A stretch of DNA of 55,309 bases from Rhizaria sp. SCN 62-66 (taxonomy: Eukaryota), in assembly GCA_001724265.1 (NCBI GenBank), contig MEDY01000186.1, positions 1 through 55,309 of the forward strand, given 5' to 3'. The notes under the pieces are model-generated. The model was not told the origin of the DNA and did not search any database. It saw nothing but the letters and a program-made list of their open reading frames with translations. Positions 1 to 55,309 of this stretch are shown piece by piece. A program made the translations under genes and the position numbers. Within the stretch, counting starts at the first letter, position 1. Each line of letters opens with the position of its first letter.

Positions 1-563
1 GTAGAAGCGGGCCTTCTTCTTGTCACCCTTGATCTTGAGGTTGACGTTCTTGTTGATGTTGACACCAACCTGCTTCTGGTAGGAGCGCTCGTGCTGTAGG
101 GAGACGCGGCGAGGGGGGAAATTGACAAAGAAGAGAAACAGAAAAATAGACGATATGAGCAAATGACGACTACGCTATTCAGATGGTTGCTGCTGTGAGT
201 GTACGTTCGGAATGCCTCCAGGACGCCCCCTGCGAACGGACGAGAAGTGTCCCATTGAAGTCTTGCAGGACGCATAACCTCCAAGGGACTCACATGACAC
301 AGGGGCGCTCACGGACGGCATGCGAGTGGTAGAAGGCGTTAGTCAAGGTGCTAAGCTAGCAGGAAATTGACTGGCGCAAACAGCGGGGTCGCTGTTGGGG
401 CACGGGAGAGGGGCGGGAATCGTATCGCTGGGGACAGGGCATTGCTCGAGCCGGCACTGCAAAATGTCGGCACAAGCCCGGCCAATCCGTCGTTAGTACT
501 GCGAGTAGGCGGAAAAGATAGAAAAATGAGTATATAACGTACCTGGTCGAGAATCTCAGACAT
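1..563 (-). CDS. RPS11: 40S ribosomal protein S11 (uS17), 5' part; exon 1 543-563, intron 94-542, exon 2 93-1 (runs off window)
   Basis: Not in the ORF track as such. ATG..CAG|GTACGT donor and CTACAG| acceptor join MSEILDQ to HERSYQKQVGVNINKNVNLKIKGDKKKARFY, matching the eukaryotic uS17 N-terminus (QxERAYQKQ...RYY). Confidence 0.92.
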
Positions 564-1004
564 TTCGGATCTTTTTGAGACACAAATCGCACTTTTCCTC
601 GGGCCCTCGAGACCGTCGTGAAGCCCGCCCCCAAGCCAATCGGTGCGAGCTTGGCGACTTAACTTCCGGAAATGATATATTTTTTCGCGAACTTTGGGAC
701 TCGCCTCCAGTTCAACATTTAAAACTACAGTTAGCCACTTAAAGAAACTTGCGATAAAAATATTTTTGCATTAGCGATAAACAAATAGTAGTCGTGTATT
801 ACAAACTAGAGTTGAGATTGAATGGAAGTGTGGGTTATATGATGATATCTAATGTAAAGCGGAAGCGGCCAGAGAATTGGAGCACATAAAACATGCCAAA
901 AGTGGGGCTAGCACACGTTGTGTTTCACAAATATGAAGCAAAATTGTTTGAATAAATAAGCAACAAGCCAAACTCATCACAATATCGGTCAGATGACGAA
1001 CCAC

Positions 1005-4000
1005 TCAACCCTGACTGGTGACGTTGTTGTTATTCATGTGAAAAACAGTGTTCGCGAGCCGAAGCCGCTCCGCGACCTCCGCCTGCTCGGCATCAAGCCG
1101 CGCACGCTCGCGCTCCTCATCCTCCTGCTGCGCGCGCGTGACTTCTTGGTTGTGGACGCTAGCGTTGAGCTCCATGAGATAGCGGTCCAGCAGCTCGAGC
1201 GTGTGCGTAACGCGCGCGTGGACCACATTCTCGCCCATCGCACGGTCAAGCGGCAGCGGGACGGCGACGCTTGCGCTGCCCTCGCCCCACGCGCCCGCCG
1301 TGACGTCCACCAGCGCGGTACTCATGCCCGCGCCCGCGGTAGTCGTGCCAAACGTCTTGCGCGGGGAGATTCCGCCCGCGCCGCTGCCGCCCGCCTGGTA
1401 GATAGGGATCCCTCCGGCGGCGGCGTCATCGCCACCGTCAGCGCCGCCGTTGTAGCCCGCGGAGCCCGCGCCCGGCTGCGGGCTGAGCACGGTGACGGCA
1501 TTGACGTCGCGGTCGACCACGACCTTGAGCTGCGCGGGGAGCTTCCCCAGCAGTGCAAGCATACCTTCTTGCACCAGCGCGAGCTTCGTCGCCGCGGCCT
1601 CGACTGCTTCCTGCACCTTGAGCGTCTGTGCGGCCTTTGCGCGCACTTTGTCGCTCTCCTGGTCCACCGCGCGCCACTGCACGTCCTCGTGCGCGGCCCG
1701 CAGCTGGCGCAGCTCCTCCTTGTGCTGACGGTCAATGAGCGCCAACTCGCGGATGCGACGCTCCTTCTCGTCCATTTCGCCCTGCAACTCGGCACGGATG
1801 TCCTCCTTGAGACGGAACTTGTTCACGATCGCGTCAGGATCGTCCAACCCGGTCGCGGTAACGATCTGCTGGAACCGCGCCTTGAAGTACATCAACCGTT
1901 CGCGCACGGCCGCCAAGTGCTGCGACATGTGCGCCGCTTCCTGCTGCTTGGCCTGCATTTCGCCCTCAAGCGCGGCGATCTTGGCGCGCGTCTTAGCCTC
2001 GTCCTGCTCGCGGCGCTGCGCGGCGGCGCGCGCGCGCTGGGCGTCAACGCGCTGCGACACGGCGTGGATGGACGCGAACGAGTCGAGCTGCTGCCGCATG
2101 AACTGCTGGTACTGGCGCACCTCGGTCTGGAACGCGCTCAGCTCGCCCTCAGCACGGTCACGCTCCACAAGAGAGTGGAGACGGATCTCGTTCATGCGGC
2201 GCAGCGCGGCGTCGTTGTCGGCGCAGGCGAGGCGCAGCGCGTGCAGCCTGTGGTAGTGGTGCAGCTCCTCCTCTTTCAAATGCGCAATATTAAGCCGGTA
2301 GTTGCGCTGGTTCTGGTCCGTCTCGGCGACCTTGATCTGCACCGTGTTGAGCTTCATGTTAAGCACTTCCTCGCTCTTCTTGAACCCTTCGCCGTTGCCG
2401 CCAGCCGTCGCCGCCGCGCGCTCCGTCTCCAGCAGCGCCTGGCGCGCCTTGATCGCGGCAGCCAGTTCGCGGCCCTTCGCACTGAGCGAGTCATGCTCGC
2501 CACGCAGCGCAGCAACCCAGTCGTGCGCTTTGGTGAGGTCAGCGGGCGCGTCCATGCTGCCGGCGGCCGTGCTCTGCATCTCGGTGACAAGGCCAGCGAT
2601 CGAGCGCATGAACTGAGCGCGCACCTGACCAGCGCCCACGGTCGGCCGTGATGCCAGCGCAGTGCCCGTGGGCGCCGCCGTCGCGGGCCGGTGTCCCTGC
2701 TGCTGCTGGCCGGCGGGACCCAGAGAAAAGTTCTTGTTCGGGCCGGTGCCGTCGTGGCCGCCGGGCGCGGTGCCGGGGCGGCCAGTGAGCCCGCTCGACG
2801 ACCCGTTGCCGGACTGCGTTTGTCCGTACTTATCGCGCTTGACCGACTCGAAGTAGTCCTGCATCGGGCCGAAGCGGTCAGGCGCGACGTTGCCGGCCCA
2901 GTACCCCGCGCCCTCCTGCGCGACGATCTCCTCCACGGTGTTCTGCGCCGCCTCGGCGGGCTCGACCAGCGCGCGACAGTCGGCGGCGAACTCCTCGGCC
3001 TCACGCACCTTGAGCGTGGCCATGCCGTGGCCCCAGTGCTGCCGCAGCTCGGCAATGGCGGCACCCGTCTGCATCAGCTCCGCGCGCGCGAGGCCGTGCG
3101 GGAGGTGGCGCACCGCGGCGAGCTTCATCGCGTACTCCTCGCGCTCGGCCGCGAACCACAGTGCAGTCTCCTGGTCGATACGCGAGCACGGCGCAGCGGC
3201 GAGAGCGACGGTGTGGTGCTCACCGCAGGCCACTTGGCCGACGACGGACCCCGTGATCGCCTCGACGACGCGGGGCACTAGAGTCGACTCGTCCGCGCCG
3301 TGGCCGAGCTGGCCGTTCTCGCCGCAGCCCCACGTGTAGAGCGTGCCGAACGCGGTCGCCGCGATCGAGTGGTACCGCCCCGCGGCGACCTGCGCGATAG
3401 CCTTCCCGAGCAGGACGAGGCGGGGCACGCGCAAGGGCGCGGCGATGCCGTGGCCGAGCTGGCCATAGGTACCGGAGCCCCACGCGTACACGTCGCCCTT
3501 GGCCGTGAGAGCGACGATGTGCGCCTGTCCCGACGCGACCTGGATGATCGGCTCGCGCACAGTCACCCGCACAGGGCGGTACGCAAAGCATGGGGCGTCG
3601 GGGCCGGTCGCGGGGAGCAAGTGCTCGCCGAAGCCGAAGACGTACACGCTGCCGTTAGCGCCGACTGCCGCGGTGTGGATCGCACCGCAGGAGACCTGGA
3701 CAATGCGCAGCGCGAGCGGCTGTGGGAGACGCGCGCACAAAGCCGCCACGGTCCCGGCCTCGCCACCGGCAGCGGCGGCCGCGCGCGGGGACAGCGCAGT
3801 GCCGTTCGCCTCAGCATCGGCCGCAGCGGCAGCAGAGGAGCTGCTGTTGTCGGCGGCGGAGGCGAGTGAAGAGCCCTGCTGCTGCTGCTGCTGCTGCTGC
3901 ATGGCGGAAAGCCCCGTGAAGGAGCTGACCGCGGAGCTAGACTGTTGCGCGGTTGACAGAGGGTCGAGCCAGGCGTCAACCCCGGTGGCCATGCCGGAGA

Positions 4001-5000
4001 CGGCGGCCAAGTCTGCCTCAGGCGGCGACGCGTCGTCGGCAAAAAACGACACGGGCCGCGGGCGAACCTCGGCGTCGTGCTTCTGGCGCCCGTGGCCGAG
4101 CTGGCCGTTGTCGCCGCAGCCCCAGGTGTAGAGCGTGCCGGCCTCGGTCACGGCCGCGGAGTGGCGGTCGCCGCACGAGACGTCGACGAAGCGAGCTGAC
4201 GTGGTAATCTCACGCGGGGTGTCCACGCGCTGGCGGTCGCCGTGGCCGCACTGGCCAAACTTGGACGAACCCCACGTGTACATCCGGCCCTTGTCGGACA
4301 GCGCCAGCGAGTGACCCTGGCCGAGCGCAATTTTGACGATGAAGGTCCCCTTGAGCGCGTCGACGGGTGCTGGAACCTGCTGGTTCGTGGTGCACTTGGG
4401 CGTGTAGCCAAGCTGTGAGGACCGCGCGTCGCCCCACGTGTAAACCTGGCCGTCGTCAGTCAGCGCGGCCGTGTGGAGCGCACCGCAGGCAATCTGGCGC
4501 ACAGCGACGGGGAGCTCGACGCGCTGCGGCACGGTCGCGTACTTGGGCTGGCCGCGAGAGAACCGGCATCCGCCAAGCTGGCCGTGATAGCCGGCACCCC
4601 ATGACCACACGAACGTGCCGCGCTGCTGCAGCGGGAGACGATTGCGCGCGTCCTTAGCTTCCTTGATGGCGCCGCCAGAGCCGGAGTCCTTCGACGTCGA
4701 GACCGTCATGGTACCCGGGGAGCCGACGGAGCCGCCGCGGGTGATAATCTTATACATAGAGTCGAAGATCAGGTGGCGCTTGGCCATGTCCGGAGGCGGG
4801 CCCTGCTCAACGTTGCCCTGGGTGAGCATCATATTGGTCGCGGCGGTCTCCTCGGCGGTGGGGCCTGCAGACGGATCGCTGCTACTGCTGCTGCTGTAGC
4901 CAGAGCCAGACTGCTGTGAGCGGAGCGAGGACGACGCACCCGCGGAAGACGCGTTGCCCATGCGGGACGGACCCATAGTCCCAGTCCGGGATAAGCTCAT
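1005..5000 (-). CDS. RCC1-repeat beta-propeller protein with C-terminal coiled coil resembling outer dynein arm docking subunit DC1/CCDC151 (ODAD3)
   Basis: 1331-aa ORF with about 7 RCC1 repeats (e.g. IACGALHTAALTDDGQVYTWG, VASGQAHIVALTAKGDVYAWGSGTYGQLG), then a long coiled coil containing FQQIVTATGLDDPDAIVNKF. Ends TGA. RCC1 call is firm; the ODAD3 resemblance is tentative. Confidence 0.85.
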   Translation of the reverse strand: MSLSRTGTMGPSRMGNASSAGASSSLRSQQSGSGYSSSSSSDPSAGPTAEETAATNMMLTQGNVEQGPPPDMAKRHLIFDSMYKIITRGGSVGSPGTMTVSTSKDSGSGGAIKEAKDARNRLPLQQRGTFVWSWGAGYHGQLGGCRFSRGQPKYATVPQRVELPVAVRQIACGALHTAALTDDGQVYTWGDARSSQLGYTPKCTTNQQVPAPVDALKGTFIVKIALGQGHSLALSDKGRMYTWGSSKFGQCGHGDRQRVDTPREITTSARFVDVSCGDRHSAAVTEAGTLYTWGCGDNGQLGHGRQKHDAEVRPRPVSFFADDASPPEADLAAVSGMATGVDAWLDPLSTAQQSSSAVSSFTGLSAMQQQQQQQQGSSLASAADNSSSSAAAAADAEANGTALSPRAAAAAGGEAGTVAALCARLPQPLALRIVQVSCGAIHTAAVGANGSVYVFGFGEHLLPATGPDAPCFAYRPVRVTVREPIIQVASGQAHIVALTAKGDVYAWGSGTYGQLGHGIAAPLRVPRLVLLGKAIAQVAAGRYHSIAATAFGTLYTWGCGENGQLGHGADESTLVPRVVEAITGSVVGQVACGEHHTVALAAAPCSRIDQETALWFAAEREEYAMKLAAVRHLPHGLARAELMQTGAAIAELRQHWGHGMATLKVREAEEFAADCRALVEPAEAAQNTVEEIVAQEGAGYWAGNVAPDRFGPMQDYFESVKRDKYGQTQSGNGSSSGLTGRPGTAPGGHDGTGPNKNFSLGPAGQQQQGHRPATAAPTGTALASRPTVGAGQVRAQFMRSIAGLVTEMQSTAAGSMDAPADLTKAHDWVAALRGEHDSLSAKGRELAAAIKARQALLETERAAATAGGNGEGFKKSEEVLNMKLNTVQIKVAETDQNQRNYRLNIAHLKEEELHHYHRLHALRLACADNDAALRRMNEIRLHSLVERDRAEGELSAFQTEVRQYQQFMRQQLDSFASIHAVSQRVDAQRARAAAQRREQDEAKTRAKIAALEGEMQAKQQEAAHMSQHLAAVRERLMYFKARFQQIVTATGLDDPDAIVNKFRLKEDIRAELQGEMDEKERRIRELALIDRQHKEELRQLRAAHEDVQWRAVDQESDKVRAKAAQTLKVQEAVEAAATKLALVQEGMLALLGKLPAQLKVVVDRDVNAVTVLSPQPGAGSAGYNGGADGGDDAAAGGIPIYQAGGSGAGGISPRKTFGTTTAGAGMSTALVDVTAGAWGEGSASVAVPLPLDRAMGENVVHARVTHTLELLDRYLMELNASVHNQEVTRAQQEDEERERARLDAEQAEVAERLRLANTVFHMNNNNVTSQG

Positions 5001-5591
5001 TGCGCTTGTAAGCCGGAAGGGCGAGTGTGGAGGGCGATGTGTTCGAAGAGGTAACGAAAAGAGCGGTCTTCTCGGTGCAGCAAAGAGTGCCTAAACAAAC
5101 AGCACAAGAAGCGCGGTTGAAGATGGGCACGTTTAAGATAAGATACAATGATATGAAGTCAATCGTGCGGTAACTCGAGGCTAGTGAAAGGCACATGAGA
5201 TGTTCCGATTACGAACTTTAGGTCGCAACAGAACACCGTCTTCGGGAGAGCTTTACCCTCTTGAAATTCGCGGTAGAGGCCGCCAATACAAAATGTAAAT
5301 TGGCATAAGAATGAAAATCATAAACATTAATTGTTGCTTTTTTAGCAATTCACCAACGTATCCAGTTTACGCACACGATTCGAATTTGATTCCACACTCA
5401 CAAACCGTTATCCTTTTTGAATCGAACAACCACTGCAACGGCTCTCTCTCTCTCTGGTCAGGCCGGTTCTTAAAAAATCGACCCATGCTGCTGACGGTCG
5501 GTCATTCGGCCTGCAATGAAGATGTCAATTATATCTACCGAGCATCCGTCAATAGAACTGTGATAAACAATTCCAGATTTATTGATCAAAC

Positions 5592-8500
5592 ATGTTCCGT
5601 GCTTTATTACAAGGCTCTACCAGGGCTGCTGTGTCCCGTCCTATTCTCTCCCGCCGTGCGCCGCCCTCGACCGCGTCTTCACTCGCGTCCGTCCCCGCTG
5701 AGCACCTCCTCACGCGCGCCCAACCTCGTCTCTTCGGCCCTGCGCCTCCCACGGACTTTTCCGCGTCTTGCCCCGCTTTTGCGCATGTATCTCGCCCCAT
5801 CACGGCCTCGGTGTCCTCCCGTGACACCGTCCGCCGTTTCTTCTCGAAAAAGCCCACTGTGACAACTTCTCTCGGTCACAGCGCTCCCACTGCTGCAGTG
5901 AGCGCCGGCGCCCCCAACGGCTCCGCGGCTGCCTCGACTGACGCCACCTCTGCCGCTGCATTTCTGGCGAGTTTCTCACTCGACGAAGAAGAAGAGGCCC
6001 TGCTGGCGAGCTCGGCGCTGCCGTCGGCCGAGGAGCGCGCCGCCACGAAGCGTTTGCAGAAGCGGCTCGCGCAATACGATGAGAGTCTCGCTGCGGAGTA
6101 CGTCGAGGAGCTTGCCAGCCACGACGCCAGTCCAGCTGAGCTGCTCAAGCGTGCGCAGCGGCAAGCAGCAGCGACGTCGACCGGCGCTGCGACCGCAGTG
6201 CCAACAGTGACCGCCGCTGTGCTAAGCAAGGCTGGGGTCGGTGTTGGCATGGGCATTGGCGCTGGCAAGAGCGCGCTGGCAGATGTTGGCACCGTCACCG
6301 TGCTTGATATCCCTCCGCAGCATGCCGCGGCCCCGCAAAGCAAGACTGACGCGGCAGCGAAGACCGCGGCTGCCGACGGTAACCAACAGCATCAGCAGCA
6401 AAATGAAGCAAGTGCCAGCGCCGCGGCAGCCGGTGCGCCGCAGACTGCGGAGGGTTTGTTCGGCATGTCCTCTCTAGGAGACTACTCGGTCCACTTCCCG
6501 GATCCGCTGATCTATACAGGTACGCTTGATCACCCGTTGCAAAATCAGCAACCTCACAAAGATATGACTAAGTTGTGAGCCCCTATCACGGACAACAACA
6601 TATTGATGTTTTGCAATTCCAGTTATCAGCCCAAGCGCTCACTTTCTATGCTCTCTGTTCTCATTTGTTCTCAACTTGCTCTTGTTTTTGTGCTTCTGCG
6701 CCTGTAGGCACTGAGCGCGTGCGGTGGGTGCCCCCGTCCTCTGCCTTCAACCCTTTCGCTTTCCCGGTCCTCGACGTCTCCACACTGTGCATCGAGCCTG
6801 ATGAGATCGTCCAGCTCGCCGCTTCCAAGGAAGCTGAGGCCGCCGCAACGCCAGCCTCAGCAGTCACCGACAAGGATACCAAGAGCAAGAGCTCAGCAAC
6901 TGCGAAAGGTGCCAAGTCTGCCGCCGCCGGTGCAGCAGCTGCTGCTGCTGCAGAGCCGGCGTTGGAGTCCGCGGCGGCGCGGTCTCTTGCGGCAGCATAC
7001 GGCAACTTGTCAGAGATCACGCAGTCACTGATGACCAACGGGGGCGGGCTCGCGCCAGAGCAGCAGCATTAGCAGCAGCAGCAGCAGCAGCAGAAGCAGC
7101 AGCATATGAATAGCTACGGAACTGGTGCTGCTCACGGCCACCCCCACGCGCCCGGCATGCCCCCGGGCCCTGCGGGCGCTAGTGGGCCCTTCGTCAGCGG
7201 TCCCAACATGTCTGACAGTGCTAAAACTACTACAAGCGCGAACAAAACGAACGCTAACCCGCCGAATATGGCCAATGCTGGTGGTGCTGGTGCTGCTGCA
7301 AGGAAGGATGATGATAATGAGAGCGGGCAAGGTATGTTAGGCCACGAATCCGCTCTTCCTCAGGGAGCTGTGCAGTTTAGGCAGTCCCTCGCCAAGTTTC
7401 CGCGTCCCCTGGTTGTCCGCTTCCCGGTCCCGCGCGCTCTGCAACAGGACATCACGGCCGTCTTCATTGCGCCCATGCCACGCACTGCGCAGGAGGCCGT
7501 CGCGGCCGAGGAGCAGCGCGCACGCCGCGCACGCCTGGCCTCGGGTGCTCCACCCACGCGTACAGGTACTTCTGCTCCGGACCACACCGCGGATGCCGCC
7601 GCCGTGGTGGGCACCGAGCTCGCCGGAGTCGCGCGTTACCTCCAGGCAAGTCACGGGTTACCCCGCGCCGACGACGCGCCGGTGCGCGTGACCCCTCGCG
7701 TGTCTCTGCCTGCCTCGGCCAAGAGCAAGGCCCCGCCCGCAAGCGCCAAGGCCCGCGCACAGACCCAGGCACAGGCACGTGCGAACAAGGTCCACGGCCG
7801 CGCTGTCGCCAACGCCAACAAAGCCGGAGCCGGTGGCTCAGGTGCCGCCGGTACGGCTGAGGAGGCTGTGCGCCGCGAGGCCGCCAAGGCGCCGCCGGTG
7901 CGCGTGGCACAACGTGCCTCACACTCTGGCGGCCGGTTTGACGTGTATATGGCGGACGAGCACGGGACCACGCTGTTCTTCTCGTCCCGCGCCGGTGTCG
8001 CCGCCAAGGGCGAGCTGCGCGTGACCGCCGCGGCGATTGAGCGGCATCACATCCTCGGTCTGTCGCGTCCGCCGCGTCTGCTGCCGCTGCCGCCGCCGCT
8101 GGCGCAGGCCGAGGCGGCCGCCACGCGCGCGCGCGGTGGCAAACCCGGTGCGGACGCGGAGGAGATCTGCGGCGTGCTTGAGTTCGAGGTCGCGCGTGTC
8201 ACCACGACGTACCAGGCGGGTGATCCCTACGGTGAACCGTCGAGCAGCATCACGTTCCGTGCCCGCGAGGTCGATTTCTTACTCCGGTCGGTCATTTTCG
8301 GCGTGCATTTGCCCGCGCCTGTGCCGCCGGTGTATGCGCATGCCGTCGAGCGCAGTCTCACCGCCGTGGCCAAGAGCGACAACAGCGGTAGCAAGGCGGA
8401 TAAGACTGCGACTGAGAGCGAGGATGACCGGCGCCGCGCGCTGGCGGGACGGTTGTGTATGGCGCTGTACGGCCAGGGCGCCAACGTCGCGTCCACACGG

Positions 8501-8827
8501 TCGCCGCTGCGGCACCCCGTGGTCGCGGCCGAGGAGCTGGGCTCGGTTGAGCTGGCCGTGCTCTACGGCGACCCGCGCGAGTTGTTCCCTAAGGAAACCA
8601 CGCGCATCGCGACTGAAGAACAGTTGGAAATGGTGATGGCTTCGCTTAAGGGCGACGCGGCCAAGGATGTGGTGACGGACTCGGCCATGAACGCGCCGCC
8701 CGGGATGCCCACCGAGACCGAGGGCGCTGCTGCGAGCAACACGAGCGCGGATGCGTCGGCTGAAGACGCTGAGGAGGCGGAGGCGGCGGATGCTGCAGCG
8801 ACGCCGACTCAAAGTGCGACTCAGTGA
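5592..8827 (+). CDS. Hypothetical protein with mitochondrial-presequence-like N-terminus; intron 6520-6707; in-frame TAG 7070-7072 (~1015 aa if TAG is sense)
   Basis: Arg/Ser/Ala-rich, acid-poor N-terminus (MFRALLQGSTRAAVSRPILSRR). Phase-1 intron ACAG|GTACGC...CTGTAG|GC joins ORF 5592 to the frame of ORF 6575, which is in frame with ORF 7106-8827 across one TAG in a CAG run. Ends TGA. Confidence 0.7.
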
Positions 8828-9475
8828 ACGACGTGCAGCGGACAAGGAATATGTGGATTTATGTATTTATTAGGACTAATTTAAGTAAAGCCCATTTGTT
8901 ATGTTTCAATAGACAATATTTATAATTCAAATGTGTTTTATTTTCATAAAGAAATGATTTTTTGAATGTGTTTGATGGCTTGGGTCAATGCTTTTTTCGG
9001 AACTGCGGTCCAGGTGAACAGGTTGTTCACCAAATTGATCGATCGAGAAAACGGTTTGCGAACTCGCGAGCTGCTAGCGTCAGATGTCCGACGGTTATTG
9101 GCTTGTAGGCACTGTATGCATTTTCAATGACACGGTGCTTTGAAATACTAGTATTTCACCCCATCTTGCGCGTATGCCGCATTCACACGCGCCATCTTGG
9201 TTTGACCTACTGCCCAACAGTCAATTTAGAGGGAGCCATCTCCCCTAGACCCAAAGCTTAAGACCCATTCACCAGTTCGCACCAGCCGCCCTGGAGTGCG
9301 TTCTCACCACTTATTTCTACCAAACTTATGCACCATCTCACTGTTTCCCGCTTTTCTCGTCCCGTTTTTCTTCTGCCCCTTCTCCTTGCCTTATCCTCCT
9401 CTTGGTCCCCCGCCCACTTCCCCCCCGTTTCCCGTCACTGCCCGGCCTCCTCCGCGCCTCCCAGACACCTTCCCC

Positions 9476-9682
9476 ATGGACCCTGGCAAGGACGAGGTTC
9501 ACGACAAGGCCGACGACGGCAAGGCGCACCTCAAGTCGCTTCCCGTGCGTGCCTACCTCGATCAGACGGTGGTGCCCATCTTGCTCCAGGGCATGGCTGA
9601 GCTTGTTAAGGCCCGTCCCGAGAACCCCGTGCAGTGGCTCGCGACGTACCTGCTCAACAACAACCCTGCCAGCAAGAAGTAA
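9476..9682 (+). CDS. DPY30: DPY-30 motif protein (COMPASS subunit DPY30/Sdc1-like), 68 aa
   Basis: [40 protein letters not shown] is the canonical Dpy-30 motif. ATG at 9476, TAA stop. Confidence 0.93.
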
Positions 9683-10837
9683 GCCGGCACACGGGCTGTT
9701 GTGCAGTCTCTCTCGCGCGCTCGCTTGCTTGCTACACATGCTACCAGCGCCACAGCAACTAACGGTTGTCGAGTGTTGAGTTGAGAGTCAAGGGAGTGTG
9801 CATCTGTGTGTGGATCTGTGGTGTTATTTAGTTATAGTGTGTGGCAGTGGAGCTGTCATAGCAAATTGTATTGTGGACAGTTGCTGTGACTTCTGCGTGG
9901 TACAATGTATGTATGCCACCTCTACTCGCCTGAGTGTCCTTGTTTAATTTCTCTACCTATGTTTTGTTTCCCTTCATTACTTACAACATGCCTCTTCTAT
10001 TTAGTATCGTTTCATCAGCAACGACATGGACATTTGGCGCACACACACTATAACTACACTTAGCACCACATTACACACATATCCTCCCGATTCAAACACC
10101 CTCTTCATAACTTCGGTTTGCACTCGACGCTTTTGTGGCGACAGCGGGGTTCGCTAGCACACGTAGACAGCGTGCGCGCGTGCGCGCGGCTGCACTTCAA
10201 CCTATACCGCAAAAAAAAAAGACAAGAAACACACATAATCACAAACAAAAACCCTTTCTAAACTCGAGACCATTGATTGGTAATGAATGAAACCAGTTTT
10301 CCCTTCCCCCTCCCAACAACATAAGTATGGCAGCACCATTGAGGCGCATAGCAACAGATACACTCGCATTTACGCGACACATGGTCCGTCTTACAGCGAC
10401 AGTAGAGATATGCTGCTGACTGACCATGACGCATTTTCCCCCACACCGAACGTTTTGTACCGTTCTAGCTCTCTCACGTACAGAGCAAATGCAGCGTCAA
10501 CCACCGTGTACTTCGGTGTGCGACTGCTTCTATATGTAACTCCGCAACAACATACTGCATGGTTTATCTGCATCGTAACTGGCTGAGATCAGACCAGGGC
10601 TGTGGCGCGTAAAAATCTGTGCAATGTTGCGATTCTGTGCTCTGCTGCGATACCATGTTCGCTATCAACAATAAACAAACACAATTTTCTTCAATCGTCG
10701 GAGTCATAAATTAACTGGACTTGCTTTGTATCTCATTGCTGTATTTCTAAATCATTCTCGCAATTGGTGTTGCTAGGTTATCATTGTGGGCGGTGAAGCA
10801 TCTTGTTGCATCAACAACATCTTGGTCAAGACAAAAC

Positions 10838-12457
10838 TTAACGACGATCACTGCGGTCACGGACGTAGTCACGGCGGTCACGCTCACGGTCACGCCCCGA
10901 ATCGCGGTCACGGTCACGGTCACTGCGCTCACGGCCATTATCACGGTCACGGTCACGGACGCTGCGGTCACGGTCACGGTCACGGTCACGATCATGATTC
11001 CTGTTATGATCACGTCCGTAGTCACGGTCGCGGTCACTGCGCTCGTTACGGCGACTGCTGCTGCTGTTGTTGCGATAATCACGGTCGCGGTCTCGCTCAC
11101 GGCCGTAATCACGGCTTCTGCGCTCACGGTCATACTCACGGTCGCGGTCTCGCTCACTGCTGCGGTACTCACGGTCACCGGCACGCTCACGGTCGCTCAT
11201 ACGCTCAAAGTCACCGCGGCTGTCGCGCCCACGCTCATCCCTGTGTCTGTCCCTGCGACTGTCATGATGACTGTCACGATCATCGTCGCGGTGACCGTGA
11301 CCGTGACCGCCGCTGCCACTGTCGCTGTGGTTGTTGTTGTTGTGGTGGTGCCTGTTGTTGTTGCTGCTGTTCTTGCCACGGGCAGCGGCACGCTCCGCGG
11401 CCTCTGCCGCCGCACGGGCCCTACGCTTGGCAGCAAGCTGCTCCATCACCTGTGCGCGACACAACAGCAAAAACAGTAAGAAAACAGTCAGCACGTGCAA
11501 GTGATCAGGTGAGCAAACAAAGACGAATAGACTCACAAACAAAAAAGTTATCTTCTTAAATGACGCAAAATTAAAACAAAATAAAAGTATGACAAGTGAC
11601 GTTACGTTGACAATGTGACGTACGAAAGACATGCCACCGGCGGCCGCGACGGCAGCTATTTCCCGCTCCCCCATCTCGGCACCTTTCGGCATGTCACTGT
11701 TGGTACCCAGGGTGGAACCCATGCCAGAACCCATGTCAGTACTCGTGCCTTCGTCCTCACTGCGACGTTGTCCTTTGCGGCCAGCGTTGTTGTTGCGGCG
11801 GCCGGAGCTGGATGATGAGACGTCGACCATAGCGTCATCGTCCGAGGGCGGCGCCGAGGTGACCCCGACGATCGTGTCGAGCTCGGCCGCGCTGGCTCCC
11901 GCAGCGCCCGCGCGCCGCCGCAGCAGCACACGCCGCGCCTCGGCCTCGACGCTCGCCCCCACACTGTTGATATCCAGAGTTGAACTCGCACTAGCATTAG
12001 TATGGTCATGGGAGGGAGTTGGTTCGACCCAGGGCCAGACGCGGCGGCGACGCGCTTCGTACGCCTCCTCGTCGTCAGAGTCGTATTGCTCGCGCTTGCC
12101 AGAGACGAGCTTGGGCGGACGGTACCGCGCGGCGTGGTCGACCCGCAGCGTCCGGTTGACTAGCGTCGCACCGTTGAGGTTGTCCACGGCAAGCACCGTC
12201 GATCGCTGGTCTTCGTAGGCAGCGAAGGCGAAACCGAGCGACTGCGACGTCTCCTTGTCGCGGCAGAGGTTAAGGTCGGTGATTTCGCCGAACTGGGAGA
12301 GGACCACAAGGAGGTCGCCCTCGGTGAGACCGCGGTCGAGGTTGCCGATGAAGATGTACGCGGAGTGTGAGTAGTCAGCGTGCCAGGACGCGGAGGAAGG
12401 AACGCCTTGCTCCAACTCCTGCTGGTTCATCTGCTGGATCTCGCGCACAACGTTCAT
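10838..12457 (-). CDS. RBMX2: RES complex RRM protein RBMX2/Snu17/Ist3 with RD/RE-rich tail; intron 11450-11623
   Basis: MNVVREIQQMNQQELE..SWHADYSHSAYIFIGNL..LTEGDLLVVLSQFGEI..GFAFAAYEDQRSTVLAVDNLNG..RTLRVDH. T-rich 174-nt intron GTACGT...GCACAG. Ends TAA. Confidence 0.93.
   Translation of the reverse strand: MNVVREIQQMNQQELEQGVPSSASWHADYSHSAYIFIGNLDRGLTEGDLLVVLSQFGEITDLNLCRDKETSQSLGFAFAAYEDQRSTVLAVDNLNGATLVNRTLRVDHAARYRPPKLVSGKREQYDSDDEEAYEARRRRVWPWVEPTPSHDHTNASASSTLDINSVGASVEAEARRVLLRRRAGAAGASAAELDTIVGVTSAPPSDDDAMVDVSSSSSGRRNNNAGRKGQRRSEDEGTSTDMGSGMGSTLGTNSDMPKGAEMGEREIAAVAAAGGMSFVRHIVNVTSLVILLFCFNFASFKKITFLFVSLFVFVCSPDHLHVLTVFLLFLLLCRAQVMEQLAAKRRARAAAEAAERAAARGKNSSNNNRHHHNNNNHSDSGSGGHGHGHRDDDRDSHHDSRRDRHRDERGRDSRGDFERMSDRERAGDREYRSSERDRDREYDRERRSRDYGRERDRDRDYRNNSSSSRRNERSDRDRDYGRDHNRNHDRDRDRDRDRSVRDRDRDNGRERSDRDRDRDSGRDRERDRRDYVRDRSDRR
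10845..11300 (-). repeat. Degenerate hexamer repeats (CGTGAC)n encoding Arg-Asp/Arg-Glu dipeptides in the RBMX2 tail
   Basis: Repeated gtcacg on the + strand, translating as RDRDRD/RERSD on the - strand. Confidence 0.85.
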
Positions 12458-13221
12458 GGCGCGCGTAATCAAACCGCGAAGCTGCGGGGAATGAGCGAGG
12501 CTGGCGAGAAGGACGGGTGTGGAGTCGACTGGGTGGTGGGGACAGCGGCAGCGATGCTCAGACGGCAACGGCTACAGGCAAAGCGGGGCTCAGAGCGGCG
12601 TGCTGGCGCTGGATAACGCCGTGACGGGGAGCCGCTGCGGTGAGGTGCACCCTAACAGATTGTCAGTCTCGGGACAGCGATGCGTTTCGAGCGGGGCACG
12701 CTGTGTCTCGCTGTGGTCAGACGGGTCTCGACGCTTTTAAACTTGAGGGTAAGGGACGGTCAAGTGGGCGGAGGAGACAAGGATATATGAGCGGTATTAC
12801 ATCGTCGAAGTGTTACATTAAAAGACTAATAGAATTAACTATGAAAAAAATACTTGGTTTTACAACAAAGTCGTTATTGACAGTCACTTCAGAGCACTAT
12901 TACAAAATTTGCTCCGACCCAGCGCCAAATGCAACTAGCAAAGCGCGCCTCGCCAAACTCAACTTTTTCGTCCTAATTTTAAGAATATCTCTTCCGACAT
13001 TGCAGTTATAGCGTTAATACTGAGATATTTCTCTATAGAAGCACATTTACTAAAGAGAAAATCTTCTTATATTCAATTATTACTCGTAACTCAGTGTATA
13101 ATTGCGCATTTCTAATGTCCCACCTCCTCTACTTCCTCTTTCCGCCACTCCCTGTCCCGCGCTCCCCTGCGCTCAGGAGGACTCTCTCCGACCACCACAG
13201 TCCCTGTCTTGCTGCGCACGC

Positions 13222-16200
13222 ATGTCGCTCTACGGCAAATCGGGCGGCTCTGTCGTTGCGGCCAGTGCTGGCAGCGCAACTGGAGGCCTCTACGCCCGTA
13301 AGCAACCAGCAGCTCCCGCCTCTAACACAGCCTCTGCAACTGGCGCGACCAGCGCTGCACCGACCGGAGCAGCGTCATCAGCTGCTGGTGCCGCTGCGCC
13401 GGGATCGCTCTACGCCTCCGTGACGTCCTACGTGGCTGGCCCCGCGCGGCCCCCGGCGAACACGACGCCCGCGCAAGTGCCCGCATATGCTTCCTCTTCC
13501 TCTTCCTCTGTGTCTGCTGCGTCGTCGTCGTCGTTGTCAGTGGCAGCGTACGCTGCTGCGTCCGCGTCTGCTGCCTCTGCGCCGATGTCTGCCACGGGTG
13601 TAAGTACTCAGCCCGCGTCTGCTATTGGAGCAGGCTCGCTGTATCGCACATCGTCGACGGTCTCTCGCGCACCTACAGTGACTCCAATCGTAGTGACTTC
13701 AAACACAGGCGCAACAACAGCAACAGCAACAGCATCAGCAACAGCAGCGACGATGAGCACAGCGGCTACGAGCGCCGTGACGCAATCTCGGTCTGTAGGC
13801 AGTTTATATCAACGGCCATCCTCCTTTGTCACACCGAATCCAACCTCTTCCCTGATCACCCCAGCGAACACAACTAGCGCCGTCTCTAACGCGGCGTTGC
13901 CGCAGCAGCGGCCAGCGTCGCCGTCACTATTCCCGTTCGATGCGTCACCGACTGCAGCTCACTCGACAGCACACGCGACCCCACGTCCCGCCGCGACTGC
14001 GTCTGCAGCTGCAGCTGCGTCGACTACACCTGTTGCGACTGCATCACTGTCTGTGTACACTGCAACGTCTGGCAATAGCGGCGTCAACAGAAATAACAAT
14101 ATGTATAGCAACAAGAGCAACTACATCGGCAGTAGCGCTGCTGTATCCAGTTCCACTGCTGCAGCGTCGTCGGCTGCCCCAGCGACTGTGAGCACCAGCC
14201 AAACGCTGACTGCCAACACCCGCCTCGCTGTCACAGCGCTGTCGAACCTGTCCACTCACGCCGCCGCCCTTGCCCGCGCCAGCGCCAGCGCCGGCACCAG
14301 CTCTGCGGTGGCATCCGCTGCGACCGCGTTTGCCGCGAGCGACGCGGCGGTGTTCCGCGCGGCCGACGCTCTCAACGGCGCAGCGGCAAACGCTCTCAAG
14401 CCAGAGCTGGTTAAGCAACAGCAGCATGGCCAGCAGGGGCGTGGGCTAACACAGGAGACGACTGCACTGACGGCGGCGTTGGTCCGCGCTACAGAGCACA
14501 TTGTCCCCGCCCACGGTCCGTTGCGGTTGCACTCCGCAGCTCCCGGTCACTCAATCGAGCCCAGTCACGGTGCCTGCCAGCCTGTGCCACGGTCGCTGCA
14601 CGCGAACGCGCCGGGCCCGCGGTCAGCAGCGACTGCATTCTCAGCACCTGGGCTGACGGGCCCTCAAGAGGGCGCTCTTGCCGGCGTCGTTGCGACGCTG
14701 CTCGCTCTTGGTCAAGAACAACAACAGCAACAGCAACAGTCTGACACCGCCGCTGATGACTGTGACTGGGATAACACGCGTGCAGTTGTGACACTGCGTC
14801 CCGGCCTTGCCGTTCAGCCTCCCACGAGTACTGGCACGCGTGCCACGGGTAACAGGTACACGCAGGCCGTGAGCGCCAACAACGCCGCCGCGGCCGAGGC
14901 TGCAGCCGTGACCGCGAGCGCGTGTCCACCGGGAAGCTTTTACGCGCCCACAGTCGCCCATCCGTTCCCCACCGATGGGTTTGCTCTGCTAACTGTCTCT
15001 AGCAACAACAACAGTAACGGGGTTGACGGCGCTGACTCCATTGCTGGTCCTCAGTCCGCATCCTCACTTATCGACACATCTGCGAGCGCGAGTGCCAATG
15101 CCAGTGCGAATGAGAGCGTGAGTGCAGAGGCGCTGCTGGGCGCAGCGGGCGCGGTGCCGCTTATCGGCAGTGCACGGCGGGCCGCTGTGGCGCCGCTGTC
15201 TGCCGAGGCGCGCCGAGTGCTCGGGCTCAGTGACTCCACGACGGCGCTCACGGTCACTTCTGGGCTGCCCACAGTCGCTTCTGGTTTGGCCACGAAGGGA
15301 TATCCTGCGCCGCCAGTGGTTTTGCAGAGCGCGCCGGCGATTCAGTACAACGCGTCTGCGACGACGACGACGACGACGACTTACGTTGCGCAGAATGCCA
15401 CTGCGCTGACCTACGCCGGCTTTGGTACGGTGAACAACACCGCTGCAAACGCATCTAACACAGCCCAGACCGCAACCACTGCGTATGCGAGTGCAACTGC
15501 GAATGCGAGTACTGCGTCCCGCGCGCCGGTTAAGAGTGAGGCTACTGCAACTGTATCTGCACCCCCGCCTCGTCACTATGGGACTTCAGCCGATGTGCAG
15601 TACACTGGCGATTCGTTCGACGACGGACCGCCGCCGCTTGAGTCACTGCCTGCTGAGGAGTTCAAGATCAAACGCGAGTACTCCACACAGATCGCCGCCT
15701 CGAGCACAGCACCCGCTGCGGAATCGGTGGCTGCTGCTCTTGGTGTTCCTGTCGGTGCAAGCGGGGCTTCGTTATACCGCAACACACAGCCCAATAGCAA
15801 CGTCTACAGCAACAATAACGGCAGCGGGAGCAGCGCCAGTAAGGACTCCAGCGCTTATGTCAAGGGTTCCTCGCCAAGCTCTATGAAGGCCGACGCGATT
15901 GCTGCTGTTCCGAGTGTCGCAGCCGCACAGCCTGCGTCGTACGTTGTTGGCGCGGTTATGGCCGCCGCATCTGAAAGCAAACCGACGAGATCAGCCGCTG
16001 CTGGCGGACAAGAGAGCAAATTACACTTTGATCAACAACAGCAACAACAGCGTCAGTCAAAGCTTGCGGCTGACACTGCACAGGAGCACAAAGACAGTCA
16101 CTACACCAGCCCCGTTTCTGTTCACAACAATCACAACGCTACCTCGAGCTCAAGTTCTAGCGCCAGCTCGAGTTCTGCAGTGGACACTGGTGCAAGCAGT

Positions 16201-19200
16201 ACATCTGCTGCTGCTGCAGTTAGCGCAGACAACAATGGCGATTTTGGCGCGGATCATTGGGGCGATGAGCCGCCTATGTATGACGAGTGGATTCCTGACG
16301 ACTTCGACGACAACAATTTCCACGACGATACCGGCAACGGTGCAGGTGACTCGAACTATGATCAACAGGTGCAAGAGCACGAACAAAGTCAGTGGCAGCA
16401 TAATTCGAAGACGCAGCCGAAAGTCAAGTCGCACATGACTGCGGCAACGAGCATCTACAGTCAGCGGCCGGCTCAACAGCAAGCGCAGTATCAAGCGCAA
16501 CAGCAGAACGGTTACGGCGCAATCACCCCGCCGGCAACTGCTGCATCGGGAACCTCTGGGAGCATTTACGGTGCAGCGCAGCGCAACCCAGTTGCAGCGA
16601 ATCAGTCCGGGAGCGCTTACGCGACTCCCCCAGTCGGTCCCGCTGCTCCCGCTGCGAGTGCAGGCGCCAACTCTGCCACAGCAGCGGTGTCCAGCATCTA
16701 CAACAAGAACCGCACTCCTGCCTCGGCTTCTGCTGCGGCAGCCGCTGCCGCTACTGCTATGCCATCTGGAGCCCCCTTTGGCGCGACTGCTGGCGCAAGT
16801 GCCGCGAGCGCATTCGGGTCTGTTGCTATTGCAGCACAGTCCGCGTCTTCCAGCACGTACAGCGGCATCTACTCGAACAATCACAGCAACAACAACGACG
16901 CATCAGCTGCTGCGGCTGCGGCTGCGGCTGGTGTCGATGTCGACAATGCCGCCGCCGCCACTGCGAGCGCTGTCAGCGAGCTCGACGAGACCACCACCAC
17001 TGCCTTCGCGACGGATGTCGATACAACGGGCGCGCTCGAATCCTTGCTCCCACCGCTGCTGCTGCGCCGCTTGCAACACAACAATCTCGACACGTTTAGT
17101 AACAGCTCGTTCCGCCCACTGCAGCTCACCGCCGTCGCCGCCACGCTGGCCGGGCTCGACGCCGTGGTGCTGATCCCGACCGGCGGCGGTAAATCCCTGT
17201 GTTACCAGTTGCCCGCTGTGTTCGAGAACCTCCCCGAGCACTGCCGGCCGTGCCCCGCGCCCGCTGCGCTGCGCCACACCGGCGCCAGCCACAGTGGCGC
17301 TGGCACCGGGGCGAATATCGGCGTGCTCGACCGCCGTGGCGCCGCCGCCGCGCTCGCGTCCTGCGGCTACGGCAACAACAACGGCGGCGGATATGGCGCT
17401 GCGGCTGCGGCTGCGGCGGGGGGTGCGTGCAACGGCGAAGGTCTGGTGTACGCGCACCCGCCCGAGTCTCCCGGCGCGGCGGCGCGACTCCCCGCCGTCG
17501 CCGTGCGCCCCGGCGTGACAGTGGTTTTCTCACCCCTCGTCTCGCTGATCCAGGACCAAGTTGAGTCGCTGCGAGAAGCCGGTGTGCACGCGTCAGCGCT
17601 CGCGCGGAGCAACCTGGGTCCCTTTTCCGGCGACGACGATGGCGGCGATGATGGCGGCGGCGGCCGAAATGCGTTCTCGCAGCACCCGCAGGGCGGCAAG
17701 GGCGGGAAGCGGCAGAAGCGCCCGTCGCAGTCGACGTCGCAGTCCGCGTCCGCGTCGGAAGGGTTCGGAGACGACGCTCGCACGGTCTGGGCGCGCGCGT
17801 TCACTGCGGACCCCGCCGAGCGCCTGCGGCTGTTGTACTTGACGCCTGAGAAGCTGAAGAAGAGCGACGCCACGCGCGAGCGCCTGCAGGCGTTGCACCG
17901 TTCGGGCCGTCTCGCGCGCTTCGTCGTCGACGAAGTCCACTGTCTGAGTCAGTGGGGACACGACTTCCGGCCTGACTACCTCGTCCTGTCGACGCTTAAG
18001 ACCGACTTCCCCGGCGTGCCCATCATCGCGCTCACCGCGACGGCGACCCCCGCCGTCGTTGCCAATGTCGCACAAGTGCTCAAGCTGCGAAACCCGGTCT
18101 ACGCGCTTCCGGGCCCCGCCGGCAACGCGGTGTTTGCGAACAACGCCGCGCTCGTGCTGCAGACACGTTTGCGCCCGCTGCTCGGTCCGTCTGGCCCTGG
18201 TGCCGCGTCGGCGTCGGCTCAGGGCGCGACGCCGGTGCTACGGCGCTCGTTCAACCGCGAGAATCTCATCTACGAAGTGCGCGATAAGACGAAGACTCAC
18301 AAGGAAGACATTGTGGCGTTTATCAAGACGCATTACCCGCGCGCGTGCGGCATCGTGTACTGTCTCGCGCGCAAGGAGACTGAGGAGATGGCCGCATTCC
18401 TGACTAGACACGGCGTGACAGCGAACTTTTACCACGCCGAGGCCAAGAACAAGGCCGCTGCGCAGCGCCAGTGGGCCGAAGACCGCGTGCAAGTCATGGT
18501 TGCCACGATCGCGTTCGGCATGGGGATTGACAAGCGCGACGTGCGCTTCGTTATCCACGACACGCTGTCCAAGTCGCTCGAGGGCTACTACCAAGAAGCC
18601 GGCCGCGCTGGCCGTGACGGCGCGCCATCGCACTGCGTTCTCTACTACTCACCAGGCGACAAGGCACGTCTGGACCGCATGCTCGCGCCGGACTACTCGA
18701 AGCAGAAGCATCTCTCACGGCCGCAGCAGAACGAGCTCACTGTGCTCAACGCGCGCAAGCTCGACGCCATGGTCGGCTACTGCATCAACACCTACGATTG
18801 CCGCCGCGCGCTCACTCTGCGGTACTTTTCCGAAGACTTCGACCGCGCGCGCTGCCGCCGCGGCTGCGACAACTGCGCCGCGCTCGCGCAGGGCTGTCTC
18901 GCCGACGCCACAGCGGCCGCACAGGCGCTGCTGCGGCTCGCGCTGAGCCTCGCTTTCCCGCCCCGCAGCGTCGCCGCGACGCCGCAGGCACAGGCCGCGG
19001 CCGCCGCGATGCACCAGCGCACGCAGGAGCTGCTCGCCGCTGCGCGCGGCGCGGCCCCGCTGCCGACCGCGACCGCGGGCGTGCGGCTGCTGGCCTCGTT
19101 GCGCGGCCGCGAGTCGCGCTTCAAGCCGTCGGACCTGCTGCGCGCGTTTGCAGGCAAGGGCGCCGCCGACCTTGCGGCGTACGGTGACGACAACGGCAAC

Positions 19201-22200
19201 GGCGACGACGACGATGACGACTTCGGTGGCGGCGGCGGGGCGCGTGCCCGCAGCAAGTCCCGCAAGGGCGCCACGGGGCGCATCGGCTCTCCCGCCGGCC
19301 GCAGCTCCTCTGCGGCCGTGATGGTGTTCCCTTCATATGTTGCGCAGATGCCAGAGTTCGGCGCAGCAGCCTTTACGCTGCCGCACGCGACTCCAGCGTC
19401 ACAAGCCGCCCCAGCGGTGACGGGCTCGGCCGCGGTCCTCGCTGCCGCTGCGATGCGTGCCAAGGCCAAGTTTTCTACTGCAACCGCCAACACTGCGTCC
19501 GCGAGCTCTTCATCTGCTACGGGCTCGAGCTCGAGCGCGAGTGTGAGCGCACCTGCTGAGGCACTCGCGTCATCGGCGGCGTCGGCAACGCTTTCTGACC
19601 ACCAGCGCCTTTTGGCGTTGGCCGTTGACCGCGGTTTACTCACCGTCCAGCGGCATGAGTGGCGCGGCGGCAGCTTCGGCGGCGTGACACTCTCGGTCGC
19701 ACTGGGCGCAAATCTACCGCTCATCTGGGCTCTGCTGACCGCGCGTGTCACGTCGCCTGCGCAGGACGACCCCCTCGTCGCGACGCCCTCGGCCGCGGCA
19801 GCGCTGACGCGCATGAACGTAAGCGCGGGCCCGCACGCCGCTGCGCCGGGGCGGCGCGCGGTGGTGTCGTTGCTGGGCCCACGCGCACTGGCGATGCAGC
19901 ACACGGCGCTGTGCCGGCGGCTCGGCTGGCAGGAGCGCGACGTCTACGTCTCTGCAGACGCGCAGCAACAACAACAGCAGCAATCTGCACAGATGCAACA
20001 AAAGCAGCAGAGAGTGAGCTGGGCGTTTGACCCCGCGTCGGCGCTGGCCCGCGGGGCCGACGGCGTTGCTGCCGAGAGCGAGTGGGCGAATCTGCTGCGC
20101 GCCTCTGTCTCCGCGCCCACTGCCACCGCAGTCGCGAGCTCTGCCAGCGCGACTGCGGACGATGGCAACCCGGTGCGCGTGCTGCTGGGGCTGCGCATGG
20201 CCGCGGCGGCGACGGCACGCGCCTCGCGCGCCAAAGAGAAAGCCGCCGAGCGCGACGCCAAGACGGCTGGGCGCGAGGCCAAGGCCGCGGAGAAGGCGCG
20301 CAAGGCGCAAGAGAAGAAGGCTGAGGCCGCCGCCGCGCGCGCTGCCAAGTCCGCGCTCACGCCCAAGAGGTCTCGTGGGAGCGCTGCCGCCGCCGCTGAT
20401 GCTGGCGCCACTGCGACCCAGGATGATGTCGTGCTGGATACGGATGAGTACGACGGCAGCGAGCTCGAGATCTCGCCGCTGCGGCCCGTGGATCACCACG
20501 CGCCTAACGCCAAGCCGGGCACAACGGCGGCGCGCAGGCTCGCGACGATTGCCGCCGGCGCCGCTGCTGCTGCTGCTGCTGCGGCGGTGGCGGCCGCTGA
20601 TGCTGGTACTGGCGCGGTTGCGGGCAAGGCGTCGCTGCTGTCGCCGCTCGCGGCCGCGACGGCCGGCAGCGCGGCCGCAGCGCCGGGCGCGGGTCGCGCG
20701 TGGATGCGCCCTTCCGCGCGTCCCGTGCCAGCTGACAACGACGACGACAACGACGACGACGACGATGACGACGGTGTCATCGGCAAGGGCGCGCACGCCA
20801 AGGCCAAGCGCGGCCAGAAGAAGGGCCAGCCCGCGCCACCGGTCACAGTGCCGATGCCGGCCGCAGCTGGACTCGGACTCGGACTCAGCGCGGGAGGCGC
20901 TCTGGGCGGTGCGCGCGGCCGCGGGCTGGCGCAGTCAGAGGCCGCGGCGGTTGCGATGGCTGCAGAGGCCCGGCGCCGCGCCGAGCTCGCCGCTGCCCAG
21001 CACGGTCACGGCCATGATGGCAGCGAGAGTGACGAGTTGGGGCTGATGACGCAAGATCTGTCCACGCGGTTGCAGAACCGCGAGGCCGCGAACGCTGCTG
21101 CTCTTGCTGCGGAGAGAGCGCACCAGCAGCAACAGCAACAAGCAATGCACGACGGCGGTGCGGGCGAGGATGACCACGACCTCAACGACGACTACGACGA
21201 CTATCATGATGCAACGGCCGGGTCCGGTGCGCCGGCGACTGCTGGCGGACTGGCGGCGCTGGACCGTTTTGCAGCCTCGTCCGCTCACGCATCCCCAGCG
21301 CGTTCAGGCATGCTGGCGTCCTCCGCTGCTTCGCCAGTGAGATCGAGTGCGACCGTCGGTGCGCGCAGGACGGGCGCGGGGCGCAGTGCGCAGCAGTCCG
21401 CCACTTCGTCGCTTGCTGCTGCTGGTGCTGCTGCGGGCGCAGCTGCCGGGGCGGCCACGGCCCAGTCAGGCTGGCTTACACCCAATGCCAAGGCAGCGTC
21501 TGCTGCGGCAGCCGCGACAGCTCTGTCGCGCGCATCGTCGTCGTTGACCGTGAACGAGTCTGAAGCGATCCTGATCGACGACGACGACGACGACGACGAT
21601 GACGGTGGTCAATGTGGCACCGGCAGCGGCTACGCGACGCCCGTGATGTCCCGCGCACGCAGTCGCGGCAAGCGTGGTGCGTCTCCGGGCGCGGCGTCGA
21701 TCCCCGGCGACGGCGGCATCGTCAACGGCGTCGTTTCGATCGGCCCCGTGGGCTCGGGCCGCATGCCGCTGGTCGGCTCTGTGTGGACCGGCGCAGTGCC
21801 CGCTGCGAAGCCGCGCATGAGCATGGCTGCCGCCGCAGCCACGCCCGCTACGGGGCGCACGGCGGCGAGTCCTGCGTCAACCAAGAGCACTGCGCCCGCG
21901 CTCGTCCGCGCTGCGCAGGCGAACAAGGCGGCTGCCGAGGCGGCGGCCGCAGCCGCAGCCACAAGCAACGGCGTGAGTGCTGCTGGTGCTGCTGGTGATA
22001 GCGGCGACATGTTCAAGGACGCGTACGACATTGATGACGACGACGATAACGAGGGCGTCAGGCTCACCATCAGAAGCGCAAACACAAGCTTCAGCTCTGG
22101 TGCGCGGAGCTCGACTCAGGGACAGGGACAGGGACAACCGGGACAGCCGACGCGGTGGTCGCAGCAGTCGGACGCAATGTTGTCGGACGATTCCGCCGGC

Positions 22201-23856
22201 ATCTCACTCACGGCCTCACCTTCGTCCAAGCCCACCGCCACCGGCACTCAGCGTGTGGGTGCGCGTGCCAATGCATTGGCCGCCAGCCAGGGTCTGGAGC
22301 TGCGGCATACTCTTGTGCCACCACGCACTGATTTCTCGCAGATGGACCGCGAAGAGGCGTTGTACGAGCAAGAACAATTGCGACAGCAGCAAAAGCAGCA
22401 TGCACAACAGCAGCAGATGCGCGCGCAAGACGACGGCGTTGATCTCGAGATGAGCGACGACGACAACAACGGTCTTGACGAAGAGGACGAGGACGAGCAG
22501 GATGACGACGATTACGATGAGAATGAGACTGAGGAGGAAGTGCAGCTGCGTACGCTGCGGCGCCGTCTTACGGCCACGCTTTTCCGCGGATACACTGCTG
22601 CGCGGCAGACTGCAGTCGAGGACGCGATTGTGCTTGTGCGCAGCGCTAACAACATTGTGCGCCGCCAGTTGACACTTGCTGTTATTACTGAGCTGCGCCA
22701 CTCACTGCCGATGGATCCGCTCTCAGTCTCTCTGCGCGCGCGTATGAATCGCGTACACATGCGCAACACTGGCCACCTCGTGCTGTTTTCTATCATCTCG
22801 GCGCTCGCGGCCGCCGGTGTGCGCGTGCGCCGCCGCTGGGATCCCGCAGTGCTGGCCGAGGTCGGGCTTGGCTCTTCCCCGGTGCACCCTGCCGTGGCTG
22901 CTGCGCGCGACGAAGCCGACAAACTCCGCGCTGAGATCGCTGCGTTGCGCAACAGTGCTGGGATCGGTGCCGATGCCGGTGCTGGTGGCGCCGCGGCCGT
23001 TGAGGCGTGCGCGTGTTATGACACGAGTCTCAACCTTGCGCGCCTGCTCACAGTCACCCGCACCCGCGCGCGCCACCTGCGCGCCGCTGCAGCCGGCAAC
23101 GTCATCGCCACCGCCGCAGCCGCTGCGCTCGAGTCCGAAGAGCAAACCCTCCGCGCCCGTGTCGCGCGCGAGCTCGCCGAAGAAGAGTTTGTTGCGCTCG
23201 ATCCCCGTTGGTTGCTGCGGCCCGGCGACGACAAGAGCGCGCGCGAGCCCGCAGCGAAGACTGCGATGGAGGACTGGCTCTCCATTCCCGAGTCGCTTGC
23301 GGCAGATGTTGACGACGCTGCGTACGCGCTGCCCGCAGCCGCACCCTCTGGTGGCTCTGGCGCTACTGGCGCTGGAACGGCGAGGGGGCAGCAGACGTGG
23401 GCTGCGGGTGCTGTGAATGCCAACACTGGCTACGGAGACCCGTATGGCGGCGCATCGCTCGCGGTGTTTCCCCCCGCACAGTTTCCGTATGCGCAGCAGA
23501 CGCAATCCCAGGCCATCACGCAACAACCGACGCAATCTGCAGCTGCGTTCGGAGGCGAGCACATCTCGATGGCGCAGCTGACAGACACGCAGGCGTTTGC
23601 GCGCATGCACTCGACGAGTGACAGCGCCGCTGCAGTGGGCCATGAGAACGGTGGTCCCGTGGTGAAGCGCAGCAGGCTGTCTGGAGCCAATGACGGTGGA
23701 CCTCTCGCCGCTGCAGCATCCGCCGCTGCGACAACAGGCACAGGCCAAACTTCTGATGTACAAAACGACGAACACGCGAACATCAATGCGTACTCTATCG
23801 AACATGAACACGGTGCCAGTCTTGAATCGCAGTACGAAGGAGACGAAGCATGGTGA
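13222..23856 (+). CDS. RecQ-family DNA helicase (BLM/Sgs1-like), ~3544 aa, uninterrupted ORF
   Basis: FRPLQ (motif 0), [85 protein letters not shown] and RQC zinc motif CRR...C...CDNC within ~17090-18880. First in-frame ATG at 13222. Ends TGA. Confidence 0.95.
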
Positions 23857-24045
23857 TTCTGTCGTCTCACGAATAGCATATTCATCAAGAACAAGGAATA
23901 CTAAGTTAATCTAAGCTATATTAGACATCATTCAACGCTTACAAGTGCCGGAATACAAAGTAATGAGCGTTTATTTCTATTTTAAGCAATCATATTCTAT
24001 ATGTAACGAATAATATCAATGTTTGTTCAAACCTTTTTGACTCGC

Positions 24046-26794
24046 TCACTCGTCAGCATCGGCGACCTGCTCACTCAGGGCGGCGATGAAGTCAAGAAGC
24101 TCACTACGCTCAGCATCGCTCTCAACAAACACGGTCACCGCGCCACCGTCGTCTCCCATGCCACTGCCATAGGCGCTGCCGTCAAGCGGTGCAATAGTGA
24201 GCCCAAACCGGCCATCAACGAGAGCACCGGCAGGCAAAGCGCGCGCAGCGGCGGGTAACGCAACAGTTGTGGTCTCGCCACCTTCAAGTGTCCACGCGTC
24301 AACAACGCCAGTCGCGCCCGACCCCACAGTGCTTTCGCGCACTGCAGTGGTGACACGCACCACAATCTCGCCCGTGCCGACCATTTTGATGATGTCGGCA
24401 ACCACAGGCACCCACCCAGCGCTGTTGCCGCCGCCGCCAGCACTGCCGTGCGCGCCGTAGCCACCGGGCCCGACCACGCGCGCGTGACCGGCAACACGGC
24501 GGAGACGCACCTCGCGCTCCTCAAGGCGCTGGCGCATGGCGACGAGCCTGCGCGCGAGCCCCGCGTTGGCGGTCTTGGCGTCCTCGACTTCCTCCACCAG
24601 CTCTGCCACACGGGCACGCAGCGCCGAGACAGCAACGCGCGCGCGCGACCGCAGCAGCGCCGTCGCACGCAGCGGCGGCAGCGGTGCACCGCCCCACGCC
24701 GCGCGCGCCTGCGGGGGCATGGCGGCGGGTGTGGGCAGCTCAGAGGGGTCCCAGTCGCGAGGGTACTCGCCGTCAGTCAGAGTCAACGCGGCCTCATCGG
24801 CAGCTTCCTCCTCACCACTGCCGGCGCCTAACGCGCCTAGCGAGGCAGCGGGGCTGTTGCCGAGCGCGGCGGCCACAGCAAAGTCCTCAGCGCGCGCGGC
24901 GTGCTCGCGCAGCGCAGCCATCTCGCGCGCAGTCTCATTGCGCTCGTGCAGCAGCGCGCGCACAGCAGCACGCGCGGCCGCGGTTTCGGCGCGAGAAGCA
25001 GCGAGCTCGCTCTCGAGTGTGTCCGCGCGAGCGGTGGCCGTCGCAGCCGCGGTTCGCGCCGCGGTAGCAGCGGCAGCCGCGGCCGCAGCGGCACGCGCGC
25101 GCTCGAGCGCCTGCTCATGAAGACTGGCGAGCGCCGCGGCCGAGGCGTGCGTGAGGGTGAGGTGTGCAGCAGCAACGGCGCCGAACTCGAGACAGAGAGA
25201 CCGCAGCTTGGCGCGCATCACAGCCAACTGCGACGCCGTCCAAGACGAAGACGACGACGATAACGACGATGACGAAGCAGAGGAGGATGACGAGTTTGAG
25301 CCGCCATCGCGGTCACGGTCGCGGTGCTGCATCGCAGGCGCCACTCCCGCCATGGACGGCGGCAGCAAGCGCAGGAGATCAGCTACAAACAAGTCAACAG
25401 CATCCTCGTCGACCGCTCCCGCGGCGACGTATACCGACGCGGCGTGCTGATGGTGCCAGGGGAAGCCTGCCGAGGCTGCCGCGGCGTACGCAGGCGCGGG
25501 CCACGCTGGCACTCCGCCCTCCGCCTCACCGTCGCCCGCGCTGCCGCCTGTGCTCGAAGCGACCGCGGCACTAGCGTGTGGTTGCTTCGTGAAGAGTGTG
25601 GCGCACGTCGAGAACACGCTTGGCGTGGCCAGCGGCTGCGCAGTGTGGACACCAGCAGCGCCAGCAGCGCCACCAGCGGCGGCGGCGGCAGCACTCGCGT
25701 TCGGCGCCACAGCGGTGCGCGGAGGACGCCACAGCTGGCCACGCACAGCGCCAACGACCTCCGTCGCAGCGGCCTCTCCGTCGTCGGCGTCGCCGCCATC
25801 GCCGCCGCTACCGTCGCCGACTACCAGTCCCGCAGCCGCGGCGGCGGCGGCACCCACGCGCGGGCCGAGCAGCGATGGCTCCACGCGCCGCTGCGACGCT
25901 GCCACGGCCAGCGTGGCGACCGAGCGCAGCAACGGCCGCAGCTGCTGGGAGAGCGCGGCCCACTGCCGCCGCTGCTGCGCCGCGCCCGCTTCGGCCGCGG
26001 CCGCGCGCTGCTGCAGAGCTGCGCGCGCCGCGGCCTCGGCCAGGAGCGCGCGCCGCAGCACGCCCGCGCGCGCCGCCAGCGCGCTCACTGTCGCCGCGTG
26101 CGTGCCGTGCGACGCCGCCACCGCGGGCGGCGCGAACCCGTGACCCTGAGTGCCGTGCGCGTGCGCGTGTGCGTGTGTGGGGGGGAGCGCGGCGGGCGGT
26201 AGAGGGACGAGGGAAAACGAGGATGGAGAGTGCGACGAAGGGAAGTAGTTCGCAGTGAGCGCAGGAGACGCAGTGCCACTGCGGGCAGTGTCGCTGTTGC
26301 CGGCCGCGTGCTGCTGGTGCTGCTGCTGGTGCTGGTGCTGCTGTGGGTGCTGTGGCTGCGAAGGCATGCGCGAGTGCAACTGCATCGAGGATGTAAGCAC
26401 GCCCAAAGACTTGCCTTGCATCTGCGTTTCCGCGCCTTGATTCACCCGCTGCTGCTGTTGCTGTTGCTGCAGAGCTTGATCGTGCGACGAATGCTGTGAT
26501 AAGCGCTGTGGGGTCAGCGGCGTCTGCGCTTGTGGTTGTTGCTGCTGCTGTTGTTGTTGTTGCTGCTGTTGCTGCTGTTGCTGCTGTTGGAGTTGAGACT
26601 GCAGCAGCGACTGTGAGCGCAGCAAGCTCGCTCCCTGCATCGACATATGCTGTTGTTGCTGTTGCTGTTGTTGAGCCTGCTGCGCCAGCTGCACCTGCTG
26701 CTGCAGCTGCTGCATCTGCCGCATCTGTTGCGGAGAGAGAACAGACTGCGAGTGAGCCAGCGAACCCTGCTGCCACCCCACGCTGCCCACCTGA

Positions 26795-26826
<32 letters not shown>

Positions 26827-27711
26827 TGTATTTCCTCCCCCCGGATGTTGCGCAGATCCAGTGGCTGCTGGAGTGGGTGTGACAGGATGCATCGCATGCA
26901 GACGGGAGAGCGCGCCGCCAGTCGACGACAGCGCCTGCGTCGCTGCGGCCACAACACTCGCCGTGCCCATGCTGCCCACGCCACCGAGCCCACCACCAAG
27001 CCCGCCGCCGAGGCCGCCGCTGCCGAGGCCGCCGCTGCCGAGGCCGCCGCTGCCGAGGCCGCCGCTGCCGAGGCCGCCGCTGCCGAGGCCGCCACCGCCG
27101 ACCATAGCAGTGCTGCCTGGCGTATTACCAGCGGCGGCGCCAGTGCGCGCGCGACGATTAGACGGCGTGCCCAGACCCGCGCCGTAGCCCAACGCGATCG
27201 GCTGCGTGGCCGGTGAGCCTGCTGCGGAGGCGGGGACTGAGCCCGACGCGGACGATGATGAAGAGGAAGTTGACGTCGTCACGGGGGCCCCGGCGCCGTT
27301 GTTTGCGGCAGCTGTGGATAAAGGTGAAGACGGAAACGGCGCACCGACGCCAATAGCGGCCGCAGAAAGGTGTTGGTGGGGCGCGGGTGAAGATGGTGCG
27401 CCGCGCGCGTGCCAGACGGAGCCAGCACCGCCGTTGGCACTGCTAGATGCAGTCAGCGAGGAGGGGGAAGGGTGAAACGGCGCGGGGGCCGGCGGGGGAA
27501 CGAGCCCGGCCGCAGAGGGCAGGTGGGAGTGGTTCAGCGGAAGTGCTCCAGCACCAAAAGAGGACGAGTGCAGAATACCTCCGCCGCCACCGAACATGGA
27601 GGAAGAGATAGAGGGGGGGAATGCGGAGTGGTTGGTTGGCATCGAGCCCAACGGGGGACGCGCTGTACTGCGGCCAGTCTGCTGCTGGGGCAGCTTCTAA
27701 GGTGTTGACAT
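24046..27711 (-). CDS. Low-complexity (polyQ, Gly, Ala) coiled-coil protein, possible divergent C-terminal PH-like domain; in-frame TAG at codon 5 if the start is ATG 27711
   Basis: The 1201-aa ORF extends in frame to ATG TCA ACA CCT TAG AAG CTG CCC CAG CAG CAG. Alternative start is ATG 27642. The C-terminus TVFVESDAERSELLDFIAAL resembles a PH terminal helix. Ends TGA. Confidence 0.7.
27007..27093 (-). repeat. 15-bp tandem repeat (GCCGAGGCCGCCGCT on +), 5 perfect copies plus a partial, encoding GGLGS repeats
   Basis: Read directly from the sequence. Confidence 0.95.
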
Positions 27712-28032
27712 GCCCTAAAAAGCGCGGTCTTATCGCATATCAGGTGTCTTACTGACTGAAAACGTAGCAGAGGTCTGTTTAAGAGCGTTTGCTGTGCCGA
27801 CCGTTCCTCAATTGCAACGGTTCGACCAGGTCACGAGGCGGAGTCTAAAAGAAGGATTTTGCAAGATAACAGGAAAGAATACCATTGTAATTAAGTGTCG
27901 TTGTCTTAAATTGTGTTTTATAATTCCTACACGGCAAGACACCGCAAACAACGGATTTTATAAGAAAAATCTTGTTCACTGAAAAGACTTGACTCTCCAA
28001 GTCTGCCCGTGGTGATATTTTGAGAACCCCAC

Positions 28033-28077
28033 CCCCCCAAAGGGACGGGGCTCTCAACCCCCCGAAGGGACGGGGCT
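28033..28077. repeat. Short direct repeat CCCCCC(A/G)AAGGGACGGGGCT x2 in an intergenic region
   Basis: Two near-identical ~20-bp copies about 25 bp apart. Confidence 0.75.
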
Positions 28078-28445
28078 GTCGAAGAATGCGCAACTACAAT
28101 GTATGGGGAGATTAGATGTAGACGTAGAATTTAAGGAGATATATGATGTTTATATGTAAGGATACCAAGGAATATGCTCAATAATGCTGTATATCGAAGA
28201 CTGTATTGAGGGGAAATAAAAATCAAGTTTGTACTTTCCAAGACGTGGAGATCGAAGTGGGCTAACTTTGCAACTGAATACGGACGCTTGGGATTGTCCA
28301 GAGTTCATTATTTGTATATGCCATGAGACTAATAGAGATAAAACGTTATCTTACCATTTATCACAACGAGAACTCTTCATAATCTCTCATACGCCATCAC
28401 GTGTTCCTTCCTTCGCGCCTACATCTCAGACCCGCTTCTGCTTGG

Positions 28446-28889
28446 ATGTCTGTTCTAAAGCGCTACACGCAGCTCCCAACCCACCTCGTGCACATCGGCC
28501 GGCTTCCGGTCTCTCTGCGCGTGTTCAACCCGGCAAAGCGGTCCTGGGACCTGAAGCTGCACGACGGTAAGGTGCTTCCGATGAAGGCCGACAAGTACGT
28601 CGAGCCCAACGGCATGTCGATGCGGCCGCCCAAAAGCGAGAAGATGCGCCACACCGTGAGCACGTGGTAGGGCAACGAAGCGCGCGTGTACTTCCTCTAC
28701 GAGGGCTTCCCCATGCCCGAGGGGCTGGTGCTGGTGCACGAGCACACGGACCACTACTCGGTGCAGACGTCGGAGCCGTGCACGCTGCCCGAGCTCAACG
28801 CCAAGATCACTGCGCTCCTCCAGAGGGCCTCGTCGCAGACGCCCGAGGAGTTTCTCCGCCCGCTCACCGAATCAGATCAGGACAACTAA
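28446..28889 (+). CDS. Tse2-like ADP-ribosyltransferase toxin-family protein (147 aa) with in-frame TAG 28668-28670
   Basis: ORFs 28401-28670 and 28686-28889 share a frame. Joined, they show PNGMSMRP...EGxPxPEGLVLVHEHTDHYSVQ..PCTLPELN, as recalled for eukaryotic Tse2-type ADP-ribosyltransferases. Ends TAA. It would be a pseudogene under the standard code. Confidence 0.75.
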
Positions 28890-29665
28890 GCCAGCGGCGC
28901 GCGAGCGAACGAGCTAAAAAGCCAGCGTCCCAGCGACAAGAGACGATGGACGTAATAAAGATACCCTTTTGAGCTAAACTGGAACAAGTGTATTGGTGTG
29001 GTCTTCTCGTAATCTGCTGCAGCCAGACTATTTTATCGGTCCAGTTGCTGCCTTGCCAGACACTTCTTCAACAGTTTTATATCTGCTCCTAGTTTGTGTA
29101 ATATCCCGGTCAACTAAGGTGTCGGATGCTGTCACGCTGCGTAACAGACGGTGACAGCGTCTTGCGCTATGACAACCGGTGTGAGTCTCAATAGCAATGA
29201 AGTACATTTTCTAGGGATTGTCAGATCATCTAACCATAACCTTTCAATAAATGTCCAAATTGACGTACTTGAGATCTCCTGCGTCTTCCTACTGATATGA
29301 TTTACTTCGCAGCTGCACACAGTCACGTTGCTGCGAGCTTGGATTCCAAAGCTTTGTGCGTGATATTCTTCTTCATATCTTGTAGTTTGCTGTTAATATT
29401 TTGAATGCATCTGAGTAGGCGTATGGTTGTTTCGAAATATCTTTCTTCTGTTATTGGTAATATGGGAGTCTGCTCACTCGTCGAGAGAGTGATGACGTGG
29501 CGGGGTGACTCCCTTTTCTGCGAGAGTTTTCTGGGTTGTGTGATCGTAATATTTTGTTTGTGTTTTTGTGTGCTTTTTCTTATTATTTGGTGAAGTGCTT
29601 TTCATTATAAATCCTGATTTATGGTCACCACAGACGAACATTGTGTCTTCAAATTTGTTCTTACC

Positions 29666-30560
29666 TTACTCCAGGCCAAATGCCTTGCAGTGCTGTTCCA
29701 ACTTAGAGCCTCCAAGCGCTTTGGTGTTAATGTCTGCGGTCATCTCAGCCGTGCCAATGTCCTTGACATCGATGCCGTAGTGGTGGACTTGGTTGCGCAC
29801 AGCGCATTTCTTACAGATGTCGATGTGCTTGGTCCACCCGTGGTGCTCGGGGTTCAGGATCGTGTCGATGGCGCTCTTGTTGTCGAGGCAGAGTGTGATC
29901 GGCGCCGTCCTGCCCGTGATCTTGGCGTGAATCGGTTGCGCCCAGAGTGCGTCCTTGGTTGTCTCAGCTGCCGCGACAAACTCAGCTTCAGTGCTGGACT
30001 CTGAGACGAGAGTCTGCTTGCGCGTGAACCAGCTGAATGGGCTGCCACAGTATAGCACCACGGCGCCTGAGGTCGACCGCTTGTCAACGACGTCGCCCGC
30101 CTAATCCGAGTCTGAGAGTGCCGTAATGGTCTCGTTCCCGTTTGAGCGGCCGGCCAGATGAAGCTTGTAATGCTTGGTGCCCTTGAGGTAGCGCAGAACG
30201 CGCTTCTGTGACAGTCGAATGGTCTTGATCGTGCCAGTTTATGAGGTGCTGGAGATATCTGACTACGAACGCAATGTCACTGCGACCGCAGCGGACCAAA
30301 TAGCCAAGCTGAGCAGTGAGACGCGTGTAGTTGTCTTTGCTGTTGTCGTTGTAGCTGATGTCGTACTCGTAGTCGCGGTGGGCGTCGGGGCTGGTCGCCG
30401 TTGCATCGCCGCCAGGTGAGCTGCGCTGCTGCGCCGCGACCGCCGCGATGACGGGCAGCTTCCTCTTCGGCTGCATTGGCGTTGGCGCGGTGTTGGCGTT
30501 GCGCATGCCCCACTCAGCCAGCAGGTCATCGACGACATGCCTTGATCGCGTCCACCTCAC
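29666..30560 (-). mobile_element. Degenerate Ty1/copia LTR retrotransposon pol fragment (RT C-terminus plus RNase H)
   Basis: GMRNANTAPTPM, RSDIAFVV, KRVLRYLKGT, SDSD*AGD..DKRSTSG, SWFTRKQTLVSESSTEAEFVAA, DNKSAI, TKHIDI, ADINTKAL. Frameshift near 30205 and TAG at the conserved Trp (30101-30103). No gag, integrase or LTR recognised. Confidence 0.93.
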
Positions 30561-30841
30561 GACGTTGCCATTTGAGGCGAGACCGACTGGTGTTGCGATA
30601 CGGCCAGTGCCACTGGAACTGCCGCTGTAGCTGTGGGCATTGCCAAGTCGTGAGATCAGAACTTAGCTAGTCAATTTAGATATCGCCAAACAATGCGCAT
30701 TCGTACTTATAACTCGGTGTTGCAAGGTATCGATTAAAATCAATGTCTATAGTGTCTATTGAATAGAAAATAAACTCTAAATAACCATTCAAGCTTCAAT
30801 AATCAAATAATATCTCGTGCTGCAGGCACCATCACATTATC

Positions 30842-33800
30842 TTACTCCAGCATCATCGGGTCGTCCACGATGGGCAGTCCCATAAGCGAGAGCAAATACC
30901 CCTGCCGCACCACATGGCGCCTACACTGGCCCTGCGGCGCTACCATAGCGTCTTCTTCGCGCAGATCCACCATCGTCGCCGTCTTCGCGCCACCGCTGGA
31001 CACGCTGTTGCTGCTGTTGTTATTGTTGTAGCTGCTGTTGCAAGCGCGGAGACGTGCGAGTAGTTCTTCCTCCACAGCGGGCCGCGTGAGCCACCAGTGC
31101 CACATCGCGCTCAGCGACGGCGCGCGCACCAGCCGCGGCTCACGGTCCCACTCGCTGCCGCAGTCGCGCTCGAAAGCATTGCCGCCATGAGCGGGGGCGA
31201 GGTGGATGCTGTTGTGGCTGCCCGCGGCGCTGCCGTGGCCGAGTGACCGCACGTGACTATGCGCGTGACTGTAGGTCGACGCGTGTTCGGAGCCTTCTTC
31301 AATGCAGCTCAGGCGGCGGTCCACGCTCGCGTTCAAGTCCACCGCGACAGAGACATTCGTACTCGAGCTGCTCTTTGCCTCATCCTCGTAATCCGTCGCG
31401 CTCTTGGCCTCAGCAGTGGCGCTCTTAGCCTCAGCATCAGCATTCATGCCAACAGCGTCAGTAGAGCCGTATGACTTGTCCATCGCCGCACTGGGCGCAA
31501 TTGCAGTGTTCGACACGTTCGTAGCCACAGCGGCAGCCGCGGCGGCAGCGGCAGCAGAGGCAGCAGCAGACGCGGCGGCAGCGGCCCTGTGCGCTGCGAG
31601 CGCGGCCGCCGTAAGCCCCCGCAGCGCGGCGCGCTCGAGCCCCCAGTGCATTCCGGCGACCGCGAGCAAGTACGCGGCGGCCAGGAGCGGAGAAGTCTCG
31701 CCGGACAGCGCGGTCGCGGCCCACGCGGCCGACAGCGCGCCCTCGCCCGCGGCGGAGTCGCCGCCAGAGAGCGCAGTGGGGAGGCCGACGGTGCGGAGAG
31801 ACAGTGACAGCGCGAGGGCGTTGTGCAGCGCGTGCAGCAACACGGCGGCGAACCAGCCGGCGCCGAAGAGCCCCACGCGCAGCAGCGAGAAGCTCCGCGC
31901 AGCGACAGGCTCCGCCGCCGCGCTCATCCCGTACCCACTGTAGGCGCTTCCGCGGGGGCTGTGGGTGCGGTGGGCGGCGGCGTGGGAGAGCAGGTTCACG
32001 GGGGCGCGCTTGGCGGGAGGCGCGAAGCGCTGCAGCGCGGCGGGCAGCACCACCGTCGCGGGCGGCATCGGACCGGCCACGCGAGCAATATTCGCGTTGG
32101 CGACAGTATTCGTGTTGCTTTGGATGCGCGCAGCGGAAGTGGTGTCGACGACCGAGATAACGCCACCAGCAGCGGGAGAAACCGCGCCACGCGCCACGGC
32201 AACGGTTGCGACAGCGGCGGCGGCGGCCAGCGCGGCGTCCGCAGCGGCCGCGGCAAGCGCAGTCTCCGGTGGACAAACAGCCACGGAGCCGTCCGCAGCG
32301 ACGACGACGCACGCACTGCGCGCCGTTGCGGCCGCGAGCTCTTCCTCCTGCTCCGCACTCAGCCGGCCCAGCTGCGCAGAGGCGGCGGAGCTCGCGGTCA
32401 CAGCCGCAGTAGGCGAGAGCGCGGGCCTGCGCGCGCCGGCGACCGCGAAGAGCGCGTACACGATGAGCGTGCGCAGCCCGAGGAGCGTAAGCGCAAACAC
32501 CGCCAGCAGCGCGAGTGCCAGGGCGGCGACGGCGGTGCCGGCCAGCGCCGCCGCGGCCGTGGCAGTCGCGGGGGACACGGCCGCCGCGCCGCCGCTGGGC
32601 AGGATGGCGGCGAGCAGACTCGCGTACGTCGCGCGAAGCAGCGGCGCGGCGGCGACTGGGCCGGGGGCGTAGCCCAGCGCGAGCGGGTGCGACGCGTGCG
32701 CGGCCGGGACAAGCCAGGGCGAGAGCAGCAGGGGCGGCAGATGCCACAGCAGCCACGCTGTGGTGACGGCGCGCGACACCCAGAGCACGGGCGACACGGC
32801 AGCGGTCTTGGCGGCCGCGCGCGGACCGCGGGTGTAGGAGTGGAACGCACGCAGAGCAAGCGGGGTGAGGAGGGCGGACCAGGCAAGCTCTTCCCAGGCG
32901 GCGAGAAGCAGCCACGACACGGGCGCAACGGGCGCAGCGGTCACGAGCTCGTCGTCGCCCACGGCCACACTCGCGGTCTCGGCACCGTCGTTCTTGACGT
33001 GACTAGCTGTCGTGGACACGGAGACGGCGGTGGGGAGTCCCCATGTATCGTCCCACAGCAGACCCGCAGTCGCGGCAACGCCAGCCTCGCCGGCAGCGGC
33101 CAGCGCGCCCTTGGGCACCGCGCGCGCCGCCGCCGCGACCGCACCACGGACACGGGCGCTCACTGAGCCATGGTGGTCGCTATCCATCGTGCCGTCGCTG
33201 CCGTCTGCCGCTGGAGCAGGACTGAGAGCGCGGTCAAGCCCCAAGTGGCGCGCGGACCGCTCGTACACGGCCTGCGCACCCGCCACACTAACGAACCCGC
33301 TGCTCTTGGCATTCACCGTGCCACCGGTCAGGCTCGAGTCAACACCGGCGTCAGAGCCGGCGGGGTCGAGAAAGACCGTGGGCGCGGCGGGGAAAACGGC
33401 GCACGCGGGGGCAAGCGCGCACTGGAGCGGGATGACCGTGAGCGCGAGCAGCAGCGCCAGCAGCGCGGCCGAGGCGAGCGCCACGGTCAACGGGCCCGCG
33501 CGGCGCGGGAGCAGACAGCGCAGCCAGCGCGCGCCGCGGGAGGACACTGCTGGCGCGGGCGCGTGAGACAGTAGCGGGTGCGGAAAGGTGACAACGCACG
33601 CGCCTTGAGCGCCAACGTCAGCAACCTTCGCGTTTGCCTCAGCCTTAGCCTCGGCCTCGGCCTCGTCATCGCCGTTGTCGTCGCTGTCGCTGCCACAGTC
33701 CGGGTCGGCATTGTCGTGCACGCGGCGCACGCCACGGGACAAACGCTGCGGCCCGCAGCAGAGGCAGGGCGCGACCTCCGCGAGCGTCAGCAGGCCCAGC

Positions 33801-34834
33801 CGCGCAAACGCCGCCCAGCACCGACGCCCGCGGCCTCTCCCGGCAGCCGAGCCCGCCGCGACAGCGGCCTGACCGCGGCCGCGGCCGCCGCCGCCGCCAC
33901 GGCGACCGGCAGTGAGTGGAGGATGACGCCACATTAGGCCGGTGTCGCGCTCAGCGGCCGACGCTGTGTGCTTGCTATAGCTATAGCTACTGCTGCTGCT
34001 GCTGCGGGAAGGTGAGAGCGAGACTGATGGCGCGGCGAGCGCGCGTGCCAGCGCAGTACGTGACGGCAGCAGCGAGCCGCCCGCGAGCCGCGTGGACACG
34101 GCCGTGGCGGCCGCGTTGCCCGCACAGGAAGCCCCCGCGGCCGGGGACGCGCCGGGAAGCGGCGGCAGCGCAGCGGCGGCCTGGGCCCACGTGGCGGCAC
34201 CGGCGCCCAGGGGCGGCGGCGACGGCGGCGCCGAGGGGGGCAGGAACATGAGCGCAGACGGAGGTCGCGCAACAGCACCTGCAGTGTGCGCGTGATGACT
34301 GTGACTATGACTGTGAGCGGTGGCGGGGCAGGAGGCGTCGCAGACCGCGGCACCGCTGCTGTTGCGGCGCGCGAGCTGCCGCATGCGCCCGCTCCCATCG
34401 CGGTACGAACCGCCATTGACGGCAAGGGCGTCAGAGTCCGAGTCCGAGTCGCCCTCCGCCGGCGCCAGCAGCAGCACGTCCTGCCCGTGGCTGCCGCGGT
34501 CGCCGCCGCGAGTGCGGTGTCGCGAGGACGCGGGCACGAGCTGCGGACTAGCCGCGGCCGACGTCCCTGCGCTGAAGCCAGAGCCGAGGCCGTATGCGTA
34601 GCTGCTGAATAGCGAGACGAGGGCCGAGTCGTCGAACAAGGCCGCCGCGGCCACGTCGTCGTCGTAGTGCGCGCTGCCGCTGCCCCGAGGACGGCGGTGC
34701 AAATTCGCGCCTGCGACCGCGCCCGCCGCGACTGCGCTGTTGCTGCCAGCACCACTGTTGTGGTGAAAGTGGGCCGTGTGCGGCGCGTAGTCGTCGTAGT
34801 CGTTGTAGTAATACCCAGCCGCAGCGGCGACGGA

Positions 34835-34875
<41 letters not shown>

Positions 34876-36316
34876 AGCCGTGGTAGCCGTACGTGTGCGA
34901 CTGTAACTGCGACTGGTACAGACGCCGCGCGTCCCTCGTCGCCGCCGCCGCAGAGGCGGAGGACGCCGCGGTGCCGGACTGGGGGCGCGCGACCGCGACG
35001 GAGACTGCGACGGCCGCGGCAGTCAGCGGGGACCCGCCCCAGTACTATGTGCCGAACGGGTCGTCACGGCTCCCCACGGTCACACCGCCGTCAGCGCCCC
35101 GTGGCGCGGTGGCAACGGGGCCGCCGGGCGTCGTCACAGCGGCACCCGGTGTATGTGTCAGCGCAGCTTGCTGGTGATACAGCGGGTGGTAGGGCGACGT
35201 CCGCAGCGGCGCAGAGGACGGGGTGAGTACCCCCTTAGACGGGGACGTCGTCGCCGACGGGTCCGCGGGCGCGGGCGGGGCGGGCGGAGGCGGCAGCGGC
35301 CGTGCCTCGGTTTTGCCACGTGAAGTCCCCTTTGTCGACGAAGACAGTGAAACAGAAAGACGCATCGACGGCGACTGCACCAGCTGCACTGGCGCACTGT
35401 CTTCCTCTTCGTCGTTCACATTCAACGTCGCATTGCGACTGCCGCCACTTCCACCGTCGTAATCGTCGATGTTGTCGTTGTAGTTGTTTTGCTCGCGAAG
35501 TTGCAGCGCGGCGTGCTGTGCCGCCAGAGGGTCGCCCTTCTCCTTCTGCACCGCACTCGCGTCCGCACTAACGCTCACAGTCGCGGGAACACCGGCGGCA
35601 CTGCTTGCGGTCTGTGCAATGTCGCGCTGCTGCTGAGCGCGAAGGGCGTCACGCGCGGCGCGCACTGGCGGTGACACTGACACCGCATCCGCTGCGGCGG
35701 CGACGACGTTATCCGCGGTCTTCGCGAGCGGAGGCGGCAAATTGCGGCCATGCGCCGCAGCAGCAGCAGCAGTAACAGGCGCCTTGGGCGCGGAGACTGC
35801 AACGGCAAGCGCGAGGAGCGCCGCGATGAGAGGCGTGCAGAGGTACAACACCTGGCTGTAGCGGCCAAGTACGTGCGCCCACCACGGCGCCGCCGCTGCC
35901 GGGGCCGCCGGCAACGCTTCCGGGGACTGCGCGCCGACAGGGGCGTCCGAGAGCCAGGCCAGCAGCGCGAGCGCGAGCGCGGCCTGGGTCGCGAGCGCGG
36001 CGGTGGCGAGGTATGCGACGCAAAGCGGCGAGCGTGAAAGGCAACGGCAGCGGCCGCGTAGGAGGGGCGCGTGCGAGATCACGTCTGAAGGGAAGGGCTG
36101 ATGCGCGGAGAAGAAGGTCGACGGAAGCGAGGATTCGAGTGGCGCGTCGGAGGAGACCGTTGAGGTCGAGCGAGGACGCGAGGGAGAGGAGGGCAGCAGC
36201 GAGGCCGACTCGCCGCTGCTGCTGCTGTGAGCGGGGGCCATGGTCGAGTAGTCGAAGTAGGCGGAGCGGAACGAAGGCTGCGCGGACTGCGCGCCGTAGT
36301 CCGAGCCGCCAAACAT
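30842..36316 (-). CDS. Large multi-pass membrane protein with CPBP/Abi (CAAX protease type II) motifs; in-frame TAG 35045-35047 (~1824 aa)
   Basis: ORFs 35045-36409 and 30842-34702 share a frame, and the 114 codons between them are stop-free. Motifs WEELAW, WLLWHLP and AAVLLHALHN correspond to CPBP EExxxR, FxxxH and HxxxN. First ATG at 36316. Ends TAA. Confidence 0.7.
34838..34873 (-). repeat. (GAC)12 microsatellite encoding poly-Asp
   Basis: (gtc)12 on +. Reads as D12 in the frame linking the two ORF halves. Confidence 0.9.
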
Positions 36317-37030
36317 TGAGGAGTGGTCCGAGCTTATCAGTGCTTGGTGTGCCAGAAAAATCCGTTTAGGGGTCGGTCTAGCTTGCTTAAAAGCAGAGGG
36401 CGGTTGCAAGGATGATGTGAGATGACACGTCGGTAAACATCAGTTGCCCAGTGAAAGCAACGTAAAATGCAATATAGCAAATAATATGAAGTGGAGATCG
36501 GTCGGGTTCAGCTGTTGATAACATGAATACAGTGGCACAGTTGCTTTATCAAAAGATATGCCGAGATTCATCAACCGCTGTCGCTCGTTCTCGGCTTCTG
36601 CTTGTCGGGCCAGTCTGGTGGGGCTGGGGGGGGTCCTCAAGAATCCGAACATGATCTCCCCCAAACGATCGTCACTTGGCTGCTGCTTGTGGTATGTTAG
36701 TCATGCAATGTTTGGAACATACGTAGTTTAAGTGTGCATCTACCTGAGTTGATCTTGGTCCTACTGGCCCCTCTCTTAATTCAACGTGCTGCTGAGTACA
36801 CAACGATGCATTCAATTTCATGGAACAAGTCGACGTAATCGCAAGACAAAGTTGGGACGCGTTTTATCAATCAAAGCATTCTTTTACAGATGACGCCGCT
36901 CTTGATTTCTTTGTATTTTGCTCTCCAGCCTCAGTAGACCTAGCGTGTTCAACTTCCTCACAGCTCATCGCAGTAACCGTTGCTGACTTCGTAAACACAG
37001 CGTGCTCTCCACGCCCCGTCCGCCCGCGCC

Positions 37031-40000
37031 ATGGACCTCTCCCTGGACGTGGTCCACGTGACGGACTTTCCACTCCCGCTAACGCTCACTTCCTTGATCG
37101 ATTCTGTGGGCAGCACCTACTCCATCGCTCGCGCGCCCGTCACCACGTCCTCGTCCTCGGTCCCCGGCTCCGCCGCCGCGGGCCCCGCGTCCGCGGCGGC
37201 GTCACTCTCGAGCACGGCGCTGCTGGACGCCGGCGCCCGCGCGCGCCGCCGCCGCCTGGCACCTGTGCCGACGACGCACCTCATCTTGCCCCCGCGCGGC
37301 ACTCCCTACCACTCCCCCGCGTCGTCCTCGTCCTCTTCTTCCTCAGCAGCCTTCCCCGGCGCCGGCGCGGGCCCCCAGCCTTTTTCCTCCACGGCCTCCG
37401 TCGCCGCCGGTCTGGCAGGCTGTCCCGTGCTTGTCGGTCGCTCTGACGGCTCTATCGTGCTCATCCCTCCCGCCGCGCTCGCAGCACACGCCGCCTACCA
37501 GCGCCGCCGCCAAACCCACAGCCACACCAGCGCCGGCAGCGCCGGCAGCGCGGTCAGTGGAGCTGCCCCCATGCCCCCGCCGCCGCCTCCGCCGCCACCA
37601 CCAGTGGTTTTTGTGCTCCGCGGCCACCACGGGCCTGTGTTTTCCCTCGCATACGCGCCCGACCTCGGCCCCTCTGCGCCGCCAGCTGCCCACGCGCCCC
37701 ACGCCAACCGCGTCAACGGCAGCAGTAGCAGCGGCAGCAGCGGCAGCGGCAGCGGGTCTGCATCCGCGGCGCTGGGCGCGACGCGCGGCGCGGGCGGGCT
37801 CGTCGCCGGTGTGCTGTCATCGTCCGACCCTCTGTCCCGGTACACGCACGCCTTCTCGCTCTCCACCACGGCGGGCGCGCCCACTGCGGCCGCGGCGGCG
37901 GGGGCGGCGGCGGCGGCCAGCGCGGCGGCGGGCACCCCGGGCGCTGCAGCGGCAGCCGCAGCCGCAGCGGCTGCGGCGGCCGTGGATGCCGGCGCCGACC
38001 CAGGTTTGTTCTCCTCCTCATCCTCATCTTCATCAACTGGCGGCGGCGGCGGAGGCGGTGTCAGTGGCTCGGGGTGGGGGTTAGTCCTCTCGTGCGCCGC
38101 TGATCGTACTGTGCGCGTCTGGGATATCACGCCGTTGCTCAACATGCCTCTTGCGGCTGCCACGGCCGCGGCCACAGCGGCGGCCGCGGCAGCTGCGGCC
38201 ACCTCCTCCGGCAGTTCAGGCTCAGGTTCAGGTGGTTTGAGCTCGGGCACCAGCGGTAGCTTTGCTCTACGTGGTGGCAGCGGCTTTGCTGGCGTAACTG
38301 GCGCGATTCGGGCCGGCCGCAACGCTCTCAGCTGCGCGCTCGGCGGCGCCGCGACGCCCGCCGTCTTGGCCGCGGACGCTGACCCCAGCACTTGCGTGCA
38401 GACCCTCGTCGGCCACTCGGGCGCCGTGGTTGCAATGAGCTACATCCCCGCCTCGTCGGTGCTGTCCTCGGCCGGCGCGGCGACGGCTGCAGCCGCCTCG
38501 GGCGCGGGCGGCGCCGCGGCGGCCGGACTGGCGGCGACCGCGCTGCTCGTCACGTGCAGCACAGACGGTAGCAGCATCCTCTGGGCGCCCGTCCCGCCCA
38601 CGCTGCGGGGGCCGATGCTGTACCCCTGGTTCTCGCCGCTGCAAACGCTGCAACACGCCGCCGCCTTGCCCGCCGCGACTGCGACGACGACGCCCGCTAA
38701 ATCAGCCGCCGCAGCCGCTGGCAAGGCCGGCACGATTACTGTGTCCGGCGCCAGTGGCAGCAAAGGCGGGAGCGCCGCCGGGCCGTCGCCGCTGTGGTGT
38801 TTCCCCGCGGCTGTCGCGCCGGCGTGGCTTGTGTCGGCCACCCCGCCCCCGACGCTGCCGCCTGCGCTGGCCGCCGCCGCCGCGGCCACCGCAACGGCCC
38901 CGCAGCCGCTGCCCGCGCCTCAGTTGTCGTTCTACCTCGGCGACTCGACGGGGCTTGTTTCGCTCGTGACGGCGACGGTGCAGTGGGCGCGCGAGCGTCT
39001 CGTCTTCGCCAACTCGATCCACGCGCGTGGGAGCAACAACCTCCCTGGCGGTGCCGGAGTCGGGGCAAGCGGCGGACTGACTGCGGACGGCGCGGCGGCC
39101 GGCGCGGCGGCGCGGCACTGGGAGGGCGGTGCGCTGCCGGTCACCCGCCTCCTCGCCGCGCCCGCGCCCGCGCCAGTGATCACCACGTCAGGCACCGTGT
39201 CCGGCGCTGCATTGGCTGGCGCGAGCCCGCCTGGCGGCGGCGACAAGGCCGACGCCGACTCTACCAGCCCCGGCAGCGCTGGCGGCAGCACTGGCGGCGG
39301 CTCTGGCGGCGGCGGCGGTGCGGTGAGCGCGGGACTGGGCGCGTGGCTGCCCTCGCTCGCCTTCGCGCTGCCGCCGTGCGCCGGCGGCGTGCGGCGGCTG
39401 CACGCGCTGGGCGTCGCGTCGATCCTCGCTTTCCCGGAGCACGGAGTGTTCGTCTCCCTCTCGTTCGACCGGACATGCGTTGTGCGCTCGCTCGCAGTCT
39501 CCATTCCGTCCCCCGCCTCCTCGGCGTCCTCCGCGTCCGCATCCACAGCCGCTGCGGCGGCGGGACTGCTGGCGGGCACGGGCCGCGCGGGCCGTACGCC
39601 GCGGACCGGCCCCACGGGACTCGTGGGCGGCCAGGTGCTACTGACCGTGAGCAACCCTCTAAGGTGCCGCTACACCGCTGCCACTATCGTCACGTGCACC
39701 ACTCCAGCCTCCTCCTCCTCGTCATCGTCGTCTGCGTCCTCGTCTTCTGGGGGCAACGGTACCGGTGGCGGACTGGGCGTGCCGCTGCTGCTGCTTGGCG
39801 ACGAGCGCGGGTCCCTGCAGGCGTGGGACCTGGGCCGCGAAGAGTGCCTCTGGGCGTGCTCCATTGCCCCGCTCCTCGCGCCCGCACACGCCAGCGCCAG
39901 CGCGACCGCCGCCGCGGCCGCCGCATCGGGAGCAGCGCGGTCCGTCGTCGCCGCGTCCTCGGGTGCGGCCGGCGCGGGCGCGGGGGTCAGGCTCGTTGAC

Positions 40001-43000
40001 GCATCGCGCCCCGCCGCTGCCGCCGCGCCCGCCACCCGCGGCGCCCGCGGCCGCAAGTCCGACCCGTCGTCCTCATCCAGCAGCAGTGGCGGCCGCGAGG
40101 TCATCGTTGCCGACGCACCCCCGATCCTGCATCTCTCCACCGCCCCCGCGCGCTCCGGCGGCGGCCACCTCGTTCTCGCCACCGTCGGCCCCCGCCCCTC
40201 CGCGGCAGCGGCGGGCGGCGCGGCCGCGGCTGCGGGCGGTGGCGGCGTCGTTGTGCTCGCTGCGCGGCTACTGCCGCGGCCGCAGCGGCTGTCGGGCCAC
40301 CGCGACGCCGTCATCGCGCTTGCTCGGCTAGTCACACCCTCATTCAACTATCTCTCGGTTCTTGCCGCAGCCGCAGCCGCGGGCACGCGGGCCGTCACCG
40401 CGAGCGCGAGCGCGAGTTGCGGTAGCGGTGGCCACGGAGGACGCCGGGCCCGCGCCAGCGCCAGCGCCAGTGCCAGCGTCGCGCCGCATGAGGACGACGA
40501 CGAAGAGGCCGCTGCGAGCGAGCGCCGGCTCACCACGACAGCTGCTGCGGCGGCGGCGGCTGCAGCGGCGAGCAGTGCCATCGCGGCTACTGGCACGGGG
40601 TCCGCGGTCGAAGTAGCGCTCTGCTCGGCCTCGTTCGACGGCACAGTGCGCGTGTGGGACCCCGCCGACCACGCGTGTCTGGGCGCTATTGTCGTGCGAC
40701 CGCGCACGGGCCATGCGCCTGTCGCGGCCCCCGCGGCGGGCGGCGGCGGCGGCGGCGCGCGCGGCGCGGCGGCGGGCGGCGGCGCGGGGGCCATTGCGCC
40801 GAGCACGCTCACGCTGGGGTTGCTGCGCGCCTTCCTCACTTCGCCCGGGCCCGCGCAGGCCGCCGCCGCCGCCGCCGGAGGTGGTGGTGGCAACAGCAGC
40901 AACGGCAGCAGCGGTGGCGGCGGCGGCGGCGGCGGCAACGGCGGTGACGTGGCCGAGGGCGGCGCGGGCGTGGGCTCGTTCTCGCTCCGCCTGGCCCCGC
41001 CAACCGCGGACGATAACGAGGTGCAGTGCCTCGCCGCGCTGCCCCTCTCGCCGCTTCTGGTGACCGGCCACGCCAACGGGCACGTGCGCGTGTGGCACGC
41101 CGAGTCGGGCGCCTCGCGTGCCGTCGCGGCCCACGCCAACACCGTCACGGCGATGGCCGTGCTGCCGTCGCTCGCGTCGGCGCACGCTGAAGCCACCGCC
41201 GAGGCCGTCGCCGCGGCGTGGGCAACGGCGGCGGCCGCGGGCGCCGGCGCGGGCCCGCTGCGCGCGCGGCTGCCGGCCGCGGCCGCACTGCACGCGCGCA
41301 TCGCGAGCATGGCGGCGACGTCCGGGGTCGCCATGGCCGCGCTCGCCAAAGACACGCTCGCGCTGACGACCGCCGCGGCGGCGCCTGCTGCTGCTGCTGC
41401 CGCGGCTGCCGCGACTGCCGCGGCGTCCTCCGCCTCGACGACCACGACTGCGAGCGCGACAACGGGTCCTAGCGCCGGTGTCGCGCTGTCGCAGTGGCAG
41501 GCGAGCGTGAGCGGCTCGATGCACGGTGACTTGCTGCTCACCGTCTCCCACGACGGTTTGCTTGCCGTGTGGGCCATGCAGCCGCCGCCGCAGCCGACGG
41601 CCCCGATCTCGGCCTCCGCCCCGGGCCTCAGCACGCAGCAGCAGCAGCAGCAGCAGCAGGGGCGCGGTCGCGTGCTTGGGCTGACCCGACTCGCGGCCGC
41701 GGCTGCGGGCGGCGGCAGCGGCGGCAGCGGACACGGCCGGCTCGTCATCGGCCGCCCGACCGCGGTCACCGTCGCCGTCCCCGCGCTCACTGTTGCCGCC
41801 ACGGGTGCCACCGGTGCACTTCCGCAGACCGGCACCGGCACTGGCTCCAGTACGGGCGCAGGCAGTCACGCGGCCCGCAACCGCGCGCGATATGACGACG
41901 GCGAGTTCGGTGGCCCCGCGAGCACTGAGACTGAGCGCCGCGTCGCAGTCACGGTGACGGCGCGCGCACCAGAGCTGTGCGTGCGAGTCGCGGCGGAGAA
42001 CGTACTCTGCGTTGCGACGTGGCAGCGGTCCAACTGGCTCGGCTGGGGACTCGATGTTGAGAACGCACACGCGATTGCGACATCCGCCGCCGCAGCCGCC
42101 GCGGTCACCGGCGGTTCTGCCGATACCTCCGCCACTGCCACCGCCGCGGCCTCTGCGTCTGCAGCGGCGGCCCGGTCGCGCGCGCGCGCCGACGGCAGCG
42201 CAAGCGCGTTTAGCCCGTCATCCCGCCGCAGCGGCGGCCGCAGCGGCGCGCGCGCGTTCGGCTCAGCGTCCGCGGCAACGGCAGCGGCCGGGGGACGGGA
42301 CCTGCCGTCGTGGGAAGGCTGGGTCGCGACAGGCTGCGGCGCTGGCGTGCTCACCGTCTTCTCCCTCCGCGCGCAAGCTGCGATCGCACGGTTGAACCTT
42401 GCCGCCGCGCTGTCGGAGGTGGCGCTCATCGCGCTGCCCGCCGCCGCGCCCGGCGCGCTCCCACTCGGCGCACAGTCGCTCGCACTCGCGGTGGCCGCTG
42501 ACTGCGGTGGCGCGAACAGCAAACGGGGCAGCAACGTGACTGGACTGCGAGTGCGGATCGTCCAGGCGCAGCGCCTGCTGACCGCGGACGCTGCCGCCGA
42601 CGCCGACGCCGCCGCTGCCGTACAGGCCGAGGCTACCGCGGCGACGACGGCGGCGGCAGCTATGTTCGGCTTCGACGCCGAGGCTGGAGCGGACCCGGCG
42701 CGGGCTTCGCTCGCCGTCACCGCGGTCGCCGCCGATGGGTACATAATCCTGGCAGGCACGTCCCGCGGCGCGCTTGTCGCCGTCGACGCGCTCTCGCGCC
42801 GCGCGGTGTCCTGGGCGCTGCCGCAGGCGCTGTTGTTGTCGCCCGCTGACTATGCCACGCACGCGCAGTCATATACTGGCTACCACAGCGGGTCCGGCGC
42901 CGCCAGTGCCACCGCAGCTTCCACGGCGCCTGTTTCGGTCGCGACGGCGACAGCGGTGTCTGCGGCCGCGTTGGCGAGTCTGCTGCACGAGAGCACCGGC

Positions 43001-43612
43001 GCCGACGCCGGCTCCGAGGTCACCGGGCTCGCGTTGGTTCCAGCGGCCCTGGGTGCGCGCGCGGCGGGGCTGGCGGTCGCGAGTCTCCGGGACGGCCGCG
43101 TCGTCGTGTGGGATTACACCGCTGCGCGCGTGCTGCGTGTCGTCGACTACAACTGCTCGGATGCAGCGGTCACTCTCGCGGCCGCGGATGGCCGCAGCGG
43201 CGGCGGGGACGCGGGTGCGCAGCAACAGCAGCAGCAGCAGCAGCAGAGTGCTGGCGGACGGTGGACGTGGACCGGCGTCTCCATCTGCCAGTGGGCGCGC
43301 GCCGTCTTCCTCTCGGCTGAGAGCGGTGATGTTGCTGTTGTTGACATCGCCACTCTTGTGCCTGCGGAGCTGTTGTCGTCGGGCGCTGCAGTCGTCACCG
43401 CTGCGCCAGCGATGTCTGCAGTGCCAGGCGCTGTTTCAATGACTGCGGGCGCATTTGTCGCACGGAATGACGAAGAGCGCGCTTGTGAGATGGCCGAGAT
43501 GGAGGAGATGACTGCGGCGCTGGCGGAACTGGTGAAGAAAACGGAGCGAGAGCTGGCGGTGCTCGAGAGTAGCTCTACAAGTGTTCTGAAGCATGTGACC
43601 ATTGCTGTTTAA
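37031..43612 (+). CDS. WD40-repeat protein, 2193 aa, with long Ala/Gly/Ser insertions
   Basis: LRGHHGPVFSLAY, LSCAADRTVRVWD, LVGHSGAVVAM, LVTCSTDGSSILW, LSGHRDAVIAL, SASFDGTVRVWD, LVTGHANGHVRVWH, ASLRDGRVVVWD. Ends TAA. Confidence 0.88.
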   Translation: MDLSLDVVHVTDFPLPLTLTSLIDSVGSTYSIARAPVTTSSSSVPGSAAAGPASAAASLSSTALLDAGARARRRRLAPVPTTHLILPPRGTPYHSPASSSSSSSSAAFPGAGAGPQPFSSTASVAAGLAGCPVLVGRSDGSIVLIPPAALAAHAAYQRRRQTHSHTSAGSAGSAVSGAAPMPPPPPPPPPPVVFVLRGHHGPVFSLAYAPDLGPSAPPAAHAPHANRVNGSSSSGSSGSGSGSASAALGATRGAGGLVAGVLSSSDPLSRYTHAFSLSTTAGAPTAAAAAGAAAAASAAAGTPGAAAAAAAAAAAAAVDAGADPGLFSSSSSSSSTGGGGGGGVSGSGWGLVLSCAADRTVRVWDITPLLNMPLAAATAAATAAAAAAAATSSGSSGSGSGGLSSGTSGSFALRGGSGFAGVTGAIRAGRNALSCALGGAATPAVLAADADPSTCVQTLVGHSGAVVAMSYIPASSVLSSAGAATAAAASGAGGAAAAGLAATALLVTCSTDGSSILWAPVPPTLRGPMLYPWFSPLQTLQHAAALPAATATTTPAKSAAAAAGKAGTITVSGASGSKGGSAAGPSPLWCFPAAVAPAWLVSATPPPTLPPALAAAAAATATAPQPLPAPQLSFYLGDSTGLVSLVTATVQWARERLVFANSIHARGSNNLPGGAGVGASGGLTADGAAAGAAARHWEGGALPVTRLLAAPAPAPVITTSGTVSGAALAGASPPGGGDKADADSTSPGSAGGSTGGGSGGGGGAVSAGLGAWLPSLAFALPPCAGGVRRLHALGVASILAFPEHGVFVSLSFDRTCVVRSLAVSIPSPASSASSASASTAAAAAGLLAGTGRAGRTPRTGPTGLVGGQVLLTVSNPLRCRYTAATIVTCTTPASSSSSSSSASSSSGGNGTGGGLGVPLLLLGDERGSLQAWDLGREECLWACSIAPLLAPAHASASATAAAAAASGAARSVVAASSGAAGAGAGVRLVDASRPAAAAAPATRGARGRKSDPSSSSSSSGGREVIVADAPPILHLSTAPARSGGGHLVLATVGPRPSAAAAGGAAAAAGGGGVVVLAARLLPRPQRLSGHRDAVIALARLVTPSFNYLSVLAAAAAAGTRAVTASASASCGSGGHGGRRARASASASASVAPHEDDDEEAAASERRLTTTAAAAAAAAAASSAIAATGTGSAVEVALCSASFDGTVRVWDPADHACLGAIVVRPRTGHAPVAAPAAGGGGGGARGAAAGGGAGAIAPSTLTLGLLRAFLTSPGPAQAAAAAAGGGGGNSSNGSSGGGGGGGGNGGDVAEGGAGVGSFSLRLAPPTADDNEVQCLAALPLSPLLVTGHANGHVRVWHAESGASRAVAAHANTVTAMAVLPSLASAHAEATAEAVAAAWATAAAAGAGAGPLRARLPAAAALHARIASMAATSGVAMAALAKDTLALTTAAAAPAAAAAAAAATAAASSASTTTTASATTGPSAGVALSQWQASVSGSMHGDLLLTVSHDGLLAVWAMQPPPQPTAPISASAPGLSTQQQQQQQQGRGRVLGLTRLAAAAAGGGSGGSGHGRLVIGRPTAVTVAVPALTVAATGATGALPQTGTGTGSSTGAGSHAARNRARYDDGEFGGPASTETERRVAVTVTARAPELCVRVAAENVLCVATWQRSNWLGWGLDVENAHAIATSAAAAAAVTGGSADTSATATAAASASAAAARSRARADGSASAFSPSSRRSGGRSGARAFGSASAATAAAGGRDLPSWEGWVATGCGAGVLTVFSLRAQAAIARLNLAAALSEVALIALPAAAPGALPLGAQSLALAVAADCGGANSKRGSNVTGLRVRIVQAQRLLTADAAADADAAAAVQAEATAATTAAAAMFGFDAEAGADPARASLAVTAVAADGYIILAGTSRGALVAVDALSRRAVSWALPQALLLSPADYATHAQSYTGYHSGSGAASATAASTAPVSVATATAVSAAALASLLHESTGADAGSEVTGLALVPAALGARAAGLAVASLRDGRVVVWDYTAARVLRVVDYNCSDAAVTLAAADGRSGGGDAGAQQQQQQQQQSAGGRWTWTGVSICQWARAVFLSAESGDVAVVDIATLVPAELLSSGAAVVTAAPAMSAVPGAVSMTAGAFVARNDEERACEMAEMEEMTAALAELVKKTERELAVLESSSTSVLKHVTIAV

Positions 43613-43950
43613 ATCAAGTATTACGAGTTAAAGACAAATCGAACGTTACATATTGCAAACAACCCATACAATATATAGTATTATATTCCTGTGCTGCGAT
43701 CAATGTTGGTTTTTCATTCAAACTTATCTTGAACATGCCAGAATTTCATTTTTAACGTAACCTCACGTCTGAGGATGGTGGACTGGAGCGCTTAAAGAAA
43801 TGTGTTGTTTCCGCTACAGCGATCGTCAATTGGACTGTTTGTTTGTGGATTATAATTTTGTGTAATTTTGCATATTTTATGTTAATTAAATTTCATGAGC
43901 TAACATTTTATACTGTCTACCAACCTTGTTTTGATCCTGTAGTCGCACCT

Positions 43951-44634
43951 ATGCCCGCAGAGCCGACACCTGAAGAGATTGAGCAATGCCGACCGGAGGA
44001 CATTGTCTACGAGACCTACAAATGCGAGGAAGAACTTGCCGAGCTCACTGCTCTTGTTGACAAGGAACTTTCCGAGCCTTATTCCGTCTTCACGTACCGC
44101 TTCTTCGTCAACTACTGGCCCAAGCTGACGATCATCGCGCGCTTTAAGGGCGTTGCCGTGGGTGTCATCATGGCTAAGATCGAGCCCGACATCAAGAACC
44201 GCCGCCGTGGGTACATCGGCATGCTTGTCGTTGACCCCCGCTACCGCGGCAAGCGCATCGGCACCAACCTGGCGCGTCTGGAGATCGTCTCGATGCAGCA
44301 GCAGGGCGCTGACCTCATCGTGCTCGAGACCGAGTGTACCAACCACACCGCGCTCAAGCTCTACGAGCAGCTGGGCTTCGTGCGCTCCAAGCAGCTCAAC
44401 GCCTACTACATGAACGGTGCGAGCGCGTACCGGCTCAAGTTCTGGTGCCGCCACTACCCCGGACTAGGCGCGGACGGCGACTATGTGGAGGAAGACGAGG
44501 CGCGTACTGCCGCCGAAGCCGCTGCCACTCTGACCGCCAGCGCCGCCGCCGCCGCTACCGCGGCGACTGTCACGGACACGCATATGGCGCAGGATGCCAC
44601 CGCGGTCGCTGCGGAGCCCGAGGCTGCTAAGTGA
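43951..44634 (+). CDS. NAA30: N-alpha-acetyltransferase 30 (NatC catalytic subunit, Mak3)
   Basis: LVDKELSEPYSVFTYRFFVNYWP, RGYIGMLVVDPRYRGKRIG, IVLETECTN..ALKLYEQLGFVR.K.L.AYYMNG.SAYRLK. ATG 43951. Ends TGA. Confidence 0.95.
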   Translation: MPAEPTPEEIEQCRPEDIVYETYKCEEELAELTALVDKELSEPYSVFTYRFFVNYWPKLTIIARFKGVAVGVIMAKIEPDIKNRRRGYIGMLVVDPRYRGKRIGTNLARLEIVSMQQQGADLIVLETECTNHTALKLYEQLGFVRSKQLNAYYMNGASAYRLKFWCRHYPGLGADGDYVEEDEARTAAEAAATLTASAAAAATAATVTDTHMAQDATAVAAEPEAAK

Positions 44635-45137
44635 ATGTCAGCTGCATTCTCCGTATGCTGTTGAAACTGTGTGCTTGATGAGGTATGTTCCAAGTCTAAT
44701 CAGAGTATATATTTTCTGCATGTGGACTGTATTACTCTGTCTGGCCAATCGAGCGCTGGTGTTATTAACGTGAGTATGATTTATCTGGGTTGCTTGCATG
44801 ACAAAACAACAAACATGCGCAATGTTTCTTGCATCAGTGCTGTGCACATGAGCTTAACACAAACGCGAACCAAGGAAATACATTACACTCTAAACCTACT
44901 ATTATGTTCACAAAATATATGTATAACACACAGTCACACGACAGTTCCACGATATAGTAAGGGGTACTTGTAATAAGAAGAGATAGTGAGGCTTAAAAGA
45001 AAAATGACTTTTCTCGTCGCCTTCGCGCAACGCAAAGCGAGAGGTGATAAGAATGACAATCTTAACAGAGATTAAAAAAAAAAGACAAAAATGAAAACAT
45101 GCACATGCATGAACAGATAGCGCTAAGAGTCGCTATC

Positions 45138-48100
45138 TCAGAGCCTGTCAACTGCGGCAACAACGATACCGTGCAGCAGCGCACCGACGCCGAGCGACGC
45201 CGCGCCCAGCGGGCCGCCCGCGCCCGCCGCACTCTGCCGCTGCTCCTCAGCCGCCACAGCCGCAGCAGCGCCCAGCAGCGCGGCGCGCGCCTCCGCGGCC
45301 CGGTGTCCGCTGCCCTTGTTCGCGGGCGCATACTCTTCCCAGTGCAGCACGAGTCCTGCCAGCGTGAACGCCGCCAGCGCGTAGCCGCCTTCCTCACGCA
45401 CCGCAGACTCGCCCGCGTCCGCCAGCCAGCGCACCAGCACGTCCACCAGCACGCCCGCGTCGCTCGCGTACAGCAGCCCCAGCGCGGCGCCGCCGGTGAT
45501 CCCCGCGGCGCCGGCGTCAAGCGCTGCGGCGGCCGCGGCGATGCGTGCGGAATCAACGCGCGCCGCGCGCAACAGCGCTCCTTTCTCGGCCACAGCGCCC
45601 GCGAGCGTCACCTGTCCTGGGGCCTCGCCAGCGGCCGGCGCGGCGCTCGCGGCGGCCCGCAGCGCCGCGGCCGAGCCCAGACCGGCGGCCGCAGCGGCAG
45701 CGTCGGCGGCGAGTGCGCCCGCGGCGAGCGCGGCGACCTCGACTGTCGCGCGCGCGGGCGAGCCGGCGGGCACGACGCTCTGCAGCAACAGCGCGAACGT
45801 GCGCACAAGCGCGGCGGCAGCGGCGGGCGCGGCGGCAAACGTGGGCGGCGCAGACGCGGCGTGGTTGAGCTGGCTGATAAGCGCCTGCGACAGCGACGAG
45901 GTGGTCAGCGGAGGCAGGTAAAGCTGCGTCAGCGTCGTCGCGCGCAGCAGCGGCGCGGGCGCGGAGGCAACGTAGCAGCGGTGCGGCGCGAGAGGAAGCC
46001 CGACGCCGCCGGCCAGCGCCAAATCGGTGCTGTCAACCATGGTAGCGAGCGAGTAGAGCTTCGTGGCCACAGTCTCGCCCGCGTTCGCAGCGGTGAGCGC
46101 GCTGGTGACCGTGGCGGCCTCGCTGATGAGGCCTGTAACGACGCCCTGCAGCAGCCCCAGTGCGGGGCCCGCGCCCGCAGTCGTGTCAGCCGCGGCGCCT
46201 AGCGCCACGAGCGCGGCAACGGCCCCGTCGAAGACAATGCGAGTGCCATGGGTCAGCAGTGGCGCCAGAGTGACGCGCGCGACGGCCGCCAGAGTGGCCG
46301 CGGGCCAGCCGAACAACGAGCCCGGGACGCGGGGCAGCGCGCCCGACGCGACGCCCGCGCGTTCGGCCGACGCTGCGGCGGAGAGCAGCGCCAAAAGCGA
46401 CGCAGCGACACGGGCGACGGAGTGATCGAACATCTCACGGCGCTCCGCAGCGGGGCGACGCGCGAGCGCGCGCGCGCCGGGCACAAGCAGCTGCGAGCAC
46501 GCCGCGGCGGTGCGCGCACCCGCGGCGCGGTTGGCGGCCTTGGCGCGGTCGCGGGTGAGCGTGGCGACGTGTTTGGCGGAGGAGTCATCCTCTTCGTCGG
46601 CGTAGAACGCGATGGCCGCCGGCAGCAGCGAGCCCACCAGCGGCGGGAACGGCATGTCCTCGCCCATCCCGTCCACCGAGTACGGCGCCGCACCGCTGGC
46701 AAGCGCAACGCGCGCCGCAGCGGCAGCGGGACTGTCGTCGCCGTCCTCGTGCGCGTCGTCGCCGCCATCGTCGTCGTCGCCGGAGAAGTTGTAGGGGCTA
46801 TAATCCGCGCCCGTCGCCGCATGTACGGCCATGGCCTCGGCCAGCAGCGTCGCCTCGGGCAGCACCGACACGGCGTGCGCCAGCGCCCCGCCGCGCGCGC
46901 CCGCGACAGCGCCAGTGGCGGCAGCGACGGCGCCGGCGGCGGCAGCGGGCGTGGCCTTGGCAAGCGCGAGCAGTGCGCGGTGGGAAGCGATGTTGGCGCC
47001 CGCACTGGCACCGCCAGCCGCCGCGTCCGCCCCGCTGCCGCCACCGGTGGAAAGCGCGGCCGTGGCGTACGCGGGCAGCCAGCGCACGAGCACGGCCGCA
47101 AGCGGGGCCTCGATCGCAGCAGCGCCGGCCGCGGGCGCGATCGAGAGAGTCGCGGCGGACAGGAGACGCGCGGTGGCCGCGGGGGCCGCTCTCAGTACAG
47201 CGTCGAGCAGCTCAGCCGCGGCCGCAAAGACGTCGTGGTCGCACCACGCGGACAGCGCGGCACCGCAGTCGGCCGCGGTGGACGCAGTGGCGGGCAGCAG
47301 CGCGGTCGAGGGCACCCACTGGCCTGCGAGCGCGTCGTTGTCACCGCTCGAACACAGTGTATACGCGCCCATGGCGTGGCCAACAGCAAAGAGGCGCGCG
47401 CGCTCGCTCAGCAGCGCGTCCTCCGCCGTGCCCTCGACGAGCGCAGCGGCGTCCACGGACACGGATGAAGCGGCGCCAGCGTTGGCAGCGGCGGCAACGG
47501 CGGCGGCGGCAGCGACAGCGGCGCGCGCGCCCGTGGGCTGGGAGTGCAACGCGTTAAAAGCGGGTGCGGGCGCGGCGGGGAAGGGCGCGGCCTTGGCAAG
47601 CGTGAGCGCGGCAAGGCGGAAGAGCAGCGCGTTGTCCGCGAGCGCGAGCGCGGCCGCGACTGGCACCGGCAGTGAGCGCAGGGGGAATGAGAGCAGCGAG
47701 ATAAACGAGGGAAGAGGGATCTTCAGTGCAGCGGAGAGCTGCGCAAGCTCGGACTGTGCCGACGTCGCGGTGGTGGGCAGGGAAACGTTGGGGATAGAGC
47801 ACAGGTTCACACGGTTTGCAGTCGCAGCGGCGGCCGAGGCGGCAGCGGAGGGCGAAGCGGGGGGAGTTGCGCTGCTGATAGAGATTGACGCGAGCAGGCA
47901 CGCAAGCTCATCGGCAGACGCGGCGGACTTGGCTGCAAAAGCGGGCGTCAGTGAAGAGCGCCACGCAAAGACGCTAAAGAAATCGGCGAAATAAAAGAGT
48001 CACAGAAGTGGATACACGGCAGGCGGTGATGAGTCTGATGCGATCTGGCGCCGAGAGAAGCAAATCGGAAAATGGGGATTATGCACGTACGCAGCAACCT

Positions 48101-48173
48101 CAGCGGGCGTAAACGGAAGGTCAAAGTCATGTTGTGTGGCAATATCCCACATAGAAGCGGTGGAACCCGACAT
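45138..48173 (-). CDS. Ala-rich protein with C-terminal SPIN90/Ldb17 (WISH/DIP/SPIN90) leucine-rich-like domain; intron 47974-48090
   Basis: Exon 1 (MSGSTASMWDIATQHDFDLPFTPAEVA) joins the long ORF through a phase-2 intron GC|GTACGT...CTTTAG|C. C-terminal LSQALISQLN...LLYASDAGVLVDVLVRWLAD...EEY...HRAAEARAAL resembles FYxxDxxVLxDIxxRxxxD of SPIN90/Ldb17. Ends TGA. Confidence 0.65.
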
Positions 48174-49274
48174 TATGTGGATACAGGGAGTCTGTCACGA
48201 AGCGAAACGAAAAAGAGCAGAGGGTGAGAAACTGGGCATTTTATCAGGGCGATTTGAGAGCATAAAACAACATTTATGACGGCTGTGATATTTAAAATAG
48301 ATAAGCCATCAGTATTATATGTCGGAACAAGCAAAAACAGGCGCATCTACGATGCATCCAGCGTAGTAAACTAACTTATGCAGAAAGATACCAACCTCCT
48401 TGCCCGACGCGCCATGTCGCAGTGCGAGTTTGTGGTCAAAAACGATAGTTCAACTTATACGCAATCGGGTAGTGGTAAAGTGGCAATGATAGCATGCATC
48501 TTGTCGTATTTAAGAAACAAATTTAAGAAACAAAAATTGTCGTAATTTATTCAAATCACACTCAGACTCGGGGGCGTAACGGGAAGAAAATGCGGAATCG
48601 AACTGAAAAATATTAAGTACGCATGTGTGTCATGAGAAGTCGATGCAATCACTCAGTGCAAAATGAGAAGGTGAGACTTTTAAAAAGACAGATGTCACAC
48701 AGAAAAGTAATCAGGAATGAAAATTAGAGAAAAGAAAACACAGGTTGTTATGTCACATCACATCAACAAAAAGAGCCATTACGCCGAGTGACAGCAACTG
48801 TCGTCACCTCTGATGCATCGTGAGAATTGGTGACGAGAGCGCATTCAGAGTCAGGTCAAACCTCCCGCGCAGGCGTGTAAGGTTCAATGCTAGCAGCAAC
48901 ATAACGCCAATTGAGGTATAACATAAAAAGAAAAAATGCCATGGTGCCAGTGGCCACGAGCACAGGCGTCGTAAAAAGTCACTGGAAGAAACAATCACAG
49001 ATAACAGGCACAGAATGAATAGAAGAGGGAAACGAGAAGATACAAAATCAGTCACAAATAAGCCGATGTAGATAATGATGCACATTAAGGCAACGGAGAA
49101 CGTGTTTTCAGTGTCTTTCCGTGCTCGCGCACAAGTCGACTCACTCGCTCACAGAGTAACGCTGCCAACAATCAGTCCAAGGTGACGACGTTGTCAGAAA
49201 GAAAATAGACGTATCACGTCATCGTGTTCACGTATGGTATACTTAGAAACTCGAGAAAACGTGTGCGTGTGCTT

Positions 49275-52200
49275 TTACCGCTTGCTGAAGTTGAGAACGG
49301 AGATGGCGATGAGTGCGAGAATCTGCACGACGGCAACAAACAGAACCATCCAGCCAACAGCGTCGCCGAATCCGTGGAATCCGAAGCCAAGGTATTCAGA
49401 GATGAAAAGCGGCAGCGGTACCTGCACGGGCTGTTGGTTCTCAACCATAGTAATGAGCGGACCGCACATGGGAAGCGGCGAACAGTCGCCGACTTGAGGC
49501 ATGATGAGCGCCTCAGTTGCGTGCGACAGCGGGAGGATGCGGAACAGCCAAACCCAACCACGCGGGAGCTTGGGATACGGCAAGATAAGTCCACTGAAAA
49601 CCAGCAGCAAGCCGAACGAGAGCCCCTGATAAATACCAGCAGCGCCCATATTCGGTGTGCCAGCTGCGAGCAGGTTGGCGATCGTGAGATACACAAGGCA
49701 GATTAGGTAGGTGATGAGATAGTACTGCCAGAAGGGCGCACCGGTGCTGAGGTCGACAAGGAAGTACGACGGCACCTGCACCAGGAAAGTGGTGAGAATA
49801 CACCACAACATATCGTTGAGAATCGTCGTGAGCGACCACAGCGCCGGGGCGTACATCTTGCTCGCAGACTCGCGGTACAAAACGGCGCGGTTCTGCATGT
49901 AGTGCGGCAGAGCGGAGGAGCCGTGGACGAGGGCACCGAAGTTACACGATACGAGAATCGCGCCCATGAGCGAGATGGCGTCGGACTGGGTGCTAACACG
50001 CGAGTTGAGATCGAAGTACACGAGACCGAAAAACACGGAAATGAGAGTCACGGTCACGAGACGTGTCAGCATCACAGGCGAGTTGCGCCAGTAGCCGTTG
50101 AACGTGCGTACAAAAACGCGGTACAGCTTGTTGAGCGGTGTACCACGCTCGGAGATTACCAGCGGCTGGCGCTGCGTCGGTAGCGGGAAAAGCGTGCGAG
50201 TCGAGACATGCGACTCGGCGTGGCTGAGGTGGCCGCCGACCGACGGCGCTGGCTCGGTGGTTCTCGCAGTGCCCGCGCTGAGCACAACGACGGTATGCGA
50301 CATCGCGCCACCAGCAGCCGGCGCAGCGCTGCTACTGCCAACGGCAGAGCCAGAGCCGTCCTCCGCCTCCCCGTCCTTGTTATCGTTGGCGCTGGCAAGC
50401 TCGGGATTCTCGGGGATGTCCGGCAGAGGGGAAATGAGTCCGGCGGCGGCATTCGCCTCGGCCTCGCTGCCGATGTCGGACTTGCCCGCAGACGCAACCT
50501 GGGCAGGCGCAGCCAGAGCGGGGGCCTTGGTGGTGTTCTTGTCGGCATCGCCGTCACCAAGGGCCTCGACGTCGCGGACAATAGCGCGGGCAACCGTGAG
50601 CTGCTTCGAGTTAGCCCAGGAGGACTTGAAGCGCTCCAAGATCACAGTCGGGTCGTCGAAGCGGCCGGCCTGCTCGATACCGGCCTTGGCGGCGGCAGCG
50701 GAGGCCTCAGCACCGGACGCCTGTCCAACACCGCCTTCCTCGAGCATCCACGAAGCCGGGTTGCAGCGGGGCGGGCAGGGCGTAACACGCGGGATGGACT
50801 CGATGTACGGGATGAAACGGCGGCAGCGCTTGCCGAGATCGCCGAAGAAGATCTGGTGGCCACCAGGCGCAAGCAGCACGAGACGGTCAAAGAGGTAGAA
50901 AAGCTCAGCCGACGGCTGGTGGATGGTGCAGATGACGGCACGGCCGGAACGCGCGATACGGCGCACGACGCGCATGACGGTCTGCGCGGCGCGGGAGTCA
51001 AGGCCCGTGGTGGGCTCGTCGAGGAAGAGAATGGCGGGGTTGGCGACGAGCTCGCAGCCGATGTTGACACGCTTGAGCTGCGAAGGCGAGAGACCGAGCA
51101 TACCAGCGCAGCCGATAATGTTGTCACGGATGGGAGTCAGCTCGAGAATGTCCATGACTTCGTCAACAATGCGCTCCTTAATCTCGGAGGACACGGAAGC
51201 CGGCAGACGCAGGTGCGCGGCAAAGGCAAGGGTCTCGCGAACAGTGTCATAGGGGAAAAGCGAGTCAAACTGCTCGACGTAGCCAGCATAGGCAGCTATG
51301 GCCTCGGCGGTCGCAGCGTGACCATTGAGCGTAACCTTACCGTCGATGATACCAGTGTTCTTGCGGCCAGCCAGCACGTCGAGCAAAGTGGTCTTGCCGG
51401 CACCGGAGGCACCCATGAGTGCGGTCATGCGTCCAGGCTCAGCATAACCCGTGACACCCTGCAGCAGCGGCTTGTCGACCGTCTGGCCGTGCTCACCGGG
51501 GATCTTAACCGTGTAGTGCAGATCGTTGAACGACATCCACATCGGGGTAAACGGCAGCGCCTCACGCAGTGTCTTCAGCGTGTCCTCGCCAAACGTGGAC
51601 GAAGCAGCGCGGGGGAGCGACGCGGACGACGCGTTGGCAGCGGATGCGGAGGACGGCAGACTGGAGCCGTTGGCAGCGGGCGGAGGCAGTGCATTGACAG
51701 AATCAATGGCAGCAGTGGACGCGGCAGCCACGGAGCTGGGGCTGGCGACCATGCCCTGAGCAGTGACAGCCGAGACAGTGCTTGAGACGTGGCCATCGAC
51801 GTCACCATAGGAGTACGGCATGCCAGAGAGGACAGAGAACTCGCGCTCATCGTTATCAGCCTCAGCACGGGCGTGGAACGCAGCCTCAGCGGCGCGCTCC
51901 TCCTCGCTCTCGAGCTGCTCCTCCTCGTCCTCAACACGGCGCGTACCAATGGACGACGTGTAGTAGGGCTGGCGCATCATCAATGCGTGTGCAACGAGCA
52001 TGATCACGGTGATACCGATGAGGTAAAGCACTGCGAAACCAATCCACTTGTCGCCAACGCGGAAGTCAAGCTCAGCCATGTAGGCCTCACCGACAGTGAT
52101 ACCGGCGTCGGTGATCGCGCTGTAGCGGTCAGACATGAACTCGATGTTGGCCATGGCACGGATAGTCCACGCGAACGGGCAGAGCCACATGATCCAGCTC

Positions 52201-54536
52201 ATCCAGATCGGCATCGCAGACATGGAAACAAAGAAACCAGCGAGAATCATAAAGATACCGACACTAGGCCCGCCCAGCGCAGACGCGGTGGCCTCGGCGG
52301 GGAAAAGCACAGTGATGAAACGGAACCACACGGACATATTAAGCGCCTGCGTGATGAGGATACCGAGGTAAGCAAAGAAGCACTCCGCGGTGGGATTGCA
52401 GTCGGACATAAAGTACGCGGAGACGGAGATGAGCACGCATTCCGTAACGAAGACGGGGATTGCGACAATCGCTGTCGAGCCCACGTAGGACCAGGTAGAG
52501 TAAAAACCAGCCGCTGTTTGGCGGTAGACGATGCGAGAGTTCTGGCAGGAGATAGGCAGCTCGACAGCGTTGAAGTAGGCGACCTGTGCGACAATGACGA
52601 CAAGCATCGCCGTACGCAGCAGGAAATCGGCCTCGGTCAACTGCCAGAACATCGAGCCGAAGATGACACCGATAATCGCGGCCTGAATCAGACGCGGCAG
52701 CAGCACGTCGGTGTTGCGCACCACAGACACGGCCTCGCGCCACAGCACGAGACGCAGCAGCGCGCTCTCGCTGTGGATGCCACCGGCCTTAAACGCAGCG
52801 CGCGCGGCCTCGGACGGCATCAACGACGCATGCTCAACCGCAGTATCAACAGCGGGCATGGCAACAACAGCAGCAGAGTCGCTGTCAGCAATAGCCGCGG
52901 CCTTCTTGGCGCTCGCGACGGCAGAGTCAATCTGCAGCGCGGCCTGGGGGAACGCGGCCTTGACCGATGGCAGCATCACAGCGTACGTCGGGGACGCGGT
53001 GAAGTGCGCGATCATGGCGGACGTCGTGGTGCAGGGCGCGGCCGCGGGGGCGAGCGCGCCGCTGGCGACCTGGCCGGCCGCGGGGGGCGCGCGCTCGAGG
53101 CGCTGGAGAGCGGCCTTAGGCTGGGACACGCAGTCCATGAGGAAATCGCAGATGTCGACGTCGGCGGGGCAGTGGAAGCCCATAGCCGCAAGATGCGCCT
53201 GCGCGTCCTCGCGGGGACCGTGGTAAACAATCTGCGCGTTGGACATGATGATGACATCATCGTAGCACGCGAAAAGCCCCGGTGTGGGCTGCTGCGCCGT
53301 GGTGACGACAGTACCGCGGGTACGCAAGGCCCACTGGCGCAGGGAACGTGTGATGTCCTCCGCGGTCGCAGAGTCAAGACCGTTGGTGTACTCATCGAGG
53401 AACAGCGCGCGCGCGTCGCCGACCATCATCTCGCCCACAGTCACGCGGCGCTTCTGACCGCCGGACACACCGCGGATGAGGGCGTTGCCGAGGATCGTGT
53501 CCTGGCAGCCCTCGAGACCGAGCATCGCGAGCGCGGCGTCCACGCGGGCAGGGTCGTAGACAGAAGAGGTACAGCGGTGCGCAAAATCGAGGGTTTCGCG
53601 CACTGTCAGCAGAGGCATGTGCTCATCGACCTTTGGCGAAGAAAAAAAAAGAAACATTATGAAAAAGCACAGAAAGACGAATGAGATTGTGTTGCTTGAA
53701 GTTATCGTCGTATTGATAGATGATGCGCGTGCGATAAATGAGTAAAAATAGTTGGAATATCCTGTAAAGACACACGAACTGTAACAACTATGATATGAAA
53801 ATTGCGTTCCACATACCTGGTCGACGTATTGGCATAGGCGGCGGATGTCGCAGCCCTCGGCAGTGGCTTGCGCCATAGAACGGCCGTTGTAGCGCACGCC
53901 AACTGCGTCGTCATCGGCGTCCAGCGGCAGCTTCTGCGCCAGCGCCTTAAGGAACGTCGACTTGCCGTGGCCGGGCGGGGCGAGCACGAGGGTCATGGTG
54001 CCGGGACGGATGCAGCCCGTGGCACCAGTAAGGCGCGCGAAGCTGTGGTGGCCAATGCCGCTCGCGCAACCGTTGGTCATCTGCGTGGCGAGACGCTGAA
54101 TGGGAGCGATGAGCGTCTCGACCTGGCCCGCAGTGTCGGAAATCTCGACAGAGACAGCGAGGTTGTGGTACGTGATCGTCAGGTCAGGCATGCCCGCACT
54201 CGCGTCGGCAACAGTGTGCGCCGCGGCGTTGGCGCTTGGGGCAGCGGTAGTGGACGCGGAAGCCGTAGAGAGCGAAGAAGTGGCGGGGATAACGGCCACG
54301 GTGGCAGACTTGAGATCAGTCATCTCGATCTCAGTCGTCTCGCCCTTCTTGATATCGGTCTCCTTATCAGCCGCGACGACAGTGGTAGCCGCAGTCTTCG
54401 CCTCCTGGGGGTCAGTAGCAGCAGGCTCATTCGCCTGCTCCTGAGGCGCGGGCACGCTGGTCTCAGCAACGGCAGAGTCGGTTTCGGGGCCCGGACTCGC
54501 GGATGGGGCAGGACGCTCCTCGGGAATCGACGACAT
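49275..54536 (-). CDS. Full-size PDR-type ABCG transporter (NBD-TMD-NBD-TMD); intron 53631-53816
   Basis: NBD1: APPGHGKS, VSGGQKRRVT, FLDEYTNGLDS. NBD2: GASGAGKTTLLDVLAGRK, LSPSQLKRVNIGCELVANP, FLDEPTTGLDS, CTIHQPS. Two TM bundles. AT-rich intron CAG|GTATGT...CCAAAG|GTC restores YVDQVDEHMPLLTVRETLDFA. Ends TAA. Confidence 0.96.
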   Translation of the reverse strand: MSSIPEERPAPSASPGPETDSAVAETSVPAPQEQANEPAATDPQEAKTAATTVVAADKETDIKKGETTEIEMTDLKSATVAVIPATSSLSTASASTTAAPSANAAAHTVADASAGMPDLTITYHNLAVSVEISDTAGQVETLIAPIQRLATQMTNGCASGIGHHSFARLTGATGCIRPGTMTLVLAPPGHGKSTFLKALAQKLPLDADDDAVGVRYNGRSMAQATAEGCDIRRLCQYVDQVCGTQFSYHSCYSSCVFTGYSNYFYSFIARASSINTTITSSNTISFVFLCFFIMFLFFSSPKVDEHMPLLTVRETLDFAHRCTSSVYDPARVDAALAMLGLEGCQDTILGNALIRGVSGGQKRRVTVGEMMVGDARALFLDEYTNGLDSATAEDITRSLRQWALRTRGTVVTTAQQPTPGLFACYDDVIIMSNAQIVYHGPREDAQAHLAAMGFHCPADVDICDFLMDCVSQPKAALQRLERAPPAAGQVASGALAPAAAPCTTTSAMIAHFTASPTYAVMLPSVKAAFPQAALQIDSAVASAKKAAAIADSDSAAVVAMPAVDTAVEHASLMPSEAARAAFKAGGIHSESALLRLVLWREAVSVVRNTDVLLPRLIQAAIIGVIFGSMFWQLTEADFLLRTAMLVVIVAQVAYFNAVELPISCQNSRIVYRQTAAGFYSTWSYVGSTAIVAIPVFVTECVLISVSAYFMSDCNPTAECFFAYLGILITQALNMSVWFRFITVLFPAEATASALGGPSVGIFMILAGFFVSMSAMPIWMSWIMWLCPFAWTIRAMANIEFMSDRYSAITDAGITVGEAYMAELDFRVGDKWIGFAVLYLIGITVIMLVAHALMMRQPYYTSSIGTRRVEDEEEQLESEEERAAEAAFHARAEADNDEREFSVLSGMPYSYGDVDGHVSSTVSAVTAQGMVASPSSVAAASTAAIDSVNALPPPAANGSSLPSSASAANASSASLPRAASSTFGEDTLKTLREALPFTPMWMSFNDLHYTVKIPGEHGQTVDKPLLQGVTGYAEPGRMTALMGASGAGKTTLLDVLAGRKNTGIIDGKVTLNGHAATAEAIAAYAGYVEQFDSLFPYDTVRETLAFAAHLRLPASVSSEIKERIVDEVMDILELTPIRDNIIGCAGMLGLSPSQLKRVNIGCELVANPAILFLDEPTTGLDSRAAQTVMRVVRRIARSGRAVICTIHQPSAELFYLFDRLVLLAPGGHQIFFGDLGKRCRRFIPYIESIPRVTPCPPRCNPASWMLEEGGVGQASGAEASAAAAKAGIEQAGRFDDPTVILERFKSSWANSKQLTVARAIVRDVEALGDGDADKNTTKAPALAAPAQVASAGKSDIGSEAEANAAAGLISPLPDIPENPELASANDNKDGEAEDGSGSAVGSSSAAPAAGGAMSHTVVVLSAGTARTTEPAPSVGGHLSHAESHVSTRTLFPLPTQRQPLVISERGTPLNKLYRVFVRTFNGYWRNSPVMLTRLVTVTLISVFFGLVYFDLNSRVSTQSDAISLMGAILVSCNFGALVHGSSALPHYMQNRAVLYRESASKMYAPALWSLTTILNDMLWCILTTFLVQVPSYFLVDLSTGAPFWQYYLITYLICLVYLTIANLLAAGTPNMGAAGIYQGLSFGLLLVFSGLILPYPKLPRGWVWLFRILPLSHATEALIMPQVGDCSPLPMCGPLITMVENQQPVQVPLPLFISEYLGFGFHGFGDAVGWMVLFVAVVQILALIAISVLNFSKR

Positions 54537-55214
54537 CAAAGCGCGATACGGGCGAACCTACATGAATAACAAACAGAATTGTGAAATAGAGTGAGTTGGG
54601 TGCCTTAAATGGCATTTCAGTGAATGGCAAAGCGTGGTATCTAGATTTTCCGCGATTGTGCCAGGGTAGGCGAAGGTAACGCTGCCTGCGCAGCTGCGCG
54701 GTGGTTTTCAAGAGCCATACAAACGCAACGAGAACAATGACACTAAAGAAATAATTATAGTCACTTCGTATCCAAGAGGCACGCATCTGCGCTTCGATAC
54801 AGTGCATGGTGCAAGCACAGCAGAAGAATGCACTCCACAACGAACTTGTGACGTGGTTTTCAAGCGGGTGAATCCAACTCAAAATACTCGTCCACAGATG
54901 TCGGCCTAACTGTAACCAAAAAGAAATTCAGATGTAAGCGTACTTAACATTGCGCATTTCAAAACTGGAATCAAGCAAGACGATGTGCGCAAAGCAGGGT
55001 GACGAAGGAGGAGCATCTTGTCCGTGGCGAAAGTGGCACCACACTCCACACACTGACCAACCAACCGACGGACCACCGCCTCCACAGCATTTTCACGAAC
55101 CGAGAGAAGATGACATTCCGCGAATAAGCAGTCGATTGAGGTGGAGAACGGGGATGAAAGAGATGATTTGCAAGCTGGAATGTATGTATTGTGAAGAAAA
55201 ACAGGGTAAGCACT

Positions 55215-55309
55215 TTACTCCTTGGTCTTCTTGTCACCTCCACCGCGGAGGAGACCGGTGCGGCGGGCGGCGATGAGACCGACCTTCTTACCGGCGGAGG
55301 AGTTGCGGG
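55215..55309 (-). CDS. RPL8: 60S ribosomal protein L8 (uL2), 3' end only
   Basis: Not in the ORF track. The minus strand reads RNSSAGKKVGLIAARRTGLLRGGGDKKTKE*, with the uL2 C-terminal KVGLIAARRTG motif. Stop TAA at 55215-55217. Confidence 0.93.
   Translation of the reverse strand, partial: RNSSAGKKVGLIAARRTGLLRGGGDKKTKE

What the first reader, a model, noticed from the sequence alone, without database searches (positions are those of the whole stretch)
5592..36316. Probable variant nuclear genetic code: UAG is a sense codon (likely Gln) while UAA and UGA remain stops
Seen: four separate genes each contain one in-frame TAG (7070, 27697, 28668, 35045) with coding-like sequence continuing in frame, and no in-frame TAA or TGA interruption was noticed in any host gene model. 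All 13 visible gene ends are TAA or TGA. Known: UAA and UAG nearly always share a meaning in nuclear codes. UAG-only reassignment is reported in very few lineages (fornicate Iotanema, Gln; an uncultured rhizarian, Leu; some ciliates). Inference: UAG is decoded as an amino acid here. Gln is favoured by the poly-CAG context, but no TAG falls in a strongly conserved column, so Leu is not excluded. TAG is rare (4 in well over 10,000 codons), which could reflect GC-biased codon use or a recent reassignment. Novelty depends on the unidentified organism.
Basis: partly seen in the sequence, partly recalled or inferred. Interest (0 to 1): 0.93.

Follow-up and report, generated by a model that had tools for sequence, protein, structure and literature searches.

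The report
Rare in-frame UAG codons, none terminal
An uncultured, GC-rich wastewater eukaryote carries UAG inside three otherwise intact genes and ends none of its 13 visible genes with UAG, which fits, without proving, a rare genetic code in which UAG is read as an amino acid.

Summary
Three of the four reported TAGs (7070, 28668, 35045) are truly in frame inside coding sequence. GC and codon score stay coding-like on both sides of each, unlike at all 13 real terminators. The fourth (27697) is only the 5' edge of an ORF. All 13 gene ends are TGA (6) or TAA (7), none TAG. No gene has an in-frame TAA or TGA.

New support:
- TAG 7070 lies in the polyQ linker of a conserved eukaryotic protein. 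Its homologues carry the flanking conserved blocks in one chain.
- A polyA-RNA contig crosses TAG 35045 unspliced and unchanged.
- The same TAG-ended fragments recur in 7-10 public contigs.

Cautions:
- The sample is only about 15,000 codons.
- TAG is about 40 times rarer than a neutral Gln synonym should be.
- 63% of random nonsense hits would be TAG anyway.
- The Tse2-like gene has a frameshift allele in two runs.
- No tRNA, eRF1 or whole genome could be examined.

Verdict: UAG is probably translated, with Gln most likely (about 0.5). The rivals are fixed nonsense alleles or site-specific readthrough. If true, this is a new lineage with a known but very rare kind of code.

The parts
7070..7072 (+). 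In-frame TAG in exon 2 of gene A, at the head of a polyQ run (..EQQH-TAG-QQQQQQQKQQHM..)
   Evidence: The homologue P0142 is continuous across this point. Four public predicted fragments on 7 contigs all end here.
5592..6519 (+). Gene A exon 1. It starts MFRALLQGSTRAAVSRPILSRR, which looks like a mitochondrial presequence (my reading).
   Evidence: Translation. The codon score is positive in this frame from about 5600 to 6540.
6520..6707 (+). Intron of gene A: 188 nt, GTACGC...pyrimidine tract...TAG. It shows what introns look like in this organism.
   Evidence: Sequence and the frame switch. By my arithmetic the splice keeps the frame that holds TAG 7070.
6708..8827 (+). Gene A exon 2, ending in TGA. 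It encodes a conserved eukaryotic protein with no Pfam family.
   Evidence: The window matches 20 of 20 conserved columns downstream of the TAG and 6 of 7 upstream.
28668..28670 (+). In-frame TAG, codon 75 of the Tse2-like gene
   Evidence: The aligned column in 13 homologues is K4, R5, S1, H1, D1, A1. No other letter is seen here in X1, X2 or X4. Both N-terminal variants, P0160 and P0161, are 74 aa long.
28446..28889 (+). Tse2-like ADP-ribosyltransferase-domain gene, 147 codons, ending in TAA. Runs X2 and X4 carry a 1-nt deletion at 28772.
   Evidence: Pfam PF18648, E 1.3e-23. Alignment A1. Deletion and SNPs, their coding effect. The window matches 11 of 11 conserved columns after the TAG.
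35045..35047 (-). In-frame TAG, codon 465 of gene D (..DDPFGT-TAG-YWGGSPL..)
   Evidence: An X5 polyA-RNA contig covers 34888-35453 and an X1 DNA contig covers 34888-40723, both with 0 differences. The N-terminal fragment P0159 is identical on 7 contigs.
30842..36316 (-). Gene D: a long, low-complexity protein with hydrophobic segments and no known family, ending in TAA
   Evidence: No homologue was found.
27697..27699 (-). TAG at the 5' edge of the gene B ORF. It is not shown to be a codon inside the gene.
   Evidence: The codon score is -15.3 upstream and +14.6 downstream, and the upstream DNA is AT-richer.
24046..27696 (-). Gene B, a polyQ/Ala-rich protein ending in TGA
1005..1007 (-). Terminator TGA of the RCC1-repeat gene (1005-5090)
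8825..8827 (+). Terminator TGA of gene A
9680..9682 (+). Terminator TAA of the Dpy-30-motif gene (9230-9682)
10838..10840 (-). Terminator TAA of the RRM/RD-rich gene (10838-12571)
23854..23856 (+). Terminator TGA of the RecQ-type helicase gene (13102-23856)
24046..24048 (-). Terminator TGA of gene B
28887..28889 (+). Terminator TAA of the Tse2-like gene
29666..29668 (-). Terminator TAA of a small coding ORF (29666-30100)
30842..30844 (-). Terminator TAA of gene D
43610..43612 (+). Terminator TAA of the WD40 gene (36995-43612)
44632..44634 (+). Terminator TGA of the GNAT acetyltransferase gene (43756-44634)
45138..45140 (-). Terminator TGA of gene F (45138-47999)
49275..49277 (-). Terminator TAA of the PDR-type ABC transporter gene (49275-54557)

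Best explanation
In this uncultured, GC-rich, intron-poor eukaryote, UAG is no longer used to end genes. The ribosome reads it as an amino acid, most likely glutamine, while UAA and UGA terminate.

The inferred mechanism is the usual one for such codes. A tRNA with anticodon CUA, one mutation away from tRNA-Gln(CUG), decodes UAG, together with an eRF1 that recognises UAG poorly.

UAG is a very rare codon here: 3 in about 15,000. It sits in tolerant places: a polyQ linker, a low-complexity loop and a variable K/R column. I read this as a young or low-capacity reassignment.

Shown:
- The three TAGs are in frame in intact coding sequence.
- One is in a conserved protein.
- One lies in a polyA-RNA-library contig.
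- The TAGs recur across assemblies.
- No gene ends in TAG.

Inferred: that they are translated, the amino acid, the tRNA and the eRF1 change.
For: 1. Three in-frame TAGs have coding-like GC (66-76%) and positive codon scores on both sides. 584, 72 and 1400 open codons follow them. All 13 real terminators are instead followed by a GC drop to 27-55% and negative scores (profiles).
2. TAG 7070 interrupts a conserved protein.
- P0142 aligns to residues 4-663 in one chain across the site (E 1e-169).
- Four more distant homologues hold the conserved blocks from both sides in one chain.
- The window matches 20 of 20 conserved columns after the TAG.
3. No intron explains the TAGs.
- The one clear intron is AT/pyrimidine-rich, GT..AG.
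- The sequence up to 7 codons before TAG 7070 aligns with P0142.
- An RNA contig spans TAG 35045 without a gap or change.
4. The TAGs are stable.
- They are unchanged in contigs of up to three DNA runs from different studies.
- The gene A fragments ending at the TAG lie on 7 contigs, the gene D fragment on 7, and the two Tse2 variants on 2 and 8.
- No read-through allele appeared among the 14 hits or in the clusters.
5. 0 of 13 terminators are TAG, although TAG is as common as TAA in the window overall (514 against 544).
6. There are 0 in-frame TAA or TGA in 15,053 codons.
7. For Gln:
- TAG 7070 heads a Q7-K-QQ run where P0142 has Q9.
- A second contig, probably of the same organism (L012), has ..RA-TAG-Q9LQ4...
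- The Tse2 column is K/R-rich.
8. There is precedent for UAG-only reassignment with UAA/UGA as stops. PMC5304391 (passages read) gives the rhizarian exLh figures; its Iotanema Gln case I saw only partly in those passages. PMC11687900 (abstract read) covers phyllopharyngean ciliates.
Against: 1. The sample is small: one 55-kb contig, 13 genes and 3 sites.
2. TAG is far rarer than a neutral Gln synonym should be. TTG/CTG is 83/328. With 475 CAG codons that predicts about 120 TAGs, and 3 are seen. In the rhizarian exLh there were 384 in-frame UAGs in 71 genes.
3. 63% of one-step nonsense targets give TAG, so TAG-only interruption is expected even for plain nonsense mutations.
4. The Tse2-like gene carries a 1-nt deletion at 28772 in the only contigs of X2 and X4. 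At least there it is a broken gene, and its TAG may be an older lesion.
5. L004 holds a truncated paralogue ending ..LNKM TAG CGC AAA TAA followed by AT-rich DNA. This could be a TAG terminator.
6. No tRNA at all was found in the window or in 11 related contigs, and no eRF1 is available.
7. A crude control shows that reading through TAA lengthens ORFs in the extra contigs about as much as reading through TAG. The extra in-frame TAGs seen there are therefore weak evidence.
8. The RNA evidence is one contig from a polyA library. Contigs cannot show translation, and DNA carry-over is not excluded.
Confidence: 0.5

Rival explanations
1. The code is standard. The TAGs are fixed nonsense mutations in dispensable or decaying genes, and the absence of TAG terminators among 13 genes is chance or a lineage preference for TAA/TGA.
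For: - 63% of random nonsense hits would be TAG in these GC3-rich genes.
- CAG-rich tracts are large targets for C-to-T change, and two TAGs abut polyQ.
- The Tse2-like gene has a frameshift allele in X2 and X4.
- TAG is strongly avoided in coding frames: 3 seen against about 120 expected if neutral.
- L004 may end in TAG.
- 0 of 13 TAG ends has p of only about 0.05 (my arithmetic).
Against: - Three of 13 genes would be fixed pseudogenes, yet each shows a single lesion and a long intact downstream frame: 584, 72 and 1400 codons.
- Gene A is conserved across distant eukaryotes, and the window keeps 20 of 20 conserved columns after the TAG.
- The Tse2-like copy keeps 11 of 11.
- After the Tse2 TAG, SNPs between strains are 4 synonymous to 3 non-synonymous, like the normal gene B at 4 to 3. 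The power of this comparison is low.
- No allele without the TAG appears in the public protein sets searched.
- A polyA-RNA-library contig covers TAG 35045, so a gene D transcript appears to be present.
Confidence: 0.27
2. The code is standard, with leaky or programmed readthrough at particular UAGs. Near-cognate tRNA-Gln(CUG) or similar reads UAG in favourable contexts, so full-length protein is made at reduced yield. UAG still terminates other genes elsewhere in the genome.
For: - Two sites are TAG-CAG. A C after the stop and a CAR codon are known leaky contexts (recalled, not from a call).
- The TAGs lie in tolerant linker regions.
- Rarity of in-frame TAG fits an inefficient process.
Against: - The sites share no context: TAGcagcag, TAGggcaac, TAGtactgg.
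- The TAGs lie mid-gene, before the conserved domain, not near the C-terminus as in known extension isoforms.
- This reading does not explain 0 of 13 TAG terminators.
Confidence: 0.15
3. A-to-I RNA editing turns UAG into UIG, read as Trp, in the mRNA. This happens for genes with premature stops in filamentous ascomycetes during sexual development.
For: - The mechanism exists and prefers A after U. Search listing and abstracts seen only: PMC4817773, PMC11156358, PMC5496914.
- It affects only UAG/UAA-type stops, and Tse2-like domains are mostly fungal among named hits.
Against: - The one RNA contig over TAG 35045 keeps A. A contig would, however, miss partial or stage-specific editing.
- Trp fits none of the contexts: a polyQ run, and a K/R column in which 0 of 13 homologues have W.
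- The nearest named relatives of the ABC transporter are not fungi.
- This reading does not explain the lack of TAG terminators.
Confidence: 0.04
4. The TAGs are sequencing or assembly errors, or they lie in unrecognised introns.
For: None beyond prior likelihood. The data come from metagenome assemblies.
Against: - The same letters appear in independent runs and assemblies.
- The one clear intron is AT/pyrimidine-rich, and the TAG surroundings are 66-76% GC with a positive codon score.
- P0142 aligns up to 7 codons before TAG 7070.
- The RNA contig is ungapped over 35045.
Confidence: 0.02

Closest known systems
UAG-only stop-to-sense nuclear codes: Iotanema spirale (UAG=Gln) and the rhizarian exLh (UAG=Leu), PMC5304391
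   Same: In-frame UAG only. In exLh the terminators are exclusively UAA and UGA (56 and 15 of 71; passages read). The proposed mechanism is a tRNA(CUA) one mutation away from tRNA-Gln(CUG) or tRNA-Leu(CAA).
   Different: In exLh UAG is common: 384 in 71 genes. Here there are 3 in 13 genes. Here no TAG falls in a strongly conserved column, and no tRNA or eRF1 is available. The organism is GC-rich, intron-poor and unplaced: its nearest ABC relatives are unnamed metagenome proteins at 55-56% identity. That paper's additional files, which hold codon tables, could not be opened.
Phyllopharyngean ciliates with UAG=Leu or UAG=Gln (PMC11687900), and NCBI translation table 15 (TAG=Gln, TAA and TGA stops)
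   Same: UAG alone is reassigned, Gln is among the outcomes, and UAA is kept as a stop (abstract read). The content of table 15 is recalled. 'Genetic code 15' = TAG to Gln also appears in the listing for PMC9523058.
   Different: Those are ciliates with widespread UAG use and identified suppressor tRNAs. This contig is not ciliate-like in my judgement: 64% GC, long genes, a 188-nt canonical intron. UAG use here is minimal.
Amoebophrya sp. ex Karlodinium veneficum (PMC6394959)
   Same: Reassigned stop codons are absent from about half of the annotated transcripts (passages read). A sparse sense use of a former stop codon therefore has a precedent.
   Different: There all three stop codons are affected and the genome is AT-biased. 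Here only UAG is in question.
A-to-I correction of premature UAG in Fusarium and Neurospora (PMC4817773, PMC11156358)
   Same: Genomic in-frame UAG in genes that still encode full-length proteins (abstracts only).
   Different: That is an RNA-level change to UGG (Trp), specific to the sexual stage of ascomycetes. The RNA contig here shows no change, and Trp fits no context.

Membership tests
Nuclear code with UAG as sense codon and UAA/UGA as stops (table 15-like) | In-frame UAG inside intact, conserved coding sequence | tested here: met
   Three sites show coding signal on both sides. Gene A homologues are continuous across the site. The Tse2 domain is intact around codon 75.
Nuclear code with UAG as sense codon and UAA/UGA as stops (table 15-like) | UAG is not used as a terminator; genes end in UAA or UGA | tested here: met
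   0 of 13 gene ends are TAG (TGA 6, TAA 7). The sample is small. One ambiguous TAG..TAA end occurs in L004.
Nuclear code with UAG as sense codon and UAA/UGA as stops (table 15-like) | UAG aligns consistently with one amino acid at conserved columns | tested here: inconclusive
   Only one alignable column exists: K4, R5, S1, H1, D1, A1 in 13 homologues. One site lies in a polyQ linker. One has no homologues.
Nuclear code with UAG as sense codon and UAA/UGA as stops (table 15-like) | A cognate tRNA with anticodon CUA | not testable with these tools
   0 tRNA genes of any kind in the window or in 11 related contigs. No Rfam match. No genome is held.
Nuclear code with UAG as sense codon and UAA/UGA as stops (table 15-like) | eRF1 altered in its stop-recognition motifs, or protein evidence of translation through UAG | not testable with these tools
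   There is no eRF1 gene in the 55 kb and no proteome data.
Pseudogene or fixed nonsense allele | Further disabling lesions, loss of conserved residues, or intact alleles elsewhere in the population | tested here: inconclusive
   Genes A and D have no other lesion, and gene A keeps 20 of 20 conserved columns after the TAG. No intact allele appeared. The Tse2-like gene has a 1-nt deletion in X2 and X4, so for it the feature is met in those strains.
Programmed stop-codon readthrough | A shared readthrough context or downstream signal, with the stop near the normal C-terminus | tested here: not met
   The contexts differ: TAGcagcag, TAGggcaac, TAGtactgg. The TAGs lie at 167/752, 75/148 and 465/1866 of the frames. 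RNA structures downstream were not examined.
A-to-I editing of UAG to UGG (fungal type) | G instead of A at the middle base in RNA | tested here: not met
   The X5 polyA-RNA contig 34888-35453 has 0 differences. This covers one site only, and a contig consensus would miss partial editing.

The most novel reading that the evidence does not exclude
This contig may catch a nuclear stop-codon reassignment at an early stage, in an eukaryote with no named close relative. UAG has already been purged from gene ends. It is only beginning to reappear as a Gln codon, by CAG-to-TAG changes, in places where the residue hardly matters: polyQ tracts, disordered loops and variable surface columns. It is still about 40 times rarer than a neutral synonym would be. 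That would be a natural snapshot of the 'codon capture' or ambiguous-intermediate phase, which is normally only theorised.
Probability: 0.3. Interest if true: 0.9.

Novelty: new member of a known kind. Interest (0 to 1): 0.72.

Why it matters
UAA and UAG almost always change meaning together. Nuclear codes that split them are known from very few lineages (PMC5304391, PMC10553269, PMC11687900; abstracts or passages seen).

A further, non-ciliate, GC-rich lineage would add an independent origin. It is also common enough to appear in 8 wastewater, sludge, bioreactor and fuel-cell runs of 5 studies dated 2015-2025.

Because UAG is so rare here, it could show how a stop codon is first re-used.

There is also a practical side. 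Gene callers using the standard code split these genes. The public protein sets already hold the broken halves.

Tried and rejected
1. Whole-genome codon inference was not possible, because no genome is held.
2. Fishing more DNA of the organism with a roughly 100-fold-depth repeat next to the Tse2-like gene (20-mer) gave 13 loci.
- Two (L003, L010; GC 0.23 and 0.40) are chance matches and were dropped.
- L008 and L009 duplicate L004 and L007.
- The remaining 9 are short, repeat-rich contigs, about 24 kb in all.
- They hold further in-frame TAGs: L012 polyQ, L002, L011, L005, L006, and L007 with 5 TAG and 0 TAA/TGA in 193 codons.
- A control showed that reading through TAA lengthens ORFs there as much as reading through TAG: 39 against 31 ORFs of at least 150 codons. 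Only AAA-type matches below Pfam's own cut-offs were found in L006, and none in L007 or L011. I do not count these TAGs as support.
3. The scan of prokaryote genome contigs for mis-binned pieces gave 2 unrelated bacterial ABC genes at 23-27% identity. Three scans of viral contigs gave nothing.
4. The homologue search for gene D gave no hit among 8000 scored candidates, probably swamped by low complexity. Nothing is known about conservation around TAG 35045.
5. Taxonomic placement failed. The nearest ABC relatives are unnamed (55-56%), and named hits are plants, Salpingoeca, Physarum and Euglena at about 30-50%. Cluster look-ups gave no names.
6. The ESM Atlas search for gene A scored at most 0.87, which is a lead only. 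Pfam found nothing on four gene A homologues.
7. Rfam found no match in the window or 9 loci.
8. An alternative frame of the RRM gene ending in TAG (10747-11196) is a repeat artefact. It reads TVTVTV, against the real RD/RS-rich tail.
9. Read laying has two limits. Only one 20-kb call was allowed, so 7070 was not covered. Its table of other letters was cut after 30483, so for 35045 I rely on the listed contig pieces.
10. Earlier-findings look-ups returned nothing.
11. Paper searches listed no report of a UAG reassignment in a wastewater or GC-rich non-ciliate eukaryote. That covers only the held library, and supplements were closed.

Full report
**What the window is**

The 55-kb window is 64% GC. 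It carries long, almost intron-free eukaryotic genes on both strands:
- an RCC1-repeat protein, an RRM/RD-rich protein, a 3584-codon RecQ-type helicase, a WD40 protein, a GNAT acetyltransferase and a PDR-type ABC transporter (Pfam);
- a Dpy-30-motif protein;
- a Tse2-like ADP-ribosyltransferase-domain protein (PF18648, E 1.3e-23);
- five genes with no significant Pfam match: A, B, D, F and a small ORF at 29666-30100.

No whole genome is held. The stretch 27000-36500 occurs in 8 public runs of 5 studies, from bioreactor, wastewater, activated-sludge and fuel-cell metagenomes dated 2015-2025. One of them is a polyA RNA library.

The organism has no named close relative. The best non-self matches to the ABC transporter are unnamed metagenome proteins at 55-56% identity. 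Named hits reach only about 30-50%.

**Checking the observation**

All four TAGs are present. I trained a codon log-odds model on seven ORFs of the window, six with Pfam domains plus gene F (10,739 codons). With it I compared every terminator with every reported TAG.

| Sites | GC, 150 nt before → after | 40-codon score after | Codons to next in-frame stop |
|---|---|---|---|
| 13 gene ends | 53-77% → 27-55% | -2 to -36 | 3-63 |
| TAG 7070 | 69% → 66% | +12.6 (before: +8.7) | 584 |
| TAG 28668 | 63% → 66% | +17.6 (before: +16.9) | 72 |
| TAG 35045 | 71% → 76% | +15.0 (before: +7.0) | 1400 |
| TAG 27697 | 50% → 62% | +14.6 (before: -15.3) | 1216 |

TAG 27697 behaves differently from the other three. 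It marks where the coding signal of gene B begins, so it is not evidence for a sense UAG.

The 13 gene ends are TGA 6, TAA 7 and TAG 0. No gene holds an in-frame TAA or TGA.

**Gene A (TAG 7070)**

- The frame switch near 6560-6690 is a canonical intron, 6520-6707: GTACGC ... pyrimidine tract ... TAG.
- By my arithmetic the splice joins the exon 1 frame (ATG 5592; presequence-like N-terminus) to the frame in which TAG 7070 is a codon, 121 codons into exon 2.
- A full HMMER search of 1.84 billion representatives with exon 2 gave 14 hits.
  - Three are the window's own broken halves, or fragments of them: P0143, which ends at the TAG, and P0141 and P0158, which begin after it.
  - P0142 aligns to residues 4-663 in one chain (48% identity over 666 columns, E 1e-169).
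  - The rest are distant homologues.
- In the alignment of the window with P0142, P0144, P0146, P0151 and P0153, invariant columns lie on both sides of the TAG. W6, N14, P15, F18, L21 and D22 lie before it, and P233 to P461 after it. All homologues carry both sets in one protein.
- The window matches 6 of 7 conserved columns before the TAG and 20 of 20 after it.
- The TAG sits in the variable linker at the head of a polyQ run (TAG-Q7-K-QQ-HM). P0142 has Q9-HM at the same place.
- The window aligns with P0142 up to 7 codons before the TAG, and there is no GT between that point and the TAG. A hidden intron is therefore excluded.

**Gene D (TAG 35045)**

- The frame is coding-like from about 36390 down through the TAG and onward.
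- A contig of the polyA RNA run X5 covers 34888-35453 with 0 differences and no gap. So does an X1 DNA contig covering 34888-40723.
- The N-terminal fragment (ATG 36316 to the TAG) is present letter for letter on 7 public contigs.
- No homologues were found.

**Tse2-like gene (TAG 28668)**

- The TAG is codon 75, inside the domain.
- In 13 homologues the aligned column is K4, R5, S1, H1, D1, A1. The closest homologue, P0003 (62%), has K.
- The window matches 10 of 11 conserved columns before the TAG and 11 of 11 after it.
- The TAG is kept in X1, X2 and X4, although their contigs differ at nearby sites.
- It is also kept in two N-terminal variants, P0160 and P0161, which differ by 3 residues, are both 74 aa long, and lie on 2 and 8 contigs.
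- Against this, the only X2 and X4 contigs over the gene lack one base at 28772 (codon 109). That frameshift would destroy the conserved C-terminal part.
- After the TAG, strain differences are 4 synonymous to 3 non-synonymous, the same as in the normal gene B. The numbers are too few to decide.
- This gene is therefore compatible with an old nonsense lesion as well as with a sense UAG followed by a later frameshift in one lineage.

**How strong is the case?**

For a changed meaning of UAG:
- There are three single-lesion interruptions in 13 genes, one of them in a conserved protein.
- They are stable across assemblies and years.
- No TAG terminator is seen, although TAG is as frequent as TAA in the window overall (514 against 544 on both strands).
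- By my arithmetic, 0 of 13 has p about 0.05, and 0 TAG among the 7 TAR stops has p about 0.01.

Against it:
- In these GC3-rich genes, 1452 of the 2318 sense codons that lie one step from a stop lead to TAG. 'Only TAG' is therefore expected for plain nonsense mutations (p about 0.25 for 3 of 3).
- TAG is about 40 times rarer than expected for a neutral synonym of CAG. TTG/CTG is 83/328, and with 475 CAG codons that predicts about 120 TAGs, against 3 seen.
- The known UAG-only rhizarian has 384 in-frame UAGs in 71 genes (PMC5304391, passages).
- No tRNA gene of any kind is present in the window or in the extra contigs, and eRF1 is not available.

**Extra contigs**

- A repeat next to the Tse2-like gene has about 100 times the depth of its flanks. 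I used 20 bases of it to fish metagenome contigs.
- Of 13 loci, 2 were chance matches and 2 were duplicates. The other 9 are short and repeat-rich.
- They show more in-frame TAGs, including a second 'TAG + polyQ' in L012 and a TAG between two strongly coding halves in L002.
- A control showed no TAG-specific excess over TAA at that crude level.
- One truncated paralogue, L004, ends ..LNKM TAG CGC AAA TAA. This can be read either way.
- I treat all of this as weak.

**Mechanism and rivals**

| Reading | Confidence |
|---|---|
| UAG is translated genome-wide, probably as Gln, through a tRNA(CUA) and weakened eRF1 recognition, in a young or low-capacity state | about 0.5 |
| Fixed nonsense alleles plus a chance absence of TAG stops | about 0.27 |
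| Context-bound readthrough under a standard code | about 0.15 |
| A-to-I editing of UAG to UGG, as in ascomycetes (abstracts only) | about 0.04 |
| Error or hidden intron | about 0.02 |

The editing reading is disfavoured because the RNA contig is unchanged and Trp does not fit any context.

**Comparison and novelty**

- The closest known cases are Iotanema spirale (UAG=Gln) and the rhizarian exLh (UAG=Leu) (PMC5304391; passages), and the phyllopharyngean ciliates (PMC11687900; abstract).
- Formally the code would be NCBI table 15, whose content I recall rather than take from a call.
- This case would share the split between UAG and UAA and the UAA/UGA terminators.
- It would differ in lineage (unplaced, GC-rich, not ciliate-like) and in the extreme rarity of UAG.
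- My three literature searches on the genetic code listed no report of such an organism. Supplements were closed.
- If confirmed, this is a new member of a known but very rare kind, possibly caught early in the process.
- Confirmation needs the organism's genome bin, its tRNAs and eRF1, raw RNA reads and peptides, as set out in the next steps.

Noticed in passing
window 28133-28330 (approx.): An AT-rich repeat between gene B and the Tse2-like gene has about 100 times the contig depth of its flanks in X1 (3582 against about 38). The assemblies break there. A 20-mer from it occurs in 11 short JGI metagenome contigs that resemble this organism. It may be a dispersed element or a solo LTR.
   Followed up: partly
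window 28446-28889: This is a eukaryotic homologue of the bacterial Tse2 ADP-ribosyltransferase toxin domain. Related proteins are found in fungi and in one dinoflagellate transcriptome. Two alleles or paralogues co-occur in X1 at about equal depth (SNP cluster 28478-28534). A 1-nt deletion allele at 28772 is the only form in X2 and X4.
   Followed up: partly
window 5592-8827: Gene A belongs to a conserved eukaryotic protein family without any Pfam model. Its motifs include NPF.F..LD, PPLVVR.PV, GGR[FY]DVY, AIERHH and FR.REVDFL.R..FGV.LPAP.PP. It has a presequence-like N-terminus. The function is unknown, and the ESM Atlas gave only sub-threshold ZU5/UPA/FIIND-like leads.
   Followed up: partly
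L002:2030-3067, L004:2126-2455 and L006:151-2613: Multi-copy gene families sit next to the repeat. One is a kinase-like protein (FVYIDLRPSNVI motif) with a truncated paralogue. Another is an 820-codon P-loop NTPase protein, with a C-terminal paralogue at L004:3-647. Only AAA-type matches below Pfam's own cut-offs were found.
   Followed up: partly
L007:3-578 (identical to L009:536-1138): One frame of a 50%-GC stretch has 5 TAG but 0 TAA and 0 TGA in 193 codons. Four of the other five frames have 4-12 TAA/TGA, and the fifth has 3 TGA. There is no Pfam hit. It could be a TAG-rich gene or chance.
   Followed up: partly
L004:2100-2130: A truncated paralogue ends ..LNKM TAG CGC AAA TAA and then turns AT-rich. 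This is either a TAG terminator (against the hypothesis) or a TAA terminator two codons later.
   Followed up: partly
window, the 13 terminators: 12 of the 13 stop codons are followed by a purine (TGAg/a, TAAg/a). TAA is slightly commoner than TGA (7 to 6) despite 64% GC.
   Followed up: no
window 13102-23856: The RecQ-type helicase frame is 3584 codons long. The helicase core lies at residues about 1338-1925, with very long low-complexity flanks. Several genes here are inflated by Ala, Gln and Asp runs.
   Followed up: no
window 49275-54557: Public protein sets hold this ABC transporter letter for letter on 4 contigs, the longest 55,346 bases. Other fragments lie on a 63,438-base contig. Longer assemblies of this locus therefore exist.
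   Followed up: no

Follow-up and report, generated by a model that had tools for sequence, protein, structure and literature searches.

An in-frame TAG inside a conserved protist gene as a hint of an altered or leaky genetic code

The TAG at positions 7070-7072 (+) of the window analysed here, the whole 55,309-nucleotide stretch of Rhizaria sp. SCN 62-66 DNA (contig MEDY01000186.1), is codon 431 of a conserved gene modelled at 1015 codons, and it gives a hint of a genetic code that is altered or leaky. Read with TAA and TGA as the only stops, the frame stays open over 6572-8827, this triplet being its sole TAG, and homologues join both sides of it; the TAG is therefore more than a chance occurrence in an open frame. 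From the sequence we infer that UAG 431 is probably read through and decoded as an amino acid, translation itself forming part of that inference.

The TAG lies in a polyQ linker tract (7058-7108, +) whose letters match the window exactly as an earlier note on this DNA had given them: a GAG, two CAG, a CAT and the TAG, followed by seven CAG, an AAG, two CAG, a CAT and an ATG. The tract thus contains, besides the TAG, one AAG and two CAT, and it ends in His-Met; in the relative P0146 the corresponding tract is an uninterrupted Q9-HM. The immediate context is CAT TAG CAG, with C as the +4 base. The TAG is in frame with the ATG at 7106, 11 codons away, and, as the same note had observed, there is no AT-rich spacer, with a GC content of 0.66 in the 100 nt before and 0.67 in the 100 nt after the TAG vs 0.40-0.44 in flanking intergenic and intron sequence. 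Codon-likeness is positive on either side of the TAG (0.61 and 0.47 bits per codon). The 573-aa open reading frame downstream (7106-8827, +), which standard-code gene callers report, is in frame with the TAG as claimed but is not the whole gene, since it makes up only the 3' part of exon 2.

In our model, exon 1 (5592-6519, +) ends with a conserved LFG...P.IYTG motif and is followed by a 188-nt GT-AG intron (6520-6707, +) modelled from sequence and homology, and exon 2 (6708-8827, +) carries a conserved W...NPF.F..LD motif and a helix before the TAG, a conserved domain after it and a TGA end. The motifs of the two exons are contiguous in distant homologues, which supports the modelled intron. 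The N-terminus is basic and acid-poor (13 R+K and 3 D+E in 88 aa) and resembles a mitochondrial targeting peptide; judged by this N-terminus, the protein is likely mitochondrial.

Searched against 1.84 billion representatives, the 750-residue read-through frame found 14 proteins. Two of them were the window's own pieces, four were fragments of 64-143 aa that were left out, and the full model was set against the other eight. In six of these eight homologues a single chain matches on both sides of codon 431, and the remaining two (P0149 and P0151) match only downstream of it. The closest homologue, P0146 (57% identical), aligns continuously over residues 314-973, beginning at the same exon boundary and crossing the Q9-His-Met tract into the downstream domain. 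In the AlphaFold model of the homologue P0148 (pTM 0.71), the motif upstream of the position equivalent to the TAG is ordered (pLDDT 84-87 over residues 71-90), which suggests that both sides of the TAG belong to one fold. Searches of Pfam, the ESM Atlas, PDB sequences and folds gave no family for the gene (best VIA Z 4.4, not meaningful), and its product belongs to an unnamed protein family with 14 search matches and a confident predicted core.

Four of the 16 metagenome and RNA runs were compared over positions 5500-8900, one of them (X3) carrying the window haplotype and three (X4, X5 and X6) a second haplotype. Fourteen single-base differences between the two haplotypes are listed over this interval, 12 of them coding, and 10 of the 12 are synonymous (4/4 upstream of the TAG and 6/8 downstream). 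Against a neutral share of 0.26-0.30 this is a synonymous excess on each side (P about 0.005-0.01 per side, 1e-4 overall), and both sides of the TAG are under purifying selection. The claim of the earlier note that coding sequence continues through the TAG is thus borne out, both by the six single-chain homologues and by the synonymous excess on either side.

Called proteins with the ...EQQH end that the TAG would produce occur on 7 contigs (JGI, ENA and Logan), some of which may represent the window's source or identical data; an assembly slip is not apparent at the TAG. The Gln read-through protein sequence had no exact match in the searched protein collection. Most contigs, including those of X3 and X4, break at the polyQ repeat, and the only second-haplotype contig to bridge it is X5 record 19 (6980-7237, depth about 5), which comes from a different study from the window. 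This contig differs from the window by two letters, at 7000 and 7171, both outside the tract, and by three gap letters; its alignment rows inside the repeat were skipped, and retention of the TAG is read from the mismatch count. On that count the TAG seems to be retained in the second haplotype, with one extra triplet in the tract, and if so the selection seen downstream postdates the TAG. None of the RNA contigs spans 7070. The polyA RNA run X6 has no coverage of 6982-7095, and it may be DNA carry-over because it includes an unspliced piece across the intron end. Repeat-length variation in the gene is in-frame only, comprising one extra GCT at 6937, in a poly-Ala tract upstream of the TAG, in X3 and X4, and probably the polyQ tract in X5.

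The 12 exon-modelled genes of the window, pooled to 14,594 codons, contain three internal TAG, in three different genes, and no internal TAA or TGA. TAG is as rare in them as ATA, the rarest sense codon (three each); the codons strongly avoided in these genes are NTA, AGA and CGA (ATA 3, AGA 12, TTA 17 and CGA 19 of 14,594). The 14 gene ends in the window comprise 8 TAA, 6 TGA and no TAG, a deficit with P=0.045 against the intergenic triplet share of 0.20, and P about 0.11 for 0/10 when the four TAG-bearing units are excluded. TAG also makes up 64% of the one-step nonsense supply, so that the identity of all three internal stops as TAG is not significant alone (P=0.26), and a single step separates each TAG from the residue expected at its site, as random mutation would give. 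No tRNA genes or Rfam families were found in the window with ARAGORN and Rfam, and no eRF1 was found among the genes identified in it.

The second in-frame TAG (28668-28670, +) is codon 75 of a 147-codon PF18648 (Tse2-like) gene (28446-28889) whose end agrees with that of its homologues. Across 13 homologues the TAG column holds Arg in five, Lys in four and Ser, His, Asp and Ala in one each, with neither Gln nor Leu. The gene may be a decaying pseudogene, because it shows mild decay upstream of the TAG (19/25 consensus columns kept, vs 18/21 downstream) and because three differences over 74 residues separate two variants of it; its product cut at the TAG is found on 10 contigs, in those two variants. 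Its homologues come from fungi, a dinoflagellate record and unnamed metagenome proteins, a patchy spread that suggests lateral transfer. The gene sits between a copia remnant and an LTR-like stretch (28066-28262, +) of about 170 nt, in which a purine tract, a TG start and TATA-like and AATAAA signals are visible by eye, as is a continuation with TGG and primer-site-like sequence. There is no second copy of this stretch in the window, and a 22-nt piece of it was unmatched in two collections.

The third in-frame TAG (35045-35047, -) is codon 424 of an 1824-codon gene (36316-30842, -) that shows no other lesion. Between it and the next ATG lie 220 coding-like codons, and the cut product is found on 7 contigs. 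No homologues of this gene were found, in an uninformative search that used low-complexity words and covered near lengths only. A further TAG (30101-30103, -) lies in the RNase H part of a copia-like RT/RNase H remnant (29666-30700, -), a 5'-truncated element with a low-complexity insertion and a frameshift; being in a dead element, this TAG is weak evidence. Its site is Trp in three of four other retroelements and differs in the fourth. A metagenome scan with the RNase H part gave 5 loci, of which only L001 is from the same organism; it is the window's own locus again, with 100% identity over 2660 nt that extends to the TAG. Further scans, of viral-contig and genome-contig collections, yielded no locus.

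The earlier note had also read the tract as a clue to the residue, reasoning that a CAG>TAG change would be silent if UAG meant Gln, and this part of its argument does not hold. The 13 polyQ tracts of the window contain 44 CAA and one TAG, along with missense neighbours in similarly small numbers (AAG 2, CAT 2, CTG 3, CGG 1), and TAG behaves in them like a missense interruption. The step from "silent" to "Gln" is unsupported because TAG is rare, is missense-like in polyQ, and faces Lys/Arg or Trp at the other alignable sites. None of the TAGs occupies a column of high conservation, nor is there one residue that would suit every site. What the tract shows is a most likely origin of the TAG from CAG, and not which residue it is decoded as. 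Gln is still the single most likely residue at TAG 7070, at best an even call, and partly because a near-cognate tRNA-Gln under the standard code would also insert Gln.

On balance, we think it somewhat more probable than not that across the genome UAG serves as a rare sense codon or a leaky one. The TAG would then be an internal codon of one conserved 1015-aa gene, translated through, and would have arisen when a CAG in a tolerant polyQ linker underwent a C>T change. In this protist UAG would no longer be a dependable terminator, genes ending in UAA or UGA, and it would be rare inside genes as a poor sense codon. It might be decoded by a tRNA with a CUA anticodon, as Gln in the manner of Iotanema or as Leu in the manner of the sainouroid exLh, or alternatively by near-cognate tRNAs when eRF1 fails to stop. 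We favour the genome-wide reading because it accounts, at no extra cost, for two or three more TAG-only interruptions and for the absence of TAG ends. Furthermore, the TAGs of the Tse2-like and 1824-codon genes lie outside Gln-rich context, so an effect local to polyQ does not explain them. The scarcity of UAG ends is partly clade background, because Guttulinopsis, whose code is described as probably standard, also rarely ends genes in UAG: all its transcripts but one are reported to end in UAA, and one Rosculus gene is reported to end in UAG (PMC5304391).

How the probability of the genome-wide reading divides is a matter of judgement and was not computed: a formal assignment to Gln is a minority prospect, Leu and a mix of near-cognate residues are each a little less probable again, and any other residue would be quite surprising. 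Precedent and the mutational origin of the TAG speak for Gln, and the possible kinship with exLh for Leu. The near-cognate mix, doubtful as it is, would amount to an intermediate state in which UAG has been dropped as a terminator and has no efficient cognate tRNA, so that near-cognate tRNAs (Gln, Lys, Tyr) decode it. Rare UAGs would then persist at tolerant sites alone, regardless of the residue that preceded them. If true, this state would be a natural nuclear example of stop-codon capture midway, and possibly the ancestral state of the related exLh UAG=Leu code.

The alternative that survives best, although we consider it unlikely, retains the standard code and takes TAG 7070 as a fixed CAG>TAG nonsense allele that survives because near-cognate tRNA-Gln reads it through at a few percent within the polyQ tract, a level sufficient for function, the other TAGs being ordinary lesions in decaying or dispensable genes. 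There is precedent in yeast, where premature stops in Gln-rich sequence are reported to have yielded full-length protein at 2-8%, with Gln inserted, and snf5-Q225X to have grown like wild type (PMC13192750), and TAG 7070, with its +4 C and the seven CAG that follow, is placed to match. A retained standard code would also account for the rarity of TAG, for the mixed residues elsewhere and for the possible decay of the Tse2-like gene. However, the site is His-stop-Gln and not a QXQ motif, and the gene has 4.5% Gln (CAA+CAG) vs the 7-20% reported for the yeast genes (PMC13192750). The same explanation must assume that another two or three TAG lesions arose independently in the 12 genes, one of them in the 1824-codon gene that shows no other lesion, and it has to treat the absence of TAG from all 14 gene ends as a coincidence.

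It is improbable that the gene is instead split or the TAG bypassed, with the 573 aa made separately from the ATG at 7106, from their own transcript or by re-initiation, or with the TAG or the following CAG used as a 3' splice site. The in-frame ATG lies 11 codons downstream, two functional halves would fit purifying selection on both sides equally well, two of the eight homologues (P0149 and P0151) matched the downstream part only, and both TAG and CAG are valid splice acceptors. Yet the unsplit relative P0146 has the same Met ending its polyQ tract, which is hence no new start; no promoter-like AT-rich spacer precedes it; and the C-terminal product would lack a targeting-like N-terminus. Re-initiation would have to follow a 430-codon open reading frame, after which it is inefficient in eukaryotes. 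As for splicing, the nearest in-frame GT donor (6863) would define a 210-nt GC-rich intron and delete a helix conserved in homologues, and the nearer options are GC donors in poor context, one of which would give a 21-nt intron, vs 174-188 nt for the measured introns of the window; an intron removing TAG 7070 is thus unlikely to judge by these sites.

Equally improbable is that the TAG truly ends a gene that died recently, that it is a heterozygous nonsense allele or that it is an error of assembly in a repeat. In favour of these readings, repeats are error-prone, most contigs break at the tract, the single bridging contig of the second haplotype has a depth of only about 5 and minor alleles are hidden in contigs. 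Against them, TAG-ending products come from 7 contigs and three sources, the TAG seems to be present in the second haplotype as well, the downstream synonymous excess stands at 6/8 with P about 0.005-0.01, and in each run most of the listed SNPs stand at full depth, giving no hint of two alleles.

The window is nuclear DNA of a eukaryote, an uncultured protist. Its genes include Pfam matches to RCC1 repeats, Dpy-30, RRM, a RecQ-type helicase, WD40, GNAT and an ABC-2 transporter; three GT-AG introns measured in it are 174-188 nt long, the one measured for GC having a content of 0.44; and its ends carry fragments that we take to be RPS11-like and RPL8-like. Three very long genes (13222-23856, +; 37031-43612, +; 30842-36316, -) are apparently without introns, and the long genes are inflated by runs of Ala, Ser, Gln, Asn and Asp, the RecQ-type helicase reaching about 3544 aa and the WD40 protein 2193 aa. 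At 1005-5000 (-) an RCC1-repeat protein is fused to a long coiled-coil-like C-terminal part, and the product may, by likeness, be flagellar.

DNA of the window is present in bioreactor, wastewater, activated-sludge and fuel-cell metagenomes, 4 of the 16 listed rows, one of them possibly its source, sharing at least half of its words. For its NAA30-like GNAT protein, Guttulinopsis vulgaris is the best named match among the matches listed, and in a quick single-gene tree with long branches, built from 57 of 120 listed matches, the window protein and two unnamed relatives fall in a clade with Guttulinopsis (SH-aLRT 97). A place in or near the Sainouroidea is, on this protein comparison, a lead and not a result. 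Compared by eye, the RPS11 and RPL8 fragments show no special closeness to Guttulinopsis. Rosculus and Guttulinopsis have been reported in wastewater (PMC8827150). The homologue P0149, labelled Lygus hesperus, was considered as a possible exLh protein and dropped as lineage evidence, because the Lygus hesperus transcriptome containing exLh is reported also to have a trypanosomatid (PMC5304391) and because P0149 and the window protein fell into different groups.

Few lineages are reported to have a nuclear code with only UAG turned to sense, namely exLh, Iotanema, some ciliates and Scotinosphaera (PMC5304391, PMC11687900), and for Rhizaria our search of the literature outside subscription papers turned up exLh alone. 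The window organism, which recurs in wastewater and whose DNA is public from several studies, would be a second case and would make it testable where in the clade the code changed. The organism would also allow tests of the accompanying tRNA and eRF1 changes, which the exLh paper, working without a genome, left open. At so low a UAG frequency, standard code-inference tools would overlook such cases, and gene callers would break up roughly one gene in four of the kind found in this window. If only the standard-code explanation holds, the gene would be a natural fixed nonsense allele kept alive by polyQ read-through.

Compared with known systems, the site resembles read-through in Q-rich yeast sequence in that a stop with +4 C stands in polyQ and function appears to be kept despite it. 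Natural suppression of UAG in yeast by Gln, Tyr and Lys tRNAs has been reported (PMC4150775). The yeast cases differ in being laboratory alleles under a standard code, vs a natural allele apparently shared by two haplotypes, and TAG 7070 lacks a 5' Gln codon, while the other TAGs of the window stand outside Gln-rich context.

In Iotanema spirale, Hartmannula sinica and Trochilia petrani, UAG is reported to encode Gln, with UAA and UGA as stops (PMC5304391, PMC11687900), and a tRNA-Gln with a CUA anticodon together with an altered eRF1 is predicted for the Iotanema-type code (PMC5304391). As in these organisms, the departure would be confined to UAG, in-frame UAG occurs inside conserved genes (the codon 431 gene and two more genes in the window), and an origin by CAG>TAG fits the site at 7070. 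In contrast, these lineages are unrelated to the window organism, and UAG accounts for a reported 8% or so of Gln codons in I. spirale vs at most 0.5% in the window (3 TAG vs 584 CAA+CAG), where an Iotanema-like share would predict about 47 TAG. In addition, none of the TAGs was seen to occupy a conserved Gln column in the window, where alignable sites are few and 7070 lies in a polyQ linker.

The nearest comparison is with exLh (Sainouroidea), whose nuclear code is reported to read UAG as Leu and to retain UAA and UGA as stops, with 384 UAG in 71 genes, placed at conserved Leu, and ends of UAA in 56 and UGA in 15 (PMC5304391). UAG is abundant there, vs 3 in 12 long genes here and none at a Leu column, and exLh was found in an insect, whereas the window organism is GC-rich and occurs in wastewater and bioreactors. 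The two nevertheless agree in that UAG is the only stop triplet found inside genes and that genes end in UAA or UGA (8 and 6 in the window), and the NAA30 tree suggests that they probably belong to the same broad clade.

Follow-up and report, generated by a model that had tools for sequence, protein, structure and literature searches.

Several eukaryotes translate UAG as an amino acid. In Iotanema spirale, UAG encodes Gln while UAA and UGA remain stops, and 126 genes were found to contain 204 UAGs (Panek et al. 2017, PMC5304391); UAG accounts for about 8% of the codons for Gln, Gln is the residue at 22 of 28 hyperconserved sites, eRF1 carries T32G, and the predicted machinery consists of a tRNA-Gln(CUA) and an eRF1 that is weak on UAG (PMC5304391). 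Its standard-code relative Euthynema has UAG at 4% of gene ends (PMC9161772). UAG is also read as Gln in the phyllopharyngean ciliates Hartmannula sinica and Trochilia petrani, and as Leu in three TARA MAGs (McGowan et al. 2024, PMC11687900); in the two ciliates, UAG makes up 18.5–31.8% of Gln codons and occurs in 78–84% of genes (PMC11687900). In the rhizarian exLh (Sainouroidea), UAG encodes Leu, with 384 UAGs in 71 genes (PMC5304391), and UAG=Gln and UAG=Ser are reported for Protocruzia and Scotinosphaera, respectively. In yeast, premature UAGs beside Gln codons are read with insertion of Gln (Leslie et al. 2026 preprint, PMC13192750); this readthrough concerns all three stops, amounts to a few percent and needs the Gln context (PMC13192750). 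Our literature search, which covered few subscription journals, turned up no account of a GC-rich protist from wastewater in which UAG occurs rarely in frame.

Here, we analyse a gene with an in-frame TAG in a window that comprises the whole stretch of 55,309 nucleotides. We consider it rather probable that this organism decodes UAG genome-wide, most likely as Gln, and uses UAA and UGA as stops.

The interrupted gene and the RNA-library contig across its TAG

The window is eukaryotic nuclear DNA. Its coding regions are long and GC-rich (~70%), its spacers are AT-rich, and its GT-AG introns are T-rich and about 120–210 nt in length. The features discussed are collected in Table 1.

Table 1. Positions in the window of the features discussed in the text.
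Feature	Positions	Strand	Details
In-frame TAG, codon 424 of the gene	35045-35047	-	context ACA TAG TAC
Whole intronless gene	30842-36316	-	1,824 aa with TAG as sense; final codon TAA
Upstream part	35048-36316	-	423 aa; ATG at 36316
Downstream part	30842-35044	-	1,400 open codons until the TAA at 30842
(GAC)12 Asp run	34838-34873	-	aa 482-493
EE motif	32888-32893	-	aa 1142-1143, EELAWS (Ser at the Rce1 Arg position)
His 1192 in WLLWHLP	32741-32743	-	possible second CPBP motif
HxxxN motif HALHN	31820-31834	-	aa 1495-1499; matches PrsW weakly
Poly(A) RNA-library contig across the TAG (X5, record 20)	34888-35453		one contig; 0 gaps, 0 other letters
Second in-frame TAG	7070-7072	+	gene 5592-8827; opens the Gln run EQQH-TAG-QQQQQQQKQQH
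Third in-frame TAG	28668-28670	+	gene 28446-28889; mid-domain of Pfam PF18648 (Tse2-like ADP-ribosyltransferase)
Multi-copy repeat	28103-28243		used to fetch contigs L001-L007
Decayed, frameshifted copia-type reverse transcriptase/RNase H remnant	29666-30600	-	
TAG in the copia-type remnant	30101-30103	-	TGG in other copies

The initial annotation, made from the sequence, had placed a TAG between two ORFs of the same frame and a run of 12 Asp residues beyond it, and both are present: 423 and 1,400 codons flank the TAG, giving 1,824 aa in total. Translation of the minus strand around the codon gives DDPFGT before the TAG and YWGGSPL after it. It had also described a 1286-aa ORF lacking a nearby ATG; the frame is indeed open and the first ATG past the TAG is codon 221 of the downstream frame, with none in the preceding 220, but the start of that ORF is a TTG (codon 115) chosen in bacterial style. 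Its remark that this ORF lacks an AT-rich promoter gap was borne out by the base composition, as the GC content of the 150 nt past the TAG is 0.76, compared with 0.27–0.55 past 13 true gene ends. A scan for bacterial promoters and terminators yielded nothing, which is uninformative, since the models are bacterial and the host is eukaryotic.

The openness of the downstream frame is above chance: in the window's coding DNA, the longest of 1,354 shadow-frame stretches has 625 codons, and none reaches 1,400. The 220 codons past the TAG agree with host codon usage (r = 0.80, versus 0.47, 0.30, and 0.64 in three other frames), and their GC3 is 0.86. The truncated 423-aa upstream part is present in the protein database as P0126.

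Four sequencing runs were aligned on positions 28000–44700 of the window. One of them, X5, is a poly(A) RNA run from study P3, while the run that holds most of the DNA, X1, comes from another study. The evidence from X5 consists of assembled contigs without strand, for which DNA carry-over is possible. With that proviso, the UAG is unspliced and unedited in one contig of this one library, which runs continuously for 157 and 406 nt on the two sides of the codon; among the pieces listed for the other three runs, none bridges the TAG. Seven of the eight X5 pieces listed lie in coding DNA and one in the copia remnant, and X5 depth in two largely non-coding bins is 0.28 and 0, which suggests that the pieces are derived from RNA. 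An assembly or sequencing error at the TAG was rejected, the X5 contig from a separate study being identical at the site. The TAG is thus common to a run of another study, though that run differs at other sites, and strain contigs over the downstream ORF carry substitutions and no gaps among the pieces listed.

These data bear on two explanations in which the codon would not be translated as UAG. The presence of two genes, or of an intron removing the TAG, is very improbable. It is true that 56 frame-keeping GT..AG pairs are possible across the TAG and that the host does have in-frame, stop-free introns; however, the best candidates have a T-tract value of at most 0.24 and the top eight a GC content of at least 0.69, whereas six real introns have GC of 0.35–0.51 and T of 0.28–0.64, and none of the 56 pairs has a T-tract like that of five of the six real introns. 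The continuity of the RNA contig also speaks against splicing, and the missing AT-rich gap and ATG against two genes. The second explanation, A-to-I editing of the mRNA that turns UAG into UIG (Trp), like the restorative editing of fungal 'pseudogenes', has an equally slight probability. Such editing is reported in Fusarium, where it is stage-specific, and one sample could miss it (PMC10776026), but the X5 contig shows no deviating base there, Trp suits the Gln-run context described below about 550-fold less well than Gln, and Trp is absent from the only aligned column.

A single gene across the TAG is therefore the best reading and a likely one, as the initial annotation had proposed, given the lack of an AT-rich gap and of intron-like sequence and the unspliced RNA contig; neither an intron over the TAG nor a polyadenylation site past it with a separate downstream start, the two findings that would have spoken against it, was seen. 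Translation through the codon is inferred.

Other in-frame TAG codons and the ends of genes

Two more genes of the window contain an in-frame TAG. The one at 7070 was first found by a scan in which TAG was read as sense, and it is followed by 584 open codons; exon 1 of its gene appears to join in frame via a T-rich intron at about 6520–6707, as judged from the sequence. The one at 28668 lies within a PF18648 match that spans it (E = 1e-23, model positions 21–136 of 137). The gene has four full-length homologues of 45–62% identity, in which the residues aligned to the TAG are K, R, K, and G; a 95%-identical database protein, P0002, found on eight contigs, ends at the same place as the TAG. Standard gene callers truncate host proteins, P0126 and P0002 being examples.

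Four TAGs would be counted if the one in the copia-type remnant were included, but this was rejected as a sense codon and left out of all counts, as it is a decay mutation that reads TGG in other copies. The element appears to be copia-type from its motifs; Pfam gave no match on the scanned piece, and searches with the piece yielded no viral contig and a single bacterial match, which was unrelated. More divergent copies occur in X2, X4, and X5. The Tse2-like gene sits between the multi-copy repeat and this remnant.

In 14,642 window codons, there are three in-frame TAGs, no TAA and no TGA, and the TAGs fall in 3 of 13 genes. The 13 gene ends comprise seven TAA, six TGA and no TAG. In-frame GC3 is 0.72–0.96 past the three TAGs and 0.26–0.54 past true ends, and a drop in GC follows all 13 true ends and none of the three in-frame TAGs; the Fisher test of 3/3 versus 0/13 gives p = 0.0018, with a criterion picked after the data had been seen.

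An unbiased scan treated all three stops alike and required 40 open codons on both sides. It considered 358 triplets (211 TGA, 95 TAG, and 52 TAA). For 18 of them, the frame was the best of the six both before and after the triplet, and seven of these 18 scored above 5 on each side. The top seven are the TAGs at 7070, 28668, and 35047, the copia site, and three TAA or TGA codons situated in more AT-rich intron or intergenic DNA.

The repeat was used to retrieve seven short metagenome contigs (L001–L007) that carry it at 95–99% identity and likely belong to the same or a very close organism; the search returned no viral contigs and no contigs of prokaryote genomes. In L006, a TAG immediately precedes a (CAA)n Gln run, and in L005, a TAG is flanked on both sides by homology to L004 (E = 5e-19); the stop scan did not pick these two. 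In L004, a TAG stands two codons ahead of a TAA that may be the true end. None of the four clear gene ends in L003, L005, and L007 is TAG; they are TGA or TAA.

That two more window genes and two related contigs behave alike, which the initial annotation had missed, points to the code of the organism rather than to readthrough specific to one gene. Readthrough as a general leak has nevertheless to be weighed: under a standard code, a near-cognate tRNA-Gln would decode a few percent of the UAGs whose context is weak or rich in Gln, and this would suffice for these alleles to be tolerated. A CAR codon comes next after three of the five host in-frame TAGs (7070, L005, and L006), and a leak of this kind would account for the rarity of TAG. 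We nevertheless judge it improbable. The target TAG and the Tse2-like one (TGG TAG GGC) have no Gln context, and no unusual 3' RNA structure was found at four sites (z = 0.25 at the target, and 1.24, −0.86, and 1.43). Leakiness also leaves unexplained both the absence of terminal TAG and the restriction of in-frame stops to TAG, UGA being the leakiest stop in the yeast study (PMC13192750).

The probable reading of UAG and the residue that would be inserted

The residue was assessed from the codons that follow. The tetrapeptide QQQQ stands directly after two of four scored TAGs (the three of the window and that of L006), and it follows 9.6% of Gln positions but at most 0.5% of positions of any other residue. 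The likelihood of two in four is 0.046 for Gln, 8e-5 for Trp, 5e-5 for Leu, 4e-5 for Glu, 2e-5 for Tyr and for Lys, and 6e-7 for Ser, so that all six alternatives fall at least 500-fold below Gln. If UAG is sense, the residue is most likely Gln. The initial annotation had left the choice between Gln and Leu; of the two, Gln has far better support. It should be noted that no TAG falls at a conserved Gln and that the sole alignable column, K/R/K/G, is compatible with Gln without showing it.

The TAGs seem to stand where Gln codons would, and the poly-Gln context would fit a CAG-to-TAG nonsense mutation equally well. The rival view holds that the code is standard and that the TAGs are ordinary nonsense alleles (from CAG or other codons) in dispensable genes, the target gene then yielding a 423-aa stub if it yields anything. 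Given host codon usage, nonsense mutation produces TAG most often: 63–69% of single-base nonsense routes lead to it (1,841 of 2,944, or 63%, with a codon set that includes one out-of-frame piece), so the all-TAG pattern is weak evidence alone. In-frame TAG is very rare, the copia TAG nearby demonstrably arose by decay and shares its repeat island with the Tse2-like gene, and the target protein has no homologue that would show a need for it. Against this, three of 13 genes would have to be dead, yet not a single frameshift, TAA or TGA occurs in the 14,642 codons of this repeat-rich DNA. The recurrence of the target TAG in a run from a separate study, despite differences elsewhere in its sequence, and the substitutions without gaps over the downstream ORF among the strain contigs listed, also argue against decay, as do the seven variants listed past the Tse2-like TAG, of which four are synonymous and none is a stop (P = 0.09). 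On balance, nonsense alleles are an unlikely explanation, if somewhat less so than leaky readthrough, but a serious rival.

The lack of terminal TAG proves little alone, as the standard-code Euthynema ends only 4% of its genes in UAG; if TAG ends 4–10% of genes, 0 of 13 is expected with P = 0.59–0.25. The case for sense UAG is cumulative: there is more than one in-frame TAG, frameshifts and other stops are absent, the TAG recurs in separate studies, and no gene clearly ends in TAG.

TAG is strongly avoided: it makes up 0.5% of the Gln codons (3 of 583), and about 109 instead of 3 would be expected if TAG and CAG stood in the ratio of TTG to CTG. As TAG is so small a share of Gln codons, decoding of UAG is probably inefficient or the change recent. 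Within the organism-wide reading, we give about equal weight to a reassignment that is complete though little used and to a stage of inefficient or ambiguous decoding. For the latter, we tentatively consider an early capture of the stop codon, in which UAG would have been dropped as a gene end and would be decoded as Gln inefficiently, in competition with eRF1; UAG would then be tolerated in linkers, loops, and poly-Gln runs, at a frequency of about one in 5,000 codons. If this were true, the organism would be a living nuclear example of the 'ambiguous intermediate', or of a codon only just captured, in a lineage for which no code change has been reported, and a sister species (77% protein identity), the source of P0007 and P0128, could date the change.

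Under organism-wide decoding of UAG, the mRNA of one intronless nuclear gene would keep UAG at codon 424, and ribosomes would read it as an amino acid, most likely Gln, while UAA and UGA terminate. By analogy with the predictions for Iotanema, this could involve a tRNA-Gln(CUA) derived from tRNA-Gln(CUG) and an eRF1 that binds UAG poorly. The tRNA search of the window found none, and Rfam gave no match in the window and seven loci (72.6 kb). The product would be a multi-pass membrane protein of 1,824 aa, swollen by low-complexity inserts.

The protein, the host, and comparison with described UAG codes

Two hydrophobic segments of the protein lie before the TAG (aa 98–118 and 156–176) and about five after it, near aa 942, 1135, 1171, 1261, and 1477, for a total of about 7–8. 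In Rce1, the catalytic residues are E140/E141, H173, and H227/N231 (PMC5874806). As in the CPBP proteases MmRce1 and PrsW, the motifs EE, His, and HxxxN occur here in the same order on hydrophobic segments (PMC5874806, PMC11980579); unlike in those proteases, the conserved Arg/Lys is Ser, the motifs are about 50 and 300 residues apart, and no profile matches the whole domain. A diverged intramembrane glutamic protease of Rce1/PrsW type, with its catalytic motifs all after the TAG, is therefore a possibility that we regard as doubtful; if it were such a protease, the whole active site would be missing from the 423-aa stub.

Pfam had no match for the whole protein or its halves, and PrsW was found in one of three hand-picked pieces with E = 4.4e-4 and 20.3 bits against a cut-off of 23.5. 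A custom PrsW profile scored 3.6 bits, a value reached by none of 200 shuffles, and a custom Rce1 profile −1.9 bits, reached by 5 of 200. HMMER with residues 90–1289 against 1.84 billion representatives returned only the window's own upstream ORF, the Atlas search with both parts gave no usable feature match (TM at most 0.39), the PDB sequence search gave none, and NCBIfam gave one chance-level match. The single-sequence structure model (pLDDT 48, pTM 0.29) is too poor for use, and a fold search with this low-confidence model retrieved generic helical bundles (best Z 8.7), with Rce1 absent among the best 50, which is uninformative.

Among the other genes of the window are those of an RCC1-repeat protein, an RRM protein, a RecQ helicase, a WD40 protein, a GNAT acetyltransferase, and an ABC-2 transporter, and we take some genes to be RPS11, RPL8, Dpy-30, RBMX2, and NAA30. 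The RCC1-repeat protein (1005–5000, minus strand) has a long coiled-coil tail; its relatives are full-length at 32–39% in eukaryotes, PF21773 is found in one homologue, and a 77% orthologue, P0128, comes from the sister species. The RecQ helicase (13222–23856, plus strand; 3,544 aa) and the WD40 protein (37031–43612, plus strand; 2,193 aa) are swollen by Ala/Ser/Gly/Gln-rich inserts inside their domains, in the style of the target gene. Two T-rich introns on the minus strand (about 11452–11622 and 53632–53817) are stop-free and keep the frame, and ORF callers read them as hydrophobic inserts. The coding DNA avoids ATA extremely (2 of 241 Ile codons) and also AGA, AGG, and CGA (36 of 619 Arg codons).

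Among the related contigs, L003 (1–4784) has intron-rich genes, one for a TPR-like protein and one for a Rab with CC-TGA at its end, compared with the intron-poor genes of the window. In L004 and L005, the repeat adjoins a family of AT-richer genes with codon use unlike that of the host (r = 0.38 for L004), possibly mobile cargo. The depth of the repeat in X2 reaches about 500, versus about 5 for long single-copy contigs.

In a quick tree of NAA30 with 50 of the 120 matches listed, the window groups with environmental and EukProt sequences only (98), and not with named fungi, green algae, oomycetes, Spongospora or Reticulomyxa. Sequencing runs containing words of the window come from bioreactors, wastewater, activated sludge, and a microbial fuel cell in five studies, and 4 of the 10 runs listed hold at least half of its words. 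The organism may be culturable, since several studies have it in runs from bioreactors, wastewater, and activated sludge. A paper on a giant-virus catalogue raises the possibility of unknown hosts with single-stop reassignments (PMC13524828); a free-living UAG=Gln protist would be the kind of host sought. If UAG is sense yet almost unused, the order of terminal UAG loss, new tRNA, eRF1 change, and codon spread would become directly testable.

Compared with yeast readthrough, which depends on Gln context, the target site has none. The window resembles Iotanema in having only UAG in frame, UAA and UGA as gene ends, Gln as the best fit, and UAG as the rarest Gln codon; it differs in that UAG is 0.5% of Gln codons with no conserved site, whereas in Iotanema it is about 8% with conserved Gln sites, and Iotanema is an anaerobic fornicate, whereas the window organism belongs to an unplaced GC-rich lineage. 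Likewise, the 8–32% of Gln codons that marks routine UAG use in described cases, a typical rather than defining feature, is far above the value found here. As in the phyllopharyngean ciliates, the change would concern UAG only, with UAA and UGA kept as stops; UAA ends most genes in those ciliates, while here UAA and UGA are about equal (7:6). With exLh, the organism would share a reassignment of UAG alone outside ciliates, but the Leu of exLh fits the window context about 1,000-fold worse than Gln.
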